This document shows positions 1 through 64,000 of a stretch of DNA of 64,000 nucleotides, piece after piece; position 1 is the stretch's first letter, and every line of letters begins with the position of its first letter. Below the pieces are notes generated by a model that saw nothing but the letters and a program-made list of their open reading frames with translations, ran no database searches and had not been told where the DNA came from. The DNA lies in the NCBI GenBank assembly GCA_030390025.1, contig CM059432.1, positions 82,958,001 to 83,022,000 on the forward strand, in the 5' to 3' direction. A program made the translations under genes and the position numbers. The stretch is from Squalus acanthias. Its lineage: Eukaryota.

Positions 1-490
1 AATCTATCATAACCAACTCCCTCCTCAGACCTTCGTAGTTTCCTTTGTTTAGATTTAGGACCCTAGTTTCGGATTGGACTACTTCACTTTCCATCTTAAT
101 GAAGAATTCTATCATGTTATGGTCACTCTTCCCTAAAGGACCCCGCACAGCAAGATTATTAATTAACCCCTTCTCATTGCACAATACCCAATCTAGGATA
201 GCCTGTTCCCTAGTTGGCTCCTCAACGTACTGGTATAAAAAACCATCTCGTACACACTCCAGGAATTCATCCTCCACAGTACTTTTGCTAATTTGGTTTG
301 GCCCGTCTATATGTAGATTAAAGGCACCCATGATTACTGTAGTACCCTTGTTACATGCATCTCTAATTTCCTGTTTGATGCCGTCCGCTACATTACCACT
401 ACTGTTTGGAGGCCTATATACAACTCCCACCAATGTTTTCTGCCCCTTGGTGCTTCTTAGTTCCACCCAGACTGACTCTACATCTTGATT
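1..490 (-). mobile_element. CR1 LINE fragment, ORF2 APE endonuclease region
   Basis: Minus strand translates to VESVWVELRSTKGQKTLVGVVYRPPNS...EEPTREQAILDWVLCNE...SDHNMIEF. The + ORF 45-488 is its antisense shadow. Confidence 0.85.
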
Positions 491-494
491 TTTG

Positions 495-1700
495 CAAACG
501 CTTCAGCTTTGTCTTTTGCACTCATGTGCTGGGCTCCACCATCATTGAGGATAGGGATATTCATGGAGCCGCCTCCTCCCGTTAGTTGTTTAATGGTCCA
601 CCACCATTCACAACTGGATGTGGCAGGACTGCAGAGCTTTGATCTGATCCGTTGATTGTGGGATTGCTTAGCTGTCTATAGCATGCTGCTTCCGCTTTTT
701 AGCATGCATGCTGCAGCTTCCCTAGGTTGGCACCGCATTTTTAAGTTCGCCTGGTGCTGCTCCTGGCATGCTCTTCTACGCTCCTTATTGAACCAGGGTT
801 GGTCCCCTGGCTTGATGGTAATGGTAGAGTGAGGGATATGCCAGGCCATGAGGTTACAGATTGTGGTGGAATACAATTTTGCTGCTGCTGATGGCCCACA
901 GCGCCTCATGGATAGTTTTCGTGCCACACAACACGATGGAGGGTGTCTTCAGTGTGAAGGGGAGACTGCGCCTCCACAATGACTGTGCGGTGGTCACTGC
1001 TACCAATACCGTCATGGACAGATGCATCTGCGACAGGTAGATTGGTGAGGACGAGGTCAAGTAGTTTTTTCCCTCGTGTTGGTTCACTCACCACCTGTTG
1101 CAGGCCCAGACTGGCAGCTATGCCATTCAGGACTCGGCCAGCTCGATCAGTAGTGGTGCTACCGAGCCACTCTTGGTGATGGACATTGAAGTCCCCCATC
1201 CAGAGTACATTCTGTGCCCTTGCTACTCTCAGTGCTTCTTCCAAGTGGTGTTCAACATGGAGGAGTACTGATTCATCAGCTGAGGGAGGGCGGTGGGTGG
1301 CAATCAGCAGGAGGTTTCCTTGCCCATGCTTGACTTGAAGCCATGAGACTTCATGGGGTCCAAAATCAATTGTTGAGGACTCCCAGGGCCACTCCTTCTG
1401 ACTGTATATCACTGTGCCGCCACCCCTGGTGGGTCTGTCCTGCCGGTGGGACAGGGCATACCCAGGGATGGTGATGGAGGAGTTTGGGACATTGGCTGAA
1501 AGGTATGATTCTGTGAGTATGACTATGTCAGGCTGTTGCTTGACTAGTCTGTGGGACAACTCTCCCAATTTTGGCACAAGTCCCCAGATGTTGGTGAGGA
1601 GGACTTTGCAGGGTCGGATGGGCTGGGTGTGCCGTTGGCATGTCCGTAGCTGGTGCCGAGGTCAATGCTGGGTGGTGCGTCCGGTTTTATTCTTATTGGT
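495..1700 (-). mobile_element. Non-LTR retrotransposon (CR1/L2 group) 5' ORF2 fragment with APE endonuclease, internally deleted
   Basis: ORF 906-1577 has APE motifs DIVILTESYL, HRPP, MGDFNVHH, PTRG..LLDLVLTN, SDH, followed by the KPGDQPWFN linker (676-927). Confidence 0.85.
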
Positions 1701-1920
1701 ACAATAAATGTATATTCTCTCCCACCGTTCACCAAACTCCCACCAAGATGGCCAGGAAACCTGCATTCCAGGTGTCAAATATTATTTTTGAGCTCATTGC
1801 TAGGAGGTGCACGATCTGTACCTGACTTCTGCTCACTCGCTTCCCAAAAGCACAGCTGAGAGTGGCAACACACTGTGTAGAGAATCTCCATCATCAACCA
1901 GCACCTTGCAGAGCTCATCC

Positions 1921-2347
1921 CTGACTTAGTGGTAGCACTCTCACCTCCGAGTCAGAAATTCATGGTTCAAGTACAATCCAGAGACTTGAGCACATAATCT
2001 AGGCTGAAAATCGAGTGCAGTACTGTGGGAGTGCTGTACTGTTGAAGGTACTGTCTTTTAGATGAGACATTAGATCACTGTCCTTCAGGGAGATGGCACT
2101 ATTCAAAGCAGACCAGGGCAGTACTTCTGGGGCCTTGGGCAACATTTATCCCTCAACCATTACTAAAAAAAGACATTATCTGGTCATGTATCTCATTGCT
2201 ATGACCTTGCTGTGTACAAATTGGCTGCCACATTTCCCTACATCACAACAGTTACTACACTTCAAAAGTATTTCATTGGCTGTAAAGCACTTTGGGACCT
2301 CAGGAAACCATGAAAGGCGCTTTATAAATGCAAGTTTGATCTTTCTT
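1921..2347 (+). mobile_element. tRNA-derived Deu-domain SINE (SacSINE1-like)
   Basis: tRNA-like head (gtggtagcactctc...ggttcaagt) and 3' tail tgtaaagcactttggga...gaaaggcgctttataaatgcaag; homologous to the copies at 32602 and 58468. Confidence 0.8.
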
Positions 2348-3173
2348 TTACTCTGCATCACAGAACATGCTGCACTATTGTGTCAGCAGTGCAACAACAA
2401 TATTGTTCGCAATAATTGGAAACATTCATCTTTAAACACTCGGTCCAGGAAAAATCCTGCATTTTAAATAATGGTTATTGAAGCCCAGATTTCCTTTAAA
2501 ATTAAAGTTTAAAACGTAACCCTTTCATCTTGTGGCATACAGAATATACTCTTATTTTTGTACTACTTTAGCTCATGGTGCAGGGATCTATCTTCTGCCG
2601 GCTAACTTCCCATAATTACTCGGATCCCAAAATTTCAGAGAGTGTATGATGCTGAAAGGATAAGGCAATCAGGCTTGTTTACACCATGGATGGCAGGAGA
2701 CCATGCCTTCTGCTGCTGGATGCACTAATATAGTGTAAATGCACCTTTGAAAAAGTAGAGGTGGTACAATAGGTTGGGCACACTGTCTTTTTACCTCAAT
2801 ATACAAAAGGAGGCAAACTCACAGACTGTCTATATTTATATTTTCATTTTGCCCACTTTAAAAACTGCAGTTTCAAATTCACCAGATTCCAATTTAAAGT
2901 CAAAATTACTTCAGTTATTTTGAAATGTATGGAAAAAGTAACACCCGAAAAGGATGAGTCCCACCTTTTTAGATGTCTCAATTCCTGAACATCTCAAAAA
3001 AAAAAAAATCCTTTCCGTTTCACTGTAAAACTACCAAAAATAAGTGGCCACATTAATTATGCTGCTGCTTAAATGTCAAGAAAATTTACATAATCAAATT
3101 CACGGAGCTTAAGAATTGCCTATAAATGAGCAGATACTGTGCTTCTACAGATATTTTGATCTGTGCTTGTAAC

Positions 3174-3480
3174 TCCCAAACCCGCGACCTCTTCCACCTA
3201 GAAGGACAAGGGCAGCAGGTGCATGGGAACACCACCACCTGCAAGTTCCACTCCAAGTCACACACCATCCTGACTTAGAAGTATATCGCCGATCCTTCAT
3301 TGTCGCTGGGTCAAAATCCTGGAACTCCCTCCCGAACAGCACTGTGGGACTACCTTCACCACACGGACTGCAGCGGTTCAAGGCGGCGGCTCACCACCAC
3401 CTTCTCAAGGGCAATTAGGGATGGGCAATAAATAATGGCCTTGCCAGCGACGCCCACATCCCATAAACAAATTTTAAAAA
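3174..3480 (+). mobile_element. 3' end of a LINE (CR1/L2 group)
   Basis: ORF2-terminal KSWNSLP motif (aaatcctggaactccctccc), then a 3'UTR aagggcaattagggatgggcaataaa and an A-rich tail. Confidence 0.7.
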
Positions 3481-4034
3481 GTCAGAAGAGAACTATTTAA
3501 GAGTCAGATCAAGACCACTTTAAGAGCCAAAATAGTAAAAGATTTGATGACATCATATAAAACAGCACTTGTAAATGAACCATTAGAGTCTTCAGACATT
3601 GCTAAATTCAAACTCAACTAAACTGGACTATAAGATACAAATTAAAAAGGAAAAAAGTAGGCATAATTGCTGGAATTGCATTTTCACACAATGCCAATGA
3701 TCTGTATATGCAAAGAACCTGCATTATAAAAGTTGGATGCTTTATGGAAAAATCAGGTTATAAAATTATTTGAACCACTATATATTAATCCTTACCATTT
3801 TGTAGTTAACAGGTCTTCAATTTAATAGAAACTATCAAAATGTTAGCATTTTGAGTTTTGCTACTCTGTATTCTAACTCAATAGCAGTACGAGGATCAGT
3901 TTGGGATTAAATCGTTCAAGCCAAACTCACCAATTGTATTTAATAGTAAAATCTAGTTGCCAAGGAAGGCCCACCTTGTACAAAGATGGGGTCAAGAAAT
4001 ACACAGGGAGAATAAAGTTCAACATCTTATTCAT

Positions 4035-5015
4035 GAAACGCACCCCCTGCTCCCATTCCCACTAAACCACTGACCACTCAACTTCCCTTCCCGTCTCTCG
4101 TACTAGATGACATTGTAAATGGTCATCTCTCCTAGGGTACTGTCCCCCTACCCTTCAAAACATTCAACGTCCCCCTCCTCAAAAAAACCCCACCTTCAAC
4201 CTCTTGGTTCTTGCAACCTACCACCCAATCTCCATTCCTATTCAAAGTCCTTGAACATGCTCCCAAAACCATGCTCAACTGTCCCTCAACTCCATGTTTG
4301 AATCTTTGCAATCAGGTTTCCGCCCCTGCCACAGCACCAAAACGACCTTAATCAAAAGGCAGAAAGGACATCGTCTTTGATTGTGATACAGTATTGCCTC
4401 CTTGTCCTTCTCTACCTCTCTGCAGCCTTTAGCACAATCAATAGCACCAACGTCCTTCCTCCATCGTGCAACTTAGTAGGACTACCTTGCTGGTTTCCAC
4501 TCTTACCTATTCAATTGTAGACAGAGCATCTCCAGCAATGGCTTCTCTTCTTACCCCTACACAGTACCTTTTGAGTCCCCCAAGGGTATATCCTTGAACC
4601 CCTCTTCTTCCTCATCTACATGCTGCTCTCTGGCAAAGACAATGGGGTCACGTTCCACATGCATGCTTATGAAACCCAGCTCTACTGCTCCACAACCCTT
4701 CCACTGCATTTGTGCTGTCAGAGTACTTGTCTAACATCCAGTCCTGGTTGAGCTGCAATTTCCTCTAGTTAAACATCATGAAGACCAAAGCCATTGTCTT
4801 CGATATCTCTGTAAACTCAAGTTCTACAAATTTCCAAGAACTCTAAGCTCCTTCAACTCTGAGCTCCTGCGCACCCCACTCCGCCTGCCTTACAATTGGC
4901 AGTTGTGCCTTCAGCCACCTAGGCCTACACTCTGGAACACCCTTCCAAAACCTCTGCATCTCCAACTCCCTGACCGCCTTCAAGATCCTCCTTAAAACCC
5001 ACTTCTTTGACCATG
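4035..5015 (+). mobile_element. Degenerate L2 LINE RT fragment
   Basis: Colinear but decayed similarity to the L2 copy at 5016-7375 (caatcaggtttccgcccctgccacagcac; gtcccccaagg; tgtgccttcagcc). Confidence 0.7.
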
Positions 5016-7375
5016 AAACCCACCTTCTGCTCCCTCGACTCTATTCCCACCAAACTGCTGACCACCCAACTTCCCTTCCTGGCCCTCACCTTAGCTGATA
5101 GTCAATTGTTCCTACTCCTCAGGTACTGTCGGTCTCCTCCTCAAATCTATCGTCATCACCCATCTCCCCAAAAAAACCACCATTGACCCCTCTGACCTTG
5201 CAAACTACCGCCCCATCTCCAACCTCCCTTTCCTCTCCAAAGTCCTTGAACGTGTTGTCGCCTCCCAAATCCGTGCCCATCTTTCCCGGAACTCCATGTT
5301 TGAATCCCTCCAATCAGGTTTCCGTCCCGCCACAGTACTGAAATGGCCCTCATCAAAGTCACAAATGATATCCTGTGACTGTGGTAAACTATTCCTTCTT
5401 GGACGGTCTGCAGCCTTTGACACGGTTGACCACAACATCCTCCTCCAATGCCTCTCCTGTCGTCCAGCTAGGTGGGACTGCTCTCACCTGGTTCCATTCT
5501 TATCTATCCAATCGTAGCCAGAGAATCACCTGCAATAGCATCTCTCCCGGCTCTCGCACCATTACCTCTGGAGCCCTCAAGGAAGTGTGAAGTTATCCAC
5601 TTTGGTAGGAAAAACAAAAAAGCAGAATATTTTTTTTTTAAATGGCGAGAGACTGGGATATGTTTGCACTCAGAGGGACCAGGGTGTCCTTGTAAATGAA
5701 TCACAGAAAGTTAACATGCAGGTCCAGCAAGCAATTAGGAAAGCAAATGGTATGTTAGCTTTTGTTACAAAGAGATTAGAGTATAAGAGTAAAGAAGTCT
5801 TACTACAATTATACAGGGCCCTGGTGAGGCCTCACCTGGAGTATTGTGTCCAGTTCTGGTCTCTTTACCTTAGGGAAGACATACTTGCCTTGGAGGGAGT
5901 GCAGCGAAGGTTCACTGGACTGGTTCCTGGGATGAGGGGATTGCCCTACGAGGACAGATTGAGTAGACTAGGCCTATATTCCCTAGAGTTTAGAAGAATG
6001 AGATCTAATTGAAACATATAAAATTCTTAAGGGGCTCGACAGGGTTAATGCTGGGAAAATGTTTCCCCTGGCTGGGGAATCTAGAACACGGGGTCACAGT
6101 CTCGGAATAAAGGGGTTGGCCATTTAGGACTGAGATGAGGAGAAATTTCTTCACTCAAGGGGTTGTAAATCTTTGGAATTCTCTACCAGAGAGCTGTTGA
6201 GTATATTCAAGACAGAGGTCGATACATTTTTGGGAACAAAGGGAATTAAGGGATATGGGGATGGTGCGGGAAGGTGGAGTTGAGGTAAAAGATCAGCCAT
6301 GATCTTGTTGAATGGCGGAGCAGGCTCGAGGGGCCAAATGGTCTGCTCCTGCTCCTATTTCTTATGTTCTATCCTTGGCCCCTCCAATCTCTCATCTACA
6401 TGCTGCCCCTCGGCTACATCATCTGAAAACATGCCAGTTTCCACATGTACGCTGACGCCACTCAGCACTACCTCACCACCACCTCTCTCGACCCCTCCAC
6501 TGTCTCTAATTTGTCAGACAGATTGTCCAACATCCAGTACTGGATGAGCAGAAATTTCCTCCAACTAAATATTGGGAAGACCGAAGCCATTGTCTTCAAC
6601 CCCTGCCACAAACTCCGTTCCCTAGCCACCCAATCCATCCCTCTCCCTGGCAACTGCCTGAGGCGGAACCAGACTGTCCGTTACCTTGGTGTCATATGTG
6701 ACCCCAAGATGAGCTGCTGACCACATATTTGCTCCATCACCAAAACCGCCTACTAACCGCCCGACTCCGCGCCGCCTCAGCTCATCTGCAGCTGAAACCC
6801 TCAGCTATGCCTTTGTCACCTCTAGACTTGACTACTCCACCGCTCTCCTGGCTGGCCTCCCCTCTTCCACCCTAAATAAACTTGAGCTCATCCAAAACTC
6901 TGCTGCCCGTAACTCACACCAAGTCCCATTCACCCATCACCCCTGTGCTTGCTGACCTATATTGGATCGCAGTCTGGCAATGCCTCAATTTTAAAATTCT
7001 CATCCTTGCTTTCAAATCCCTCCATGGCCTTGCCGCTCCCCATCTTTATAACCTCCTCCAGCTCTACAACCCTCCAAGATCTCTGCGCTCCGCCAATCCT
7101 GGCCTCTTGTGCATCCCCAATTTTAATTGCTCCACCATAGGTGGCTATGCCCTCAGTTACCAAGGCCCTTAGCTCTGGAATTCCCTCCCTAAACCTCTCG
7201 GCCTTCCTTGCTCTCTCTCCTCCTTAAAACCTACCTCTTTGACCAAGATCTGTCCCAATATCTCCTTATGTGACTCGTTGTCAAATTTTGGTTGATAATG
7301 CTCCTGTGAAGCGCCTTGGGACGTTTTACTACGTTAAAGGCGCTGTGCAAGTGCAAGGTGTCGTCGTAGCAGCTT
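5016..7375 (+). mobile_element. L2 LINE RT/3' portion, interrupted by a CR1 insertion
   Basis: NYRPISNLPFLSK, FESLQSGFRP, AAFDTVDH, YADATQ, QLNIGKTEAIVF motifs; 3' tail tgtgaagcgccttgggacgttttactacgttaaaggcgct. The GVPQGS-like motif is split at about 5583/6368. Confidence 0.85.
5584..6367 (+). mobile_element. 5'-truncated CR1 LINE nested in L2
   Basis: KCEVIHFGRKN...LYRALVRPHLEYCVQFWS (ORF 5587-6012) and CR1 3' end ctcctgctcctatttcttatgttct. Confidence 0.9.
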
Positions 7376-7500
7376 TCAGTCACCCCATCTAATATCTCTT
7401 TCTTCAGCTTGGCATCAATTTTTGTCTGATCATGCTTCAGTGAAGCTCCTTGGGACTCTTCTCTACATTAAAGGCGCTATATAAATGCAAGTTGCTGTTG
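7376..7500 (+). mobile_element. Second L2 3' tail fragment
   Basis: gtgaagctccttgggac...taaaggcgctatataaatgcaagttgctgttg. Confidence 0.65.
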
Positions 7501-7624
7501 TTTATTTGATCCTCCTGAAGTTACCTACCAAATAGAAACTAAAGTTTACATTGTGGAATTGCTACTCATCCATTTTGTTAAGGTGAATTTGATTTTTGCT
7601 CTGTTGGAGAGAGTTGGAAGAACA

Positions 7625-8070
7625 AAGAGCTCTTGGAGGGTTGTAGTGCTGGAGAAGATTACAGAGATAGGGTGGGGCAAGGCCATGAAGGGATTAAACA
7701 TAAGAAGAATTTTAAGTTAGTGCTGGGAGCTAATGTAGGTCAGAGACAAAGGAGTGATGGGTGAGCAGTATTGGGTGTGGGCAGCAGAATTTTGGTTGGG
7801 ATGAAATTTATACAGAGTAGAGGATGGGAGGCTGGCCAGGAGAACTTTGGAATGTCCAAGTGCAGAGGTGATAAAGGCTTGGATGAGGATTTCAGCAGCA
7901 GAAGGGCTGATGTAGAGACAGGCAATGTTATGGAGGTGGAAGTAAATGGTCTTTGTGATGGAGAATATGGGGTCACAAGCTCGGCTCCGAGTCAAATAGG
8001 ATTCTGAAACTACAAACAGTCTGGTTCAACTGGAGATATTGGCAGGGAGGAGGATGGAATCGATGGCCAG
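7625..8070 (-). mobile_element. L2 LINE fragment (C-terminal ORF2)
   Basis: ORF 7717-7995 SITKTIYFHLHNIA...SAAEILIQAFITS resembles the L2 C-terminus seen at 6700-6900. Confidence 0.75.
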
Positions 8071-8393
8071 TCTCCTGCTTCTCCCCCTCCTTGAATGCTG
8101 TTTTTGCATTTAACTAGTGAAGAAGGGAAATCAAATATGTATCTCTCCTGACTGCATCAGGCTGTCAGACATTCACAGGATCTCAGATAATAGTTAAGCT
8201 TCCCAGACGCTGTCTCCAAGGTGATAACTCAGAAAGCTGCCAAAATTCAACAGTCTTCTGTGAACAGCTAACCAGCAAAAACACCTACTCAAAAATCCAA
8301 TACCAAGCCATTGCCCATCTAATAGCTGCTTGAACAATCCAATTGTCACAGCCCCTTTGAAATCTATGAGCAAAACAAGCAGGTAAACAAGGA

Positions 8394-8426
8394 CAGAAAA
8401 TGCTGGAAACATTCAGCTGGCCTGCA
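8394..8426 (-). mobile_element. 33-bp micro-insertion of PLE family 2 3' region
   Basis: Perfect 13-bp direct repeat aggtaaacaagga (8381-8393, 8427-8439). The insert is the reverse complement of the gctgagtatttccagcattttctg segment at 20172-20195 and 46696-46719. Confidence 0.65.
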
Positions 8427-8929
8427 AGGTAAACAAGGAAGCAATTTTACGGCAATTATGTATTAATGATACCCTCAAGAGTCATATCAACTAGACTGGG
8501 TTATTTACATTCAAGTGAATCCAGTTTTAACCTCTAAAGTACCATGGAAAAAGACAAAAAACGCTTGAACAAAACACAGCATTTTGTCATGGACCAGACA
8601 CTCCATAAATGACTACCCACTAACTGCCCTGGATGAACCTTGTATTACACACCACCCAAGTCCTCTACTTCACCAACCTCTGGGCAGCCTCAGGTAACCC
8701 ACTGCCCTCTCGGTACTGATCAGATCCAGAACTTTTACGCTTCAGACAAGAAATCAGGGCTTGGTCTCCAACTGCCACAAAGACCGTGGTTTACTAAACA
8801 TTCCAACCTTCGGACCATGCCCAGATCTCTGATCATAATTTCATAAAGAACCAATTTAGACAGGTTTTGTTTTCCTGCAACTTTTTCATTACAACCTAAA
8901 ACTAGTACTGCAGTGTCCATTCACATGTG

Positions 8930-9411
8930 CCTCTGACTGCTCTATCCAGACTTCACTGCTCTCAATTCTGATCTCGATCAGCCTGCCACTCACACTCCAC
9001 CTTTTGTTTGTGTTCTCTGTACCCCACTCCACTTGCCAGTACTCTGTCAACTTTCTCTCCTACCATTGAGGCTCAAGTTCCTCCTGAACATGCCCATGGC
9101 TTCCTTTAGCTTCATATTAAGCATCCTCTATGAAGCCCACCATGGTACCTGTTCCTGCCTCTCCCAAATCAACCCCCTCCCAGTGAACATCCCACACAGT
9201 ACACTCATCAGAGATTTACCTCCATCTTCCTTTCCATGCCCGCCCTCCCCTCCCACAAGACTTTTCTAGTGGGCTCCTAACCATTGTCCTGCTCAGTCTC
9301 CCTTCAAAATGTTTTCACCCTCCCAATGACAACCTCACCCTGGATGACTCCATGCCATGGACATGGGCCTAACCGAAACTTAGTGCATGCTCAATGACAG
9401 CTTCCAACTTA
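8930..9411 (+). mobile_element. Old L2 LINE, 5' part (host of the 9412-12926 insertion)
   Basis: Decayed SLQNV...LTET...DSF APE start; continues at 12927. Confidence 0.55.
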
Positions 9412-12400
9412 CAACAAAAACTTATATAGTGCCTTTAACGTAGTGAAACATCCCAAGGCGCTTCACAGGAGTGTTAGAAGACAAAAATTTGACACCGAGC
9501 CACATAAGAAATTAGGGCAGACAAAGAGGTAGGTTTTAAGGAGCGTCTTAAAAGGAGGAAAGTGAGGCAGTGAGGTAGCGAGGTAGCGACGTTTTGGGGG
9601 GGGGGGGGGGGGGGGGGGGGTTCCAGAGCTTAGGGCCTAGGCAGCTGAAGGCACGGCCACCAATGGTTGAGAGATTATAATCAGGGATGCTCAAGAGGAC
9701 AGAATTTGAGAAGCACAGATATCTCAGGGGGTGGTTGTGGTGCTGAAGGATATTAGAAATAGGGAGGGGCAAGGCCATGGAGAGATTTGAAAACAAGGCT
9801 GAGAATTTTGAAATCGAGGCGTTGCTTAACCGGGAGCCAATGTAGGTCTGCGATACAGGGGTGATGGGTGAACGGGACTTGGTGCGAATTAGGACAGGGG
9901 CAGCCAAGTTTTGGATGACCTCAAGTTTACGTAGGGTAGAATGTGGGAGGCCAGCCAGGAGTGCATTGGAATAGTCAAGTCTAGAGGTTAACAGACATGG
10001 ATGAGGGTTTCAGCAGCAGATGAGCTGAGGCGGGGCAGAGACGGGGTACGTTACAAAGGTGGAAATAGGCGGTCTTAGTTATGCCACGAATATGTGGTCG
10101 GAAGCTCATTTCAGGGTCAAATATGACACCAAGGTTGCGAACAGTCTGGTTCAGCCGCAGACAGATGCTAGGGAGGGGCATGGAGTGGGTGGCATGGGAA
10201 CGGAGTTTGTGGCGGGGCCCAAAGACGATGGCTTCGGTCTTCCCAATATTTAATTGGAGAAAATTTCTGCTCATCCAGAACTGGATGTCGGACAAGCAGT
10301 GTGTCAACTCAGAGACCGTGGAGAGGTCGAGAGAAGTGGTGCTGAGGCAGAGCTGGGTGTAATCAGCATACATGTGGAAACTGACACCGTGTTTTTGGAT
10401 GATGTCACCAAGGGGCAGCATATAGATGAGAAATAGGAGGGGGGCCAAGGATAGATCCTTGGGGGACACCAGAGGTAACGATGTGGGAGTGGGAAGAGAA
10501 GCCGCTGAAGGTGATTTTCTGGCTACGATTAGATAGATAAGAATGGAACCACCCAGCTGGATGATGGTGGAGAGGCGTTGGAGAAGGATGGAGTGGTCAA
10601 ACGCTGCAGACAGGTTGAGAAGCACGAGGAGGGATAGTTTACCTTTGTCACAGTCACAAAGGGTGTCATTTGTGACTTTGATGAGAGCCGTTTCGGTACT
10701 GTGGCAAGTGGATTGGAAGGATTCAAACATGGAGTTCCAGGAAAGATGGGCACGGATTTGGGAGGTGACAACACGTTCAAGGGCTTGAGAGGAAAGTTAG
10801 TTTGCAAGGACGGAGGGTCAAGGGTTCGTTTTTTTGAGGAGAGGGGTGATGACGGCAGATTTGAAGGAGAGGGGGATAGTACCTGAGGAGAGCGAACCGT
10901 TAACAATGTCAGCTAACATGGGAGCCAGAAAAGTAAGTTGGGTGTTCAGCAGTTTAGTGGGAATAGGGTCAAGGGAGCAGGAAGTGGGTCTCATGGACAG
11001 GATGAGCATGGAGAGGTCAAGAGGGAAGATCGGAGAGAAACTGGAGAAAGATGCGAGTTCAGGGCTAGGGCAGGGGGAAACCTTAGAGGAAGTTTGGCCC
11101 GGTGGGCTAGGGGAAGGAAGGGAAGTGACAGAGACAGCTGAACGGATGGTCTCAATCTTAGAGACAAAGAAGCCCATGAGCTCCTCACACTTCTTGTTGG
11201 AGGGGAGTGTGGAGGAGACAAGGGAGAGGGGGTTAAGACTATTAGCAGTAGCGAATAGGAGCCAGGGGTTGTCTTTGCATTCCAGAATGATCCTGGAATA
11301 GTGAGCAGTTTTGGCAGACGAGAGCAGGACCCGATAGTGCTTTATGTGGTCCAGCCAGATCTGGCGGTGATTGGCTAAACCAGTTGTCCACCATATCCAT
11401 TCAAGTCTGCGTCCCTTGGACATGAGGGAGCGAAGATGTGGGTCGTACCAGGGGGAACGGCCAGAGTGAGAGAGAGTAATGGTTTTAATAGGGACTAGGG
11501 CATCAAAGGTGGTGGTGAGGGTGTGGTTGAACAGATCGGTAGCTGCAGAAATGTCGTGGTGAATGGAGGGCCAAAGGCTAGACAGTTGAGATTTCATAAG
11601 TGCAGTTGTAAGTGAGTTGGGAGAGAGTTTTTCCCAGGGGCGGACACAGAAGGAAGTAGGGTTGGGTGGGGGAAGGGGGATGTGGGTGGAAAGCGATACA
11701 AGGAAGTGGTGAGAGATGGCCTTATCTTCTATTGACACGATGGGAGTAGCGAGGCCACGAGAGATGGCAAGGTCAAGGGGGTGGCTGTGAATATGGGTTG
11801 GGGAGTTCACATGGAGGGAGATATTAAGGGAGGATAGGTGGGTAGTGAACTCAGGAGAGCATGATGAGGTGAGATGGAGGTTGAAATCACCGAGGATGAG
11901 AAGTCGCTCGGTACAGAGGCCGAGGGAGGAAAGCAGTGAGGATATCTCGGTGATAAAAATGTTATCGTACTTGGGTGGGCAGTAGAGAACGAGAATTTTA
12001 AATGAGAGGTGAGAGGGGTGGAACTAGGTGAGATGCTCAAAGGAAGAGAAAGTGCCGGAGGAGTAGGGGGACAGACCCAGGTGTGATTTGGTGATGAGAG
12101 CCACACCGCCACCATGGCGGTCCGAGCAGGGCAAGTGATGGAAGGTATAGCCAGGCAGGGAGGCTTCATTTAAGAGCAAGGTGTCATCACCCCTCACCCA
12201 AGTTTCTGTCAGAGCCACGATGTCGATGCAATCATCCACGATAAGCTCATGGATGGCAAGGGCCTTGTTCGCAAGTAAACGGACATTCTGGAGGGAGATG
12301 CGGAGAGGGTCGGTGATGGCTGATCCACTGTCAGAGTCCACAGGGTCAGCACTGGGGGGGGAAGGGGGGATGAGTTGGACGGGGAGGAGAATTGGCAGGA

Positions 12401-12926
12401 TTAGCTCCCCGCAGGTGCACTAGACGGGAAGGTCGGAGAGAGAATAGGATGGGACAGCTGGGGTTCCTACTCGTGAGGATACAGCGACGAGTGCCAAGGT
12501 GGGCCCTTCGGAGGATGCCAAGAGAGGCACAGAGGGAAACTGTGGGCTTATCAAAGAGGGAGTCAAGCCTGGGACGGCAGCAAGAAGGTCAAAGAGTAAT
12601 GAAGAGTTGGGGTAGGGATTTGGGAGGGCAGAGTATCCGAGAGAGGAGGGAATGAAGGGCAGCATGACGATAGGAGAGACCAGTCAGGGAGGGATAGAGA
12701 GAAAAGAAAAAGGGGGGAGAAAAAAAAAGTGGAAATAGAAGTGAACGGCTCGGGTCCGGAGCGGCAGCCAAAATGCGCACGTGAATGGACACAGGGAAAA
12801 TCTCAAGTTACATAGGCCTGGTTATGTAGCAATTATAGGGATGCATATTTCCTGGTAGTAGCAGGGAATAGGTTGGTGACAATAGTAGGGAGTCCAGAGT
12901 TAAAGTCAGAGGTCCCGTGGAGGGAA
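9412..12926 (-). mobile_element. Near full-length L2 LINE (APE + RT, frameshifted)
   Basis: ORF pieces 12024-12341 (LRISLQNVR..DIVALTETW), 10818-11810 (PTHIHSHPLDL..DPIPTKLL), 9981-10730 (LSAAFD, YADYTQL), 9548-9907. L2 3' tail at 9412-9480; candidate TSD aactta at 9406-9411 and 12927-12932. Confidence 0.9.
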
Positions 12927-15160
12927 AACTTACTGAAGTCTATATGTGACAGCAATGTGTACGTCAATGACTGGTCCCGCCTACTCTGGCAAAAAGGTCA
13001 GGCAAGCACATCGCCATCTTTCAAACATCCCATCTCTCTTTCAAAGTTTTTGCTTGAGACGATGTGTTTGCCTGACTAAGTTTTTGCCTTTTATCTTCTC
13101 AAGCTCCACAGGTGATTTTTTTTCCCCCACCAAAATCTCCCCATTTAACTTTTGCCTTCCCATTAATTTAAACTGTCATTGCCCTCTCTCCTCACTTCTT
13201 TGCCCTCCAGCCTCACTAAAGAAAGTACTCCACCCACATCTGCTGGACCTCATCATCTGTGGCTTTGCCACCTCTAAGATTTTGATTAGACAGTCTCTAA
13301 TCACCAACCTGTTTCCCTCAATATCCTAATTACTCTGCCCACCTTCACTATCCTCACCCTCATCCCTGGAAATAATTCTTCTCCTTTCCCACCTTTCTTA
13401 GAAAAACGCCTTCCAACTCCCCTCTCCCAGCCCTCCGCAACACTACTGCAACTGTTCCAGCAATTTAACAACTTCATTGATACTGTTATTGACATCCAAG
13501 TCATCCATGGTGTCTCATCCCCTTACATGTACCTCACCTCAGCACCCTAATGTCTAAAGGCAGTAAACCAAGTGCATAACTGGCCTGAGCATCCATCACC
13601 AAATCTCACTATATCAGTTATATCACATCTCCCTCTTCACTGTCAAATCCTCCTAGAATGCCAGGATCAACAGCCATTTACACTCCTCAATGACCAACAG
13701 TCTCCTCAGACTTTCTACCTCTCTATCCTCATTACATGGCAACGTAAAGCTAAAGACAGCCTCTTGCTCAACCTTTCCCATACCGCAGCCCCATATTCTT
13801 CTGTAACTTCTCCCCATACCCAGACTTTTCTCACTCAATGTGACCCAACTCCTGTTCCCTTTTTCCCCATTCCCGCCCAAATCCTGACCACTCAACTACA
13901 TCACCATGTCCCATTGCTTGCCAACACTGTAAACAGCTTTAGAACAGGGACCGTCCCCCTCTCCTTTAAAACCATCATCCCTCCTCTACAAAACCATCCT
14001 TGAAATCTCTGTCCTTTCCAACTACCATCACATATCTAATTTCGCTTTCCTCTCCAAGGTCCTTGACCAGTTGTTACCACTCAGCTCCATGCTCACGTCT
14101 CACAAAGCTGCCAATTCAAATCCCTTCTGCTCTGTCTACACCAAGACTGTCCTATTCAAAGTCACAAATAATCTTCTTGCAATCTCTACGTTATCCTTCC
14201 TCATCTTTCCCACCTATGAGGCATTCAGCCATTCCATCTTCCTGTGATCTATTTTAGAGGTGCTGCCCTGATTGGTTCCAACTTCACATCTCTTCCAATG
14301 ACTTCTCCTCCTGCCTCCAACATGATCACCTCCGGCATATTACACAGTACCATCTTTGGCCCCATCCTTTTCTTCATGTATATTCATACACACTGCCCCT
14401 CAGACAAAATCTGTAGGCACAAGATTAGCTTCCATAACACCAACCTGCTTTATCACTCTACCACCTTGTTAGATTCCACAACCACTTGTTTTGTCAGACT
14501 GTCTGACATCAAGTCATTGATTAGCCTGAACTTGCTTCAACTGACTATTTGGAAAACCAAATCCATCTAATTTGTTTCCTGCCAAAAGCTTGGCATCCTT
14601 TTCTTCCCTTCCCAGCTGCTCACTCAGGTAGACAGTGCTCACCTTGGTGCCCTAATAAACACTGAACCTAACTTTGAACACACTTTGAACACCATTCGCA
14701 CTGCTGTTGAAACCCTTATCCACAATTCTGTCAGCTCAAGACTTGACTTCTCTAATGCTCTTCTCGCTGGGGCCTCCCAAGCTTCCTCCTATAAAAACTC
14801 CAAATTGTTCAAAATTCTAGTCGCCTCCATCCTGTCCACATTAAGTCATGCTTGCTCATCACTTCGCTGATCTCCATTGGTTCCGTCTCCAAAAAAAAAC
14901 ATCCCTCCATGCGTAACTCCGCAACCTCCTTCAGCCACAGACTATGCCGTATGGTCTTGTGACTCTGGCCTCCCAGTATTCCGCAATCAGCGGCAGATCT
15001 TTTAGCTGTTTTAGCACTACCTTCCCTAAACCTCTTCATCGTGCTATTTTTTTCACCATCTTTAAAAGACCCCTAAATATCTTCAAACATGCATTCTCTC
15101 CTAATTCTACTGTTGCTCTCCTATGTGAAGCAACCTGGGAAGTTGCTACACAAATGCAAA
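12927..15160 (+). mobile_element. Old degenerate L2 LINE, remainder
   Basis: Decayed GTVPLSFKTII, SGILHSTIFGPILF, LQLTIWKTK, ETLIHNSVSSRLDFSNALLAG and tail tgtgaagcaacctggga. Confidence 0.7.
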
Positions 15161-15329
15161 TAACTGCTGATTACGAAGGACATCAAGTTCTATTCGTGGC
15201 AGGTCTGTCTGATCCTCCACTTTCTGGACACCAAGACGACCTTGAATTCTGATGGGAATTCCCCAACAACCCCTCCATCCCCCGCCACCAAAATCACCCA
15301 AGGTAAGTGCCTATGAATTTACCCTCATC

Positions 15330-17000
15330 TTATCTTCAACCTCTTAATCCAAATTCATCTTTCCATCTCCTTGAAAATTTGCTGCTATCCTATCCCTAAA
15401 CAAGTGATTCCCCATGCCCTTCAAACTGCATTATGGAAAATGCTGTTAACTTTGAATTGAGCAACACTTTTAAAATTCTGTGCTGCTCCATGATTTTTGG
15501 CACATCTTTTCCACTAGTGTACTCATTACCTATATTAAGAACCTCAAAATCTGCTTGTGGACTGTTTAATGAATCATCTGCTACTGTCGTGGACATCTCA
15601 AGGGCCTTCGAGAAGAGCTGTTCCTTCTTCACACAAGAAAATAAATCAAGAATGAGAAAAGCCATATGTCCAATCAAACTCATCCTTCTAGTATTTCAAC
15701 TCATCCAGCCTAGCATACAGCTACATTTTTAACTTCTGTAATGTCTTCAATTTCTCCATCCTACATGGTAGATCAATCCAGATGTTTAATACATTGTGAG
15801 TAAAAAAAGTACTAAGGCGTATCCTCTTGTTCTACTGGTCTGAATAATTGTGAAGTAATATTCTGAATTCACTTCATCTTTGCTAGTCAATACTTTATAT
15901 AATTAATGGGGCCACCCTTCAACCATCTTTCTAGGTTGAAGGGCTTTCGTGTTTGTAATCTTTCCTCATAATCCATCTATTACATTTAGTATTATCCTTA
16001 CACTTGGGATTATTCTTGTTGCTCATTTCTGCACCTTTTCAATTCTTGTGTGTTACTTTTGAAGTGTGGTGACCAAAATTTCACAGATCTCCTCCGTTCA
16101 TCATATAACTTGCTTGTTGATGATTCTACTCTACATCCATCAACTTTCTTCACACAACCTGCAACCTTATTGGCACTCGACTGAATTAGTACTTTGGGAT
16201 CTCTCATGCCCTTCAATTGATCAATGAAAATCTAATTTTATTAAAACTCTTCAAAGTCACAATTTCTCCATGTATCTCAAGCCTAAAAGCCACCTCGCAA
16301 TTTGATGGCCACATGCCCTCCTCCCTTAGTCCTTCATCAACTACTGAAATTCTTTGTCAATCTCCTCTGACCTCAAGTGAAATGACCACAATTCCTCCAT
16401 CACTAAAGCTGCTTATGACAAGCTCAGTTTCTTCTTTCCAACAAACACTTTCTCTCAACAACTCTTCACTCTTTGAAGCCAAGTCCATCCAAGACTTGAA
16501 AGTTGCTTATATATCCAGGGAGACATTTCAACATATCTCTTAAACCCTGGACAGAGATACAAGAAAAAGACTGTCATTTGCTAGGCAATCATTTCCTTAT
16601 ATCTATCCTTCAACTTTTTTTTCAGCTCCCCCACCCATCCCATTGCAAGCTTTGTCATTTTTCTATTTTATATCAACATGAATATGATTGGTGCTCCTCT
16701 GAACATCCTTGGCTTGTTCCCTCTAAGCTCCAAATACACCATCTTACAAACTCCTTCTTCCTATATCCTCACAATGTTGAAGTCAAAGTTCATCCATTGC
16801 CAATACCTCGAAACTGTGGAACCCCTCGCCTCCCTCAGTCTCATTTCTTCTGCAATGTTCAGGCCTTTAAAAAGCTTGGTGTCATCTATCTACTTACTGC
16901 CAATTTACCTGATCTTCTCTTACTTTTTCCAACTTGGGAACCTGTGGTCTGGGCCTTGATTTCTCAAAAAAAAAGATGGATGGTTCATTCCGATGCAAGG
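15330..17000 (-). mobile_element. Highly degenerate CR1 LINE fragments
   Basis: Minus-strand remnants VKFWSPHFK..ELKRCR (16010-16216) and decayed RT segments near 16800-16960. Confidence 0.5.
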
Positions 17001-17115
17001 TAATTGAAATTTCTCCTGCGAACACTTACCAGAGTTCTCACCTCGAGAACTAATTTCAAACTCAGAGTGGTGATCACTATAAACTGTGTTTGCATTTTAG
17101 TTTAAAAGATATGAC

Positions 17116-17847
17116 GGTGCAGAAATTCCGATCCCTACGGGTGTGTACGCGCTGTGTGCTCACCCGTAGGGACATCGGAAATGCCAGTTTCAGGCATGCA
17201 CTGGAAACCGGCATTTCCGATCTGTCAAGAAAGCTCTTGACAGATCCTCCGCCTGCCCGGGAGAAGGGCCTCTGCGGGAAGAGAGTTCCGCTTTTTGGAG
17301 ACCCTCCGCCCGCAGAAAACACTTACAATTCTTGCACCTGGTAAAAGCAGGTGTAAGGCCTGCTTTTACCAGGATAAGAGTTGAAAAAAGTTTTTTTTTA
17401 AATTTCCACTGATTTATTATTTAAAAATACTTTAAAGAAAGGTAAGTTTATTTTTAGCCCCGTTAAAAACTAATTTTTTTCAAAAAATAAAATTGTTTAA
17501 AATACTTAATTTATTGTAATTTAAAGTAATTTTAAAAATGTGATTTAAAAAAAAAATTTATTTAAAGTTTTACTATGTTTTGGGGGTGATCTCTTCATAT
17601 ATTTGACAGGTCTTCCTGTCAAATGTATGAAGGGAGATTCCCTTCTGATTGGCTCCCCATGGCCCACGTGATCCCAGGGACGCTGCGAACCGCCTGCGCC
17701 TCGGATACGTGGGCCCTGCACACCGGCAGTTTGGAAAGGCCCAGCAGCGGAACTCTGTGCCTTCCGGGAGCCCTCCGGTCTTGGCGCAGATTTTTCCAGA
17801 TCGCAGCCCTCCGCCCGCGGGAGCCCTGCGATCGGAATATCTGGGCC
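17116..17847. mobile_element. Hairpin-rich MITE, copy A (PIF/Harbinger-like termini)
   Basis: Imperfect TIRs ggtgcagaaattccg / cggaatatctgggcc, 3-bp TSD gac/gac, AT-rich core and multiple internal inverted repeats. Homologous to 20275 and 49823 in the opposite orientation. Confidence 0.8.
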
Positions 17848-18687
17848 GACATTGTTTAATTTTGTCTTTCGTTGTAGTAAAATACCAATTTCAATATGGT
17901 TTCCAGGAATGTTGCTTGTAATGCACAAGATGATTACAAAAGTGTATAACTGGAATAAGTAGCAATAAATTAAAAAAAAAAGTAAAATAAAGGTATATCT
18001 TCTGTATCGTGTACACAATTTCTCTTTTTAGTCAATACGGATTAACTTCTTGCATAAAGTGAAATCCCACCTGCTGATGGGGTGACGGAGAAATGGCGAC
18101 TTCCACTGCTGCAGCCTGAAGTAAGTTATATAGTTCGATTAGGTTACAATTAAAGCCTATGAATCTTTTAAGGGTCCGCTAGAACGTGATGCCGAGTGAC
18201 TCCACTCAAGTGGAATGAGTTATAGGTCTCATACTTGTGAAAAGACTACTACAACTAACTAGTGATGTATTTTTTTTTTTTAATATTAGGATATATTAAT
18301 GGCAACAACCCAAGCCATCACTGAATAAAGCAACTCCACACCCTCCCTCAGCCAAGACAGATAAATGAACGGCAGCCCTAAACACATGAACTTTAAAGCT
18401 TTCATCTATACTGCTGGGATTGTTTTGCCTAGCTCACACCTGTATGCACTTTCTCCATCTCTAATTATTTCAAAGTCATAATAACCAGCCCCAGAAATCA
18501 AATACACAGGTAAGTTGATCAAGACCAGTGAGTATGTCCATTAGGAACAAGACATCAGATATTGGGAACTGCAACCATTATGTTTTGGCCATCATAAATT
18601 GATTAGGAAGGTTGACCACAACACATCATCTGTATCTTACATTAATCATTTTAAAACTAGGTTCATTGTATGCAATAAGCAACTTAC

Positions 18688-18860
18688 CCTGCTCTTTTAT
18701 ATGACGGATTCGTTTCACAGTTTCTTTTAAGATTGCACATTTGTCTGGTTTTACGTTGAAGTTGTCAATGTCATTAAAATTAGCAAATATCAGCTCAGCA
18801 AGTTCTTCAATATATTTATTCTCTTGCTCACGATGACGTTTCTCAGTGCTACGTTTAGGG
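18688..18860 (-). CDS. NCOA2: NCOA2 bHLH-domain exon (173 nt)
   Basis: tttcaacag|CCCTAAACGT...GAGCAGG|gtaag. Encodes (S)[57 protein letters not shown], the p160 coactivator b[15 protein letters not shown] is NCOA2-type. Splices in frame to the phase-2 end of the 22693 exon (AG+C = Ser). Confidence 0.96.
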
Positions 18861-19264
18861 CTGTTGAAACACAAAAGCAGCAATGTTAAGTGCTAGGAAT
18901 ACATTTGGCATTTTTGCTCTCGGTTTATTTTATATGCAAGCAGTTAAACTGCTGGTCTTAGTGCAATTCCATCCAAAAATACAAGATTTAATGAAAGGGA
19001 TAGCTACATATTGTTCTCAGAGCAGACTAATATTTTACCCGATTTAAAGTAGCAAATAGGAATAAACTATTCCTATTTATTTGGTTTTCCAACATTAATG
19101 ATGTGATTTTCAGAACAGCAAAATAGTCAGAAACGGTTCTCCGAACGTCTGAAGCAGCAAACATTGCTTCAAATTTCCTTTCTCTGTGGCACAAGCAAAT
19201 CCAGCATTGGCCAAGAAAAATAAATCTTTTCTTTGGTCACCAAACTATTATAGGAAAGTGTAGT

Positions 19265-19870
19265 CAATTAGATCATGGCTGATACGTACCTCAACTCCAT
19301 TTACCCACCATTGATCCATATCCCTTGATGCCCTTACCCAATAAAAAGTTGTCGATCGCAGTCTTGAAAATTTCAACTGACTCAACAGCCACAGCCTTTC
19401 TTGGGAGAGAATTCCACATTTCCACTACACTGTGTGGAAAAAATGTTCCCGATTTCATTCCTGAATGGTCTAGCTTGAATTTTAAGATTGTACCCTATTG
19501 TTGTGGATTCCCCCACCAGAGGAAATAACTTCTCTGTATCGACTCTATTGAATCATTCTAACATTTTAACCACCTCAATTAGATCATCCTTCAACCTTCG
19601 AAACTCAAGGGAATACAACCCACCCACATTTATGCAGCCTGTCATAATTTAACCCTTTAAGCTCCATTATCATTCTGATGAATCTGCACTGCCCCCGATC
19701 AAAGGCCAATATATCCTTCCTGAAGTGCGGTACACAGAACTGAACACAATACTGCAGATCGAGTCTGACCAAGGCGCTGTACAACTGAAGCATAACTTCA
19801 TTCCCTTTGTATTCCAGCCCCATTGAGAAAAGGCCAACAATCCATTAGCCTTTTTGATTACCTTTGATAC
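19265..19870 (-). mobile_element. CR1 LINE 3' fragment
   Basis: ORF 19605-19823 LYSALVRLDLQYCVQFCVPHFRKDI. Confidence 0.8.
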
Positions 19871-19884
19871 ATGTGCATTTGCTG

Positions 19885-20203
19885 TAAACGGGTGTACACC
19901 TCTTCTAGACCTATCTTTTATTTATTAACTTGTCCCATTACCATCTCCTTTTGCTTTGTACCATCATACCTTTTGTCATTTAATCTCTCCTGCCTTCCAT
20001 CCTATCACAGACCTTCCCTTTTGTTCTTTCCTCCTTCCACGCCACCCACCCTTTCCCGGCCTCTGCACTTGCTTAAAACCTGATACATCTCTAACTTTTT
20101 CCAGTTCGGACGAAAGGTCATCGACCTGAAACATTAACTCGGTTTCTCTCTCCACAGATGTTGCCCGACCTGCTGAGCATTTCAAGCATTTTCTGTTTTT
20201 ATA
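19885..20203 (+). mobile_element. PLE family 2 pLTR-like element with degenerate hammerhead motif (20103-20139)
   Basis: AGTT-CGGACGA-A-AGGTC-ATC-GACCT-GAAA-CA-TT-AACT followed by tctctctccacagatg...gacctgctgag; same family as 35760 and 46632. Confidence 0.7.
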
Positions 20204-20274
20204 TCCTTTATCCTTGTGCTTCTAACCCATTTGTTTTATTTCTTATGCTACGTGCATTCATGCACATAACTAAT

Positions 20275-21005
20275 GGCCCTGAATTTCCGATCGGAGACTT
20301 CCTGCGGGCGACTGCCTCCGATTGGAAAAAATCTACGCACTTACCTGCTGGCTCTGTAGGTCCCGAGACTTCCGATCCTGGGCCTCTCCACTACGAAATG
20401 CGCAGAGGCCCAGGTATCCCAGGGGCGCAGGTGGTTCGCAAGCGCCTTGGGATCACGTGGGCCATGGGGAACCAAAGAAGGGAATCCCCCTTCACACTTT
20501 TGACAGGTCTCTACACACAGATCTGTCAAAAGTATCAATGGGGATCACATTTAAAAACAGTTAAACGTTAAATAGATGTTTTTTTAAAACCATCACGTAT
20601 TTAAAATTACATTAAAAAATATTTAAAACAAAAAATTGAAAAAAATAAAGTTTTTTTTTTTACAGGGCTAAAAATAAACTTACCTTTTTTTTTTAAGTAT
20701 TTTTAAATTATGAGTGAAAATCTTTTTATTTTTTTTTAAACTCTTATGCTGGTAAAAGCAGGCCTTACGCTTGCTTTTACCAGACGTAAGATTTTTAAAG
20801 GTTTTCAGCGGGCGGAAGTTATGCTGAAAGCGGAACTCTCTGCCCGCGGAGGCCCATCCCCCGGGCAGGTGGATGATCTGTCAAGTGGATTCTTGACAGA
20901 TCACAAGTGCTGGTTTTTAGCGCATGCCCTTTGCTTGCCTGAAACTGGTACTTGCGAGGCCCCTATGGGTGCGTACACACCCATGGGGGTCGGAAAATCC
21001 GGCTC
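20275..21005. mobile_element. Hairpin-rich MITE, copy B (inverted relative to A)
   Basis: TIRs ggccctgaatttccg / cggaaaatccggctc, TSD aat/att (one mismatch); same hairpins as A in reversed order. Confidence 0.8.
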
Positions 21006-21254
21006 ATTATCTCGGTAACTCTCCCCACCCTGTCCATTTGCCCCGATGGTGTATTTCTCTCACGTTTTGAGCGATCATACTTTTGGTTGCTGATGTATAG
21101 CAATGTGCAGAGCAAGCAATGTAATATGTTTTAATTTTTCATCACCCCTGCTTTATTTATGCAGCCATTTTACCCATTCTTCCTGGTTAAGTGCCGCCAT
21201 CGAAGGGCTTTTACAATTTAGAAAAAAGGGCATCTCAATTGCATAGCATGTTAA

Positions 21255-21500
21255 GTAAATGAGCCATTCATAACAGGAAGGTCTCAGGCTACTAAGTTAG
21301 TCGATTTCAGCAAGGGCTATATTTGGCTTCAGTCTACTTGGGGTCCGGAGGAGGTGGTAGTGGAGGAGTTACAAGGAAAAGAGAAAAGAAAATTAAACTG
21401 GGGTACCTGCGCCTGATTAGAATCCAGTGACCCTTGCTAGAAAAAAGTGTATATGTCGACATTGGGCAAGGACAGAATTAGACTGCAGGGTGTAAACAGG
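21255..21500 (+). mobile_element. Ancient SINE-like repeat fragment
   Basis: Shares agttag..gat.tcag and cctg..cctgat...atccagtgacc motifs with decayed fragments near 31310, 43600 (-), 58975 and 60950. Confidence 0.4.
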
Positions 21501-21599
21501 ATGAAGAAAAAAAGGTCAACTGGGGTGCCATCATGCATCTAAGATCCAGTTCCAGACCTTGGATCAGATCATATTCTCATTTTAAGGAGGCTTCAAGGG

Positions 21600-22447
21600 G
21601 AAGTGAGTGAGCAAGAACATGGCAAATGGAATATAATGTGGAGAAATGTGAAGTTATCCACTTTGGTAGGAAAAATAGAAAAGCAAAGTATTTTTTTAAA
21701 TGGTGAGAGATTGGGAAATGTTGGTGTTCAGAGGGACCTGGGTGTCCTTGTACACGAATCACTGAAAGTTAACATGCAGGTACAGCAAGCAATTCGGAAA
21801 GAAAATGCTATGTTGGCCTTTATTACAAGAGGATTTAAGTTTAAGAGTAAAGACGTCTTACTGCAATTATATAGGGCCCTGGTAAGACCACACCTGGAGT
21901 ATTGTATACAGTTTTGGTCTCCTTACCTAAGGAAGGATATACTTGCCATAGAGGGAGTGCAACAAAGGTTCACCAGACTGGTTCCTGGGATGGGGAGATT
22001 GTCCTATGAGGAAAGATGGAGTAGACTAGGCCTATATTCTCTAGAATTTAGAAGAATGAGAGGCTCTCATATGAAACATACAAAATTCTAACAGGGCTTG
22101 ACAGGGTAGATGCAGGGAGGATGTTTCCCTTGGCTGGGGAGTCTATAACCAGGTGTCACAGTCTCAGAATATGGGGTCACCCATTTAGGACTGAGAGGAG
22201 GAGAAATTTCTTCACTCAGAGGGTGGTGAATCTTTGGAATTCTCTACCCAAGGGCTGTGAAGGCTCAGTTGTTGAGTATATTCAAGACAGAGATCGATAG
22301 ATTTTTGAATATTAAGGGAATCAAGGGATATGGGGATAGTGCAGGAAAGTGGAGTTGAGGTAGAAGATCAGCCATGATCTTATTGAATGGCGGAGCAGAC
22401 TCAAAGGGCCAAATGGCCTACTCCTGCTCCGATTTCTTATGTTCTTT
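21600..22447 (+). mobile_element. 5'-truncated CR1 LINE
   Basis: ORF 21603-22091 (QRDLGVLV...RPHLEYCIQFWSPYLRKD) and 3' end ctcctgctccgatttcttatgttct. Confidence 0.9.
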
Positions 22448-22692
22448 TAGCTGCATACTGAATGGGGACTGAAAAGTGAAAAAATGATAGAAGAGAAAAA
22501 CAAAAAAGTTTCAGTGAAGTGAACATAACAGAAAACTACATGTTTACCAAATTATTACAAATGTAGCTTAAGAAAAGGAGCTATAAAAGATGAACTTGAT
22601 ATATTAATGTGACGTACCACCACCTTTTTAAAAAAAAGTAAAACATCGAACATACTCCAGAATTAATTAATTCCCTTAAATATGTATCTTAC

Positions 22693-22781
22693 CTCGGTCG
22701 TGGATGGTCACATGGCGATTCCTTACGTTTTCTCGAGTCTAATCTGGCAGGGTCAGAGGAATTTTCACCCATTCCACTCAT
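22693..22781 (-). CDS. NCOA2: Nuclear receptor coactivator 2, first coding exon (exon spans 22693-22800 including 19 nt of 5'UTR)
   Basis: Minus strand reads ...ttcaccag|CTGTTTATATGTCGGCAAG ATG AGT GGA ATG GGT GAA AAT...CGA CCG AG|gtaag = MSGMGENSSDPARLDSRKRKESPCDHPRP(S). This closely resembles the NCOA2 N-terminus as I recall it ([21 protein letters not shown]), including the RKRK NLS. Canonical AG/GT sites; 89 coding nt, ending phase 2. Confidence 0.93.
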
Positions 22782-22792
22782 CTTGCCGACAT
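22778..22792 (-). promoter_or_regulatory. 4-codon uORF (MSAR*) whose stop overlaps the NCOA2 start codon
   Basis: Minus strand ATG TCG GCA AGA TGA; the TGA shares TG with the main ATG (ATGA overlap). Lies within the exon. Confidence 0.6.
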
Positions 22793-24104
22793 ATAAACAG
22801 CTGGTGAAGTTAAGAGAGATGTTTCAATTAGCACTTTACAAAAAGCACTCAACTTTCTCAGTTAGAAGTATCTGATGCCTGGTAGTTTCTGTACAAGTTT
22901 TTATGATTACCTGCTTTGGCCTTAGTACTACTGCTAATTCAGATGGTAATGTAGACACGCTCTTAACCAAAGACAACTTCAATCATTCCAAGTATTGGAC
23001 AAAATATACATAAATTACGTATAGGGTCCCCATCCCCCGCCCCATGTCATTTAAGTACTGAAAACTTTGAACTGATTGTACTTCGAGAGCAAGAAACAAG
23101 CAGACTTGGATACTAAGTCACCGAAAAGAGCCAAAAAAACACCCAGCCTAGAATCAATCTCCAAGGAGAACATAAATCAAGGCCTGAAACAGCCCAGCTA
23201 ACGCAGAAAACCCAACAGTAAATGCACTGTTGCCAGTCATTATTCACATACAATTTCACTAATCACCTCTGCCCCAAGCAAAGATGGCCACATCTTGGTC
23301 AATATTTAGCTTTCAATATGAACACAGGATTGAAATAGTTCATTCCTTTATTACTGTTCAACAACCAATTTAAATCTTATTAAAATGGCTGTGATGCAAA
23401 AGTTTTTCCCCTTTCTAGATGAAGATTTCAAATTCCCTTGTGTCCAGTATGCCGAGAATGGATCCCCGAGAGCAATCTTCTTTGTGCTTTAAATTATTCA
23501 ACTTCTAAACTGTTCACTCATTTGAGGTTTCATATAGAAAAATTGAATATCAAATAAAGCCAGTATTAACAGTTAACCATCTTAAAACTGCAGGTTATTA
23601 TAAGCCAATATAGTTTAGCCAAAATTGCATTAATGTCATGCTATACTGCAGGCAACTAACTTTGCACTAAAACTTCATTGTGCTTTAACACTCATTATTA
23701 GCATAACTTTTCAAAGTAGAGAGTAAAATTACACTATGTAGAAATATGTACTTTGATATGCATGTTAATGCTGCAGGGAGGAAAAAAGCAGAGATTTACC
23801 ACATCACAAGACACAAAAAGTGAATTCTCTGCTTAACTGTACATCAATCCTGACCATGTTTCAATGGAAATTACCTTGGGTCAGGCAAAAAGCAATTGCT
23901 TTACAAGAAACATGGTCAAAAATAATGATCTAACTCAATGAGTAGAACAAAGTGATTTCAGGTAATTGATCAAAGTGATGTGATGACAGTTCTGATCACT
24001 GCACTGCATTCTCCATGTGACAGTTTGGACAGCAAGTGTTGGTAGGCTACTTGACCAAGGGAGGTTTCAAAGCGAAGCTCAACCACGTACTCACCTTCAC
24101 CCAA

Positions 24105-24380
24105 GTGTCAGCCATGGTTCGGTGGCAACGCTCTCGACCGAGCCAGAAGGTCTGTGTTCAAGTGACCCCCGCCCACCAAAGAATTCAGCAGTTGAGACTT
24201 AATCTCAGCCCACACTCCAGTGAAAGACTGAAGGACTGCTGCATTGTTGGAGGTGCCGACTTTCAGATGAGATGTTAAACCAAGGTTCCAACTGCACTCT
24301 CGGGATCATTAAAGATACGATGGTCGAAGAGCCAGAAGTTCTCCTGGTCAACATTTATCCTTCAAGCAACATCACTAACA
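24105..24380 (+). mobile_element. Degenerate Deu-SINE
   Basis: gtcagccatggttcggtggc head and gaggtgccgactttcagatgagatgttaaaccaagg Deu-like core. Confidence 0.6.
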
Positions 24381-25022
24381 CCCTAATGCTAGCCCAGCTG
24401 AGCAATCAGCTAATTCAACATGGATCAGTTGTGTAATCTTGAACCTTGGGGTCTGGATGGCCATGACATGATGCCTTTATAATGAAGGGTACAGGTTCCG
24501 GTGACCCTAAGGTATGTACCTGCCCATTGGTTTACTTCTGTTACTTAACCACAAATTCAACTGTGAAGATTAAAAGACAGTTATAGAAATTAGTCCACAG
24601 ATTTTGTCCACTACATTAATTAGGTCACTAGCCATACTAGCAGCTCGGGAAAGATGTCCAAGAAGAAGGATAACTTAAGCGTTTGCCAATATAAATCATG
24701 TCAGAAATGACTCATTCAATTAGCTATTTCACTTTAAAAGCTACAATTTTTTACCTTTAGATGAGTTTCCTGTGGTGGCAGTGTTGGAGTATTAATACAT
24801 TTACTTTACAAGTAGGTCATAACTCATTACTCAAGTCACCAATCTCAGCAAAAAAGACTTTCCAGGAGGAAGAAAAGTGTTAGTTGTGTGAGAAAGCTAA
24901 AGCTTGCATAATGGATGAGATAACACACTCAAGATAACGCAATAACATTTTCCTTTGTGGGTTATAGTTACACTAGCTGATGGGTTAGTACAGAATGAAA
25001 CAGTAGTAGATAAATAGGGAAA

Positions 25023-26248
25023 ATAGATAAAGGGAGAACCAGTAGATGTGGTGTATTTGGACTTTCAAAAGGCTTTCGATAAGGTCCCGCATAAGAGATT
25101 AGCGTGTAAAGTTAAGGCACATGGGATTGGGGGCAAGGTATTGACTTGGATAGAGAACTGGTTGGCAGACAGAAAGCAGAGAGTAGGAATTAACGGATCT
25201 TTTTCCAAGTGGCAGGCAGTGACTAGTGGGGTACCGCAGGGATCGGTCCTTGGACCCCAGCTATTCACAATATATATAAATGATCTGGATAAGGCAACTA
25301 AATGTAATATCTCCAAGTTTGCAGATGACACAAAGCTGGGTGGGCGTGTGTGCTCCAAGGAGGATACCGAGAAACTCCAGGATGATTTGGACAGGTTGGG
25401 TGAGTGGGCAGAAGCGTGGCAGATGCAATATAACGTGGATAAATGCGAGGTTATCCACTTTGGTGACAAAAACAGAAAGGCAGACTATTATCTGAATGGC
25501 AATAGATTGGGAGAAGGGGAAGTGCAACGAGACCTGGGTGTCCTTGTGCACCAGTCGCTGAAGGTAAGCATGCAGGTGCAGCAGGCGGTGAAGGCGGCAA
25601 ATGGTATGTTGGCCTTCATAGCGAAAGGGTTTGAGTATAGGAACAGGGATGTCCTGCTGCAGTTGTACAGGGCCTTGGTGAGACCACACCTTGAGTACTG
25701 TGTGCAGTTTTGGTCGCCTTATCTGAGGAAGGATGTTCTTGCCATGGAAGGAGTTCAGCGAAGATTCACAAGGCTGATACCTGGGATGGCAGGAATGACA
25801 TATGAGGAGAGATTGGGTCGATTGGGCTTATACTCGCTGGAGTATAGAAGAATGAGAGGGGATCTCAGCGAAACATATAAAATTCTGACAGGTCTGGACA
25901 AACTAGATGCAGGATGAATGTTCCCGATGGTCGGAGAGTCCAGAACCAGGGGTCATGATCTAAGGATAAGGGGTAAGCCATTTAGGACAGAAATGAGGAA
26001 GAATTTCTTCACCCAGAGAGTGGTGAACCTGTGGAATTCTCTACCACAGAAGGTAGTTGAGGCCAAGTCATTAAATATATTCAAGAATGAGTTAGATATA
26101 TTTCTTAAAGCTAAAGGTATCAAGGGATATGGGGAGAAGGCAGGTACAGGGTACTGAGTTTGGATGATCAGCCATGATCTCATCGAATGGCGGAGCAGGC
26201 TCAAGGGGCCGAATGGCCTACTCCTGCTCCTATCTTCTATGTTTCTGT
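25023..26248 (+). mobile_element. Young 5'-truncated CR1 LINE (RT domain, single nonsense codon)
   Basis: ORFs 25048-25917 and 25918-26157 are in the same frame, split by one TGA; YLDFQKAFDKVPH, GVPQGSVLGP, FADDTK; tail tcttctatgtttctgtgt. Confidence 0.95.
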
Positions 26249-26401
26249 GTAAAGCAAACCCAAGGGTTACATCGAATTTACAGCACAGAAACAGGCCAAT
26301 CGGCCCAACAGGTCTATGCCGGTGTTTATGCTCCACACGAGCCTCCTCTCCCCTTACTGCATTTTACCCTATCAACATTTCCTTCTATTCCTTGCTCCTT
26401 C

Positions 26402-26645
26402 TTGATTGCCGTGATTATCTCTCTGCCGAGGTGTGATAAAGGGCAGTTGGAAAGATTAACTGTAATCATCTGGCTGTGTTCTCTGACTATATATGCTGTG
26501 CCGATATGTATCTCTTCACTTCACCTGACGAAGGAGCAGCGCTCCGAAAGCTTGTGATTTCAAATAAACCTGTTGGACTATAACCTGGTGTTGTGCGACT
26601 TCTCACATTTGTCCACCCCAGTCCAACACCGGCATCTCCACATCA
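26402..26645 (+). mobile_element. Penelope-like solo pLTR (family 1)
   Basis: Homologous to 27540-27798; ends ...ggcatctccacatca; TSD ttgctccttc / tttctccttc (26392-26401, 26646-26655). Confidence 0.8.
26521..26557 (+). ncRNA. Minimal type I hammerhead ribozyme motif
   Basis: TCAC-CTGACGA-A-GGAGC-AGC-GCTCC-GAAA-GC-TT-GTGA: intact CUGANGA and GAAA cores, 5-bp stem II, stem I TCAC/GTGA, palindromic AGCT mini stem III. Confidence 0.75.
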
Positions 26646-27086
26646 TTTCTCCTTCATGTACTTAGCTAGCTTCCACTTAAATGCATCTATGCTATTCACC
26701 TGAACTACTTCATGTGGTAGCGAGTTCCACATTCTCATCAATCTCTGGGTAAAGAAGTTTCTCCTGAATTCCCTATTGGATTTATTAGTGACTCTCTTAT
26801 ATTTATGGACCCCAGTTTTGGATTCCCCCACAAGTCTTCTCTGTTCTGGTATCATCCTTGTAAATCTTTTTTGCACCTTCTCCAGTGCTTCTATATCCTT
26901 TTTATAAAAACAACTGCGCACACCACTTTAAGTGTGGTCTAACCAAGGTTCTACATGTTTAACATTATTTCTCTGCTTTTGAATTCTGTTCCTATAGAAA
27001 TTAATCCCAGTGCTTTGTTTGCATTTTTTAGACAAAAATGAGAAGTCGCACAACACCAGGTTATAGTCCAACAGTTTTATTTGAAA

Positions 27087-27123
27087 TCATGAGCTTTCGG
27101 AGCGCTGCTCCTTCGTCAGGTAA
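27087..27123 (-). ncRNA. Minimal hammerhead ribozyme motif (sense to NCOA2 pre-mRNA)
   Basis: Reverse complement TTAC-CTGACGA-A-GGAGC-AGC-GCTCC-GAAA-GC-TC-ATGA; cores intact, stem I imperfect. Confidence 0.65.
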
Positions 27124-27673
27124 AGTGAAGGAATACAAATCAGCAAAGCATATATAGACAGAGAACAATGTGTAGCGTACAATGTCAGACGACTACAGTA
27201 AATCTTTCTGACTGCCCTCACACCTCGGCAGAGAGACAATCAGGCCAGTCAGGCAGGCATTACATCAAAGACACAGCAAAATACAGCTAAGACAATGAGG
27301 TGGGGTCACAGGGGGTCCAACGTGTCAAATGCTGCAGTCTGTATGGTTAAGCTTTTTACTTTTTTTAAAAACTGGAAATCACATCTGTGAACAAGCCAAC
27401 GACGACTCGAGTCTGGATGACTCTACGTCATGTAGCGTGACATGAAACCAAGATCCCGGTTGAGGCCGTCCTCATGGGTGCGATACTTGGCTATCAGTTT
27501 CTGCTCGATGATTTTGCTGTGTCTTTGACGTAATGCCTTCCTGACTGGCCTGATTGTATCTCTGCCGAGGTGTGATGGAGGGCAGTCAGAAAGATTTACT
27601 GTAGTCGTCTGACATTGTACGCTACACATTGTTCTCTGTCTATATATGCTTTGCTGATTTGTATTCCTTCACT

Positions 27674-27710
27674 TTACCTGACGAAGGAGCAGCGCTCCGA
27701 AAGCTCATGA
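27674..27710 (+). ncRNA. Minimal hammerhead ribozyme motif
   Basis: TTAC-CTGACGA-A-GGAGC-AGC-GCTCC-GAAA-GC-TC-ATGA, identical to the minus-strand copy. Confidence 0.65.
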
Positions 27711-28876
27711 TTTCAAATAAAACTGTTGGACTATAACCTGGTGTTGTGCGACTTCTCATTTTTGTCCACCCCAGTCCAACACCGGCATCTCCGCATCATG
27801 CATTTTTTAGGCTTTGTTAACATGTGTTGCTACTTTTAATGATTTGTGAATCTGTACCCCTAGATCCCTTTGCGCCTCTATCGCATTTAGACTCTTATTT
27901 TCCAAGGAGTAGGTCGCCTCCTTATTCCTTCTATCTAATTGCACCACCTCAGACTTATCTATATTGAAGTTAATTTGCAATTTACACGCCCATTCAGCAA
28001 GTTTGTTTTAAGTCTTGTGTTTTGTGTTGTTGTGGCTTTTAATATTGCCTCCTGATCTTAATGATTCTCCGCCTTCAACTGTATTGATTTGACTTGTATG
28101 GATACCCAAGTAAGCCAGGTTATTTCAAGTGCAAGCTAGCAGGTCAAATGTATATAATATGGTTATCAAGAGCTTTTTTCAAGCCTCTCCTGGTTCTACT
28201 AGGGAAATAAGTTTTGAGAAAGTGTGTTCCATGGATAAGAAAGGGAAACACAAGGGATCACGGTCATCTCCCAGATCCCCAGTTAAAGCTCGTAGATCCA
28301 TGTGGTAGGTGTTCTCCCGTGCAGAACTAATATCCATTTCAGAACACTGATTTTTGTTTGTTTCTGTACTTTTTGTTAGAATCAGATCTTTTGTACAGAC
28401 TTGGTCGGTGCACATTGCTGATTTCAGAAAATCTTTTGAATCCAAAAGACAGAACCACGATATCGAAGACAGACAGGTCAGGTTTTTGTACCATGTGGCC
28501 ATTGAAGAATCTTCTTACAGTTGTCTGTAGACATTGCCAATCTTAGAAATAGTTTCTGAAAATCAGCTTCTAGTTCAGGTTATTGCTGTTAATAGCACTG
28601 TATCAAACTTTTTGATGTGTACTTTAAACATGGTGGACCACCTTTTTACCCAGATTTTCAAAATTGTTATGAATGAAGCCAGAGATCCCATGTCAGTAAT
28701 GCTGCAAAATGTAGTGGTGTTGCACTGATGCTTTTGAATCATAGCAAGTCACAAATTTAACAGTAAGGATTCAACAATAGAATACTGAACAATACCATGT
28801 GGTGTTGGTTTATTCTGATATGTTGGCTTTTTCCAGAGTTGTTTTTGATCAAGTTTATTATTGACATACTAGTGTT

Positions 28877-29178
28877 GCAACAACAACAACAACAACTTGT
28901 ATTTATATAGCACCTTTAACGTAGTAAAACATCCCAAGGCGCTGCACAGGAGTATTTTAAGACAAAAAATGTCACCGAGCTACATAAGGATAAATTAGGG
29001 AATGTGACCAAAAGCTTGGTCAAAGAGGTAGGTTTTAAGGAGCATCTTAAAGGAGGAAAGAGGTGTAGCGAAGCGGATAGGTTTCGGCAGGGAATTCCAG
29101 AGCTTGGGGCCTAGGCAACAGAAGGCACGGCCACCAAAGGTTGAGCGATTACCATCAGGGATGCTCAAGAGGGCAGAA
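28877..29178 (-). mobile_element. L2 LINE 3' end
   Basis: (caa)n tail plus cttgtatttatatagcacctttaacgtagtaaaacatcccaaggcgc; matches 9412-9700. Confidence 0.85.
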
Positions 29179-30229
29179 GCCAGATGGGCTGGAATTCTAT
29201 TTCTGAGAGACTACTTTATGTTGAAAGTACTTCCATTAATAATGAATTGGTGTGCAGCTGATATTTGTAATGTAACTTTTAACAAATGACTGAAAAACTG
29301 TCAAACTTACTCATTACTAATTTAGAGTTGGGGTGAAGCTTGGACATTACTCTGAAGCTTTCTAAATGTTGATCACAGACACCTTGCAAACAAAAGCTAG
29401 CAAAAATATAAACTGGACATTACAAAGTATAAGTCTGAAAGAAATTGAATGTAACAGGAGAAAAATGCTGACAAGGAACAGAGAGTAACAAAGTAAACGT
29501 ATGGGGAGAGAAAGACAGTACAGGAAGTAGAAAGGAGTGTACACACCGAGTTAATGACTATCTCGGTTTTAATTCATCGCTCTCATTGATGGGTATGTCC
29601 TTTAAGCTAGACTTCTGAGAAAAGCATTGAAAAGTAATTTGAAATGTTTTCAATTGTTTGATTTACAAAAATGACTGAATGATGAAAGTGCTCCCTTTAA
29701 TTTTATGAAAATTTCCTATAATCAAAATATTTCCCATATATTACAAGACTTCATTGCTATTCTACTGTCTCTACTTTTTTGATTTGTGGGGGTTCTTCAC
29801 GTTGCTGCTTCTGCAACGGTGCTCATCAAGTAGGAAAGGATGTGAAGGAGGATGTGTTGTCAGAACGAAAGTAAAAAACACTATTTTAACATTGATATGA
29901 GAAAGCATTGGTGTCAACACAATCCACAAGACTTCTCAAAAGAGTTAACTCTTTAAGGACCACATTTTTGCACCACAACAAAGAACATTTTTATGCAAAG
30001 TACGGAGACTATTAATATGATCTATAGCCCCTTAATGTCACTAGTCACAGATAGTGCTAGTTCTGTACACAGGCATTTGGTGCTGCTGCCTAGCTTGCTG
30101 CCCGGTCCTTCCTATGTATGTGTAACAAATATATGTGCATACACACACAGTAATATTCACACAGACCCACTGTGTCCTCCCACTTTGAAAAATTTTCAAT
30201 CCATCTTTGTTCACTCCCACCAATACCAT

Positions 30230-30405
30230 GGGGACAAATCTCCACAGACCTTCTCCCACTCGCCTGCCATAACTTTGGCGGAAGAGCCGTAGAAACCCCA
30301 GAAACATGGCGTAAATGGCACTTTAGTCATTTTGCCGGGGTTTCTGCGGCTTTTCCAGTGAAGTTATGATGGGCGAGTAGAAGAAACCCCACTGAAATTC
30401 ACCCC
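30230..30405. mobile_element. Short palindromic MITE
   Basis: ggggacaaatc / aaattcacccc ends; arms actcgcctgccataactttggcggaagagccgtagaaacccc / ggggtttctgcggcttttccagtgaagttatgatgggcgagt. Confidence 0.75.
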
Positions 30406-30511
30406 ATTGTCTGCTGATTGCGTGTACTGGTTTTCTTTGAGCTACCTTATTAATGATCTTACTAAGATCCAAGTATATTACATCTACATTCGCTCAAATA
30501 GCCACCTAGAG

Positions 30512-30770
30512 TAGAGATGTCCAAAATTTTGTAGTTGGGTACTGGATACATGTGACAGTGAGTGGGCTACATAGAATTACTCACAAATGTGAAATCCCCA
30601 AAAGTTAGAGCCCCCTTTTCCAATTCTTCAGGTCTAGGATCTATAAAGCTACTGAAGTTGGGTTTGAACACAAGTGCAGAGGACAGGAACTGGTAGGAGC
30701 TCCATGGGCCAGATCAAAAGGAGCTTTCAAGCCACATTTGGCCCTGCAGGTCGCTTCTTGGACACCTCTG
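30512..30770. mobile_element. Non-autonomous hAT (Charlie-like) DNA transposon
   Basis: TIRs tagagatgtccaa / ttggacacctctg and 8-bp TSD acctagag / acctaaag (30504-30511, 30771-30778). Confidence 0.8.
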
Positions 30771-32178
30771 ACCTAAAGCATTGCAGCAGTTTTGGAAATC
30801 TCACTACAGAAAGGATGTAGCTGAGCTGGAAAACGTACAGTAAAATGCTACTGTGGTGAAGTTAGAGAATTAAACATATTGGGATTGACTCAAGGATATG
30901 GGACTCTTCTCATTGGAAAGACAACAACTGAGGGGAGTTAGGATTGAGATTCCAAATCCAGCCAACTACTAAGATGGTACAAGGACAGCCCAATGTCAAA
31001 TTGTTTACGGATATTACTTCTCTTCTGCTGCAAACTGTTTAGCTTTCCCTTGCACGATGTGCCGAAATGGCCTCCTTCCGTGCTGTACCTAATCAGCAGC
31101 GTGGTTAAGATCAACAACTCAGCTGGGTGACAAAAGGACATAGTCACATAACCACTTGAAGGCCACTACTCCATTGTACTCTCTTGCCTTTTGGAAGCAC
31201 TTCTTTTGAAAAAAGTAGTAGTTGGCACAATTAACCCACGTTAAATTTAAAAAAGGAACTTCTCCCTAGGCCAAAGTATATAAAGATATTGATCAATGTG
31301 TAGTATTATGCTATACAGATCGAGAAAATCCCAGCCTCAATTATCAACAATTATTAGGCAGTTAGCCTAACTGCCCTTGTGAAGTAAAAGAAAGTGGGAG
31401 CTCCAAACAGCTATCCAGTAATTTCTATGGTAAATGTTTATGTGCGAATGTCAGGTGAAAAGACTCAGCCTCCACCTTGATGCCTTCACATTCTAAGCTA
31501 TAGATGACGGCTGGCCCAGTTAAATGTGGTATCAGATGTCTGGTGGTACCCATGAAACCAAATAGTGAATACCATCAGGACAAAAGGGGAGTAAAATGGC
31601 AAAAAAAATACTGGTGTAACTGCACCTTAAGCCTGCATGGTGCACTGCATAAATATAGTTTGGGCATGTTCTTGGAGGCAATGCTCGTAGATCCTTTAAC
31701 CTTGGCTCTTGCTGACCTGTGCCCAACTTCTCTGAACTTAAATATTTCCATAGGGAAGAGAATGTGAACTCTATATTGGGCAAACAACCTCTACTTTTGT
31801 GGATTTCTCAATACTGTGATTTTGGAAATTCAATACGAGACACCCAGCTAACCAAAAAATGGCAGGATCTTTAGAGGATGAAGTACAGTCACCTTCACTC
31901 CTCCCAACATTGACAGGAGCTAGATTATCTCCTTCCATCAACTATCAGATAGATTCCACCTCACTACACATGAACAATACTGCTACCTCCAAACTAAATA
32001 GTTCCTCTAGGACCTGGAAACTCTGCAAAAGTGATGCCATGAGCCATCAGGAAGGTACACTGCCCACACATTCAATTGCTCGGACAGCAGTTTATATGAG
32101 GGCATAGAGAACATAAAATTCTCAAATCCTGCAGAGAGAAGTTTGTGCCTTTTGGGCCTCGACACTGAAGAACGCGAC

Positions 32179-32258
32179 CTACTTCATTGGCTGTAAAGCG
32201 CTTTGGGACGTCCTGTGGTTGTGAAAGGCGCTATAGAAATGCAAGTCTCTTTTTTTTT
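32179..32258 (+). mobile_element. Deu-SINE 3' tail fragment
   Basis: tacttcattggctgtaaagcgctttgggacgtcctgtggttgtgaaaggcgctatagaaatgcaagtc. Confidence 0.75.
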
Positions 32259-32601
32259 CAATATTTAATATAAGATTTAATATATAGATTTGTTTACTTT
32301 TTAAAGAGTCCACCTACCTCCCCACCACCCCCCCCCCACCCCACCCCCCCACCCCCAACGCATTAACAATTTGGTTAAAAATAAAGTCACAGGCCATATC
32401 TCTGTGGATAAGGCAGAGCTATTGTTTTCTAAAATGTCAGTTGAAATCCAAGGCCAGGTACCAATATTTCATTGAAGTGTAGAAACCTGGTCAACTTGAA
32501 AATCAGGTGAAAGAAAGGTAAACATTGCCCTCAAAAGCTTGACCCTGGAAAAGAAACTGGCAGGGATTGTGTAGGTGTTTAGGTTCTCAAAGCTCTATCC
32601 A

Positions 32602-33071
32602 AGAAAGAAGACTTGCATTTATATAGCGCCTTTCACAACCACCAGACATCCCAAAGCGCTTTACAGCCAATAAAGTACTTTTTGACGTGTAGTCACTGTT
32701 GTAATGTAGGAAACGCGGCAGCTAATTTGCACACAGCAAGCTCCCACAAACAGCAATGTGATAGGGACCAGATAATCTGTTTTAAGTGCTGTTGATTGAG
32801 GGATAAATATTGGCCTGGACACCGGGGTTAACTCCCCTGCGCTTCTTCGAAATAGTGCCACGGGATCTTTTATGTCCACCTGAGGGCAGACGGGGCCACG
32901 GTTTAACATCTCATCCAAAAGACGGCACCTCTGATAGTGCAGCACTCCCTCAGCACTGCACTGGAGTGTCAGCCTAGATTTCTGTGCTCGGCACAAGTCT
33001 GTGGAGTGGGACTTGAACCCACAAACTTCTGACTCAGGCGAGGGTGCTACCAACTGAGCCACGGCTGACAC
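32602..33071 (-). mobile_element. Full-length Deu-domain SINE (SacSINE1-like)
   Basis: Minus strand: gtggctcagttggtagc (A box), gggttcaagtccc (B box), Deu core taaaccgtggcccc...taaaagatcccgtggcact, L2-like tail. Confidence 0.88.
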
Positions 33072-34671
33072 GAACTAATTACTCCTCGAGTTCAGGTTTC
33101 AACTGTACCATCTGACCAGAAATCAGCTTACATTACATCTACTGACAAGAATGGATTGGCAAAGACAAGGATAGTCACCTACTGCTGATAATTAAAATTC
33201 ACAAAAATCAAAATGGGAATTAGTTGCTAATCTTGCTTTGCAACAAATCAGGTTGACACTCAATCTTACTGCCGAGACAAAAATCAGAGCAGTAACCCTT
33301 AATATTTCTACAGCCGTTCACGGGTACAGCATTCCTAGCTTCACTAATTAAGTACATCTGTTAAGCTACTGAATTCCACATGCAACTTCCCAAGAGGATG
33401 ATAAACTGGCATTCATCTATCAAAATGGTGACTAGGGCTCTTTCAGGAAAACATACTTGACCCAACTGATGTTGGGCCAGTGGATCACATCCAAAGTGAT
33501 GCTTACTTCATGATGAATAGTGTCACACACTCCAGAAATCTCAATTGTAGGGCAACTAACAAACCGTTGCAACAGAGGGGGCAGATTTAGGCAGTGGACA
33601 GACAAATGGTGTTATCTTCAATATTAAGATGGCCAAGTCAATAACTTGGTTGAGAGAGATAAATTTTGATGCTGTTCACACATCACTACAAGGGTTTGAA
33701 GTTCTATTCAGTTAAAGATATGCAGCTTCTTGGCAACCCTGTTTGACAGTCTACAGAGGGGGAGTAAAAAAACTCTGGTGCCCCTTGGACTAAGCACAGT
33801 TTAAAACTCTGCAAACCAGTGGACTCGAGTAAGGTCTACTCCTTAACTTAGCCCAAAATCAAGAGGTTTGGACAGGCGCAGTCCCTACAAGGTGATGATT
33901 TATGACTGGAAAAGCTCCACACCTGTCCCTGGTGATCAAGACAGCCTCCATATTTATCCCAGGACCAGCGTGTCTAATCTTCCTAACTAGCACATTGAGT
34001 CTGATGTAGATTAGTATAGTTTCAAATTCTATGGGACTGTGGTGGCAATCTCGAGATCCAACAGGTCATGTTCCTGTGGTGCTACAATATTACTCCCATT
34101 ATAATTTACAAACAAATTTGTGGTGTGTTTTTTTTTTAAATTAAAAGCCCAACTACGTGCCATAAACAATTGTAAGCATTCCCAACATTGGCCCATGGTG
34201 TTCTCAAGTGTGCTGATACGTTAAACAGATGCTAGTTTAGCTGGACCACTATACACTTGTGAATTCAGGTCTACTGACGGGACCTCTATATTTTCCTTCT
34301 CATTGCTCAGATCTGTATAGTTATACTAATCAAACATTTAAACTACAAACTATTGTTTGCTTTAGGACTGTTATTTCTCTGTTCTGTTCAATCTGAAAAT
34401 CCTTAAAAAGGATAAGGTGGGGGTGGGGGGACATTTTTAAAAATTTGGCCCACGCCCTTATAATGAACAAAATATGCAAAATATCTCACTTGGAGAACTT
34501 GGCCCTTTCAGTTTTGTTTCTACACGCCCCCACCTCTCCCAAATAAAATTAATTTAGCGCTCCTGATAAATTCTGAATCAACAATTTCCTCTCAGGAATC
34601 AGAGATTCGTAGAATCTTACAGTACACAACAAGGCCATTCAGACCGTCATGCGTGTGCCTGCTCTTTGAAA

Positions 34672-34934
34672 CGGTAGCATAGTGGTTATGTTACTGGACT
34701 AATGATCTGGAGACACGAGTTCAAATCCCACCACAGCAGCTGGGGAATCTCAATTAAATAAATCTGGAATAAAAAGTTAGTGTCATTAACGGTGACCATG
34801 AAACTACCGGATTGTCGTAACAACCCATCGAGTTCACTAATGGAAACCTGCCGTCCTTGCCCAGTCTGGCCTATATGTGACTCCAGACCCACAGCAAAGT
34901 GGTTGGCTCTTAATTGCCCTCTGAAAGGGCCTAG
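34672..34934 (+). mobile_element. tRNA-derived SINE (second family), 3'-truncated
   Basis: A box ggtagcatagtggtta, B box gagttcaaatccc, body gaccatgaaactaccggattgtcgtaa...gactccagacccacagcaa. Confidence 0.7.
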
Positions 34935-35510
34935 CAGAGACTATGCCCCCTAGTTCTAGACTCGCCAGCCAGGGGAGACAACCTCTCAGCATCTACCCTG
35001 TCAATCCCCTTCAGAATCTTGTATGTTTCAATGAGATCACCACTCATTCTTCTAAACTTCAGACAATATAGGCCCATTCTACTCAATCTCTCCTCATAGG
35101 ACAACCCTCTCATCCCATGGATCAATCTAGTGAACCTTCGTTGCACCACCTCTGAGGCAAGTATGCCCTTCCTCAGATAACGAGATGAAAACTGTGCACA
35201 GTACTCCAGGTGTGGTCTCACCAAAGCCCCGTACAATTGTAGTAAGACTTCATTACTCTTGTATTCCAACCTCCTTGTAATAAAGGCCAACATGTCATTT
35301 GCCTTCCTAATTGCTTGCTGTACCTGCATGCTAACTTTGTGTTTCCTGTACAAGGACAGCTAAATCTCTCTGAACACCAACATTTAATAGTTAATCACCA
35401 TTTAAAAAATATTCTGCTTTTCTATTCTTCCAACCAGAAAGTGAACCACCTCACATTTCCCCACATTATACTCCATCTACCACTTTATTGCCCACTCACT
35501 TAACCTGTCC
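34935..35510 (-). mobile_element. CR1 LINE fragment
   Basis: ORF 34931-35353 QVQQAIRKAND...RPHLEYCAQF...SRTRGHSL. Confidence 0.88.
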
Positions 35511-35514
35511 AACA

Positions 35515-35757
35515 TCTATGGTGCCTTCAGCTGCCTAGGCCCCAAGCTCTGGAACTCCCTCCCTAAACCTCTCTGTCTCTCTACCTCTCTCTCCTCCTTT
35601 AAGATGCTCCTTAAAACCTACCCCTCTGACCAAGCTTTTGGTCATCTGCCCTAATTTCTTCTTAAGTGGCTCGGTGTCAAATTGTTGTCTTATAACACTC
35701 CTATGAAGTGCCTTGGGACGTTTTACTACGTTAAAGGTGCTATATAAATACAAGTTA
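35515..35757 (+). mobile_element. L2 LINE 3' end
   Basis: gccttcagctgcctaggccccaagctctggaactccctccc...ttaaaggtgctatataaatacaagtt. Confidence 0.85.
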
Positions 35758-35759
35758 TC

Positions 35760-35840
35760 ATCTGATGAAAGCTCATCAACCTGAAATGTTAACTCTGTTT
35801 CTCTCTCCAGATGCTGCCTGACCTGAGTATTTCCAACATA
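35760..35840 (+). mobile_element. PLE family 2 fragment with degenerate hammerhead motif
   Basis: CTGATGA-A-AGCTC-ATC-AACCT-GAAA-TG-TT-AACT (35762-35794); stem II is mutated. Confidence 0.6.
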
Positions 35841-35841
35841 A

Positions 35842-37954
35842 TTCTGAATACCCCTATTAGGTCTCCCCTTAACCTTCCCTGCTCCAAGGAGAACAATCTC
35901 AGCTGCTCCAATCTCTCCACATTAACTGAAGTACCTCATCCCTGGTATCACCCTGCTAAACCTCCTCTGGAACCCCTCCAAAGCCTTGACATCCTCCCTA
36001 AAGTGTGGTGCCCAGAATTGTACACAATATTCCAGCGGAGACCTAACCAGAGATTTGTAAATGTTTAGCATGACTTCCTTGTTTTCGTATTCAATACCAC
36101 TACTCACAAAGCCAAGTATCCCATATGCTTTCTTAACTGCCTCATCAACTTGCCCCGCCATCCTCACGTTGCCAAGTTTTGTATCACCCGCAGACGGCAA
36201 AATTGTACTCGCTATACCCAAGTCCATGTCATTGATATACAACAAGAAAAACAATGGTCCTAATACTGACCCCTGGGGGACCCCACTGCATACTTCTCTC
36301 CAAGTCAGTAAAACATCCGCTTACCACTATTCTCTGCTTTCTGTCCAGTCGCCAATTATGTACCAAAGTTACCACCATCCCTTTAATCCCATGTGCTGTT
36401 ATTTTCCGACTAAGGCTGTTCCGTGGTACTTTATCAAATGCCTTTTGAAAGTCCATATATACATCTACTGCACTATCTTCATCAACCCTCTGTCACTTCA
36501 TCAAAAACTCAATCAGGTTAGTCAGACCCAATTTGTCCTAAGCAAATCCATGCTGGCTGTCCCCTATTAACCCATGCCCTCTGCCTTTTTTGTCCCTAAT
36601 TGGCACCACCAGTCCTTTAACTATCCTTTTACTTTTTATATGTTTATAAAAGATTTTTGGGTTCCCTTTTATGTTACCCACTAATATTTAGTCATACTCT
36701 TTTTCCTTCTTGTATCCTTTTTCAATTTCCCCCTGCACTCTTTGCATTCTGCCACCTATGTCAAACTATCTCTTCTTTGAAGGCCTGCCATTGCTCATTT
36801 ACTGTTTTCCTGGCTAATCTTTGTCTCCAGTCCACCTGTGCTAGATCCCTTCTCAAATCACTGAAATTGGTTCTCTGCCACTTGGGTATTTTCACCTTTG
36901 ATTTTTCTTTGTCCCTTTTTTACATAACTACTTTAAACCTAATTATATTATGATCACTATTACCCAGATGTTCTTCCACTGAAACACACCCCAGTTGTCC
37001 TACTTCATTCCCAAGAACGAGATCCAGCATTGCTTCATTAATCAGTGATTAAGAAAGTTCCCCTGTACTCATTTTAGGAATTTATCACTCTTCTTGCCCT
37101 TTACTCATTTCCCCCTTCCCCAATCTATATTATGATAATTAAAGTCCCCTACTATTACTGCTCTATTATTCTTACATTTCTCTGAAATTTGTCTGCAGAT
37201 TTGCTCCATCGCCTTCACGCTATTTGAGGGTCTATTTTAAACACCAAGCAACAGAACAGTTCCTTTTCTGTTCCTTAACTCTAACCAAATAGATTCAGTC
37301 TTTGAATCCCCTAATATCGTATCCCTCTGTAGAACTGTAATATAATCTTTGATTAATACCGCCACCGCCACCACTCCCACCCAGTGTCTTTATTCCTTCC
37401 CTGTCCCTCCTGAATACATTGTAGCCAAGAATGTTTAGTTCCCATTCCTGCCCATATTTAAGCCAGGTCTCCGTTATAGCCACTATATCATAACCCCATC
37501 TGGCAACTTGTGCTTGCAGCTCATCAACATTATTTCTAACGCTCATGCATTACAACACTTCTTTCCTCCATCTAATTCCTGCTCTTTCTACACTATTCTT
37601 TATTCTGTTACTGTTTATCCCTCCTAGTTTTCTATGCACCTCATCTCCCCTCTCTGCTGCTGCGCCCTGGTGCACCTCCCCCCGCCAAATTATTTTAAAC
37701 CTTCCGCTCTAGTTAACTTCCCCGCGAGTACACTGGTCCTAGCCCTGTTCAGGTGCAACCCACCCAGCTTATAAAGGCCCCTTCTGCCCCGGAACTGGTC
37801 CCAATGCCCCAGGAATCTGAAACCCTTCCTCGGGCACCACTTCTCCAGCCCCGCAGTCACCTGCATTATCTTCCTGTTCCTATAGTCACCAGCACATGGC
37901 ACTAGGAGTAATCCAGAGATTATCAACTTTGAGGTCCTGTTCTTTCATATTTTT
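35842..37954 (-). mobile_element. Older CR1 LINE (ORF1 end + deleted ORF2), host element
   Basis: ORFs 37690-37926 (GFRFLGHWDQF...GLHLNR, esterase end), 37295-37546 (YDIVAITETWL), 36229-36456 (DFQKAFDKVP), 35922-36254 (LEYCVQFWAPH). Confidence 0.85.
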
Positions 37955-40900
37955 CATAGAATCATAGAAATTTACAGCACAGAAGGAGGCCATTTAGCCC
38001 ATCGTGTCTGCTGAAAAAGAGCTATCCAGCATAATCCCACTTTCCAGCTCTTGGTCCATAGCCCTGTAGGTTACGGCACTTCAAGTGCCTATCCAAGTAC
38101 TTTTTAAATGTGATGAGGGTTTCTGCCTCTACCACCCTTTCAGGCAGTGAGTTCCAGACCCTCACCACGGTCTGGGTGAAAAGAGTTCTCAACTCCTTCT
38201 ACCAATTACTTCAAACCTATGTCCACTAGTTATTGACCTCTCTGCTGAGGGAAATAGATCCTTCCTATCCACTCTATCTAGGTCCCTCATATCTAGGTCT
38301 CCCCTCAGCCTCCTCTGTTCCAAAGAAAACAACCCCAGCCTATCCAATCTTTCCTCCTAGCTAAAATTCTCCAGTCCTGGTAACATCCTCGTAAATCTGC
38401 TCTGTACCCTATCTAATGCAATCACATCTTTCCTGTAATGTGGCCCAAACTGTACGCAGTATTCTAGCTGTGGCCTAACTAGTGTTTTATACAGTTCGAG
38501 CATAAACTCCCTGCTCTATGCCTCGGCTAATAAAGGAAAGTATCCCGTATGCCTTCTTAACCACCTATCTACCTGTCCTGCTATCTTCAGGGATCTGTGG
38601 ATATGCACTCCAAGGTCCCTCTGTTCCTCAACACTTCAGTATCCTTCCATTTATTGTGTATTCCCTTGCCTTGTTAGCCCTCCCCAAATGCATTACCTCA
38701 CACTTCTCCGGATTGAATTCCATTTGCCACTTTTCTGCCCACCTGACCAGTCCATTGATATCTTCCTGCAGTCTACAGCTTTCTTCCTCACAATCAACCA
38801 CACGGCCAATTTTTGTATCATCTGCAAAATTCTTAATCATGCCACCTACATGGAAGTCTAAATCATTGATATATACACCAAAGAAAGCAAGGAACCCAGT
38901 ACTGAGCCCTGCGGAACCCTACTGGAAACAGCCTTCCAGTCACAAAAATACCCGCCGACCATTAGCCTTTGCTTCCTGCCACTGAGCCAATTTTGGATCC
39001 AACTTGCCACTTTTCCTTGGAACCCATGGGCTTTTACTTTTCTGACCAGTCTGCCATGTGGGACCTTGTCAAAGCCTTGCTAAAATCCATGTAGACTACA
39101 TCAAACACACTACCTTCAATCGACCCTCCTCGTTACCTCCTCAAAAAAACTCAATCCAGTTAGTCAGACACGACCTTCCCTTAAGAATACCATGCTGACT
39201 ATCCCTGATTAATCCGTGCCTTTCTAAATGCCGATTAATACTGCCCCTCAGAATTTTTTCCAATAATTTTCCCACCACGGAGGTTAGGCTGACTGGCCTG
39301 TAATTACTCGGTCTATCCCTTTCTCCCTTTTTAAACAATGGCACAATGTTAGCAGTCCTCCAACACCACGCCTGTAGCCAGAGAGGATTGGAAAATGATG
39401 GTCAGAGCCTCTGCTATTTCCTCCCTTGCTTCTCTTAATAGCCTGGGATACATTTCATCCGGGCCTGGTGATTTATCTACTTTCAAAGATGCTAAACCCC
39501 TTAATATTTCCTCTCTCACTATGTTTATCTCATCTAATAGTTCACACTCCTCCTCCTCAACTACAATGTTTGCATCGTCCCTCTCTTTTATGAAGACAGA
39601 GGCAAAGTATTCATTAAGAACCATATCCACGTCTTCTGCCCCAACACACAGGTTACCATTTTGGTCTCTAATAGGCCCTACTCTTTCTTTAGTTACCCTC
39701 TTGCTCTTTATCTATTTATACAACTTCTTTGGGTTCTCCTTGATTTTACTTTGCTTTTCTAATTACCTTTTTAATTTCACCCCTGCACTTTCTATACTCC
39801 TCTAGGCTTTCTGCAGTATTTAGCTCCCAGTATTTGGCATAAGCTTCCCTTTTTTGCCTTATCTTACCCTCTATGCCCCTTGACATCCAGGGTCTCTAGA
39901 TTTGGGAGTCCCACCCTTTTTCTTTGTGGGAACATATTTGCTCTGAACCTTCACGATCTCCTCCTTGAATGTCTCCCACTGTTCTGACACTGATTTACCT
40001 TCAAGTAGCTGTTTCCAGTCTCAGCTTTCCCAAATAACAGCTTTTACTCCTGGTCTATCTTTGTCCTTTTCCATAACTACGCTAAATCTAACTGAATTAT
40101 GATCACTACCACCGAAATGCTCTCCCACTGATACCCCTTCCACCTGCCCAGCTTCATTCCCTAAAACTAAGTCCCCCTCTCTTGTTGGGCTTGCTACGTA
40201 CTGGCTAAAAACGTTCTTCTGAATGCATTTTAAGAATTCTGCACCCTCTATACCTTTTACACTGCTTTTATCCCAGTTAATGTTAGGGTAGTTGAAATCC
40301 CCTACTATTACTGCCCTATTGTTTTTGCACTTCAGAAATTTGCCTACATATTTGCTCTCTATCTCCTTCTGACTATTTGGGGGTCTATAGTACACTCCCA
40401 GCAGTGTGATTGACCCTTGTTTGTTCTTCAATTCAACCCATACGGCCTCATCTGATGATCCTTCTAACATATCATCCCTCCTCACAGCTGTAATTGTTTC
40501 TTTAACCAATATTGCGATCTCCCTCCTTTTTTATCCCTCTCTCATCTGAAAACCCTGTAACCAGGAATGTTGAGCTGCCCTTCTTTCAGCCATGTTTCAG
40601 TAATAGCTATGATATTATACTTCCACATGTCTGTCTATACCCTCAGCTCATCTGCCTTATTCACTAGATTCCTTGCATTGAATTATATACCATTAAGCAC
40701 TGCCAAACCCCTTTGTTGTCTATTTTCTAGCCTTTGTTTCCTTTGCCTGCCAAACTCACAAATTTTCTGCCTTCCATTTCTAGCTTAGCTTCTCTCCCTT
40801 CTGAATGTACGTTCAGGTTTCCCATCCCCCGGCCAAGCTAGTTTAGCCCCTCCCTGACCCCCCCCCCCCCCCCCCCCACCCCTCCAGGTACAGCTGAGCC

Positions 40901-41589
40901 ACCCATGGTGCTGTGGCCTTGGCTCTGCTGTACTCCCCAGAGGAACCATCGCCCTCACCAGTATTCAGAACTGAATACCAGTTACAGAGATGCACTCAGG
41001 GAACTCCTGCACTACCTGCCTGGTCCTCCTCGTCTGTCTGGCTGTCACCCATTCCCTCTCTGCCTGCAAAGTCTTAAGCTGCGGGGTGACCACCTGCTCA
41101 AACGTTCAATCCACGTAACTCTCAGCCTCGTGGATTAACTGCAGTGACGCCAGCCACTGCTCAAGCTCCAAAACTCGGAGCTTAAGCTCCGCCAGCTGAG
41201 GACACTTCCTGCACGTGTGGTTGTCCCAGACACAAGGAGCATCCTGGACTTCCCACATGGCACAGGATGTGCATTTCAACGGGACTGAGGTGCCCTGCCA
41301 TGCCTCTATTTATTAGACTGCTAACTAAACTTTTTAGTTTAACCCACTGCCCTAACTTAGAGAAAAAGGACAATTATTTACTCAAGTTTAACAAGCACCA
41401 CTGAGATACTAAACGCAAAGAACCTAAATGTTAGATATCCAGATACTTAACCTAGAGTCCTCGGGTTCTGTGGCTCCACTCCTCCTTTCGAGTTGGATGT
41501 GAGAAACCGCCTTCCTCCTCTCCATCGAATTACTACCATCACCAAATTCTTCCACTCTGCTTACAATCCACCCAGCTCTATGCTCAAAC
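37955..41589 (-). mobile_element. CR1 LINE with 5'UTR, partial ORF1 and frameshifted ORF2, nested in the older CR1
   Basis: 3' tail catagaatcatagaa; RT pieces 38628-39630; APE 40021-40509; ORF1 start MAGHLSPVE near 41300. The 5' region matches 61840-62560 in inverted orientation. Confidence 0.88.
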
Positions 41590-41975
41590 TCCTAGTTCCT
41601 GAAACTCTGCCTGTAGGACCTCAACCTTTTTTCTACCTAGGTCATTGGTTCCAACGTGGGACCACAACTTCTGGCTGTTCCCCTTCCCCTCGCAGAATGC
41701 CCTGCACCCGTTTAGCGATATTTTTTACCCTGGCACCAGGGAGGTAACATCATTTGGGGCTCATGTCTGCGGTTGCAGAAATGCCTGTCTATCGAATCTC
41801 TTATAACAATTGCATTTGTACACTTTTTTGTGCCCTGTGCAGCAGAGTCTCCCATGGTGCCATGGATTTGCTTTTGACTGCACTCCTTAGGAGGTGTCAT
41901 TACCCTCACTGGTATTTAACACTGAATACTGGTTTGAGTGTGCCACACTCCCAGGGGATTCCTGCACTGCCTGAT
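41590..41975 (-). mobile_element. Continuation (ORF1 SGNH esterase part) of the host CR1
   Basis: ORF 41712-41909 AIVIRDSI; gaacagccagaagttgtggtccc (EQPEVVV); joins 37954 in ORF1 order. Confidence 0.7.
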
Positions 41976-42274
41976 CCTCCTAGTGTGCTTGAAATGAGCA
42001 GACTCAGAATGCGGGCAGGGAAAGACCAAAAAAAATATCAAAAATGATCAGGTCATCTGAAGGGACCAAAGGGAATCTCCCATATTCCACAATAAAAGCA
42101 AGTGTCGTGGCTCTATGAATTTTCCCAACCAAGTCACCATAGCAACTGGGTTCCATTCAAATTAGGAGGCGAGGAAAGGTGGATACAAGACTAACTTATC
42201 CATACCCCTAACCTCCATCCCTGCGGTTTGTGTTTCCAAAAAACATCTTCAATACAGGCTGTGTGGAAGGAAAG

Positions 42275-42770
42275 ATAGAAGAGCTTGCATTTATGCAGCT
42301 TCTTTTATTCTCAGGATGACCCAAAGTGCTTCACAGTCAATGAATTACTTTTGAAGTGTGGTTAATGTTTTTGTAGGCAAATGTGGCAAACAATTTTACA
42401 TAGATTTACAGCAGGCCAATGGGCCCATCCAATTTATGTTGTATATCCCCCACACAAACAGTAGTCCTAATCCCATGTGCCTGCCCTATTCCAATATTCC
42501 TTTATTCTCCTTTCCTTCAACCACCCATCGAACTTATTCTTAAATGTAAACACTGTCTCTGTTTCAATCTGGTAGTGCATTCCACAGCCTCACAATCAAT
42601 CCTCTGTAAAAAAAAACATTCCCCTGCTCTCCAGCAAAGTCCTATAAACAGCAATAATGTTGACGAGTTAATCGGTTTTGTTGATGCTGGCCAGCATTCT
42701 CTGCTCTTCAAAAAATTGCCTTGGGATCTATTATGTCTACTTGAACAGGTGAAGAGGACTCAGTTTAGTG
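42275..42770 (-). mobile_element. Degenerate Deu-SINE interrupted by a decayed CR1-like tail
   Basis: cttgcatttat...cccaaagtgcttcacagtcaatgaattacttttgaagtg, then cagcaaagtcctataaacagcaat...tgggatct. Confidence 0.5.
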
Positions 42771-45700
42771 TGCATTGGTAACATTCAAGTAAACCACTAA
42801 AGAAAAGTACTTACATTTTCTACGCATCACCTAAGTTAATCACCACATATATACCATCTCCTACAGTTAAGGGAGAAATAATTCCCATTGACAGCATCTC
42901 TGTTGGCATTAATGTTATTTCCCTGATCCTCTTGAGCTTGCAAAACAAACTGATTTATCCTCTGGACATCTCTACATAGTCAATTCTGACCTTTCAGCAG
43001 CCCATCAGAAGGCCCCAATAGATCCCCATCTGAGCAAGAGATAAGCTCCCTGTAACAAACTAGGATCTTTGTGAACAAGTTTCATTTATGAGATTCAGAG
43101 AACTGTGATCCACTAAACTGAATACATGCAGATCCATAGGTGGGAGCACAATTATTTCACTTTGCTTGCAGCAAGTCAACTGCATCAAACTGTAGATTTA
43201 TTCTTAGGCTGAGCAACAAAAGAGTTAATAGTAAATAGAAATAGGGTAGCAAACAAAGCACAACCAGATTTTCCTAACTTTCCTCCACTACACTGTTACT
43301 TTTGCCTCCCCTCTCTTCTCCTGAGCCCAACCACTCAAATGAAAATAAAGTTCCACAGGGAGATGGAGGAAAGGGGTCAGCCAGGATACTGGGCAGTGAC
43401 CTCTGCTGCAGAATGTGTATCTAGGTGCCACGGTGAAGATAGCTCAACTATGATGAGCCCCACAGTTGACAATCTGTTGACGCACACTGTCCAGGCACAC
43501 ACAGAAACTAAGAAGAATTTCAACTGTGGACCATCATACTTGAACCCTACCCTATCCTTACTTCAGCACCTAACACACTTTTCCAGCAAAAGTCGCTGCC
43601 CAGTGATCAGGAGCAGGAATTCTTGCTGATTTCTTTTTACCCTTTCCCAGCACAGGAACCGTGAGGCCAACTGTACCATCAACCCTGGCTAAGATACACC
43701 AACTCAGAATCTACTATGGAATAAGTCTGTCCTGTCTGGATGACTCAATGAGACACTGATGCGTACTACTATAAGTACTATACTCTTTATTAATCATAAA
43801 ATGAACGTGCTTATTACAATACTCATGACATGAGCATGAAAAAATAAAAACAAGTCACCTGGAAGGTTTTAAAGAAAACACTAACTTTACTGGTGTCAAT
43901 GCTTCTTTAAAGGGAACTAAGTTTTAATAAGCGAGGACGAAAATAAACAATCTAAATGAATTCAGCCTAAGTAGATGAACACTGCCAGGATGAAACAGCT
44001 AAATAGTGTTCTAGATTTACTTCACAACCCAAAAGTTGTTTAGATTTTTCTCGAGTACGGTGAGCTGCTCTCAACAGAATTCTTCAGCGTCAACTTCTTG
44101 CTAAATGGTTTTACTTTTAGAGATGAAATGATTTAGTTTCTCTTCATAGATGAATATATTAACAGGCCTCCATTTCGGTAGATCCTGTGAATTTCTCAAA
44201 CACTGCATACAGTGTTGGTCAATGTTAATATTGATCATGCAGTGTTATGCAGTTCTTTTGAAAACTATTACAACCTGCTTTTGCTTGCCAATACAAATCA
44301 AGTGATTACAGAAGGAGATTCAAGTATCAAACTCAGATACATAAATTGTGTGACTTATGACCCTAAAACTATTGTGCAAATTTTTGGTGCAACATCAGAT
44401 TTTACAGCAATCTGAAAACAAAATCCTCTATAGCAGTGTTGTCCGATACACGTGGAACGTTGTATGCATGTGTACGTCAATGTTTTTGTGGGTTTGTTGG
44501 TAAAATAGGAAGACGAAAAGCATAATGTGCAAGTGTTTTTTGATCGTTGTGAATGTTTACCACTTTAAGTGAGAGTCTCATGATGAAATCAATTCAGACA
44601 TTTGCCAGCAGCTGTTTCCAAAACTTCCAATGCATTTTCCACACAAAGGCTGCTGCATCCCTTCCTTTCGTACTAACTTATGTTTAAAAAGCACAATGTC
44701 CAACCTGCATATCCAGCTTTTAAAAACCATATAAAACTACTTTATCCCAATAACTGCAACCAGTATTAACAGGACAGCCTATTACATCCACACATGCATT
44801 CAAATATTTAGTCCTCATTATGGCACCATCGCCTTCACAAAAAAAGCGTCACCAATAGTGCACAGGGGAAGAGGAAGAAATCACAATTAAAAGCCTGATT
44901 CACACTTTGGGCTCTGAGTTCTCCAAGTACAAAGTACAAAGTTCAGATTTCAATTTCTTCAACATTCTGTGGTGCAGCTTCTGGATTTTGAACCTCCCCA
45001 GTGCCCTGAGGTTTCAATCGCCTCAACTGTCAATTCACATCACAGATTCGGAAAAGGCACAGGACTGAAAAACATTCCAAGATATAAAATTCAAATGAAT
45101 TTCTTTGCAACTACTTCAGAGTTCACCCAAAGAGCAAAAAATACCAGGAGTTGAGAGACCTACTCTCATTCAGTTGAGCAATTTCCTAAAATTTGCAAAC
45201 AACATTCTGTATCCATTATTTTCCAAAGAGGGGTAGAAGGCAAACACTACATTTCCCGTGATTACTAGAAATATAATAAATAAGCAAATCTGGTTGTCCA
45301 AAAAAAAGCCCAGTTATGCATATAGAAGCAGCAAAAAAATCTCAGTTTGCATACAATTTTGTACAATTCAACAATTCAGCAGTTGTACATTTTTTTTTAA
45401 ATGACATAATTTGACATTTAAACTTCCTTTTTTACAAAGAATTGCAACACTATTACTGACGAATGAGATTCGCAATATTCTATTTGGAAAATCTATTTCA
45501 AATGTAGTTGGAAAGCTTCCAATTAAGCTGGAAAAGTTTCCTTTTACTATCTATTGTATGATGTTATTCAGATTGGACCAGATGAAGTTTACTCAGAAGC
45601 AATCTTTTTGGCTCAAGTGTCATCATGATAAATTACAAGCAACACTTGGCTCTAACAGGTTAAGTTTCAACTTATTTTGAAGAGGGGAATGGGACATGGT

Positions 45701-46097
45701 GAATTTTGTACTCATGGGACCTACAGACAGCATCAGGCACTCCGAGGTCAGGTTTAGAAGCGAAGAGCAGAAGATAGCTCTCTGTGCACTGCTGCAACAA
45801 TGTGCTTGATCGCCAATCTCAAAATGTCCTCTGTATCACAACTATTTTTTCCATCTCCTATGGTGGCCATCCTTCTGGCTCAAGCAACATTGTCAACTTG
45901 ACACCACTTAGCACCAGTGAATTGTAGACAGTTCAACACTGTGGACTCATGTCTATTCAGACCATTAGAGCCTAGAGAGAGGAGACTTTCATTCCTTCAT
46001 TTTGAGATGGAATAAAACCCAAGTCACAGATAACAAAATATTATCCTACCACCCCCTCAATAAATGACATAAAAAAATAGCTGACATAATCAGTACA

Positions 46098-46156
46098 TGA
46101 TGCGGAGATGCCGGTGTTGGACTGGGGTGGACAACCTGGTGTTGTGCGACCTCTCA
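46098..46156. mobile_element. 59-bp PLE family 1 micro-insertion with internal inversion
   Basis: Perfect 12-bp TSD ataatcagtaca (46086-46097, 46157-46168). The insert is the last ~37 nt of the pLTR on minus joined to the preceding ~24 nt on plus. Confidence 0.85.
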
Positions 46157-46631
46157 ATAATCAGTACAGCCAGACATAACAGGTAGATACCAACAGCACA
46201 GGAAGAGTGTGTGTTCAGGTGTACCAACAGGCAAGTTATAGATCTGGCATGGCTTATGTGTACTCAAGCAACACTGGTTCAGCAAGTCATGATCAAGTCT
46301 GCATTAGGTCAGAGTTCGAGACAACACTGTCTGTCACAGAATTCCATGGGCAGCAGAGTCACCAGTGGTATTTTGCACAAATTTCTTAGTGATACTGAAG
46401 CTCAATTTCCTGAAATAAACACAAAGGTTTAGATTAAACATAGCAATTTTTTGTAGCGCTGCTATAGTTAAAACCATGTTACCTGGCTACATCTCTTCAG
46501 TGTTGGAAAGTGGGAAATACTGGCACAGTTTAGTCTAATTTTATCCACTAGTTTGTATGATTTTCAACTGCACTGACCCAAGAACAAGGGATAAGGTTTC
46601 TCTGCAGCTTTCCAGCAGGGCTACAATATTC

Positions 46632-46763
46632 TGATAAACAGTCATCGACCTGAAACGTTAACTCTGTTTCTCTCTCCACAGATGCTGCCTGACCTGCTGA
46701 GTATTTCCAGCATGTTCTGCTTTTATTTCAGATTTCCAACGTCCACAGTATTTTGCTTTTGTT
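46632..46763 (+). mobile_element. PLE family 2 short insertion with degenerate hammerhead motif
   Basis: CTGATAA..GTC-ATC-GACCT-GAAA-CG-TT-AACT; TSD caatattc (46624-46631, 46764-46771). Confidence 0.7.
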
Positions 46764-46939
46764 CAATATTCCATTAACCGACAGATATTGACTTTATAGA
46801 ACATCAATGTGATGATTGAAAAGTAAGACTGCTGTACTGGTGCCAATTGTTGGAAAAATGTGGCTACTTCCTCTCGGCTTAAGCGTCTTCCAGCAGCCTT
46901 CAATTCTCTTCCCTCACCTTCCCCCCCTCCCCAACTGGT

Positions 46940-47190
46940 CTCCATCTCATCAGCATCTTACCTTGATCTCTCCTTCTCCCCTCCAACCTCTAACCCGGCT
47001 CTACCTTCCTCAAACCCCCCCTCCCACCTGGCCTCTAACCCTGATCTACCTTAATCCTCCCCATCCAGTGTCTATCCCTCTTGTATCTTCCTCTCCTCAG
47101 TCTCTAACACTTCTTTATCTTCCCTCACTCTCGGCCTCTAACCCTGCTCTACCTTCTCCCTTCCCATCTCTAAACCTACATTAATTCCAC
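46940..47190 (+). repeat. Degenerate pyrimidine-rich minisatellite
   Basis: Recurring cctctaaccc(t/g)g.tctacctt units at about 46987, 47032, 47101, 47135 and 47168. Confidence 0.5.
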
Positions 47191-47930
47191 CCCCCGCCCC
47201 CCCAAACTCGCTTTTCCTGCCTTCCAGCATCACAGTTCTAAAATTGACTTGGGTCCAGTTATGCCCTGCAATCTAACACCACTTACTTGAAGACTCCACC
47301 TGTTCTGGACTCCCCTTGTGCAATGCCACAAGAGACTGACTATTAATATATTAAAAATCTTACATCTACATGCACTTCCTGTCAACTGTTTACATTTTAA
47401 ATGAATATGTCCACATTTCTAATGGAAGATGTCTGGGTAAACTGGACATGCTGTGCCTACACCCTGGTGGTACTGCAGCACCTCAGTTTTGCATCACCCA
47501 AATCCTCCGCTTATGCAGCAGAAAAACTACGATGCTCCAACCAACTATTTCTCTTCTTCCCAAATTGCTGCAAATTTTGCTGTTTAACTATAAATAATGC
47601 AAAATCTCTAAGTATTATATAAAAAATAAGAGCAGAATGTATAACTGGCAACTGAATTATGTTGGCGTACCTTGGCCCAATGATCCCCACCCTCTAATCC
47701 TAATTCACCTGAAGAATGCACTTGATCAACTAGTATTTTCCAGAAAAGGTGATAAAACAAACCTCAGAGTACAGACCCTACTAGTCTTACATCAATAACT
47801 GACAATAAAATTGGTAACTAGGAATAAACTTGAGGATTACCGATCTTTTGGGTTTTGCAGGTGATAGAAAGTCAGTAGGGGGAAAAAATCATACCCTAAA
47901 ACAATGTAAATTCAGAGAAAAATCCATCAT

Positions 47931-48497
47931 AGAAAAACGTCCCAAGTCATTTCATAGAGGCGTAATTGGGCAAAATGGACGCGGGCCAAAGTATTAGGAT
48001 AGCTGTAAAAGCTTGGTCAAAAAGATGGATTTTAAGGAGGACCTTCAAGGAGGAGAGGCAGGTGGAGGGGTTTAGGGAGTGAATTTCAGAGCATGGTAGC
48101 TAAGTGGCTGAAGGCACAGCTACCAATGGTGGAGTGAAGGGAGGGAGGGATGCACAAGAGACCAGAATTGAAAGAATGGAGAGTTTGAGGGTGGGGGTAG
48201 GAGGAGAGGCAGTGGGGTTGGTTGTAGGTTACAGAGATGGGGTGGGTAGAGGCCATGAAGGGATTTAAACATGAGGGTAAGAATTTTAAATTGGAGCACC
48301 ATGGCTTTATTCATCCATGGAGTCTCATTAGTGTTGAGTTTGTTATTTCCTTTTAGCGGAATATATTGTTCCTGCATTCTGTTGAATGGAAAATTATATT
48401 TGGGTTACGGGTTACATGAAGGTAGGTGGGGAGGGGATTGGGCTTGGAGGCCACATTTTTGTCCTGTTAGTGGAGGGTTCAGGGAGGGATTGGGTTC
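47931..48497 (-). repeat. Left arm of a local inverted duplication
   Basis: 47931-48300 is the reverse complement of about 52545-52907, and 48301-48497 of about 50957-51145. Confidence 0.85.
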
Positions 48498-49822
48498 AAA
48501 GCAGCTCAATCAATTTTTCAGTAGGGGAATCCAACTGATGCACCTTGTGAATTGTGCACAATGCACACGCTCATACTGTGCCATCTACCCCTTCAGCTGA
48601 CAGTGATCACTCTGGGGAAATATATCAAGACCAGGTCAGGCTGTTGAGAGATGCTAAGGCCTTCAAATTAAAAAGTGTTAATGAAGCTACTGATAAACAC
48701 AAATTATTTCATAGGTAAGCTTAATTATGTTACTGTGAAATACATGATTGTTATGCATTATGCTAGGAACCTTATTTTGAGATGGTATCGGGGAGGGGGT
48801 GCGCACGCAGGAAATGGTGGACAAAAATGTTGTTAATTTTTTTTATAAATGTATTTGGTTGGTTCCTCCTGACTGGTTAGTCAGGATTGGTTGTTTTTGT
48901 AAATCTTTAGGAATTTCTCATAGTTTTACAGCCAGTTTTTTGATTTGTACATTAATTACCTTATTTGTTACATGCAATTGTGTCAGAAAATAGTAAGTGT
49001 AATGATTTTATAATAGATACATTGGCATAGGTGCGTATAGTGGTTTGCAAGCTATAAAGATCAGTATGTTTAGTCCAGATGTAACTCAATGCTTAGATCA
49101 TCTGACCACATTAAGCCAATTTTGTTATCTTTTGTCCAGTTTGCAAGTTGTGGAACAGTGAAGCAGTGGGCAGTCAACCACTGGGAACAAACCGCTAAAG
49201 AAAATGGGCATAAAACTGACTGCTGATTCAGACACCCACTAGTTTATTAGGGATTGATACTGGTGTTGGCCATTGAACAAGTCAATGGTCCAAACTATTT
49301 AATCCACATGGATGAGGGAATAATTGCAGCTGTAGATGGCAATGGTATGAGAACATAAACAGTGAAGAAATGGAATACATGTAATTTTGCCCCACCACCC
49401 TCTTTTGAAAGTTTGAGTATAAAGTGGAATATCACTGTTTAAAATCCCAAGATAATTTGACCACCAGTTGAATCAGAAATTTTGAATCTGAAATATTAAC
49501 CTGTCTTTCGCTTTCAGGTGCTTGCTTGATCTGTACTTTTCCCACTATTTTATGGATTATCTCATTTTAGTTTTTCTTCTGGCCCATTTCTGGTTTTGTG
49601 ATCGATTATACTATATGATCTCTGACTCAAATTTTGCAGGCTCAAGTACAGATGAGGGAAGCCATCTGGAAACCTATGGTTGTAGCATCATAACATCCAC
49701 TTATTCCAGCTTTTGCCTCTACTGTCCTCGATGGAAAACCATTTCCAACATGAATCATTCTTTGTGGTCCTTCAGCTTTAACCTCCTTTTACTCTAGGAT
49801 CATCCTTGACATCAAAGATAAT

Positions 49823-50561
49823 GGCCTGGAAATTGCGGTCGGAGGCTTGCAGCCTGCATACGCCTCCGAACCGCAAGAAAACTCCGTACTTATGATAGCT
49901 CCGGACTCTTGCGGTCGTGGGCCTGCAGGCATAAACCTGCATAAAGGCCCACGCATCCCAGGGGCGCATGCGGTTCGCAAGTGTTCCAGGGATCACGTGG
50001 GCCAGGCCAACCAATGACAAGGGGGGTTCCTAGTATACTTATGGGAATTCCATTTACGTACAGAATCCCCATGAGCATAATAAAAATCACCTAATAGATA
50101 AAATTTCACAACACAAATAAAAATAAATAATTAAAAGTTCAAAATGAATTAAAATACCATTTAATTAAACATTTAAAATAAAAATTCAATTTTTTGAAAA
50201 AATAAATGTAAACACTTACCTGGGACAAAATTGACCTAATCTAATTTTAAATGTAAGTGAATGTTTAAATCATTTTTTAAAAATGTTAGCATTTATTTAA
50301 ACCCTTACGCTGGTAAAAGGCCCTACGCTTGCTTTTACCAGGCCTAAGGGTTTGGTGGGTAATCACTGGGCAGTAGTTGGGCAAATAGTCCAAATCTGCG
50401 CCAGCAAAAGTGAATTTACAGCGGAGGGGTACGACCTGTCATGGAGAAACTTGACAGATCGCAAGTTCCGGGTTTTCACGCATGCACATCGCATGTGGAA
50501 ACCCGGAACTTGAAGCATTTATGACAGCGTACGCCGTCATAGGCCCTGGAAAATCTGGGCC
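49823..50561. mobile_element. Hairpin-rich MITE, copy C
   Basis: TIRs ggcctggaaattgc / ggaaaatctgggcc, perfect TSD aat/aat; colinear with copy B. Confidence 0.8.
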
Positions 50562-50760
50562 AATACCAGGTTCCTTTTCTCTACTAACATTGCCTTCTTA
50601 GACCCCCTCTTCCCTAAAGGCATGGGGGGATATCTTACCTGAAAAAACGGGTGGGTTTGGAGTGTGGGAGTAGTTAAATTGTTAAAAATGGGATTCCCGA
50701 CCTGAACCTGCTTCCAACTCACTCACTTCTGGTTTTAACTGAGGTGGGACGCGGGTGTGT

Positions 50761-50792
<32 letters not shown>
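50761..50792 (+). repeat. Poly-G homopolymer (32 nt)
   Basis: Direct read; similar G or C runs at 9595-9620, 40857-40877 and 62557-62580. Confidence 0.9.
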
Positions 50793-50793
<1 letters not shown>

Positions 50794-51064
50794 ATCTCCA
50801 AAAGTGGTTTGCTTTTCCTCCACAGGCATCATCGCCTCCCATCCTTCAACACCAGTGCTCTGCATCAGTCACCCAAAAATTCGGCCTCCAGGCTTAATCT
50901 GCCTGCAGCCTGAAAAATAAGCGCCCCCACCACTGCAGCAGGAAAATACAACTTCAGAACCCAATCCCTCCCCAAACCCTCCACCAACAGCACAAAAATG
51001 TGGCCTCCAAGCCCAATTCCCTCCCCACCTACCTTCATGTAACCCAAATATAATTTTCCATTCA

Positions 51065-51740
51065 ACAGAGTGCAGGAACAATATATTCCGCTAAAAGGGA
51101 AGAACAAACTAAACACTATTGAGACTCCATGGCTGAATAAAGCCACAAGAAACAATTGAGGGTAAGGAAAGAGGCATACATTAAGAACAGGGACAGCAGG
51201 GGCGTGCATGATAAAGGGAGAATATGAAGAGGTTAAGAGAGAAGTCAAAAAAAATTATGAAGGCATAGAGGAACTATGAAATTAAGTTATCAAGGAACAT
51301 AAAACAAAATAATAATTTTACAGGCACAGCAATAAAAAGGTTGGGATGGGAATAGGGGACAGACAGTATAATACCACAGGTTTTTGAATATTAAGGGAAT
51401 CAAGGGATATGGGGATAGTTCAGGAAAGTAGAGATGAGGTAGAAGATCAGCCATGATCTTACTGAATTGATCTTATCGAAGGGCCAAATGGCCTACTCCT
51501 GCTCCTATTTCTTATGCTCTTATGCAACGAGAGAGATGGCAGAAATATTAGTTTGCTTCAGTATTTACCAGGGAGATAGAACAAGTGGACATGGCATTGG
51601 ATGATGAGATTAGTAATGAGAAGTGCATTTAAAATAAAAAAGAGGGAATATATTAAATCAACTAATTAAACTCAGGATAAAACCCCTGGTCCAGATGGAT
51701 TGTATCCACGCATTTTAAAATAATCTAGGGAAGAGATAGC
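51065..51740 (+). mobile_element. Decayed CR1 ORF2 linker fragment with a nested CR1 3' end (51378-51523)
   Basis: QEQYIPLKG..ETPWLNK, aaaacccctggtccagatggattgtatccacgcatttt (PGPDGLYPRIL); internal CR1 tail ctcctgctcctatttcttatgctcttatg. Confidence 0.65.
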
Positions 51741-51741
51741 A

Positions 51742-52210
51742 CAATCTACTCAATCTCTCCTCATAGGACAACCCTCTCATCCCAGGAATCAATCTAATGA
51801 ACCTTTGCTGCATCGCCTCGAAGGCAAGTATGTCCTTCCTCAGATAAGACCAAAACTGTGCACAGTACTCCAGGTGTGGTCTCACCAAAGCCCTGTACAA
51901 TTGTAGTAAGACTTCCTTACTCTTATACTCCAACCCCCTTGTAATAAAAGTCCAAAATGCCAAATGCCTTCGTAATTGCTTGCTGTACCTGCATGCTAAC
52001 TTTGTGTTTCCTGTACGAGGACACCAAAATCTCTCTGAACCCCAACATTTAATAGTTTCTCACCATTTAAAAAAAAACTGTTCTTCTATTCTTCCTACCA
52101 AAGTGAATAACCTCACATTTCCCCACATTAAACTCCATCTGCCATCTTATTGCCCACTCACTTAACCTGTCTATATCCCTTTGCAGGCTCTTTGTGTCCT
52201 CCTCACAGTT
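51742..52210 (-). mobile_element. CR1 LINE fragment
   Basis: ORF 51715-51963 LYRALVRPHLEYCAQFWS; very similar to 35080-35510. Confidence 0.85.
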
Positions 52211-52214
52211 TAAG

Positions 52215-52910
52215 ACATGGGGTCAGGTTCCACATGTAAACTAATGACACCAAGCTCCACCTCTTCTATTCAACCTCCAGCTGAGCTTTAGATCCTCTCC
52301 ATCACAAAGACTGCCCATTTTCAGCTCTAAAATCGCCCACCTCCACCCCTGCTTCAGCTCATCTGCTGCTTAATCTTTCATCTGTGCCGTTGTCATCTCC
52401 AAAATCAACTATTTCAAAGCTCTCCTGGCTGACATCCCAACCTCCAATCTAAATCTCAGCGCATCCAAAACTCTGCTGCCCATATCCTATCCCCCAGAGT
52501 CCAGCTCACCCATCATCCTTGTATTGCTTACTTACAATGGCTCCTGGTGCTCCAATTTAAAATTCTTATCCTCATGTTTAAATCCCTTCATGGCCTCTAC
52601 CCTCCCCATCTCTGTAACCTACTCCAGCCCTACAACCCCACTGCCTCTCCTCCTACCCCCACCCTCGAACTTTGCGTTCTTTCAATTCTGGTCTCTTGTG
52701 CATCCCTCCCTCCACTTCTCCATTGGTAGCTGTGCCTTCAGCCACTTAGCTACCATGCTCTGAAATTCACTCCCTAAACCCCTCCACTTGCCTCTCCTCC
52801 TTGAAATCCATCTTTTTGACCAAGCTTTTACAGCTATCCTAATACTTTGGCCCACGTCCATTTTTGCCCAATTACGCCTCTGTGAAATGACTTGGGACGT
52901 TTTTCTGTTC
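52215..52910 (+). mobile_element. Degenerate L2 LINE 3' part (52545-52907 is the right arm of the inverted duplication)
   Basis: FKILILMFKSLHGL motif; tail tgtgaaatgacttgggacgtttt. Confidence 0.75.
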
Positions 52911-54015
52911 AAGGCTCCATTTAAACACTGGATAGCAACACTTAATTATGGTTAAAATATTCAAAATCCTAGAGAAATTTTCTGTGTTACCCATGCAATT
53001 GCTTGGTTCATAAATTTAATTTTTCACACGAGTCAGCAAAACATCAGAACATCAGGAATATGTAGGTTGACATTTTTAAATCTTAATACATCATATCTTA
53101 TGTAGCACCCCTCTTCATACAACACCATATCCTCCAACTCATTGTCAGCAATGCCATGGAAAATCCATAAACTGAATTCCAAGATGAATTAAAAATGGAA
53201 ACGTATTGCTCTCTTCACCATGAGCAGAACAGCAGCTCGTCAGAAAGTTTTATGCAAGCAGGGAGCAAAGAGTATAAAAATACATCCCACCACTGAAACA
53301 GAGCAGAACAACGCTGTGGGTGGGTCATTTAAGTGCTAGGTTTATGCAGCAGCTTTCAACACATGCCTGGTAAGAGAAGAGAAATGAATGAGTCAATCAG
53401 CAATAGTGCCTATTTTGGGGGGGATTTGGGAGGAAGGATAGCAAGTCTAACACTTTGCTCACCCCACTTCACTACATCGATGAAGATACTGCAGAACTAC
53501 CAACATTTCAATAACTGCACAATTCCCAATATATCGATCAGACATTTGGAATAACATTCTCTGTGAGCAGCAATATAAACTGAAAATGAGGAGGTTCCAG
53601 AGCAACACTGGCCCTGATTACTTAGGGAGAATGCAGGATAACAGCAATATATTTTGAAGATCCAACTTCTAAAAACTGGTGAAACCGTGGCATTTTTGTA
53701 ATCTAAAAACAAATTTGAAAGAAAAAAAATAAAAAGGGATTACTATTCTTTTTTGGTACAATAAATTTCTAAATTGATGCTGCTTACTCTAGATTTTTTT
53801 TTAAATGACAGGTCCAGGAGATGTTTATTCACTTACAGCACAGCCAGTGTTCCAGCAGCTGTGATGGTTAAAGTGTTGAGTTTTTTTTAAATCACACATT
53901 GGTTATTGGAAGAAGAGGGATGGATTCTCGCCTGGCAATTTTCACCATTCCTTTCCTGAAGGCACTGACTTCTTGCTAGGATATCAGTATGCCAGGCACC
54001 TTCTAGTACCTCGCT

Positions 54016-54669
54016 GGCCCGGATTTTGCGGTCAGCGGCGAACAAACGGCGCTCACTGTTCATTGCGCTTACAACTACCCATAGACTTCGTGGGCTTTTG
54101 CGCGGCAACTTATGGTAATCGGGAGTAATTAGAGAGCCATTTCAGCGCAACGCCCTCCACAGGGGATCTGTGGCATGCATGAGCAGGGAAAACAACAGCA
54201 TGTCTTTTCAACCAATTAAATTGAAGAATCCTTACTGAGACAAAGTCTAAAAAGGATGGGATAAAGACAGAAAGTAAAAAAACATTTTTTTTTTTTTAAA
54301 TTAAAAAATCTCACAACAATAATTAAAAACTCCACACTTGCGAAAGTTAATTTTCAGTGCCAGAGAGGTTGTTTGACAGTAATTAAGACTTATCTCGTGG
54401 TTAGAAATTCACTTACACTTGAATGGACAAGTCCTAACTTTTTCTGGCGCGTTTAGTAGGTAAGTACCACCTGCAGCTTCACACCCTTCCATGTGTTTTA
54501 ATGCACAGTCTTTTGACGAGACAGTGTTATAGTGAAGCTTTGGGAGAAGGACAAATCTGACAGCAACTTCCCGATTTCCGCATTTTACTGTGCATATGCC
54601 GACGCTGGAAGTTGCTGTCCGATTTACTCCACAATAACGGTGAACGCTGATAGACGTAAAATCTGGGCC
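54016..54669. mobile_element. MITE copy D, same TIR type, different interior
   Basis: TIRs ggcccggattttgcg / cgtaaaatctgggcc; internal hairpin gacagcaacttcc...ggaagttgctgtc; TSD not clean (gct/att). Confidence 0.65.
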
Positions 54670-55014
54670 ATTATTTACATAAGCCTCGACAATGAAGGTT
54701 GGCAAACTATTTGACGAGGAGGAGGAAAGAGGCAGAACTCAGTAGCTCCTGTACTAGCCCAGCATTAGTTAATGTGAACTTCCAGCAGGGGTTGACAGAC
54801 AGAAATCAAGAGTGCAAACCCTGGTTAATGTTCTCCTTCAAACCAAGAGTCAATGAGACCAATTGTAGCACTCCTACTGCCTGCCTAACTAAACACGGAC
54901 CAGGGATCAAAACTAGGACCACCTTGGTCTATCGGACTCAACTACTTGCTGAATATCACAGGAGCTAGAATTGTACAAAAAATAGGATTATTGAACTTAA
55001 AAAAAAAACCATTT

Positions 55015-56912
55015 CATAGAAACATAGAAAATAGGTACAGGAGTAGACCATTCGGTCCTTCGAGCCTGCACCGCCATTCAATGCGTTCATGGCTGAACAT
55101 GCTACCTCAGTACCCCATTCCTGCTTTCTCGCCATACCCCTTGATCCCCCTAGTTGTGAGTGTTATATCTAACTCCCTTTTGAATATATTTAGCGAACTG
55201 GCCTCAACAACCTTCTGTGGAAGAGAATTCCATAGATTCACCACTCTCTGGGTGAAAAAGTTCCTCCTCAGCTCAGTCCTAAATGGCTTCCCCTTAATCC
55301 TTAGACTGTGACCCCTGGTTCTAGTTTTCCCTAACATTGGGAACATTCTGCCCGCATCTAATTTGTCTAAACCAGTCAGGATTTTAAATGTCTCTATAAG
55401 ATCCCCCCTCATTCTTCTGAACTCCAGAGGATACAAGTTCAGTTGACCCAATCTTTCTTGATATGTCAGACCGGCCATCCCAGGAATCAATCTAGTGAAC
55501 CTTCGCTGCACTCCCTCAATAGCAAGAATGTCCTTCCTTAAGTTAGGAGACCAAAACTGCGCACAATACTCCAGGTGTGGTCTCACCAAGGCCCTGTACA
55601 ACTGCAGCATCACCTCCCTACTCCTGTACTCAAATCCCCTTACTATGAAGGCCATCATTCCGTTTGCTTTCTTGACTGCCTGCTGCACTTGCATTCCCAC
55701 CTTCAGTGACTGATGTACCATGACGCCCAGGTCTCGTTGCACCTCCCCTTTCCCTAATCTGCCACCATTCAGGTAATAGTCCGCCTCTCTATTTTTACCA
55801 CCAAAGTGGATAACCTCACATTTATCCACATTGTACTTCATCTGCCATACATTTGCCCATTCACCCAACCTGTCCAAGTCACTCTGTAGCCTCCTAGCAT
55901 CCTCCTCATTGTTCACACTGCCTCCCAATTTAGTGTCATCCGCAAATTTGGAGATATTACATTTAATTCCTTCGTCCAAATCATTAATATATAATGTAAA
56001 CAGCTGGGGTCCCAGCACCGAACCCTGCGGTACCCCGCTGGTCACTGCCTGCCATTCTGAAAAGTACCCATTTACTCCTACTCTTTGTTTCCTGTGTGCC
56101 AACCAGTTCTCAATCCACGTCAACACATTACCCCCAATCCCATGTGCTTTAACTTTGCTCACCAATCTCTTGTGTGGGACCTTGTCGAAGGCCTTCTGAA
56201 AGTCCAAATACACAACATCTACTGGTTCCCCCCTGTCCACCCTATTGGAAACATCCTCAAAAAATTCCAGAAGATTTGTCAAGCATGATTTCCCTTTCAC
56301 AAATCCATGCTGACTTGGACCTATCATGTCGCCACTTTCCAAATGGTCTGTTATGACATCTTTAATAATTGCTTCCATCATTTTACCCACGACCGATGTC
56401 AGGCTGACCGGTCTATAATTCCCTGCTTTCTCCCTCCCTCCTTTTTTAAAAAGAGGGGTTACATTGGCCACCCTCCACTCCATCGGAACTGATCCAGAGT
56501 CTAAGGAATGTTGGAAAATGATCGTCAATGCATCCACTATTTCCAAGGCCACCTCCTTAAGTACTCTGGGATGCAGACCATCAGGCCCCGGGGATTTTTC
56601 AGCCTTCAGTCCCATCAATTTCCCCAATACCTTTTCCCGACTAATAAGGATTTCCCTCAGCTCCTCCCTCTTACCAGATCCTCTGACCCCTTTTATTTCC
56701 GGCAGGTTGTGTGTGTCCTCCACAGTAAACACCGAACCAAAGTACTTGTTCAATTGATCTGCCATTTCCTTGTTCCCCATTACGACTTCCCCTGTTTCCG
56801 ACTGCAGGGGACCTACGTTTGTTTTTACTAACCTCTTTCTTTTTACATATTTATAGAAGCTTTTGCAGTCCATTTTAATGTTCTCTGCAAGCTTCCTTTC
56901 ATATTTTATTTT
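55015..56912 (-). mobile_element. Young 5'-truncated CR1 LINE with uninterrupted RT ORF
   Basis: ORF 55107-56936 (609 aa): KSPGPDGLHPRVLKE, NYRPVSLTS, QHGF, YLDFQKAFDKVPH, GVPQGSVLGP, FADDTK; tail ttttctatgtttctatg; possible TSD cattt. APE domain absent. Confidence 0.95.
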
Positions 56913-56994
56913 CATTTGTACTTCTAAGCATATCACAAATATACAATTTTTACTTGTACAGCAGTTAATGTATCATTTATGTTAGTTATAAAAT

Positions 56995-57305
56995 TGAAAA
57001 ATTGGAGCTAAAACATTTGTTTAATTTTGAGTAGCTCTAAGGACTGGATCTACAGAAGGGTACTATTGATTCTATCCACTTTAACATTTAGTTAAACTTT
57101 TGATATGCAGATTTAAGGATCAGGCCACTCAAGACTACTGTGATGCAACAGAACTGGTGTCTGTTGGAGAGTTTTAAAAAGCTAACTACAAAAGTTAACT
57201 ATCACCATTTTAAAGTGGATAGGATCCATCCTAGCACCCTGTCTGTAGATCTAGTCCTTCTAGAGATACTCAAAAGTAAACAAATGCTTTAGCTCCAATT
57301 TTTCA
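56995..57305. repeat. Imperfect inverted repeat, about 110-bp arms with 86-nt spacer
   Basis: tgaaaaattggagctaaaacatttgtttaattttgagta... pairs with ...tactcaaaagtaaacaaatgctttagctccaatttttca. Confidence 0.85.
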
Positions 57306-58467
57306 CCTCCGAGTTACTCTTCTGATATTTACTTTGCTTTAATGGCTCAGAAGTGGATGCATTAGTCAGCAACTTAAAGCCAAATTCCATTTACTGGCTG
57401 AAAGCTGATCACCCTCATGAATTTTTTATGCTCCAAGATATTTGAAGATGTCACTGGGAAAGCACTGTGTGATAACACATTAGCTTGCAAATGGATAGCA
57501 ATGGCTTTGTAACACATGCAGAAACATCCTAATTATTGTCTACAATATTAAATTTCAGACAACAGGCAGCCTTCGTGGAGCAATCTTCCGACTGTAGCCT
57601 CACATTTTTCCAGATAATCCTATTACATGGAATTTGCAGGCAATATTTGTACTACACAAGCACGAATCCAACTGTAGCCAGCACTGCAACACACAGGTAC
57701 TGTACTGTAGTAACAATGCTTCACCAAAACATTACACAATAGCTTTCCCTCAATGGCTAAATAGATTTAGTTGCTCAATGATCTGCTTGCAAGCAATCTA
57801 AAACTATCCAATACCATTTACAAATTAAATGACACAAGTAGGACTCTGATTCTGTATACTACAAAGTACAGTATTGAAACAAAACTAAAATACCCATTAT
57901 TTGATCTGAACTATCACTACAATGTGTATAAAAACCACTACTCAAAAACAGTAACATCTTGAATTTTCTCCCACCAATATCATGAATACAACTGCACTCT
58001 TCAATTGTATAACTGCAGGAGGAATTCAACACAATGGTTTTAAGTGAATTGGGTGAGAATTTGGATTTTAAAAGTTCCCCTTCTCACCTAGATATCAGTA
58101 ACTGATTCAGATAACTATGATAACAAACCAGGACACTGCAGGAATATTAAAATGTTCTCTTTTGCCAGTATTAACATGCTATGCCAGTTTTTGGTTGTAT
58201 AATTGCACTGCACATTAGATCTTCAAAAATCAAAATCTCATCCAGTTAATGTTTAAAGTGCTGTGCCTACCTTGGTAGGAAGTGAAATGCATCAGTTGTC
58301 CCGAAACCAATGTTATTTTGTTACTAGGCGAGTATGGAAGTAAAAGTTTACATTTCTATTCTTCTCTCATCAAAACCTTTTCTGCCATTTAAACTAAAGA
58401 CTGCAAATTATATTTTTGTGCAATTAATATTTGAATTCATAGTGAAGATATCACTAACCATAACAAC

Positions 58468-58905
58468 CATGGCTCAGTTGGTAGCACTCTCGCCTGAGTC
58501 AGCAGGTTCAAGATCCACTCCAGAGACTTCAGCATGAAAATCTGGGCTGACACTCCAGTGCAGTGCTGAGGAAATGCTGCACTGTCAGAGGTGCCGTCTT
58601 TTGGATGAGACATTAAACCAAGGCCCCATCTGCTCTCTCAGGTGGACGTAAAAGATCCCACTGCACTATTTCGAAGAGCAGGGGAGTTATCCCTGGTGTC
58701 CTGGCCAATATTTATGCCTCAATCAATATCACTAAAACAGATCATCACATCGCTGTTTGTGGGAGCTTGCTGTGTACAAATTGGCTGCCGCGCTTCCTAC
58801 ATTACAACAGTGACAACACTTCAAAAGTACTTCATTGGTTGTAAAGCGCTTTGGGACATCCTGAGGTCGTGAAAGGCGCTATATAAACGCCAGTCTTTTT
58901 TTTTC
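58468..58905 (+). mobile_element. Near full-length Deu-domain SINE (SacSINE1-like)
   Basis: tggctcagttggtagc A box, ggttcaagatcc B box, Deu core, tail gaaaggcgctatataaacgccagtct. Confidence 0.88.
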
Positions 58906-59585
58906 TTCTCTATTTACATCTCCCTAAATTGCACAATGGGCAAATACATGTGTTGCACTAATGTATTGCAAACCAGGAAATTGCCAGGTTCAATCTCTGG
59001 TAGTCAGCAAAGGTAGAAGTCAAATAGCCCAAAAGCATTCACTGACTAGATTTGTATATGAAGAATGACACTTAGGCAAGGTACCAGAGAACTTCTGGTC
59101 TTAAATGGCATCCCAACTAAGAGTCACTACCTTAGGAAAAGAGGATAATATGATAAGAAAATCAGAGGAAAACTATAAAAGAAAAAAAAATTGCACAAAT
59201 GTGGAAAATTGGTCTGTATGCCATTACAGGGAAAACCAATTTATTTCACGTCTGCTCAAGTGCAGGTCACGATTGTATCTGCATATCTGGTATCACAGTA
59301 ATTAGGGAGCTGGGATGTGGTTCATCCAGAAGCCGACAAGTCAGCCTTTGCTACCTCAACTAATCAAGAAAAATCCTGGTTGCTATACAAGTGGTGAAAA
59401 AGCAAAATAACTCCATCATACTCATAATCCACTTGTCTGCTACCAATGCACTGGTACAACGACTATCAGTGATTTCAAATGAGTCATCAAGTCTGAATAT
59501 TGGTGCAATGGTGTGACAAACACACCTTAAATGAAGAGTTTCTATGCTTTTCTCCGATCCTATTGACCATCTGTACTTTATACTA

Positions 59586-60592
59586 TGGTAATTTCACCTT
59601 TAAGCTTCTGAATACACAGTAAGAATGCTGGAATAGTTTCTCCGCTAAATAAAAGCAGAAAATGCCCACAGTGAGGTGGTTTAGTGAAGAATGGTTTTAA
59701 TGTAGCCAGCAATAACTAAACCAGACCAGACATCAAGCAGCCACAGTATGAAAATCGTGCAGCAACTTCCATTTAATTATACTAAAGATTTATTTTTTTA
59801 AAGTAGTAATACATGAATTATATTTATATGCTGGACTTTTGCTTTAAAAGTCCATTGGTAGATATTCTTGAATTCTAGCAATCTTAATTGAGAGGAGGAT
59901 ATTAATTATAGGTGTGCTAGACTGCATACAGTATCCTGAGGAAAGGTTCAAAGATCAAGTGTGAGCTGTTAAAAGCAGCATCCCCTCTCCCTCACTCCTT
60001 CCCTCGCCCAAATCTTAAAAACACATTATGCATTTGAAGTAAATTATTTACTGCATCAGGTCCATCTAATAATGGTGGTAAATAAAATTGCAGCAGCTTT
60101 TACACTAGAATAATAGAAGATTAAAGCACAACTCAGCCTGGTGCTTCAATCAGCTCTCAGCATATAAAGCACACCATTATAAAAACATTAATACATGCAC
60201 TTTGGCGATTTAATGGGAAGATCAATTGCACACTTCACAATTTTTCACAATGAACACAGTTGTGTAAATTGTAGCATTGGTTAAGTATGTACAGACATTT
60301 GATGCACATTTTTGTCTATGTACTACACAGTGTCTTTATAAATGTGGGTTTTAACAGGTCCTTTTTGAAGAGCTATGAAGGCTGTTATTAAGATTAAGAC
60401 TCACCCACTTCATTATGCAGTAAACAGCATGTGGTAATTTCACCTTTAAGCTTCTGACTACACAGTAAGAATGCTGGAATAATTTCTCCGCTAAATAAAA
60501 GCAGAAAATGCCCAGTGAGGTGGTTTAGTGAAGAACGGTTTTAATGTAGCCAGCAATAACTAAATCAGACCAGACATCAAGCAGCCACAGTA
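59586..60592 (+). repeat. Local direct duplication (59586-59748 and 60432-60592)
   Basis: About 162-bp copies differing by 4 substitutions and one 2-bp indel by eye. Confidence 0.9.
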
Positions 60593-61167
60593 ACCTGTGG
60601 AGTCCGAGTTTCATCTTCATTGGCTGTATCAGATCATGTGATTTAAACTTCTTTAACTTAAATACAATTACAAGCTGTTCCACTTAAAGGAAAGCAGCAA
60701 GCAACTGATATATATACTACCAATCATTAATTAATTTACATGTTACAATGGAATGTAGAAAACCAAAAGCAGAAGCTGGTTTTTACTTGCTAGTACCTAC
60801 TGTAAGCTCAGAGTATCCTCTTTCCCAGCATTATTTACTACAAGTCAGGTTACTCAGCTGTAAGAATGTGCATGGACACCAGAGTGCATATTAAATTTAT
60901 ATCCACAGATGACTCAGCAAGTTTATCCAATGAAAACAGGAAGGACTCGGTTTCAATTCCCGGTCTATTCAGAGTTAGCTGATCTCCAACACCCTTGATT
61001 ATAGGGGGCGGGGAATCAAGTCTGGTTCCTGTTCCTCACCATCCACTATTGGTAGATATTCTTTAATTCCAGCAATCTTGTTGGCTGGGAGGAAGATAAC
61101 ATTTGGACATGTTAGACTGTAGACAGTATCCATGGGAAAGGTTCAAAGATCAAATATGTGCTGTTCC

Positions 61168-61715
61168 AGGAACACTGGAACAGGAGTAGGCCATTCAGCC
61201 CTCGAGCCTGTTCCGCCTTTCAATGAGATCATGGCTGATCTGCGACCTAATTCCATATCCCCGCCTTTGGCCCATATCCCTTAATACCTTTGGTTAACAA
61301 AAAGCTATCAATCTCAGGTTTAAAATTAACTACTGATCTAGCAACAATTGCCATTTGCAGAAGAGTTTTCCAAACTTCTACCACCCTGTTATTTTCTGTA
61401 CCTGTTCATGACATCTTCATGATCTATGTACCTGAACCCCAAGTCTCTTTGGACATCCACTGTTTTTAGCCTTTTACCATTTAGAAAGTAACCCGTTCTA
61501 TCCTTTTTAGGTCCAAAGTGGATGACCTCACATTTGCCTACATTTAAATCCATTTGTCACAGTTTTGCCCATTCACTTAATCTGTCGATATCCCTTTGTA
61601 ATTTTATGCTTCCATCTACACTGCCTACAATGCCACCTATCTTTGTGTCATCGGCAAATTTGGATATATGACTTCTTATGCCATCATCTAAGTCGTTAAT
61701 AAATATTGTGAATAG
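61168..61715 (-). mobile_element. CR1 LINE fragment with internal deletion
   Basis: 3' end ggaacaggagtaggccattcagcc joined to RT part ISKFADDTKIG (atctttgtgtcatcggcaaatttggatat). Confidence 0.8.
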
Positions 61716-61839
61716 TACTGGCCTCTTCCCTCCTCCAACCTGAGTAAAGGAACCTCCACATCAGGACCATTTAACAATGATCATAAATAACATTCCAGTA
61801 ACTTTTACACTGGAACAAGATTAAATCATAACTTGAGCA

Positions 61840-64000
61840 CAGAATTTGGAGACAGAGCTGGGTGAATCGCAATCAGAGTAGATTGCAGAATGGAAGAATT
61901 TGGTGATAGTAGGAATTCAGTGATAAGGAAGAAGGCAGTTTCACACATCCAACTCAAAAGGAGGGGTGGAGCCACAGAACCCGAGGACTCTAAGTATCTA
62001 GATATCTAATATTTTGGTACTGTGTGTTTAGTATCTCAGTGGTTCTGGTTAAACTTGTGTAAATAATGTTGTCTTTTTTCCCTTAGGGCAGTGGGTTAAA
62101 CTAAGAAGTTTAGTTAGTCTAATAAATAGAGGCATAGCAGGGCACCTCAGTCCCGTTGAATGCACATCCTGTGCCATGTAGGAAGTCCAGGATACTTCTC
62201 GTGCATGGACAATCATGTGTGCTGGAAGTGTCGTCAGCTGGAGGAGCTCGAGCTCCGGGGCTTCGGAGCTTGAACAGCAGCTGGCGTCACTGCACTGCAT
62301 CCGTGAGGCTGAGGGCTTCGTGGATAGCACATTTCAGGAGGTGGTCATCCCGTAGCTTAAGAGTTTGCAGGCAGAGAGGGGAATGGGTGACCGCCAGACT
62401 GACAAGGAGGACCAGGCTGGCAGTGCAGGATTCCCGAGTGCATCTCGCTCTCTAACCGGTATTCAATTCTAAATACTGGCGAGGGCGATGGTTCCTCTGG
62501 GGAGTACAGCCAGAGCCAAGGCCATAGCATCATGGGTGGCTCAGCTGTACCGGTGAGGGGGGGGGGGGGGGGGGGGGGGGCAGGAACAGGAAGGAAGGTC
62601 AAAAAAGCAATAGTGATATGGGATTCAATAGTTCGGGGAACAGACAGGTGTTTCTGTGGCCGCAGGCGTGACTCCAGGTTGCCTTCCTGGTGCCAGTGTC
62701 AAGGAGGTCACTGAGCGGCGAGGGTGAACAGCCAGAGGTCGTGGTCCATATTGGCACCAATGACATAGGTAGAAAGAGGGATGTGGTCCTGCAGACAGAT
62801 TTTAGGGAGCTAGGAAAGAGAATAAATAAGCAGGAATTAAAGGTAGTAAACTCCAGATTACTCACGGTGCCACGCACTAGTGAGTACAGAAAGAGGAGGA
62901 CAGAGCAGATGAATGAGTGGCTGAAGAGATGGTGCAGGAGGGAGGGCTTTAGATTCCTGAGGCATTGGGACTGGTTCTGGGGAGGTGGGACCTGTACAAG
63001 CCGGATCCAATACCCTCGCTGGCTGAGAGCAAAACAAAGATTGGGGGGAGGGGTGTTGCTGGTGCTGTTGGGGAGGGTTTAAACTAGCTTGGCAGGGGGA
63101 TGGGAACCTGAGCTTAGATTCAGAAGGGAGAAGCAAAGCTCAAAATGGAAGGCAAAAAATTAGTAAGTGAGTTTGGAAACAAAGGCTAGAAAATAGACAA
63201 CAAAGGGGTTTGGCAGTGCTTAATGGTATATCATTCAATGCAAGGAGTCTAGTGAATAAGGCAGATGAGTTGAGGGCACAGACAGGTATGTGGGAGTATG
63301 ATATTATAGCTATTACTGAAACATGGTTGAAAGGAGGGCAGGAATGGCAGCTCAACATTCCTGGTTACAGGGTTTTCAGACGAGAGAGAGGGGGATAAAA
63401 AAAGAGGGGGGGGGGGGTCGCAATATTGGTTAAAGAAACAATTACAGCTGTGAGGAGGGATGATATGTTAGAAGGATCATCAAATGAGGCCGTATGGGTT
63501 GAACTGAAGAACAAAAAAGGGGCAATCACACTGCTGGGAGAGTACTATAGACCCCCAAATAGTCAGAGGGAAATAGAAGAGCAAATATGTAGGCAAATTT
63601 CTGAGAAGTGCAAAAACAATAGGGCAGTAATAGTAGGGGATGTCAACAAACCTAACATTAACTGGGATAGAATCAGTGTAAAAGGTATAGAGGGCGCAGA
63701 ATTCTTAAAATGCATTCAGGAGAACTTTTTTTAGCCAGTACATAGCAAGCCCAACAAGAGAGGGGGCAGTTCTGGATTTAGTTTCAGGGAATGAAACTGG
63801 ACAGGTGGAAGGGGCATCAGTGGGAGAGCATTTTGGGGGTAGTGATCATAATTCAGTTAGATTTAGCATAGTTATGGAAAAGGACAAAGATAGACTAGGT
63901 GTAAAAGTTCTCAACTGGGGAAAGGCCAATTTTACTAAGCTGAGATGTGATTTTGCAAAAGTGGACTGGAAACAGTTACTTGAAGGTAAATCAGTGTCAG
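61840..64000 (+). mobile_element. CR1 LINE 5' portion: 5'UTR, ORF1 (Cys motif, coiled coil, SGNH esterase) and APE; runs off the window
   Basis: VECTSCAM, KAIVIWDSIVRGTDR, VVVHIGTNDIG, FNARSLVNKADEL..YDIIAITETWL, YYRPPNSQ; frameshifted. Confidence 0.9.

What the first reader, a model, noticed from the sequence alone, without database searches (positions are those of the whole stretch)
17116..50561. MITE family built from an ordered array of hairpins whose stems change sequence but keep pairing
Seen: three ~735-bp copies (17116-17847, 20275-21005, 49823-50561) with short GGCC-type TIRs and 3-bp TSDs share at least 6 internal hairpins in the same order around an AT-rich core. Some stems are nearly invariant (gatctgtcaag/cttgacagatc; ctggtaaaagcag/ctgcttttaccag). 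Others are replaced at the same position: ccctacgggtg/cacccgtaggg in A versus tatgac/gtcata in C; tttgacagg/cctgtcaaa in A versus ttatgggaattc/gaatccccatgag in C; gatcgcag/ctgcgatc in A versus tcggaggc/gcctccga in C. Inference: secondary structure (cruciform, ssDNA or RNA) or dyad protein-binding sites matter to the element, which is more than a plain cut-and-paste MITE needs. The family may be undescribed; I cannot check that here.
Basis: partly seen in the sequence, partly recalled or inferred. Interest (0 to 1): 0.7.

Follow-up and report, generated by a model that had tools for sequence, protein, structure and literature searches.

The report
Harbinger-like MITE with covarying hairpin array
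A very abundant non-coding jumping element in a shark-like genome carries about ten internal hairpins whose base pairing was kept while the family diversified, though inserted copies lose it, which suggests that the fold-back shape of the DNA helps the element spread; no function has been shown.

Summary
Confirmed. Three 731-739-bp copies (A +, B -, C -; 59-76% alike) have GG-type terminal repeats, 3-bp target duplications and about ten hairpins in one order around an AT-rich core. Of 105 local pairs, 22 change on both sides (shuffles 7.8 +/- 2.2; slid controls 4 or fewer). The changes cluster in three stems; three others are nearly invariant. Public runs show a very abundant family (26,674 contigs in one run). 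Common family letters restore 7 of copy A's 11 mismatched pairs, so inserted copies decay while amplifying lineages stayed paired. There is no RNA signal: no Rfam match, G.T:A.C mismatches 6:7, half of the strict double changes are transversions. Ends and target motif fit Harbinger-like (PHIS) elements; the TWA duplication of PIF/Harbinger proper is not met, and no autonomous partner could be sought. Best reading (0.45): a non-autonomous Harbinger-like element selected, while mobile, both for invariant dyad protein sites and for DNA fold-back shape, with arm-to-arm template switching supplying paired changes. Main rival (0.25): templated repair tied to transposition, with no selection on shape. 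Internal palindromes are known in a frog Harbinger MITE; I found no report of covariation.

The parts
17116..17847 (+). Copy A, full-length element (reference orientation)
20275..21005 (-). Copy B, full length, 75.5% identical to A; TSD AAT 20272-20274 / ATT 21006-21008
49823..50561 (-). Copy C, full length, diverged subfamily (58.6% to A); TSD AAT 49820-49822 / AAT 50562-50564
17113..17115 (+). Left TSD of A (GAC); the right copy is at 17848-17850
17116..17135 (+). Left TIR of A (16 of the first 20 bases match the right TIR at 17828-17847)
17132..17172 (+). H1: covarying stem (6 of 12 pairs change on both sides, 2 of them through G.T); conserved GTACG centre; A has an 11-nt insertion in the loop
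17174..17221 (+). H2: covarying stem (5 of 14); conserved GCATGC centre at 17194-17199 (NRF1-type core; label recalled)
   Evidence: table 7, 69
17219..17246 (+). H3: invariant dyad GATCTGTCAAG/CTTGACAGATC (0 of 11 double changes, 9 never vary); variable loop
17271..17316 (+). H4: GC-rich stem; two of A's mismatches are restored by common family letters; alignment to C is unreliable
17326..17383 (+). H5: invariant core CTGGTAAAAGCA dyad (17337-17373) with conserved GTAAG loop; 2 double changes in the outer extension
17384..17580 (.). AT-rich core (approximate bounds), with a donor-like GGTAAG; no reliable conserved pairing
17590..17635 (+). H6: most strongly covarying stem (8 of 19); TTGACAG in A and B is replaced in C while pairing is kept; variable loop
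17648..17670 (-). E-box CACGTG followed 12 nt (A) or 11 nt (C) later by CCAAT on the minus strand of A; CCAAT is mutated in B
   Evidence: spacing of 10-12 bp described in PMC4889920
17661..17715 (+). H7: invariant stem GGCCCACGT/ACGTGGGCC with inner GCG-AAC-CGC hairpin (0 of 17 double changes); can exchange arms with a neighbouring H8 in B and C
17754..17790 (+). H9: stem variable between copies; not included in the pair count
17799..17833 (+). H10: subterminal stem overlapping the right TIR; 1 of 8 double changes; A's two C.C mismatches are restored by family letters (51% and 99% in run X1)
54016..54669 (.). Element D: same TIR type and AT-rich core, flanks GCT/ATT, one long hairpin; homology to A-C not shown

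Best explanation
A high-copy non-autonomous Harbinger-like (PHIS superfamily) DNA transposon, moved in trans by a DDE transposase and its Myb/SANT partner. Its interior is a cis-acting module under selection only while a lineage is amplifying. Invariant dyads and hairpin centres (H3, H5 core, H7; GTACG, GCATGC, GTAAG, E-box plus CCAAT) act as double-stranded protein sites. The covarying arms (H1, H2, H6) are kept for DNA fold-back shape (hairpin or cruciform potential), most plausibly keeping the ends accessible or helping the transposition complex assemble. Paired changes probably arise in one step by arm-to-arm template switching. Shown: anatomy, covariation, decay in an inserted copy, target motif. 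Inferred: the partner proteins, which factors bind, selection on shape, and the benefit.
For: 22 of 105 pairs change on both sides, 0 of 500 shuffles reach it, slid controls 0-4. All six directed comparisons show excess Watson-Crick doubles (P 2e-5 to 4e-3). Common family letters fall on 8 of A's 11 mismatched pairs and restore 7, against 4 of 134 intact pairs hit (P 2e-8). So copies decay by single breaks (9 transitions, 2 transversions), whereas lineages differ by doubles. H6 stays paired in C although its TTGACAG is gone, so a fixed sequence site cannot explain it. Different stems have different sequences, so one dimeric protein cannot explain them all. No strand bias (G.T 6, A.C 7) and 7 of 14 strict doubles are transversions: this fits DNA and one-step copying better than RNA drifting through G.U pairs. 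Target flanks match the palindromic Harbinger motif at 13 of 16 positions (P 5e-4). Internal regions modulate mPing mobility, with nucleosome occupancy proposed (PMC9921582). Template switching can make compensatory changes in one event (PMC8794818).
Against: Only three full sequences: the structure was derived from them, no phylogeny-aware test (R-scape) was possible, and the tool warns that related sequences can beat its shuffles. Read variants are unlinked, and only 40 of 126 rows were shown. Four listed variants break a pair of A with no partner change shown, and one (17600) does not restore its pair. The transition test depends on the baseline: with the background share (0.39-0.48) one-step and two-step routes cannot be told apart. 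A strand bias in the active lineage could be hidden by decay. No autonomous partner, binding, cruciform or mobility data. Nothing here separates selection on shape from templated repair tied to transposition.
Confidence: 0.45

Rival explanations
1. Mutational upkeep only. The dyad cores are selected as protein sites, but arm symmetry is a by-product: each round of excision and gap repair copies the element through a single-stranded intermediate that folds back and overwrites one arm from the other.
For: Doubles are clustered (H1 columns 33-37, H6 columns 527-536) and half are transversions. Template switching creates and repairs stems in one step and leaves loops intact. It would act on amplifying lineages and not on dead copies, as seen.
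Against: About ten hairpins keep their order, and the total length stays 731-739 bp, across about 40% divergence; repair through hairpins would be expected to delete them as well (established knowledge, not tested here). A rate of correction matching point mutation would be needed.
Confidence: 0.25
2. All stems are dyad sites in duplex DNA for dimeric proteins whose specificity changed between subfamilies (for example a fast-evolving Myb-like partner), so both half-sites changed together.
For: Harbinger Myb-like proteins bind element ends and diverge fast (passages). Motifs recur within copies: GTAAG 3-4, TGACAG 3-4, GGCCCA 4 per copy, against 0.86, 0.38 and 0.26 per 730 bp elsewhere (palindromes count twice).
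Against: The covarying stems share no common sequence. TGACAG is kept in H3 of C but lost from H6 of C, which one change of specificity does not predict.
Confidence: 0.13
3. The element is transcribed and the RNA fold is what is selected (a scaffold or guide RNA, a small-RNA precursor, or an RNA that evades silencing).
For: Promoter-like motifs near the ends, CpG observed/expected 0.81-0.87 against 0.33 for the window, and an H5 loop that can read as a C-GNRA-G tetraloop on one strand (by inspection).
Against: No Rfam match at gathering score in the window, and one chance-level hit at E 0.27. G.T:A.C 6:7. The better-folding RNA strand differs between copies. No excess of transition doubles. 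A cut-and-paste element needs no RNA to move.
Confidence: 0.12

Closest known systems
Harbinger-N12A_XT of Xenopus tropicalis (PMC12676858; passages and section 5 read, its Supplementary Figure S1 not seen)
   Same: Vertebrate non-autonomous Harbinger MITE with TIRs, internal palindromic repeats and enriched NRF-type sites; thousands of copies.
   Different: 342 bp against about 735 bp. No covariation or ordered hairpin array is mentioned in the parts read. No sequence comparison was possible.
Harbinger3_DR / Harbinger3N_DR of zebrafish (Sinzelle et al. 2008; not held, seen only as cited in PMC3016246, PMC2836001, PMC9392472)
   Same: 3-bp duplication inside a palindromic target; a Myb-like protein binds the element's ends.
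   Different: Its duplication is CWG; here GAC, AAT and AAT/ATT. By recall only, its Myb-like protein binds short subterminal palindromes like the H1 centre; I could not verify this.
mPing and Tourist-like MITEs (PMC9921582: abstract and discussion read; PMC2836001: passages)
   Same: Non-autonomous PIF/Harbinger elements whose internal sequence affects mobility.
   Different: The mPing effects were tied to GC content and nucleosomes, with no shared internal motif and no hairpin covariation in the parts read.
Pangu group of the PHIS superfamily (PMC4482050; passages and section 4 part 1 read)
   Same: ANT duplication and TIRs of 11-40 bp starting AG or GG fit B and C.
   Different: A's GAC does not fit; no vertebrate is in the paper's list of Pangu hosts; group assignment needs the transposase.
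Structured prokaryotic MITEs with covarying hairpins
   Same: The same pattern: pairing kept while stem sequence changes.
   Different: Bacterial or archaeal, one or two hairpins, unrelated ends.

Membership tests
Non-autonomous PHIS (Harbinger-like) DNA transposon / MITE | Short TIRs starting with G or GG | tested here: met
   9-11 of the first 14 bases match; 4 of 6 ends begin GGCC
Non-autonomous PHIS (Harbinger-like) DNA transposon / MITE | 3-bp target site duplication | tested here: met
   Exact in 2 of 3 copies, one mismatch in B; no empty site seen
Non-autonomous PHIS (Harbinger-like) DNA transposon / MITE | Palindromic target preference around the duplication | tested here: met
Non-autonomous PHIS (Harbinger-like) DNA transposon / MITE | No coding capacity; high copy number | tested here: met
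   The 2 open frames of 120 aa or more that overlap A and B have no Pfam match, and none overlaps C; 26,674 and 27,143 contigs laid in two runs
Non-autonomous PHIS (Harbinger-like) DNA transposon / MITE | Autonomous partner with the same ends, coding a DDE transposase and a Myb/SANT protein | not testable with these tools
   No genome held; earlier notes report Harbinger elements in this genome, unchecked for these ends
PIF/Harbinger group in the strict sense (Han et al. 2015) | TWA duplication | tested here: not met
   0 of 3 copies
NuwaI group (PHIS) | CWG duplication | tested here: not met
   0 of 3 copies
Pangu group (PHIS) | ANT duplication | tested here: inconclusive
   Fits B and C, not A
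Known structured RNA family | Match to an Rfam model | tested here: not met
Structured RNA (any) | One-strand bias towards G.U pairs and transition-type compensation | tested here: inconclusive
   G.T 6, A.C 7; 7 of 14 doubles are transitions; small numbers, decayed copies
An already catalogued Repbase or Dfam family | Sequence match to a consensus | not testable with these tools
   No such library is offered

The most novel reading that the evidence does not exclude
The hairpin array with its AT-rich core is a structure-based amplification module. It extrudes as cruciforms or folds as single-stranded DNA during mobilisation or gap repair and is read by shape, giving this MITE a copy-number advantage (up to a partly replicative route). 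That would make the old question of how MITEs outnumber their autonomous partners testable by stem-break and rescue mutants.
Probability: 0.15. Interest if true: 0.8.

Novelty: new variant of a known kind. Interest (0 to 1): 0.5.

Why it matters
Cut-and-paste elements are thought to be read as duplex sequence at their ends. A eukaryotic MITE whose internal stems keep pairing through many double changes in amplifying lineages, and lose it after insertion, points either to selection on DNA shape in transposition or to a strong templated mutation process tied to it. Either is testable, and this very abundant family offers material for a proper covariation study. It is also a caution that covariation in a repeat need not mean a functional RNA.

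Tried and rejected
No whole genome is held, so no subfamily consensuses, empty sites or partner search. Collection scans gave chance matches only: 51 viral loci (best BLAST hits 18-32 bases), 8 metagenome loci (1 weak 35-base hit), 0 in bacterial and archaeal genomes. No RNA holder was listed on record. Run X17, RNA only by guess, gave 715 contigs over the whole element, without strand information, so it says nothing on expression. Run X22 did not hold the element (3 reads laid). No joint skipping the whole element was among the 15 of 127 joints shown. Element D looked homologous by eye (hairpin near one end, CTTAC loop, CCAAT), but a profile of A-C scores it at E 2.7-4.4, as the reversed control does (E 2.7-5.8), and the H2 alignment was unstable; I therefore left D out of the pair counts. 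One search had H7 off by one and three helices extended with the variant table in view; one search corrects both and is the count used. H4, H8, H9, the TIR stem and the AT-rich core were left out because alignment or pairing was ambiguous. An RNA fold, and a Helitron-type element (which has no TIR plus 3-bp TSD; recalled), were considered and ranked low. The primary Harbinger3_DR paper is not held, and a search for its recalled binding motif found only unrelated papers. Look-ups of earlier notes by sequence found nothing.
Full report
Setting. The window is intergenic or intronic DNA full of LINE fragments (reverse transcriptase and endonuclease frames). Earlier notes call the genome shark-like (unchecked, but consistent with the repeats). 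No whole genome is held.

The observation. A (17116-17847, +), B (20275-21005, -) and C (49823-50561, -) align from end to end at 75.5% (A-B), 63.2% (B-C) and 58.6% (A-C) identity. Target duplications are GAC/GAC, AAT/ATT and AAT/AAT. TIRs match at 11, 10 and 9 of the first 14 bases. The copies fold far better than shuffles (z -16.6, -13.9, -14.0). In a local-folding control they score -8.4 to -11.0, and 13 other stretches of the window score +0.4 to -5.8. 11 of the 12 perfect stems of 10 bp or more in the window lie in these copies. About ten hairpins (H1-H10) keep their order, five on each side of an AT-rich core.

Covariation. On the sequence-only alignment, 8 local helices (105 pairs) show 22 pairs changed on both sides; shuffles give 7.8 +/- 2.2 (0 of 500 reach 22), and slid partners give 0-4. 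The structure came from these same three sequences, so I also took stems from one copy and scored them in another: all six directions show excess Watson-Crick doubles (10-28 per comparison, P 2e-5 to 4e-3 under a generous null). A strict set (predicted in both copies, on both strands) holds 14 doubles. The doubles are uneven: H1 6 of 12, H2 5 of 14, H6 8 of 19, against H3 0 of 11, H5 2 of 24 (both in the outer extension), H7 0 of 17 and H10 1 of 8. There are thus two kinds of stem, sequence-invariant and shape-only. Several centres are conserved (GTACG 5 of 6 columns, GTAAG loop 5 of 7, AAC 3 of 3); loops overall are not (24 of 70 columns, against 121 of 177 in stems and 126 of 254 elsewhere).

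The family at large. Copy A is held by runs of at least seven coded organisms, two of them only at small shares. Laid at 80% likeness, runs X1 and X3 gave 26,674 and 27,143 contigs. In X1 the summed depth is 8-15 on the flanks and 8e4-1.3e6 inside, and contigs carry both junctions of A almost exactly. The tool says this is no copy number; it shows a very abundant family. Of 126 listed letter differences 40 were shown, and I used the 39 inside the element. They hit 8 of the 11 mismatched pairs in A's own stems and restore 7, but only 4 of 134 intact pairs (P 2e-8). So A descends from a better-paired source and has decayed by single, uncorrected changes; one-sided breaks in the three copies are mostly transitions (9 of 11). 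Against this, those 4 variants break a pair with no partner change shown, and 17600 T>G does not pair with A's partner, although one X3 contig shows the matching C there (table 5c; unlinked). Inference: doubles accumulate in amplifying lineages and singles in dead copies, so background conversion acting on all copies is a poor explanation.

RNA or DNA. Rfam gives nothing. Mismatches show no strand bias (G.T 6, A.C 7), the better RNA strand differs between copies, and half the strict doubles are transversions. A two-step route is rejected if the single-break spectrum is used (P 1e-8), but not if the background spectrum (0.39-0.48 transitions) is used, so this is weak evidence. No run on record as RNA was listed.

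Motifs. An E-box lies 12 (A) or 11 (C) bases before CCAAT, which is mutated in B; a preferred E-box to CCAAT distance of 10-12 bp is described for USF and NF-Y (PMC4889920, passages; measured somewhat differently). The H2 centre GCATGC extends to GCGCATGCGC in one contig end (table 7), the NRF1 site by recall. CpG observed/expected is 0.81-0.87 against 0.33 for the window. These suggest promoter remnants or host-factor sites; binding is untested.

What it is. The TWA duplication that defines PIF/Harbinger proper, and the CWG of NuwaI, are not met; the ANT of Pangu fits two of three copies (PMC4482050). I file it at superfamily level only, and the partner is unknown. A fourth element, D (54016-54669), has the same TIR type but no significant internal homology.

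How it most likely works. A transposase and Myb-like partner act in trans (known for the superfamily; passages). Invariant dyads and centres are protein sites; the covarying arms are kept for fold-back shape; template switching supplies paired changes (PMC8794818, abstract and discussion). H6 is the key case: C has lost the TTGACAG of A and B but kept the stem. I give this 0.45; templated repair tied to transposition without selection on shape 0.25; co-evolving dimer sites 0.13; RNA 0.12.

Novelty. PIF-Harbinger is listed for the whale shark (PMC8455134, passages) and reported absent from elephant shark (PMC9179366, passages). Internal palindromes and NRF-type sites are described in Harbinger-N12A_XT (its supplementary figure, which may bear on this, was not seen), and internal sequence affects mPing mobility. 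Five searches bearing on this family or architecture listed no paper on it by title or abstract start; most listed papers were not opened, and Repbase and Dfam could not be searched, so the family may be catalogued. Earlier notes record the same pattern in prokaryotic MITEs and a Harbinger-type MITE with splice signals in this genome, which may be this family; I could not check that. Verdict: real, a new variant of a known kind, function unproven; interest 0.5.

Noticed in passing
window 54016-54669: Fourth Harbinger-like MITE with the same TIR type (12 of 14 bases match), an AT-rich core, a 13-bp stem near 54558-54620 and a decayed NRF1-like centre; homology to A-C not significant.
   Followed up: partly
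window 26397-26646, 27031-27282, 27511-27799, 46096-46134: A repeat family with a hammerhead-like motif (CTGACGA...GAAA) by eye, probably Penelope-type ends; Rfam found nothing at E up to 1 in 26350-27850.
   Followed up: partly
window 55107-56972 (-): Open frame of 621 aa with a reverse transcriptase domain (E 7e-35), a CR1-like LINE piece; related pieces at 25027-26252, 21601-22445 and 5581-6372.
   Followed up: partly
window 9420-12419 (-): Decayed LINE with endonuclease- and RT-like frames in pieces (RT match E 2e-7, below the curated cut-off margin of strong hits); may be the tRNA-headed LINE of earlier notes, not checked.
   Followed up: no
window 1915-2347, 32601-33068, 58464-58907: SINE-sized family of about 440-470 bp, 71-83% alike, without unusual folding.
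   Followed up: no
   Followed up: no
window 17661-17745: The GGCCCA word of the TIR recurs four times per copy; the middle arm can pair either with H7 or with H8, and in B it matches only H8.
   Followed up: partly
window 25400-26130 and 30000-30730: Two control stretches folded better than shuffles (z -5.8 and -3.6, 12 shuffles each); cause not examined.
   Followed up: no

Follow-up and report, generated by a model that had tools for sequence, protein, structure and literature searches.

The window (the whole 64-kb stretch of DNA analyzed) carries coding exons of NCOA2 on its minus strand. The bHLH exon (18688–18860, −) matches Pfam bHLH_NCOA, and a protein search with it gave 1319 matches; among the best 120 listed, the top 37 are 98–100% identical, 35 of these are named NCOA2, and all with a stated organism belong to cartilaginous fishes. 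A PDB sequence search with the same exon returned 0 matches. The first coding exon spans 22693–22800 (−), with its acceptor at 22800 and the ATG at 22781. Most of the top proteins (35/37) begin at the Met of 22781, while the other two have N-terminal extensions that part from the window sequence at the acceptor, indicating that the first coding exon is internal; no credible match to these two extensions was found upstream within the window. Vertebrate NCOA2 has long 5′-UTR introns. The element described below lies 4.2 kb upstream of the first coding exon, on the 5′-UTR side and before all coding exons, and from the acceptor at 22800 we infer that it occupies a 5′-UTR intron, unless transcription starts in between. 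An earlier reading of the sequence alone had placed it in an intron of NCOA2: gene and strand hold, and the intron, judged from the acceptor, is probable. None of the 64 1-kb bins stood out as a CpG island; five exceed an observed/expected ratio of 0.55, and the one of these above 50% GC lies at 10–11 kb, downstream of the exons. Sequencing data were contigs from 4 of 20 runs. Contigs of run X10, RNA by guess, reach a depth of 2.9 in the bin that holds the first coding exon and leave the adjacent unique bins uncovered, a gap that is no evidence either way; the upstream splice partner is not seen in these contigs. Papers are cited here by accession or DOI, and what is said of them refers to the available portions of their text. 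About 43% of related hammerhead repeats are intronic in Xenopus (10.64898/2026.07.22.740005), so an intronic site is not unusual.

The insertion near NCOA2 is a genuine but ordinary leftover of a common Penelope-like element (PLE). It is 767 nt long, 5′-truncated, carries an inverted pLTR, and interrupts a decayed CR1 LINE fragment (26667–28007, −), which was delimited by tblastn and by DNA alignment to the CR1 copies of the window. Identical 12-mers bound it at 27020–27031 (+), where the sequence is part of the CR1 LINE, and at 27799–27810 (+). These are the only two occurrences in the 64-kb window, both on the plus strand, and the chance expectation of such a match is 6e-5 (800 offset pairs). 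With one 12-mer copy retained, the joined flanks align to two other CR1 copies in the window with a gap of 1 nt; with both copies retained, 11 nt of gap are needed. The one-copy flanks thus restore a collinear CR1, making the 12-mer a true target site duplication (TSD), as had been claimed. An empty-site joint (27031 to 27811) is not among the 15 joints listed of 1240. Two young CR1 copies are also present at 55107–56972 (−) and 25027–26157 (+), the first of which retains a 621-codon open ORF2 frame.

Between the TSD copies, the element consists of two inverted arms, a spacer, and a single tail. The left arm (27032–27282, −) is the sense pLTR and element 3′ end, and stops before the tail; the right arm (27511–27766, +) is an inverted, 5′-truncated pLTR. 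Alignment of 27031–27282 with 27511–27766 gives 97.27% identity over 256 columns, with three substitutions and one 4-nt indel, in line with the inverted arms of about 250 bp reported before. All four differences fall within the 63 innermost positions of 252, with no difference in the outer 189 nt (P about 0.004, post hoc). A simple priming model does not explain this clustering; arm conversion, the use of two templates, or repair near the center are possible causes. Arm divergence is only 1.2%, from which the insertion is young. The PLE tail, as defined in PMC8557442, comprises 32 nt at the right end only (27767–27798, +); the element is therefore asymmetric, its left arm lacking this tail. 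Each arm contains an AATAAA 14 nt after the GAAA box of its hammerhead motif: that at 27716–27721 (+) lies in the right arm, and that at 27076–27081 (−), in the left arm, is sense to NCOA2 and buried in the predicted duplex.

The spacer (27283–27510) is 228 nt long and, as proposed from sequence, probably includes a GIY-YIG C-terminus: its minus-strand ORF end matches shark proteins with reverse transcriptase (RT) and GIY-YIG domains. It comprises the 3′ untranslated part of the element, forming the hairpin loop (27283–27422, −), and the last ~30 codons of the RT/GIY-YIG ORF (27423–27517, −; stop codon 27425–27423), which run into the first bases of the inverted arm. Twenty-six family contigs from run X1 track the window to 27517 and then run on into the ORF, while the inverted arm begins at 27511. 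The joint therefore contains 7 nt of microhomology (27511–27517, complement at 27276–27282) common to the ORF and the inverted arm.

Searching proteins with 40 residues of the spacer ORF gave seven matches among 11 candidates, including the shark RT and GIY-YIG proteins. Six of the seven are 75–87% identical over the last 27–36 aligned residues, and the seventh is 46% identical over a longer stretch. The 643-residue protein P0003 of Heptranchias perlo, 84% identical to the ORF end of the element over 32 residues, carries RVT_1, a CX4CxxC linker, and a GIY-YIG-like motif. A CX2-5CxxC linker before GIY-YIG is a Neptune feature, common to Nematis (PMC8557442), so the P0003 architecture points to Neptune; the linker is present in three of the seven matches (P0003, P0006, and P0007), and the corresponding region is missing from the element copy. 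The family is very probably an endonuclease-bearing (EN+) PLE, a group in which pLTRs may be direct or inverted, and, judging from the linker motif in its protein relatives, it probably belongs to the Neptune clade. Inverted pLTRs, one-sided tail, TSD, and ORF end all fit the Penelope-like identity originally assigned. A Pfam search with the spacer peptide, which covers only the C-terminal ~30 codons, gave no match. A literature search, the coverage of which excluded most subscription papers, returned no paper on Neptune PLEs in shark genomes.

The family is very abundant: summed contig depth in run X1 reaches 3e5–8e5 in the bins of the element, compared with 12–19 in unique bins, a summed depth that is not a copy number. 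Run X18 contains the orthologous flanks, but its depth is only 278 in bin 27123–27323, a weak hint that the subfamily is younger than the split. Two of the seven protein matches, P0001 and P0002, are predicted Heptranchias isoforms (FAM204A X2 and XRCC5 X2) that both end in the endonuclease C-terminus of the family, which suggests that the family is common in shark introns. P0006 fuses a Pyrin domain to the same C-terminus. These three endings possibly reflect last-exon exonization, or are annotation artifacts. A protein scan of metagenomes gave three loci among 54 candidates, at 29–31% identity, that are not of the PLE family found here, and pattern scans of viral, metagenome, and prokaryote collections gave 0 loci. 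Assignment to the non-LTR retrozymes, defined as tandem type I hammerhead units without a coding remnant (10.64898/2026.07.22.740005), was rejected, given that the element is inverted and keeps an ORF end.

Two further copies of the family were found in the window, and the 32-nt tail is present in both, at 26.4 and 46.1 kb. A third pLTR copy with tail (26397–26646, +), missed by the sequence-only reading, sits 385 nt to the left of the element. Its hammerhead motif (core 26525) is antisense to NCOA2 and has four Watson–Crick pairs in stem I. This solo pLTR has a possible 7-bp TSD at 26395/26649 and is 82% complementary to the left arm. Its hammerhead and that of the right arm are in direct orientation 1153 nt apart, so that an antisense transcript would contain two. 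The other copy is a miniature insertion (46086–46168, including a perfect 12-bp TSD of its own), the 59-nt body of which (46098–46156) joins an antisense tail to a tailless sense pLTR end, the joint showing 2 nt of microhomology as judged by eye. It repeats the one-tailed, inverted layout and the 12-bp TSD of the main element. In both insertions the tail stops at the same base, and the TSD next to it starts with TG, possibly representing 1–2 nt of priming microhomology.

A scan of both strands of the 64-kb window for hammerhead motifs gave five candidates, three belonging to this family and two being long, weak motifs. The left-arm motif (27087–27123, −; core start 27119, predicted cut 27091/27090) is sense to NCOA2, and the right-arm motif (27674–27710, +; core start 27678, predicted cut 27706/27707) is antisense; the two are identical. 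The claim of a hammerhead core followed by AATAAA in each arm is borne out by these positions, as is that of a minimal type I hammerhead with a palindromic stem III. Both motifs have CUGANGA and GAAA boxes, U16.1, an H17 that is not G, an extra base between positions 9 and 10.1, G10.1-C11.1, and a palindromic 15.2-16.2. An alternative register, in which the next U would be 16.1, was dismissed by eye because it places G at position 17. Helix II comprises 5 bp. Helix I is reduced to three pairs, one a wobble, plus a mismatch at 2.1-1.1: from 2.1-1.1 to 2.4-1.4, the pairs are C.A, A-U, U.G, and U-A in both arms, and C-G, A-U, C-G, and U-A in the third copy. A helix I of 4–5 bp closing beside the cut site is therefore absent from both arms and present in the third copy. 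G at 1.1 is found in two family contig joints (2 of the 12 rows listed), in agreement with the third copy; position 27707 is not among the 40 variant rows listed of 283. Three of the 15 joints listed end at 27708, one base past the predicted cut. They may stem from truncation at the cut site or from the way the 27706–27707 mismatch affects alignment, and are not read as cleavage.

The arm motifs are best called damaged minimal hammerheads (min-HHRs), and the suggestion that they are working ribozymes is not supported. In a constrained model of the active dimer, the arm motif scores −10.5 kcal/mol and the third copy −20.7 kcal/mol, so that the modeled active dimer of the arms is some 10 kcal/mol weaker; free co-folding favors another structure by 10–13 kcal/mol in all three pairings. 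Minimal PLE hammerheads did not cleave as monomers and cleaved poorly as dimers (PMC4209133), and in engineered trans-acting hammerheads mispairing of the base that follows the cut site slows cleavage at least 500-fold (reviewed in PMC3138052). By analogy with those engineered ribozymes, the stem I flaw would probably cripple cleavage, an effect that protein help in vivo might offset. The two arm motifs lie on opposite strands and so cannot dimerize within one RNA. Flawed beside the cut site and predicted to be zipped shut in the RNA, both are most likely inert. The two arms share the stem I flaw, which was therefore probably already in the template, later conversion between the arms being the alternative source. 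A flawed template is compatible with insertion, since hammerhead cleavage is dispensable for insertion in vitro (PMC11167929). Covariance models did not support the hammerhead assignment: Rfam scans of the region, of the right-arm motif, and of the third copy matched no hammerhead family at E ≤ 10. That the third copy is also missed means that this result says little, and min-HHRs were originally defined with a relaxed descriptor (PMC4209133).

The minus strand of the element is predicted to fold into one long duplex of −559 kcal/mol (z = −37.6 against 20 shuffles), in which the sense hammerhead and its AATAAA pair with the opposite arm with a probability of at least 0.997. These values come from an equilibrium model, and they agree with the earlier proposal of a hairpin that would hide both signals. 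Transcription of NCOA2 reaches the right arm before the left arm, and the latter can therefore zip onto it during synthesis. Because the remaining two family hammerheads are antisense to the gene, the sense motif has no cis partner in the 64-kb window. Of the 45 inverted pairs of at least 100 nt in the window, the element is the tightest (97%, 228-nt gap); only two reach 90% identity and ten have a gap below 5 kb. Inverted pairs of 72–76% identity are also found in NCOA2 introns at 17126–17847/20275–20995 and 6368–7352/9420–10455, the former flanking the bHLH exon in a layout that can favor exon circularization. A self-complementary (73%) element of ~310 nt at 56995–57305 is MITE-like.

Taken together, it is very probable that one fairly young retrotransposition placed a head-to-head double copy into an old CR1 upstream of the NCOA2 coding exons, with the hammerheads as passengers lacking a host function. 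In the proposed mechanism, the target would be cut with a 12-nt stagger, and each of the two free target ends would then start reverse transcription close to the 3′ end of the element RNA, in one case at the end of the tail and in the other 32 nt further in. The resulting two cDNAs, of about 290 and 490 nt, would join through seven complementary bases, and the hammerheads and AATAAA signals would travel along within the pLTR. Both ends of the insertion are element 3′ ends, one with tail and one without. In vitro, the PLE protein of the anole cuts and extends both strands, and its two RT start sites bound the tail (PMC11167929). Combined with the two 3′ ends, these start sites make two-end priming the simplest reading. 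A literature search for twin priming in Penelope elements returned nothing relevant; most subscription papers lay outside its coverage, so publication is still possible.

The main alternative is that the cDNA, or an antisense template, primed itself to give a longer palindrome, the center of which was later deleted between the 7-nt microhomologies. Self-priming is the published proposal for inverted PLEs, in which microhomology deletions are also reported (PMC3846280); it accommodates the microhomology at the joint, and repair near the center of a palindrome could explain the inner clustering of arm differences. However, the joint retains no palindrome, and fold-back of the left cDNA alone could not produce a tail that the left arm lacks. 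The 59-nt insertion would moreover require both steps with only 2 nt of microhomology, and the extension of both strands in vitro (PMC11167929) also speaks against it. Fold-back with later deletion gives an identical sequence, and the case for two-end priming draws on two insertions; two-end priming is held to be the probable route, with self-priming a credible one of lesser probability.

As to the fate of the RNA, only the left hammerhead would be sense in NCOA2 pre-mRNA, with no sense partner in the 64-kb window, a mismatched stem I, and a position zipped into a duplex of ~250 bp. The RNA would likely be neither cleaved nor polyadenylated early; the duplex would undergo incidental A-to-I editing, as other inverted repeats do, and leave with the intron. 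Editing of the duplex is likely by analogy: hyper-editing is heavy in elephant shark brain, and self-folding repeats are strong ADAR targets (PMC5625713). A>G and T>C changes number 22 and 16 in X10 and 21 and 16 in the DNA run X1, counts that are dominated by other copies and uninformative on editing.

Read-through of NCOA2 might instead supply double-stranded RNA from which Dicer makes siRNAs against the pLTR. In Drosophila with Penelope, siRNAs map exactly to inverted regions (PMC3681739), and a near-perfect duplex of 250 bp is predicted here. The element would, however, be one of many copies contributing to such silencing, which is considered improbable at this locus. Vertebrate intronic duplexes are mostly nuclear ADAR targets, which also argues against it.

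A regulatory role is less probable still. Here the hairpin would act as an NCOA2 switch: editing or unwinding would release the sense hammerhead or AATAAA, and the transcript would be cut or terminated ahead of the coding exons. The unmatched tightness of the inverted pair, the heavy hyper-editing in elephant shark brain together with the strength of self-folding repeats as ADAR targets (PMC5625713), the two predicted RefSeq isoforms of other shark genes that end in the family ORF (P0001 and P0002), and the conserved intronic hammerheads of amniotes (PMC6155905) are points in its favor. Against these stand the damaged stem I, the lack of a dimer partner, and the near-complete predicted pairing, as well as the youth of the insertion and its status as one copy of a very abundant family. 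That the assembly collapsed or mis-joined a repeat here is hardly credible: inverted PLEs are known to trouble assemblies (PMC8557442), and none of the 32 contig pieces listed (349069 more exist) spans an element–flank joint by at least 31 letters on both sides, but the perfect TSD restoring a collinear CR1, the arm-specific differences, the microhomology at the joint, and another insertion built in the same way all speak against an artifact.

In itself the locus carries little weight, since the element is very common, its layout is published, and its ribozymes are probably dead. It is nonetheless a clean specimen, in which TSD, tail, joint microhomology, and a miniature twin within one window allow priming models for inverted Penelope insertions to be compared. 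A broader and distinctly tentative proposal, considered rather unlikely, is that two-end priming combined with self-masked signals would make inverted copies tolerated in introns in either orientation while solo sense pLTRs are purged, and that such self-folding copies would be a main source of edited double-stranded RNA in sharks. The three insertions of the window (n = 3) fit self-masking: the solo copy, whose stem I is intact, is antisense to NCOA2, the sense hammerhead lies in a duplex, and the miniature copy has neither signal. If inverted copies do escape intronic selection by hiding processing signals, insertion geometry would be tied both to the genome-wide distribution of transposable elements and to the RNA editing load of sharks.

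The closest known systems are the complex PLE insertions described by Craig et al. 2021 (PMC8557442) and Arkhipova et al. 2013 (PMC3846280; Pen2a_Av and Pen2_Av). As in these, a 5′-truncated copy adjoins an inverted pLTR, a tail (30–40 bp there, 32 nt here) is found at one end only, the target is another retroelement, and microhomology is present at the 5′ joint. The TSD is 9–10 bp in the rotifer insertions (PMC3846280) and 12 bp in the shark element. Unlike the published insertions, the shark element keeps only the last ~30 codons of its ORF, has a 228-nt asymmetric spacer in place of a palindrome at the joint, and resides in a cartilaginous fish. The Poseidon element PAc of Anolis carolinensis (Frangieh et al. 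2024, PMC11167929) likewise has two RT starts bounding the tail, with both strands cut and extended, and its pLTR hammerhead depends on protein help and is dispensable for insertion. PAc belongs to another clade, the shark relatives carrying the CX2-5CxxC linker, and the available text of PMC11167929 contains no model of inverted insertions.

The arm motifs resemble the min-HHRs of PMC4209133 in their core boxes, the extra base between 9 and 10.1, G10.1-C11.1, the palindromic 15.2-16.2, and the lack of a stem III of their own; they differ in their 5-bp helix II and in a helix I of three pairs with a wobble and the 2.1-1.1 mismatch. Pairs of min-HHRs 100–700 bp apart on opposite strands are already described there, in a text the available part of which names no sharks. 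A long, near-perfect duplex within one repeat copy is likewise a feature of the Xenopus Harbinger ADAR target (Porath et al. 2017, PMC5625713) and of the Drosophila Penelope inverted arms that give rise to siRNAs (PMC3681739), the shark duplex being a predicted one. The insertion layout, the ribozyme type, the opposite-strand hammerhead pairs, and both RNA fates are thus already published; the novelty here is confined to the present copy, the damage to its stem I, and its miniature twin.
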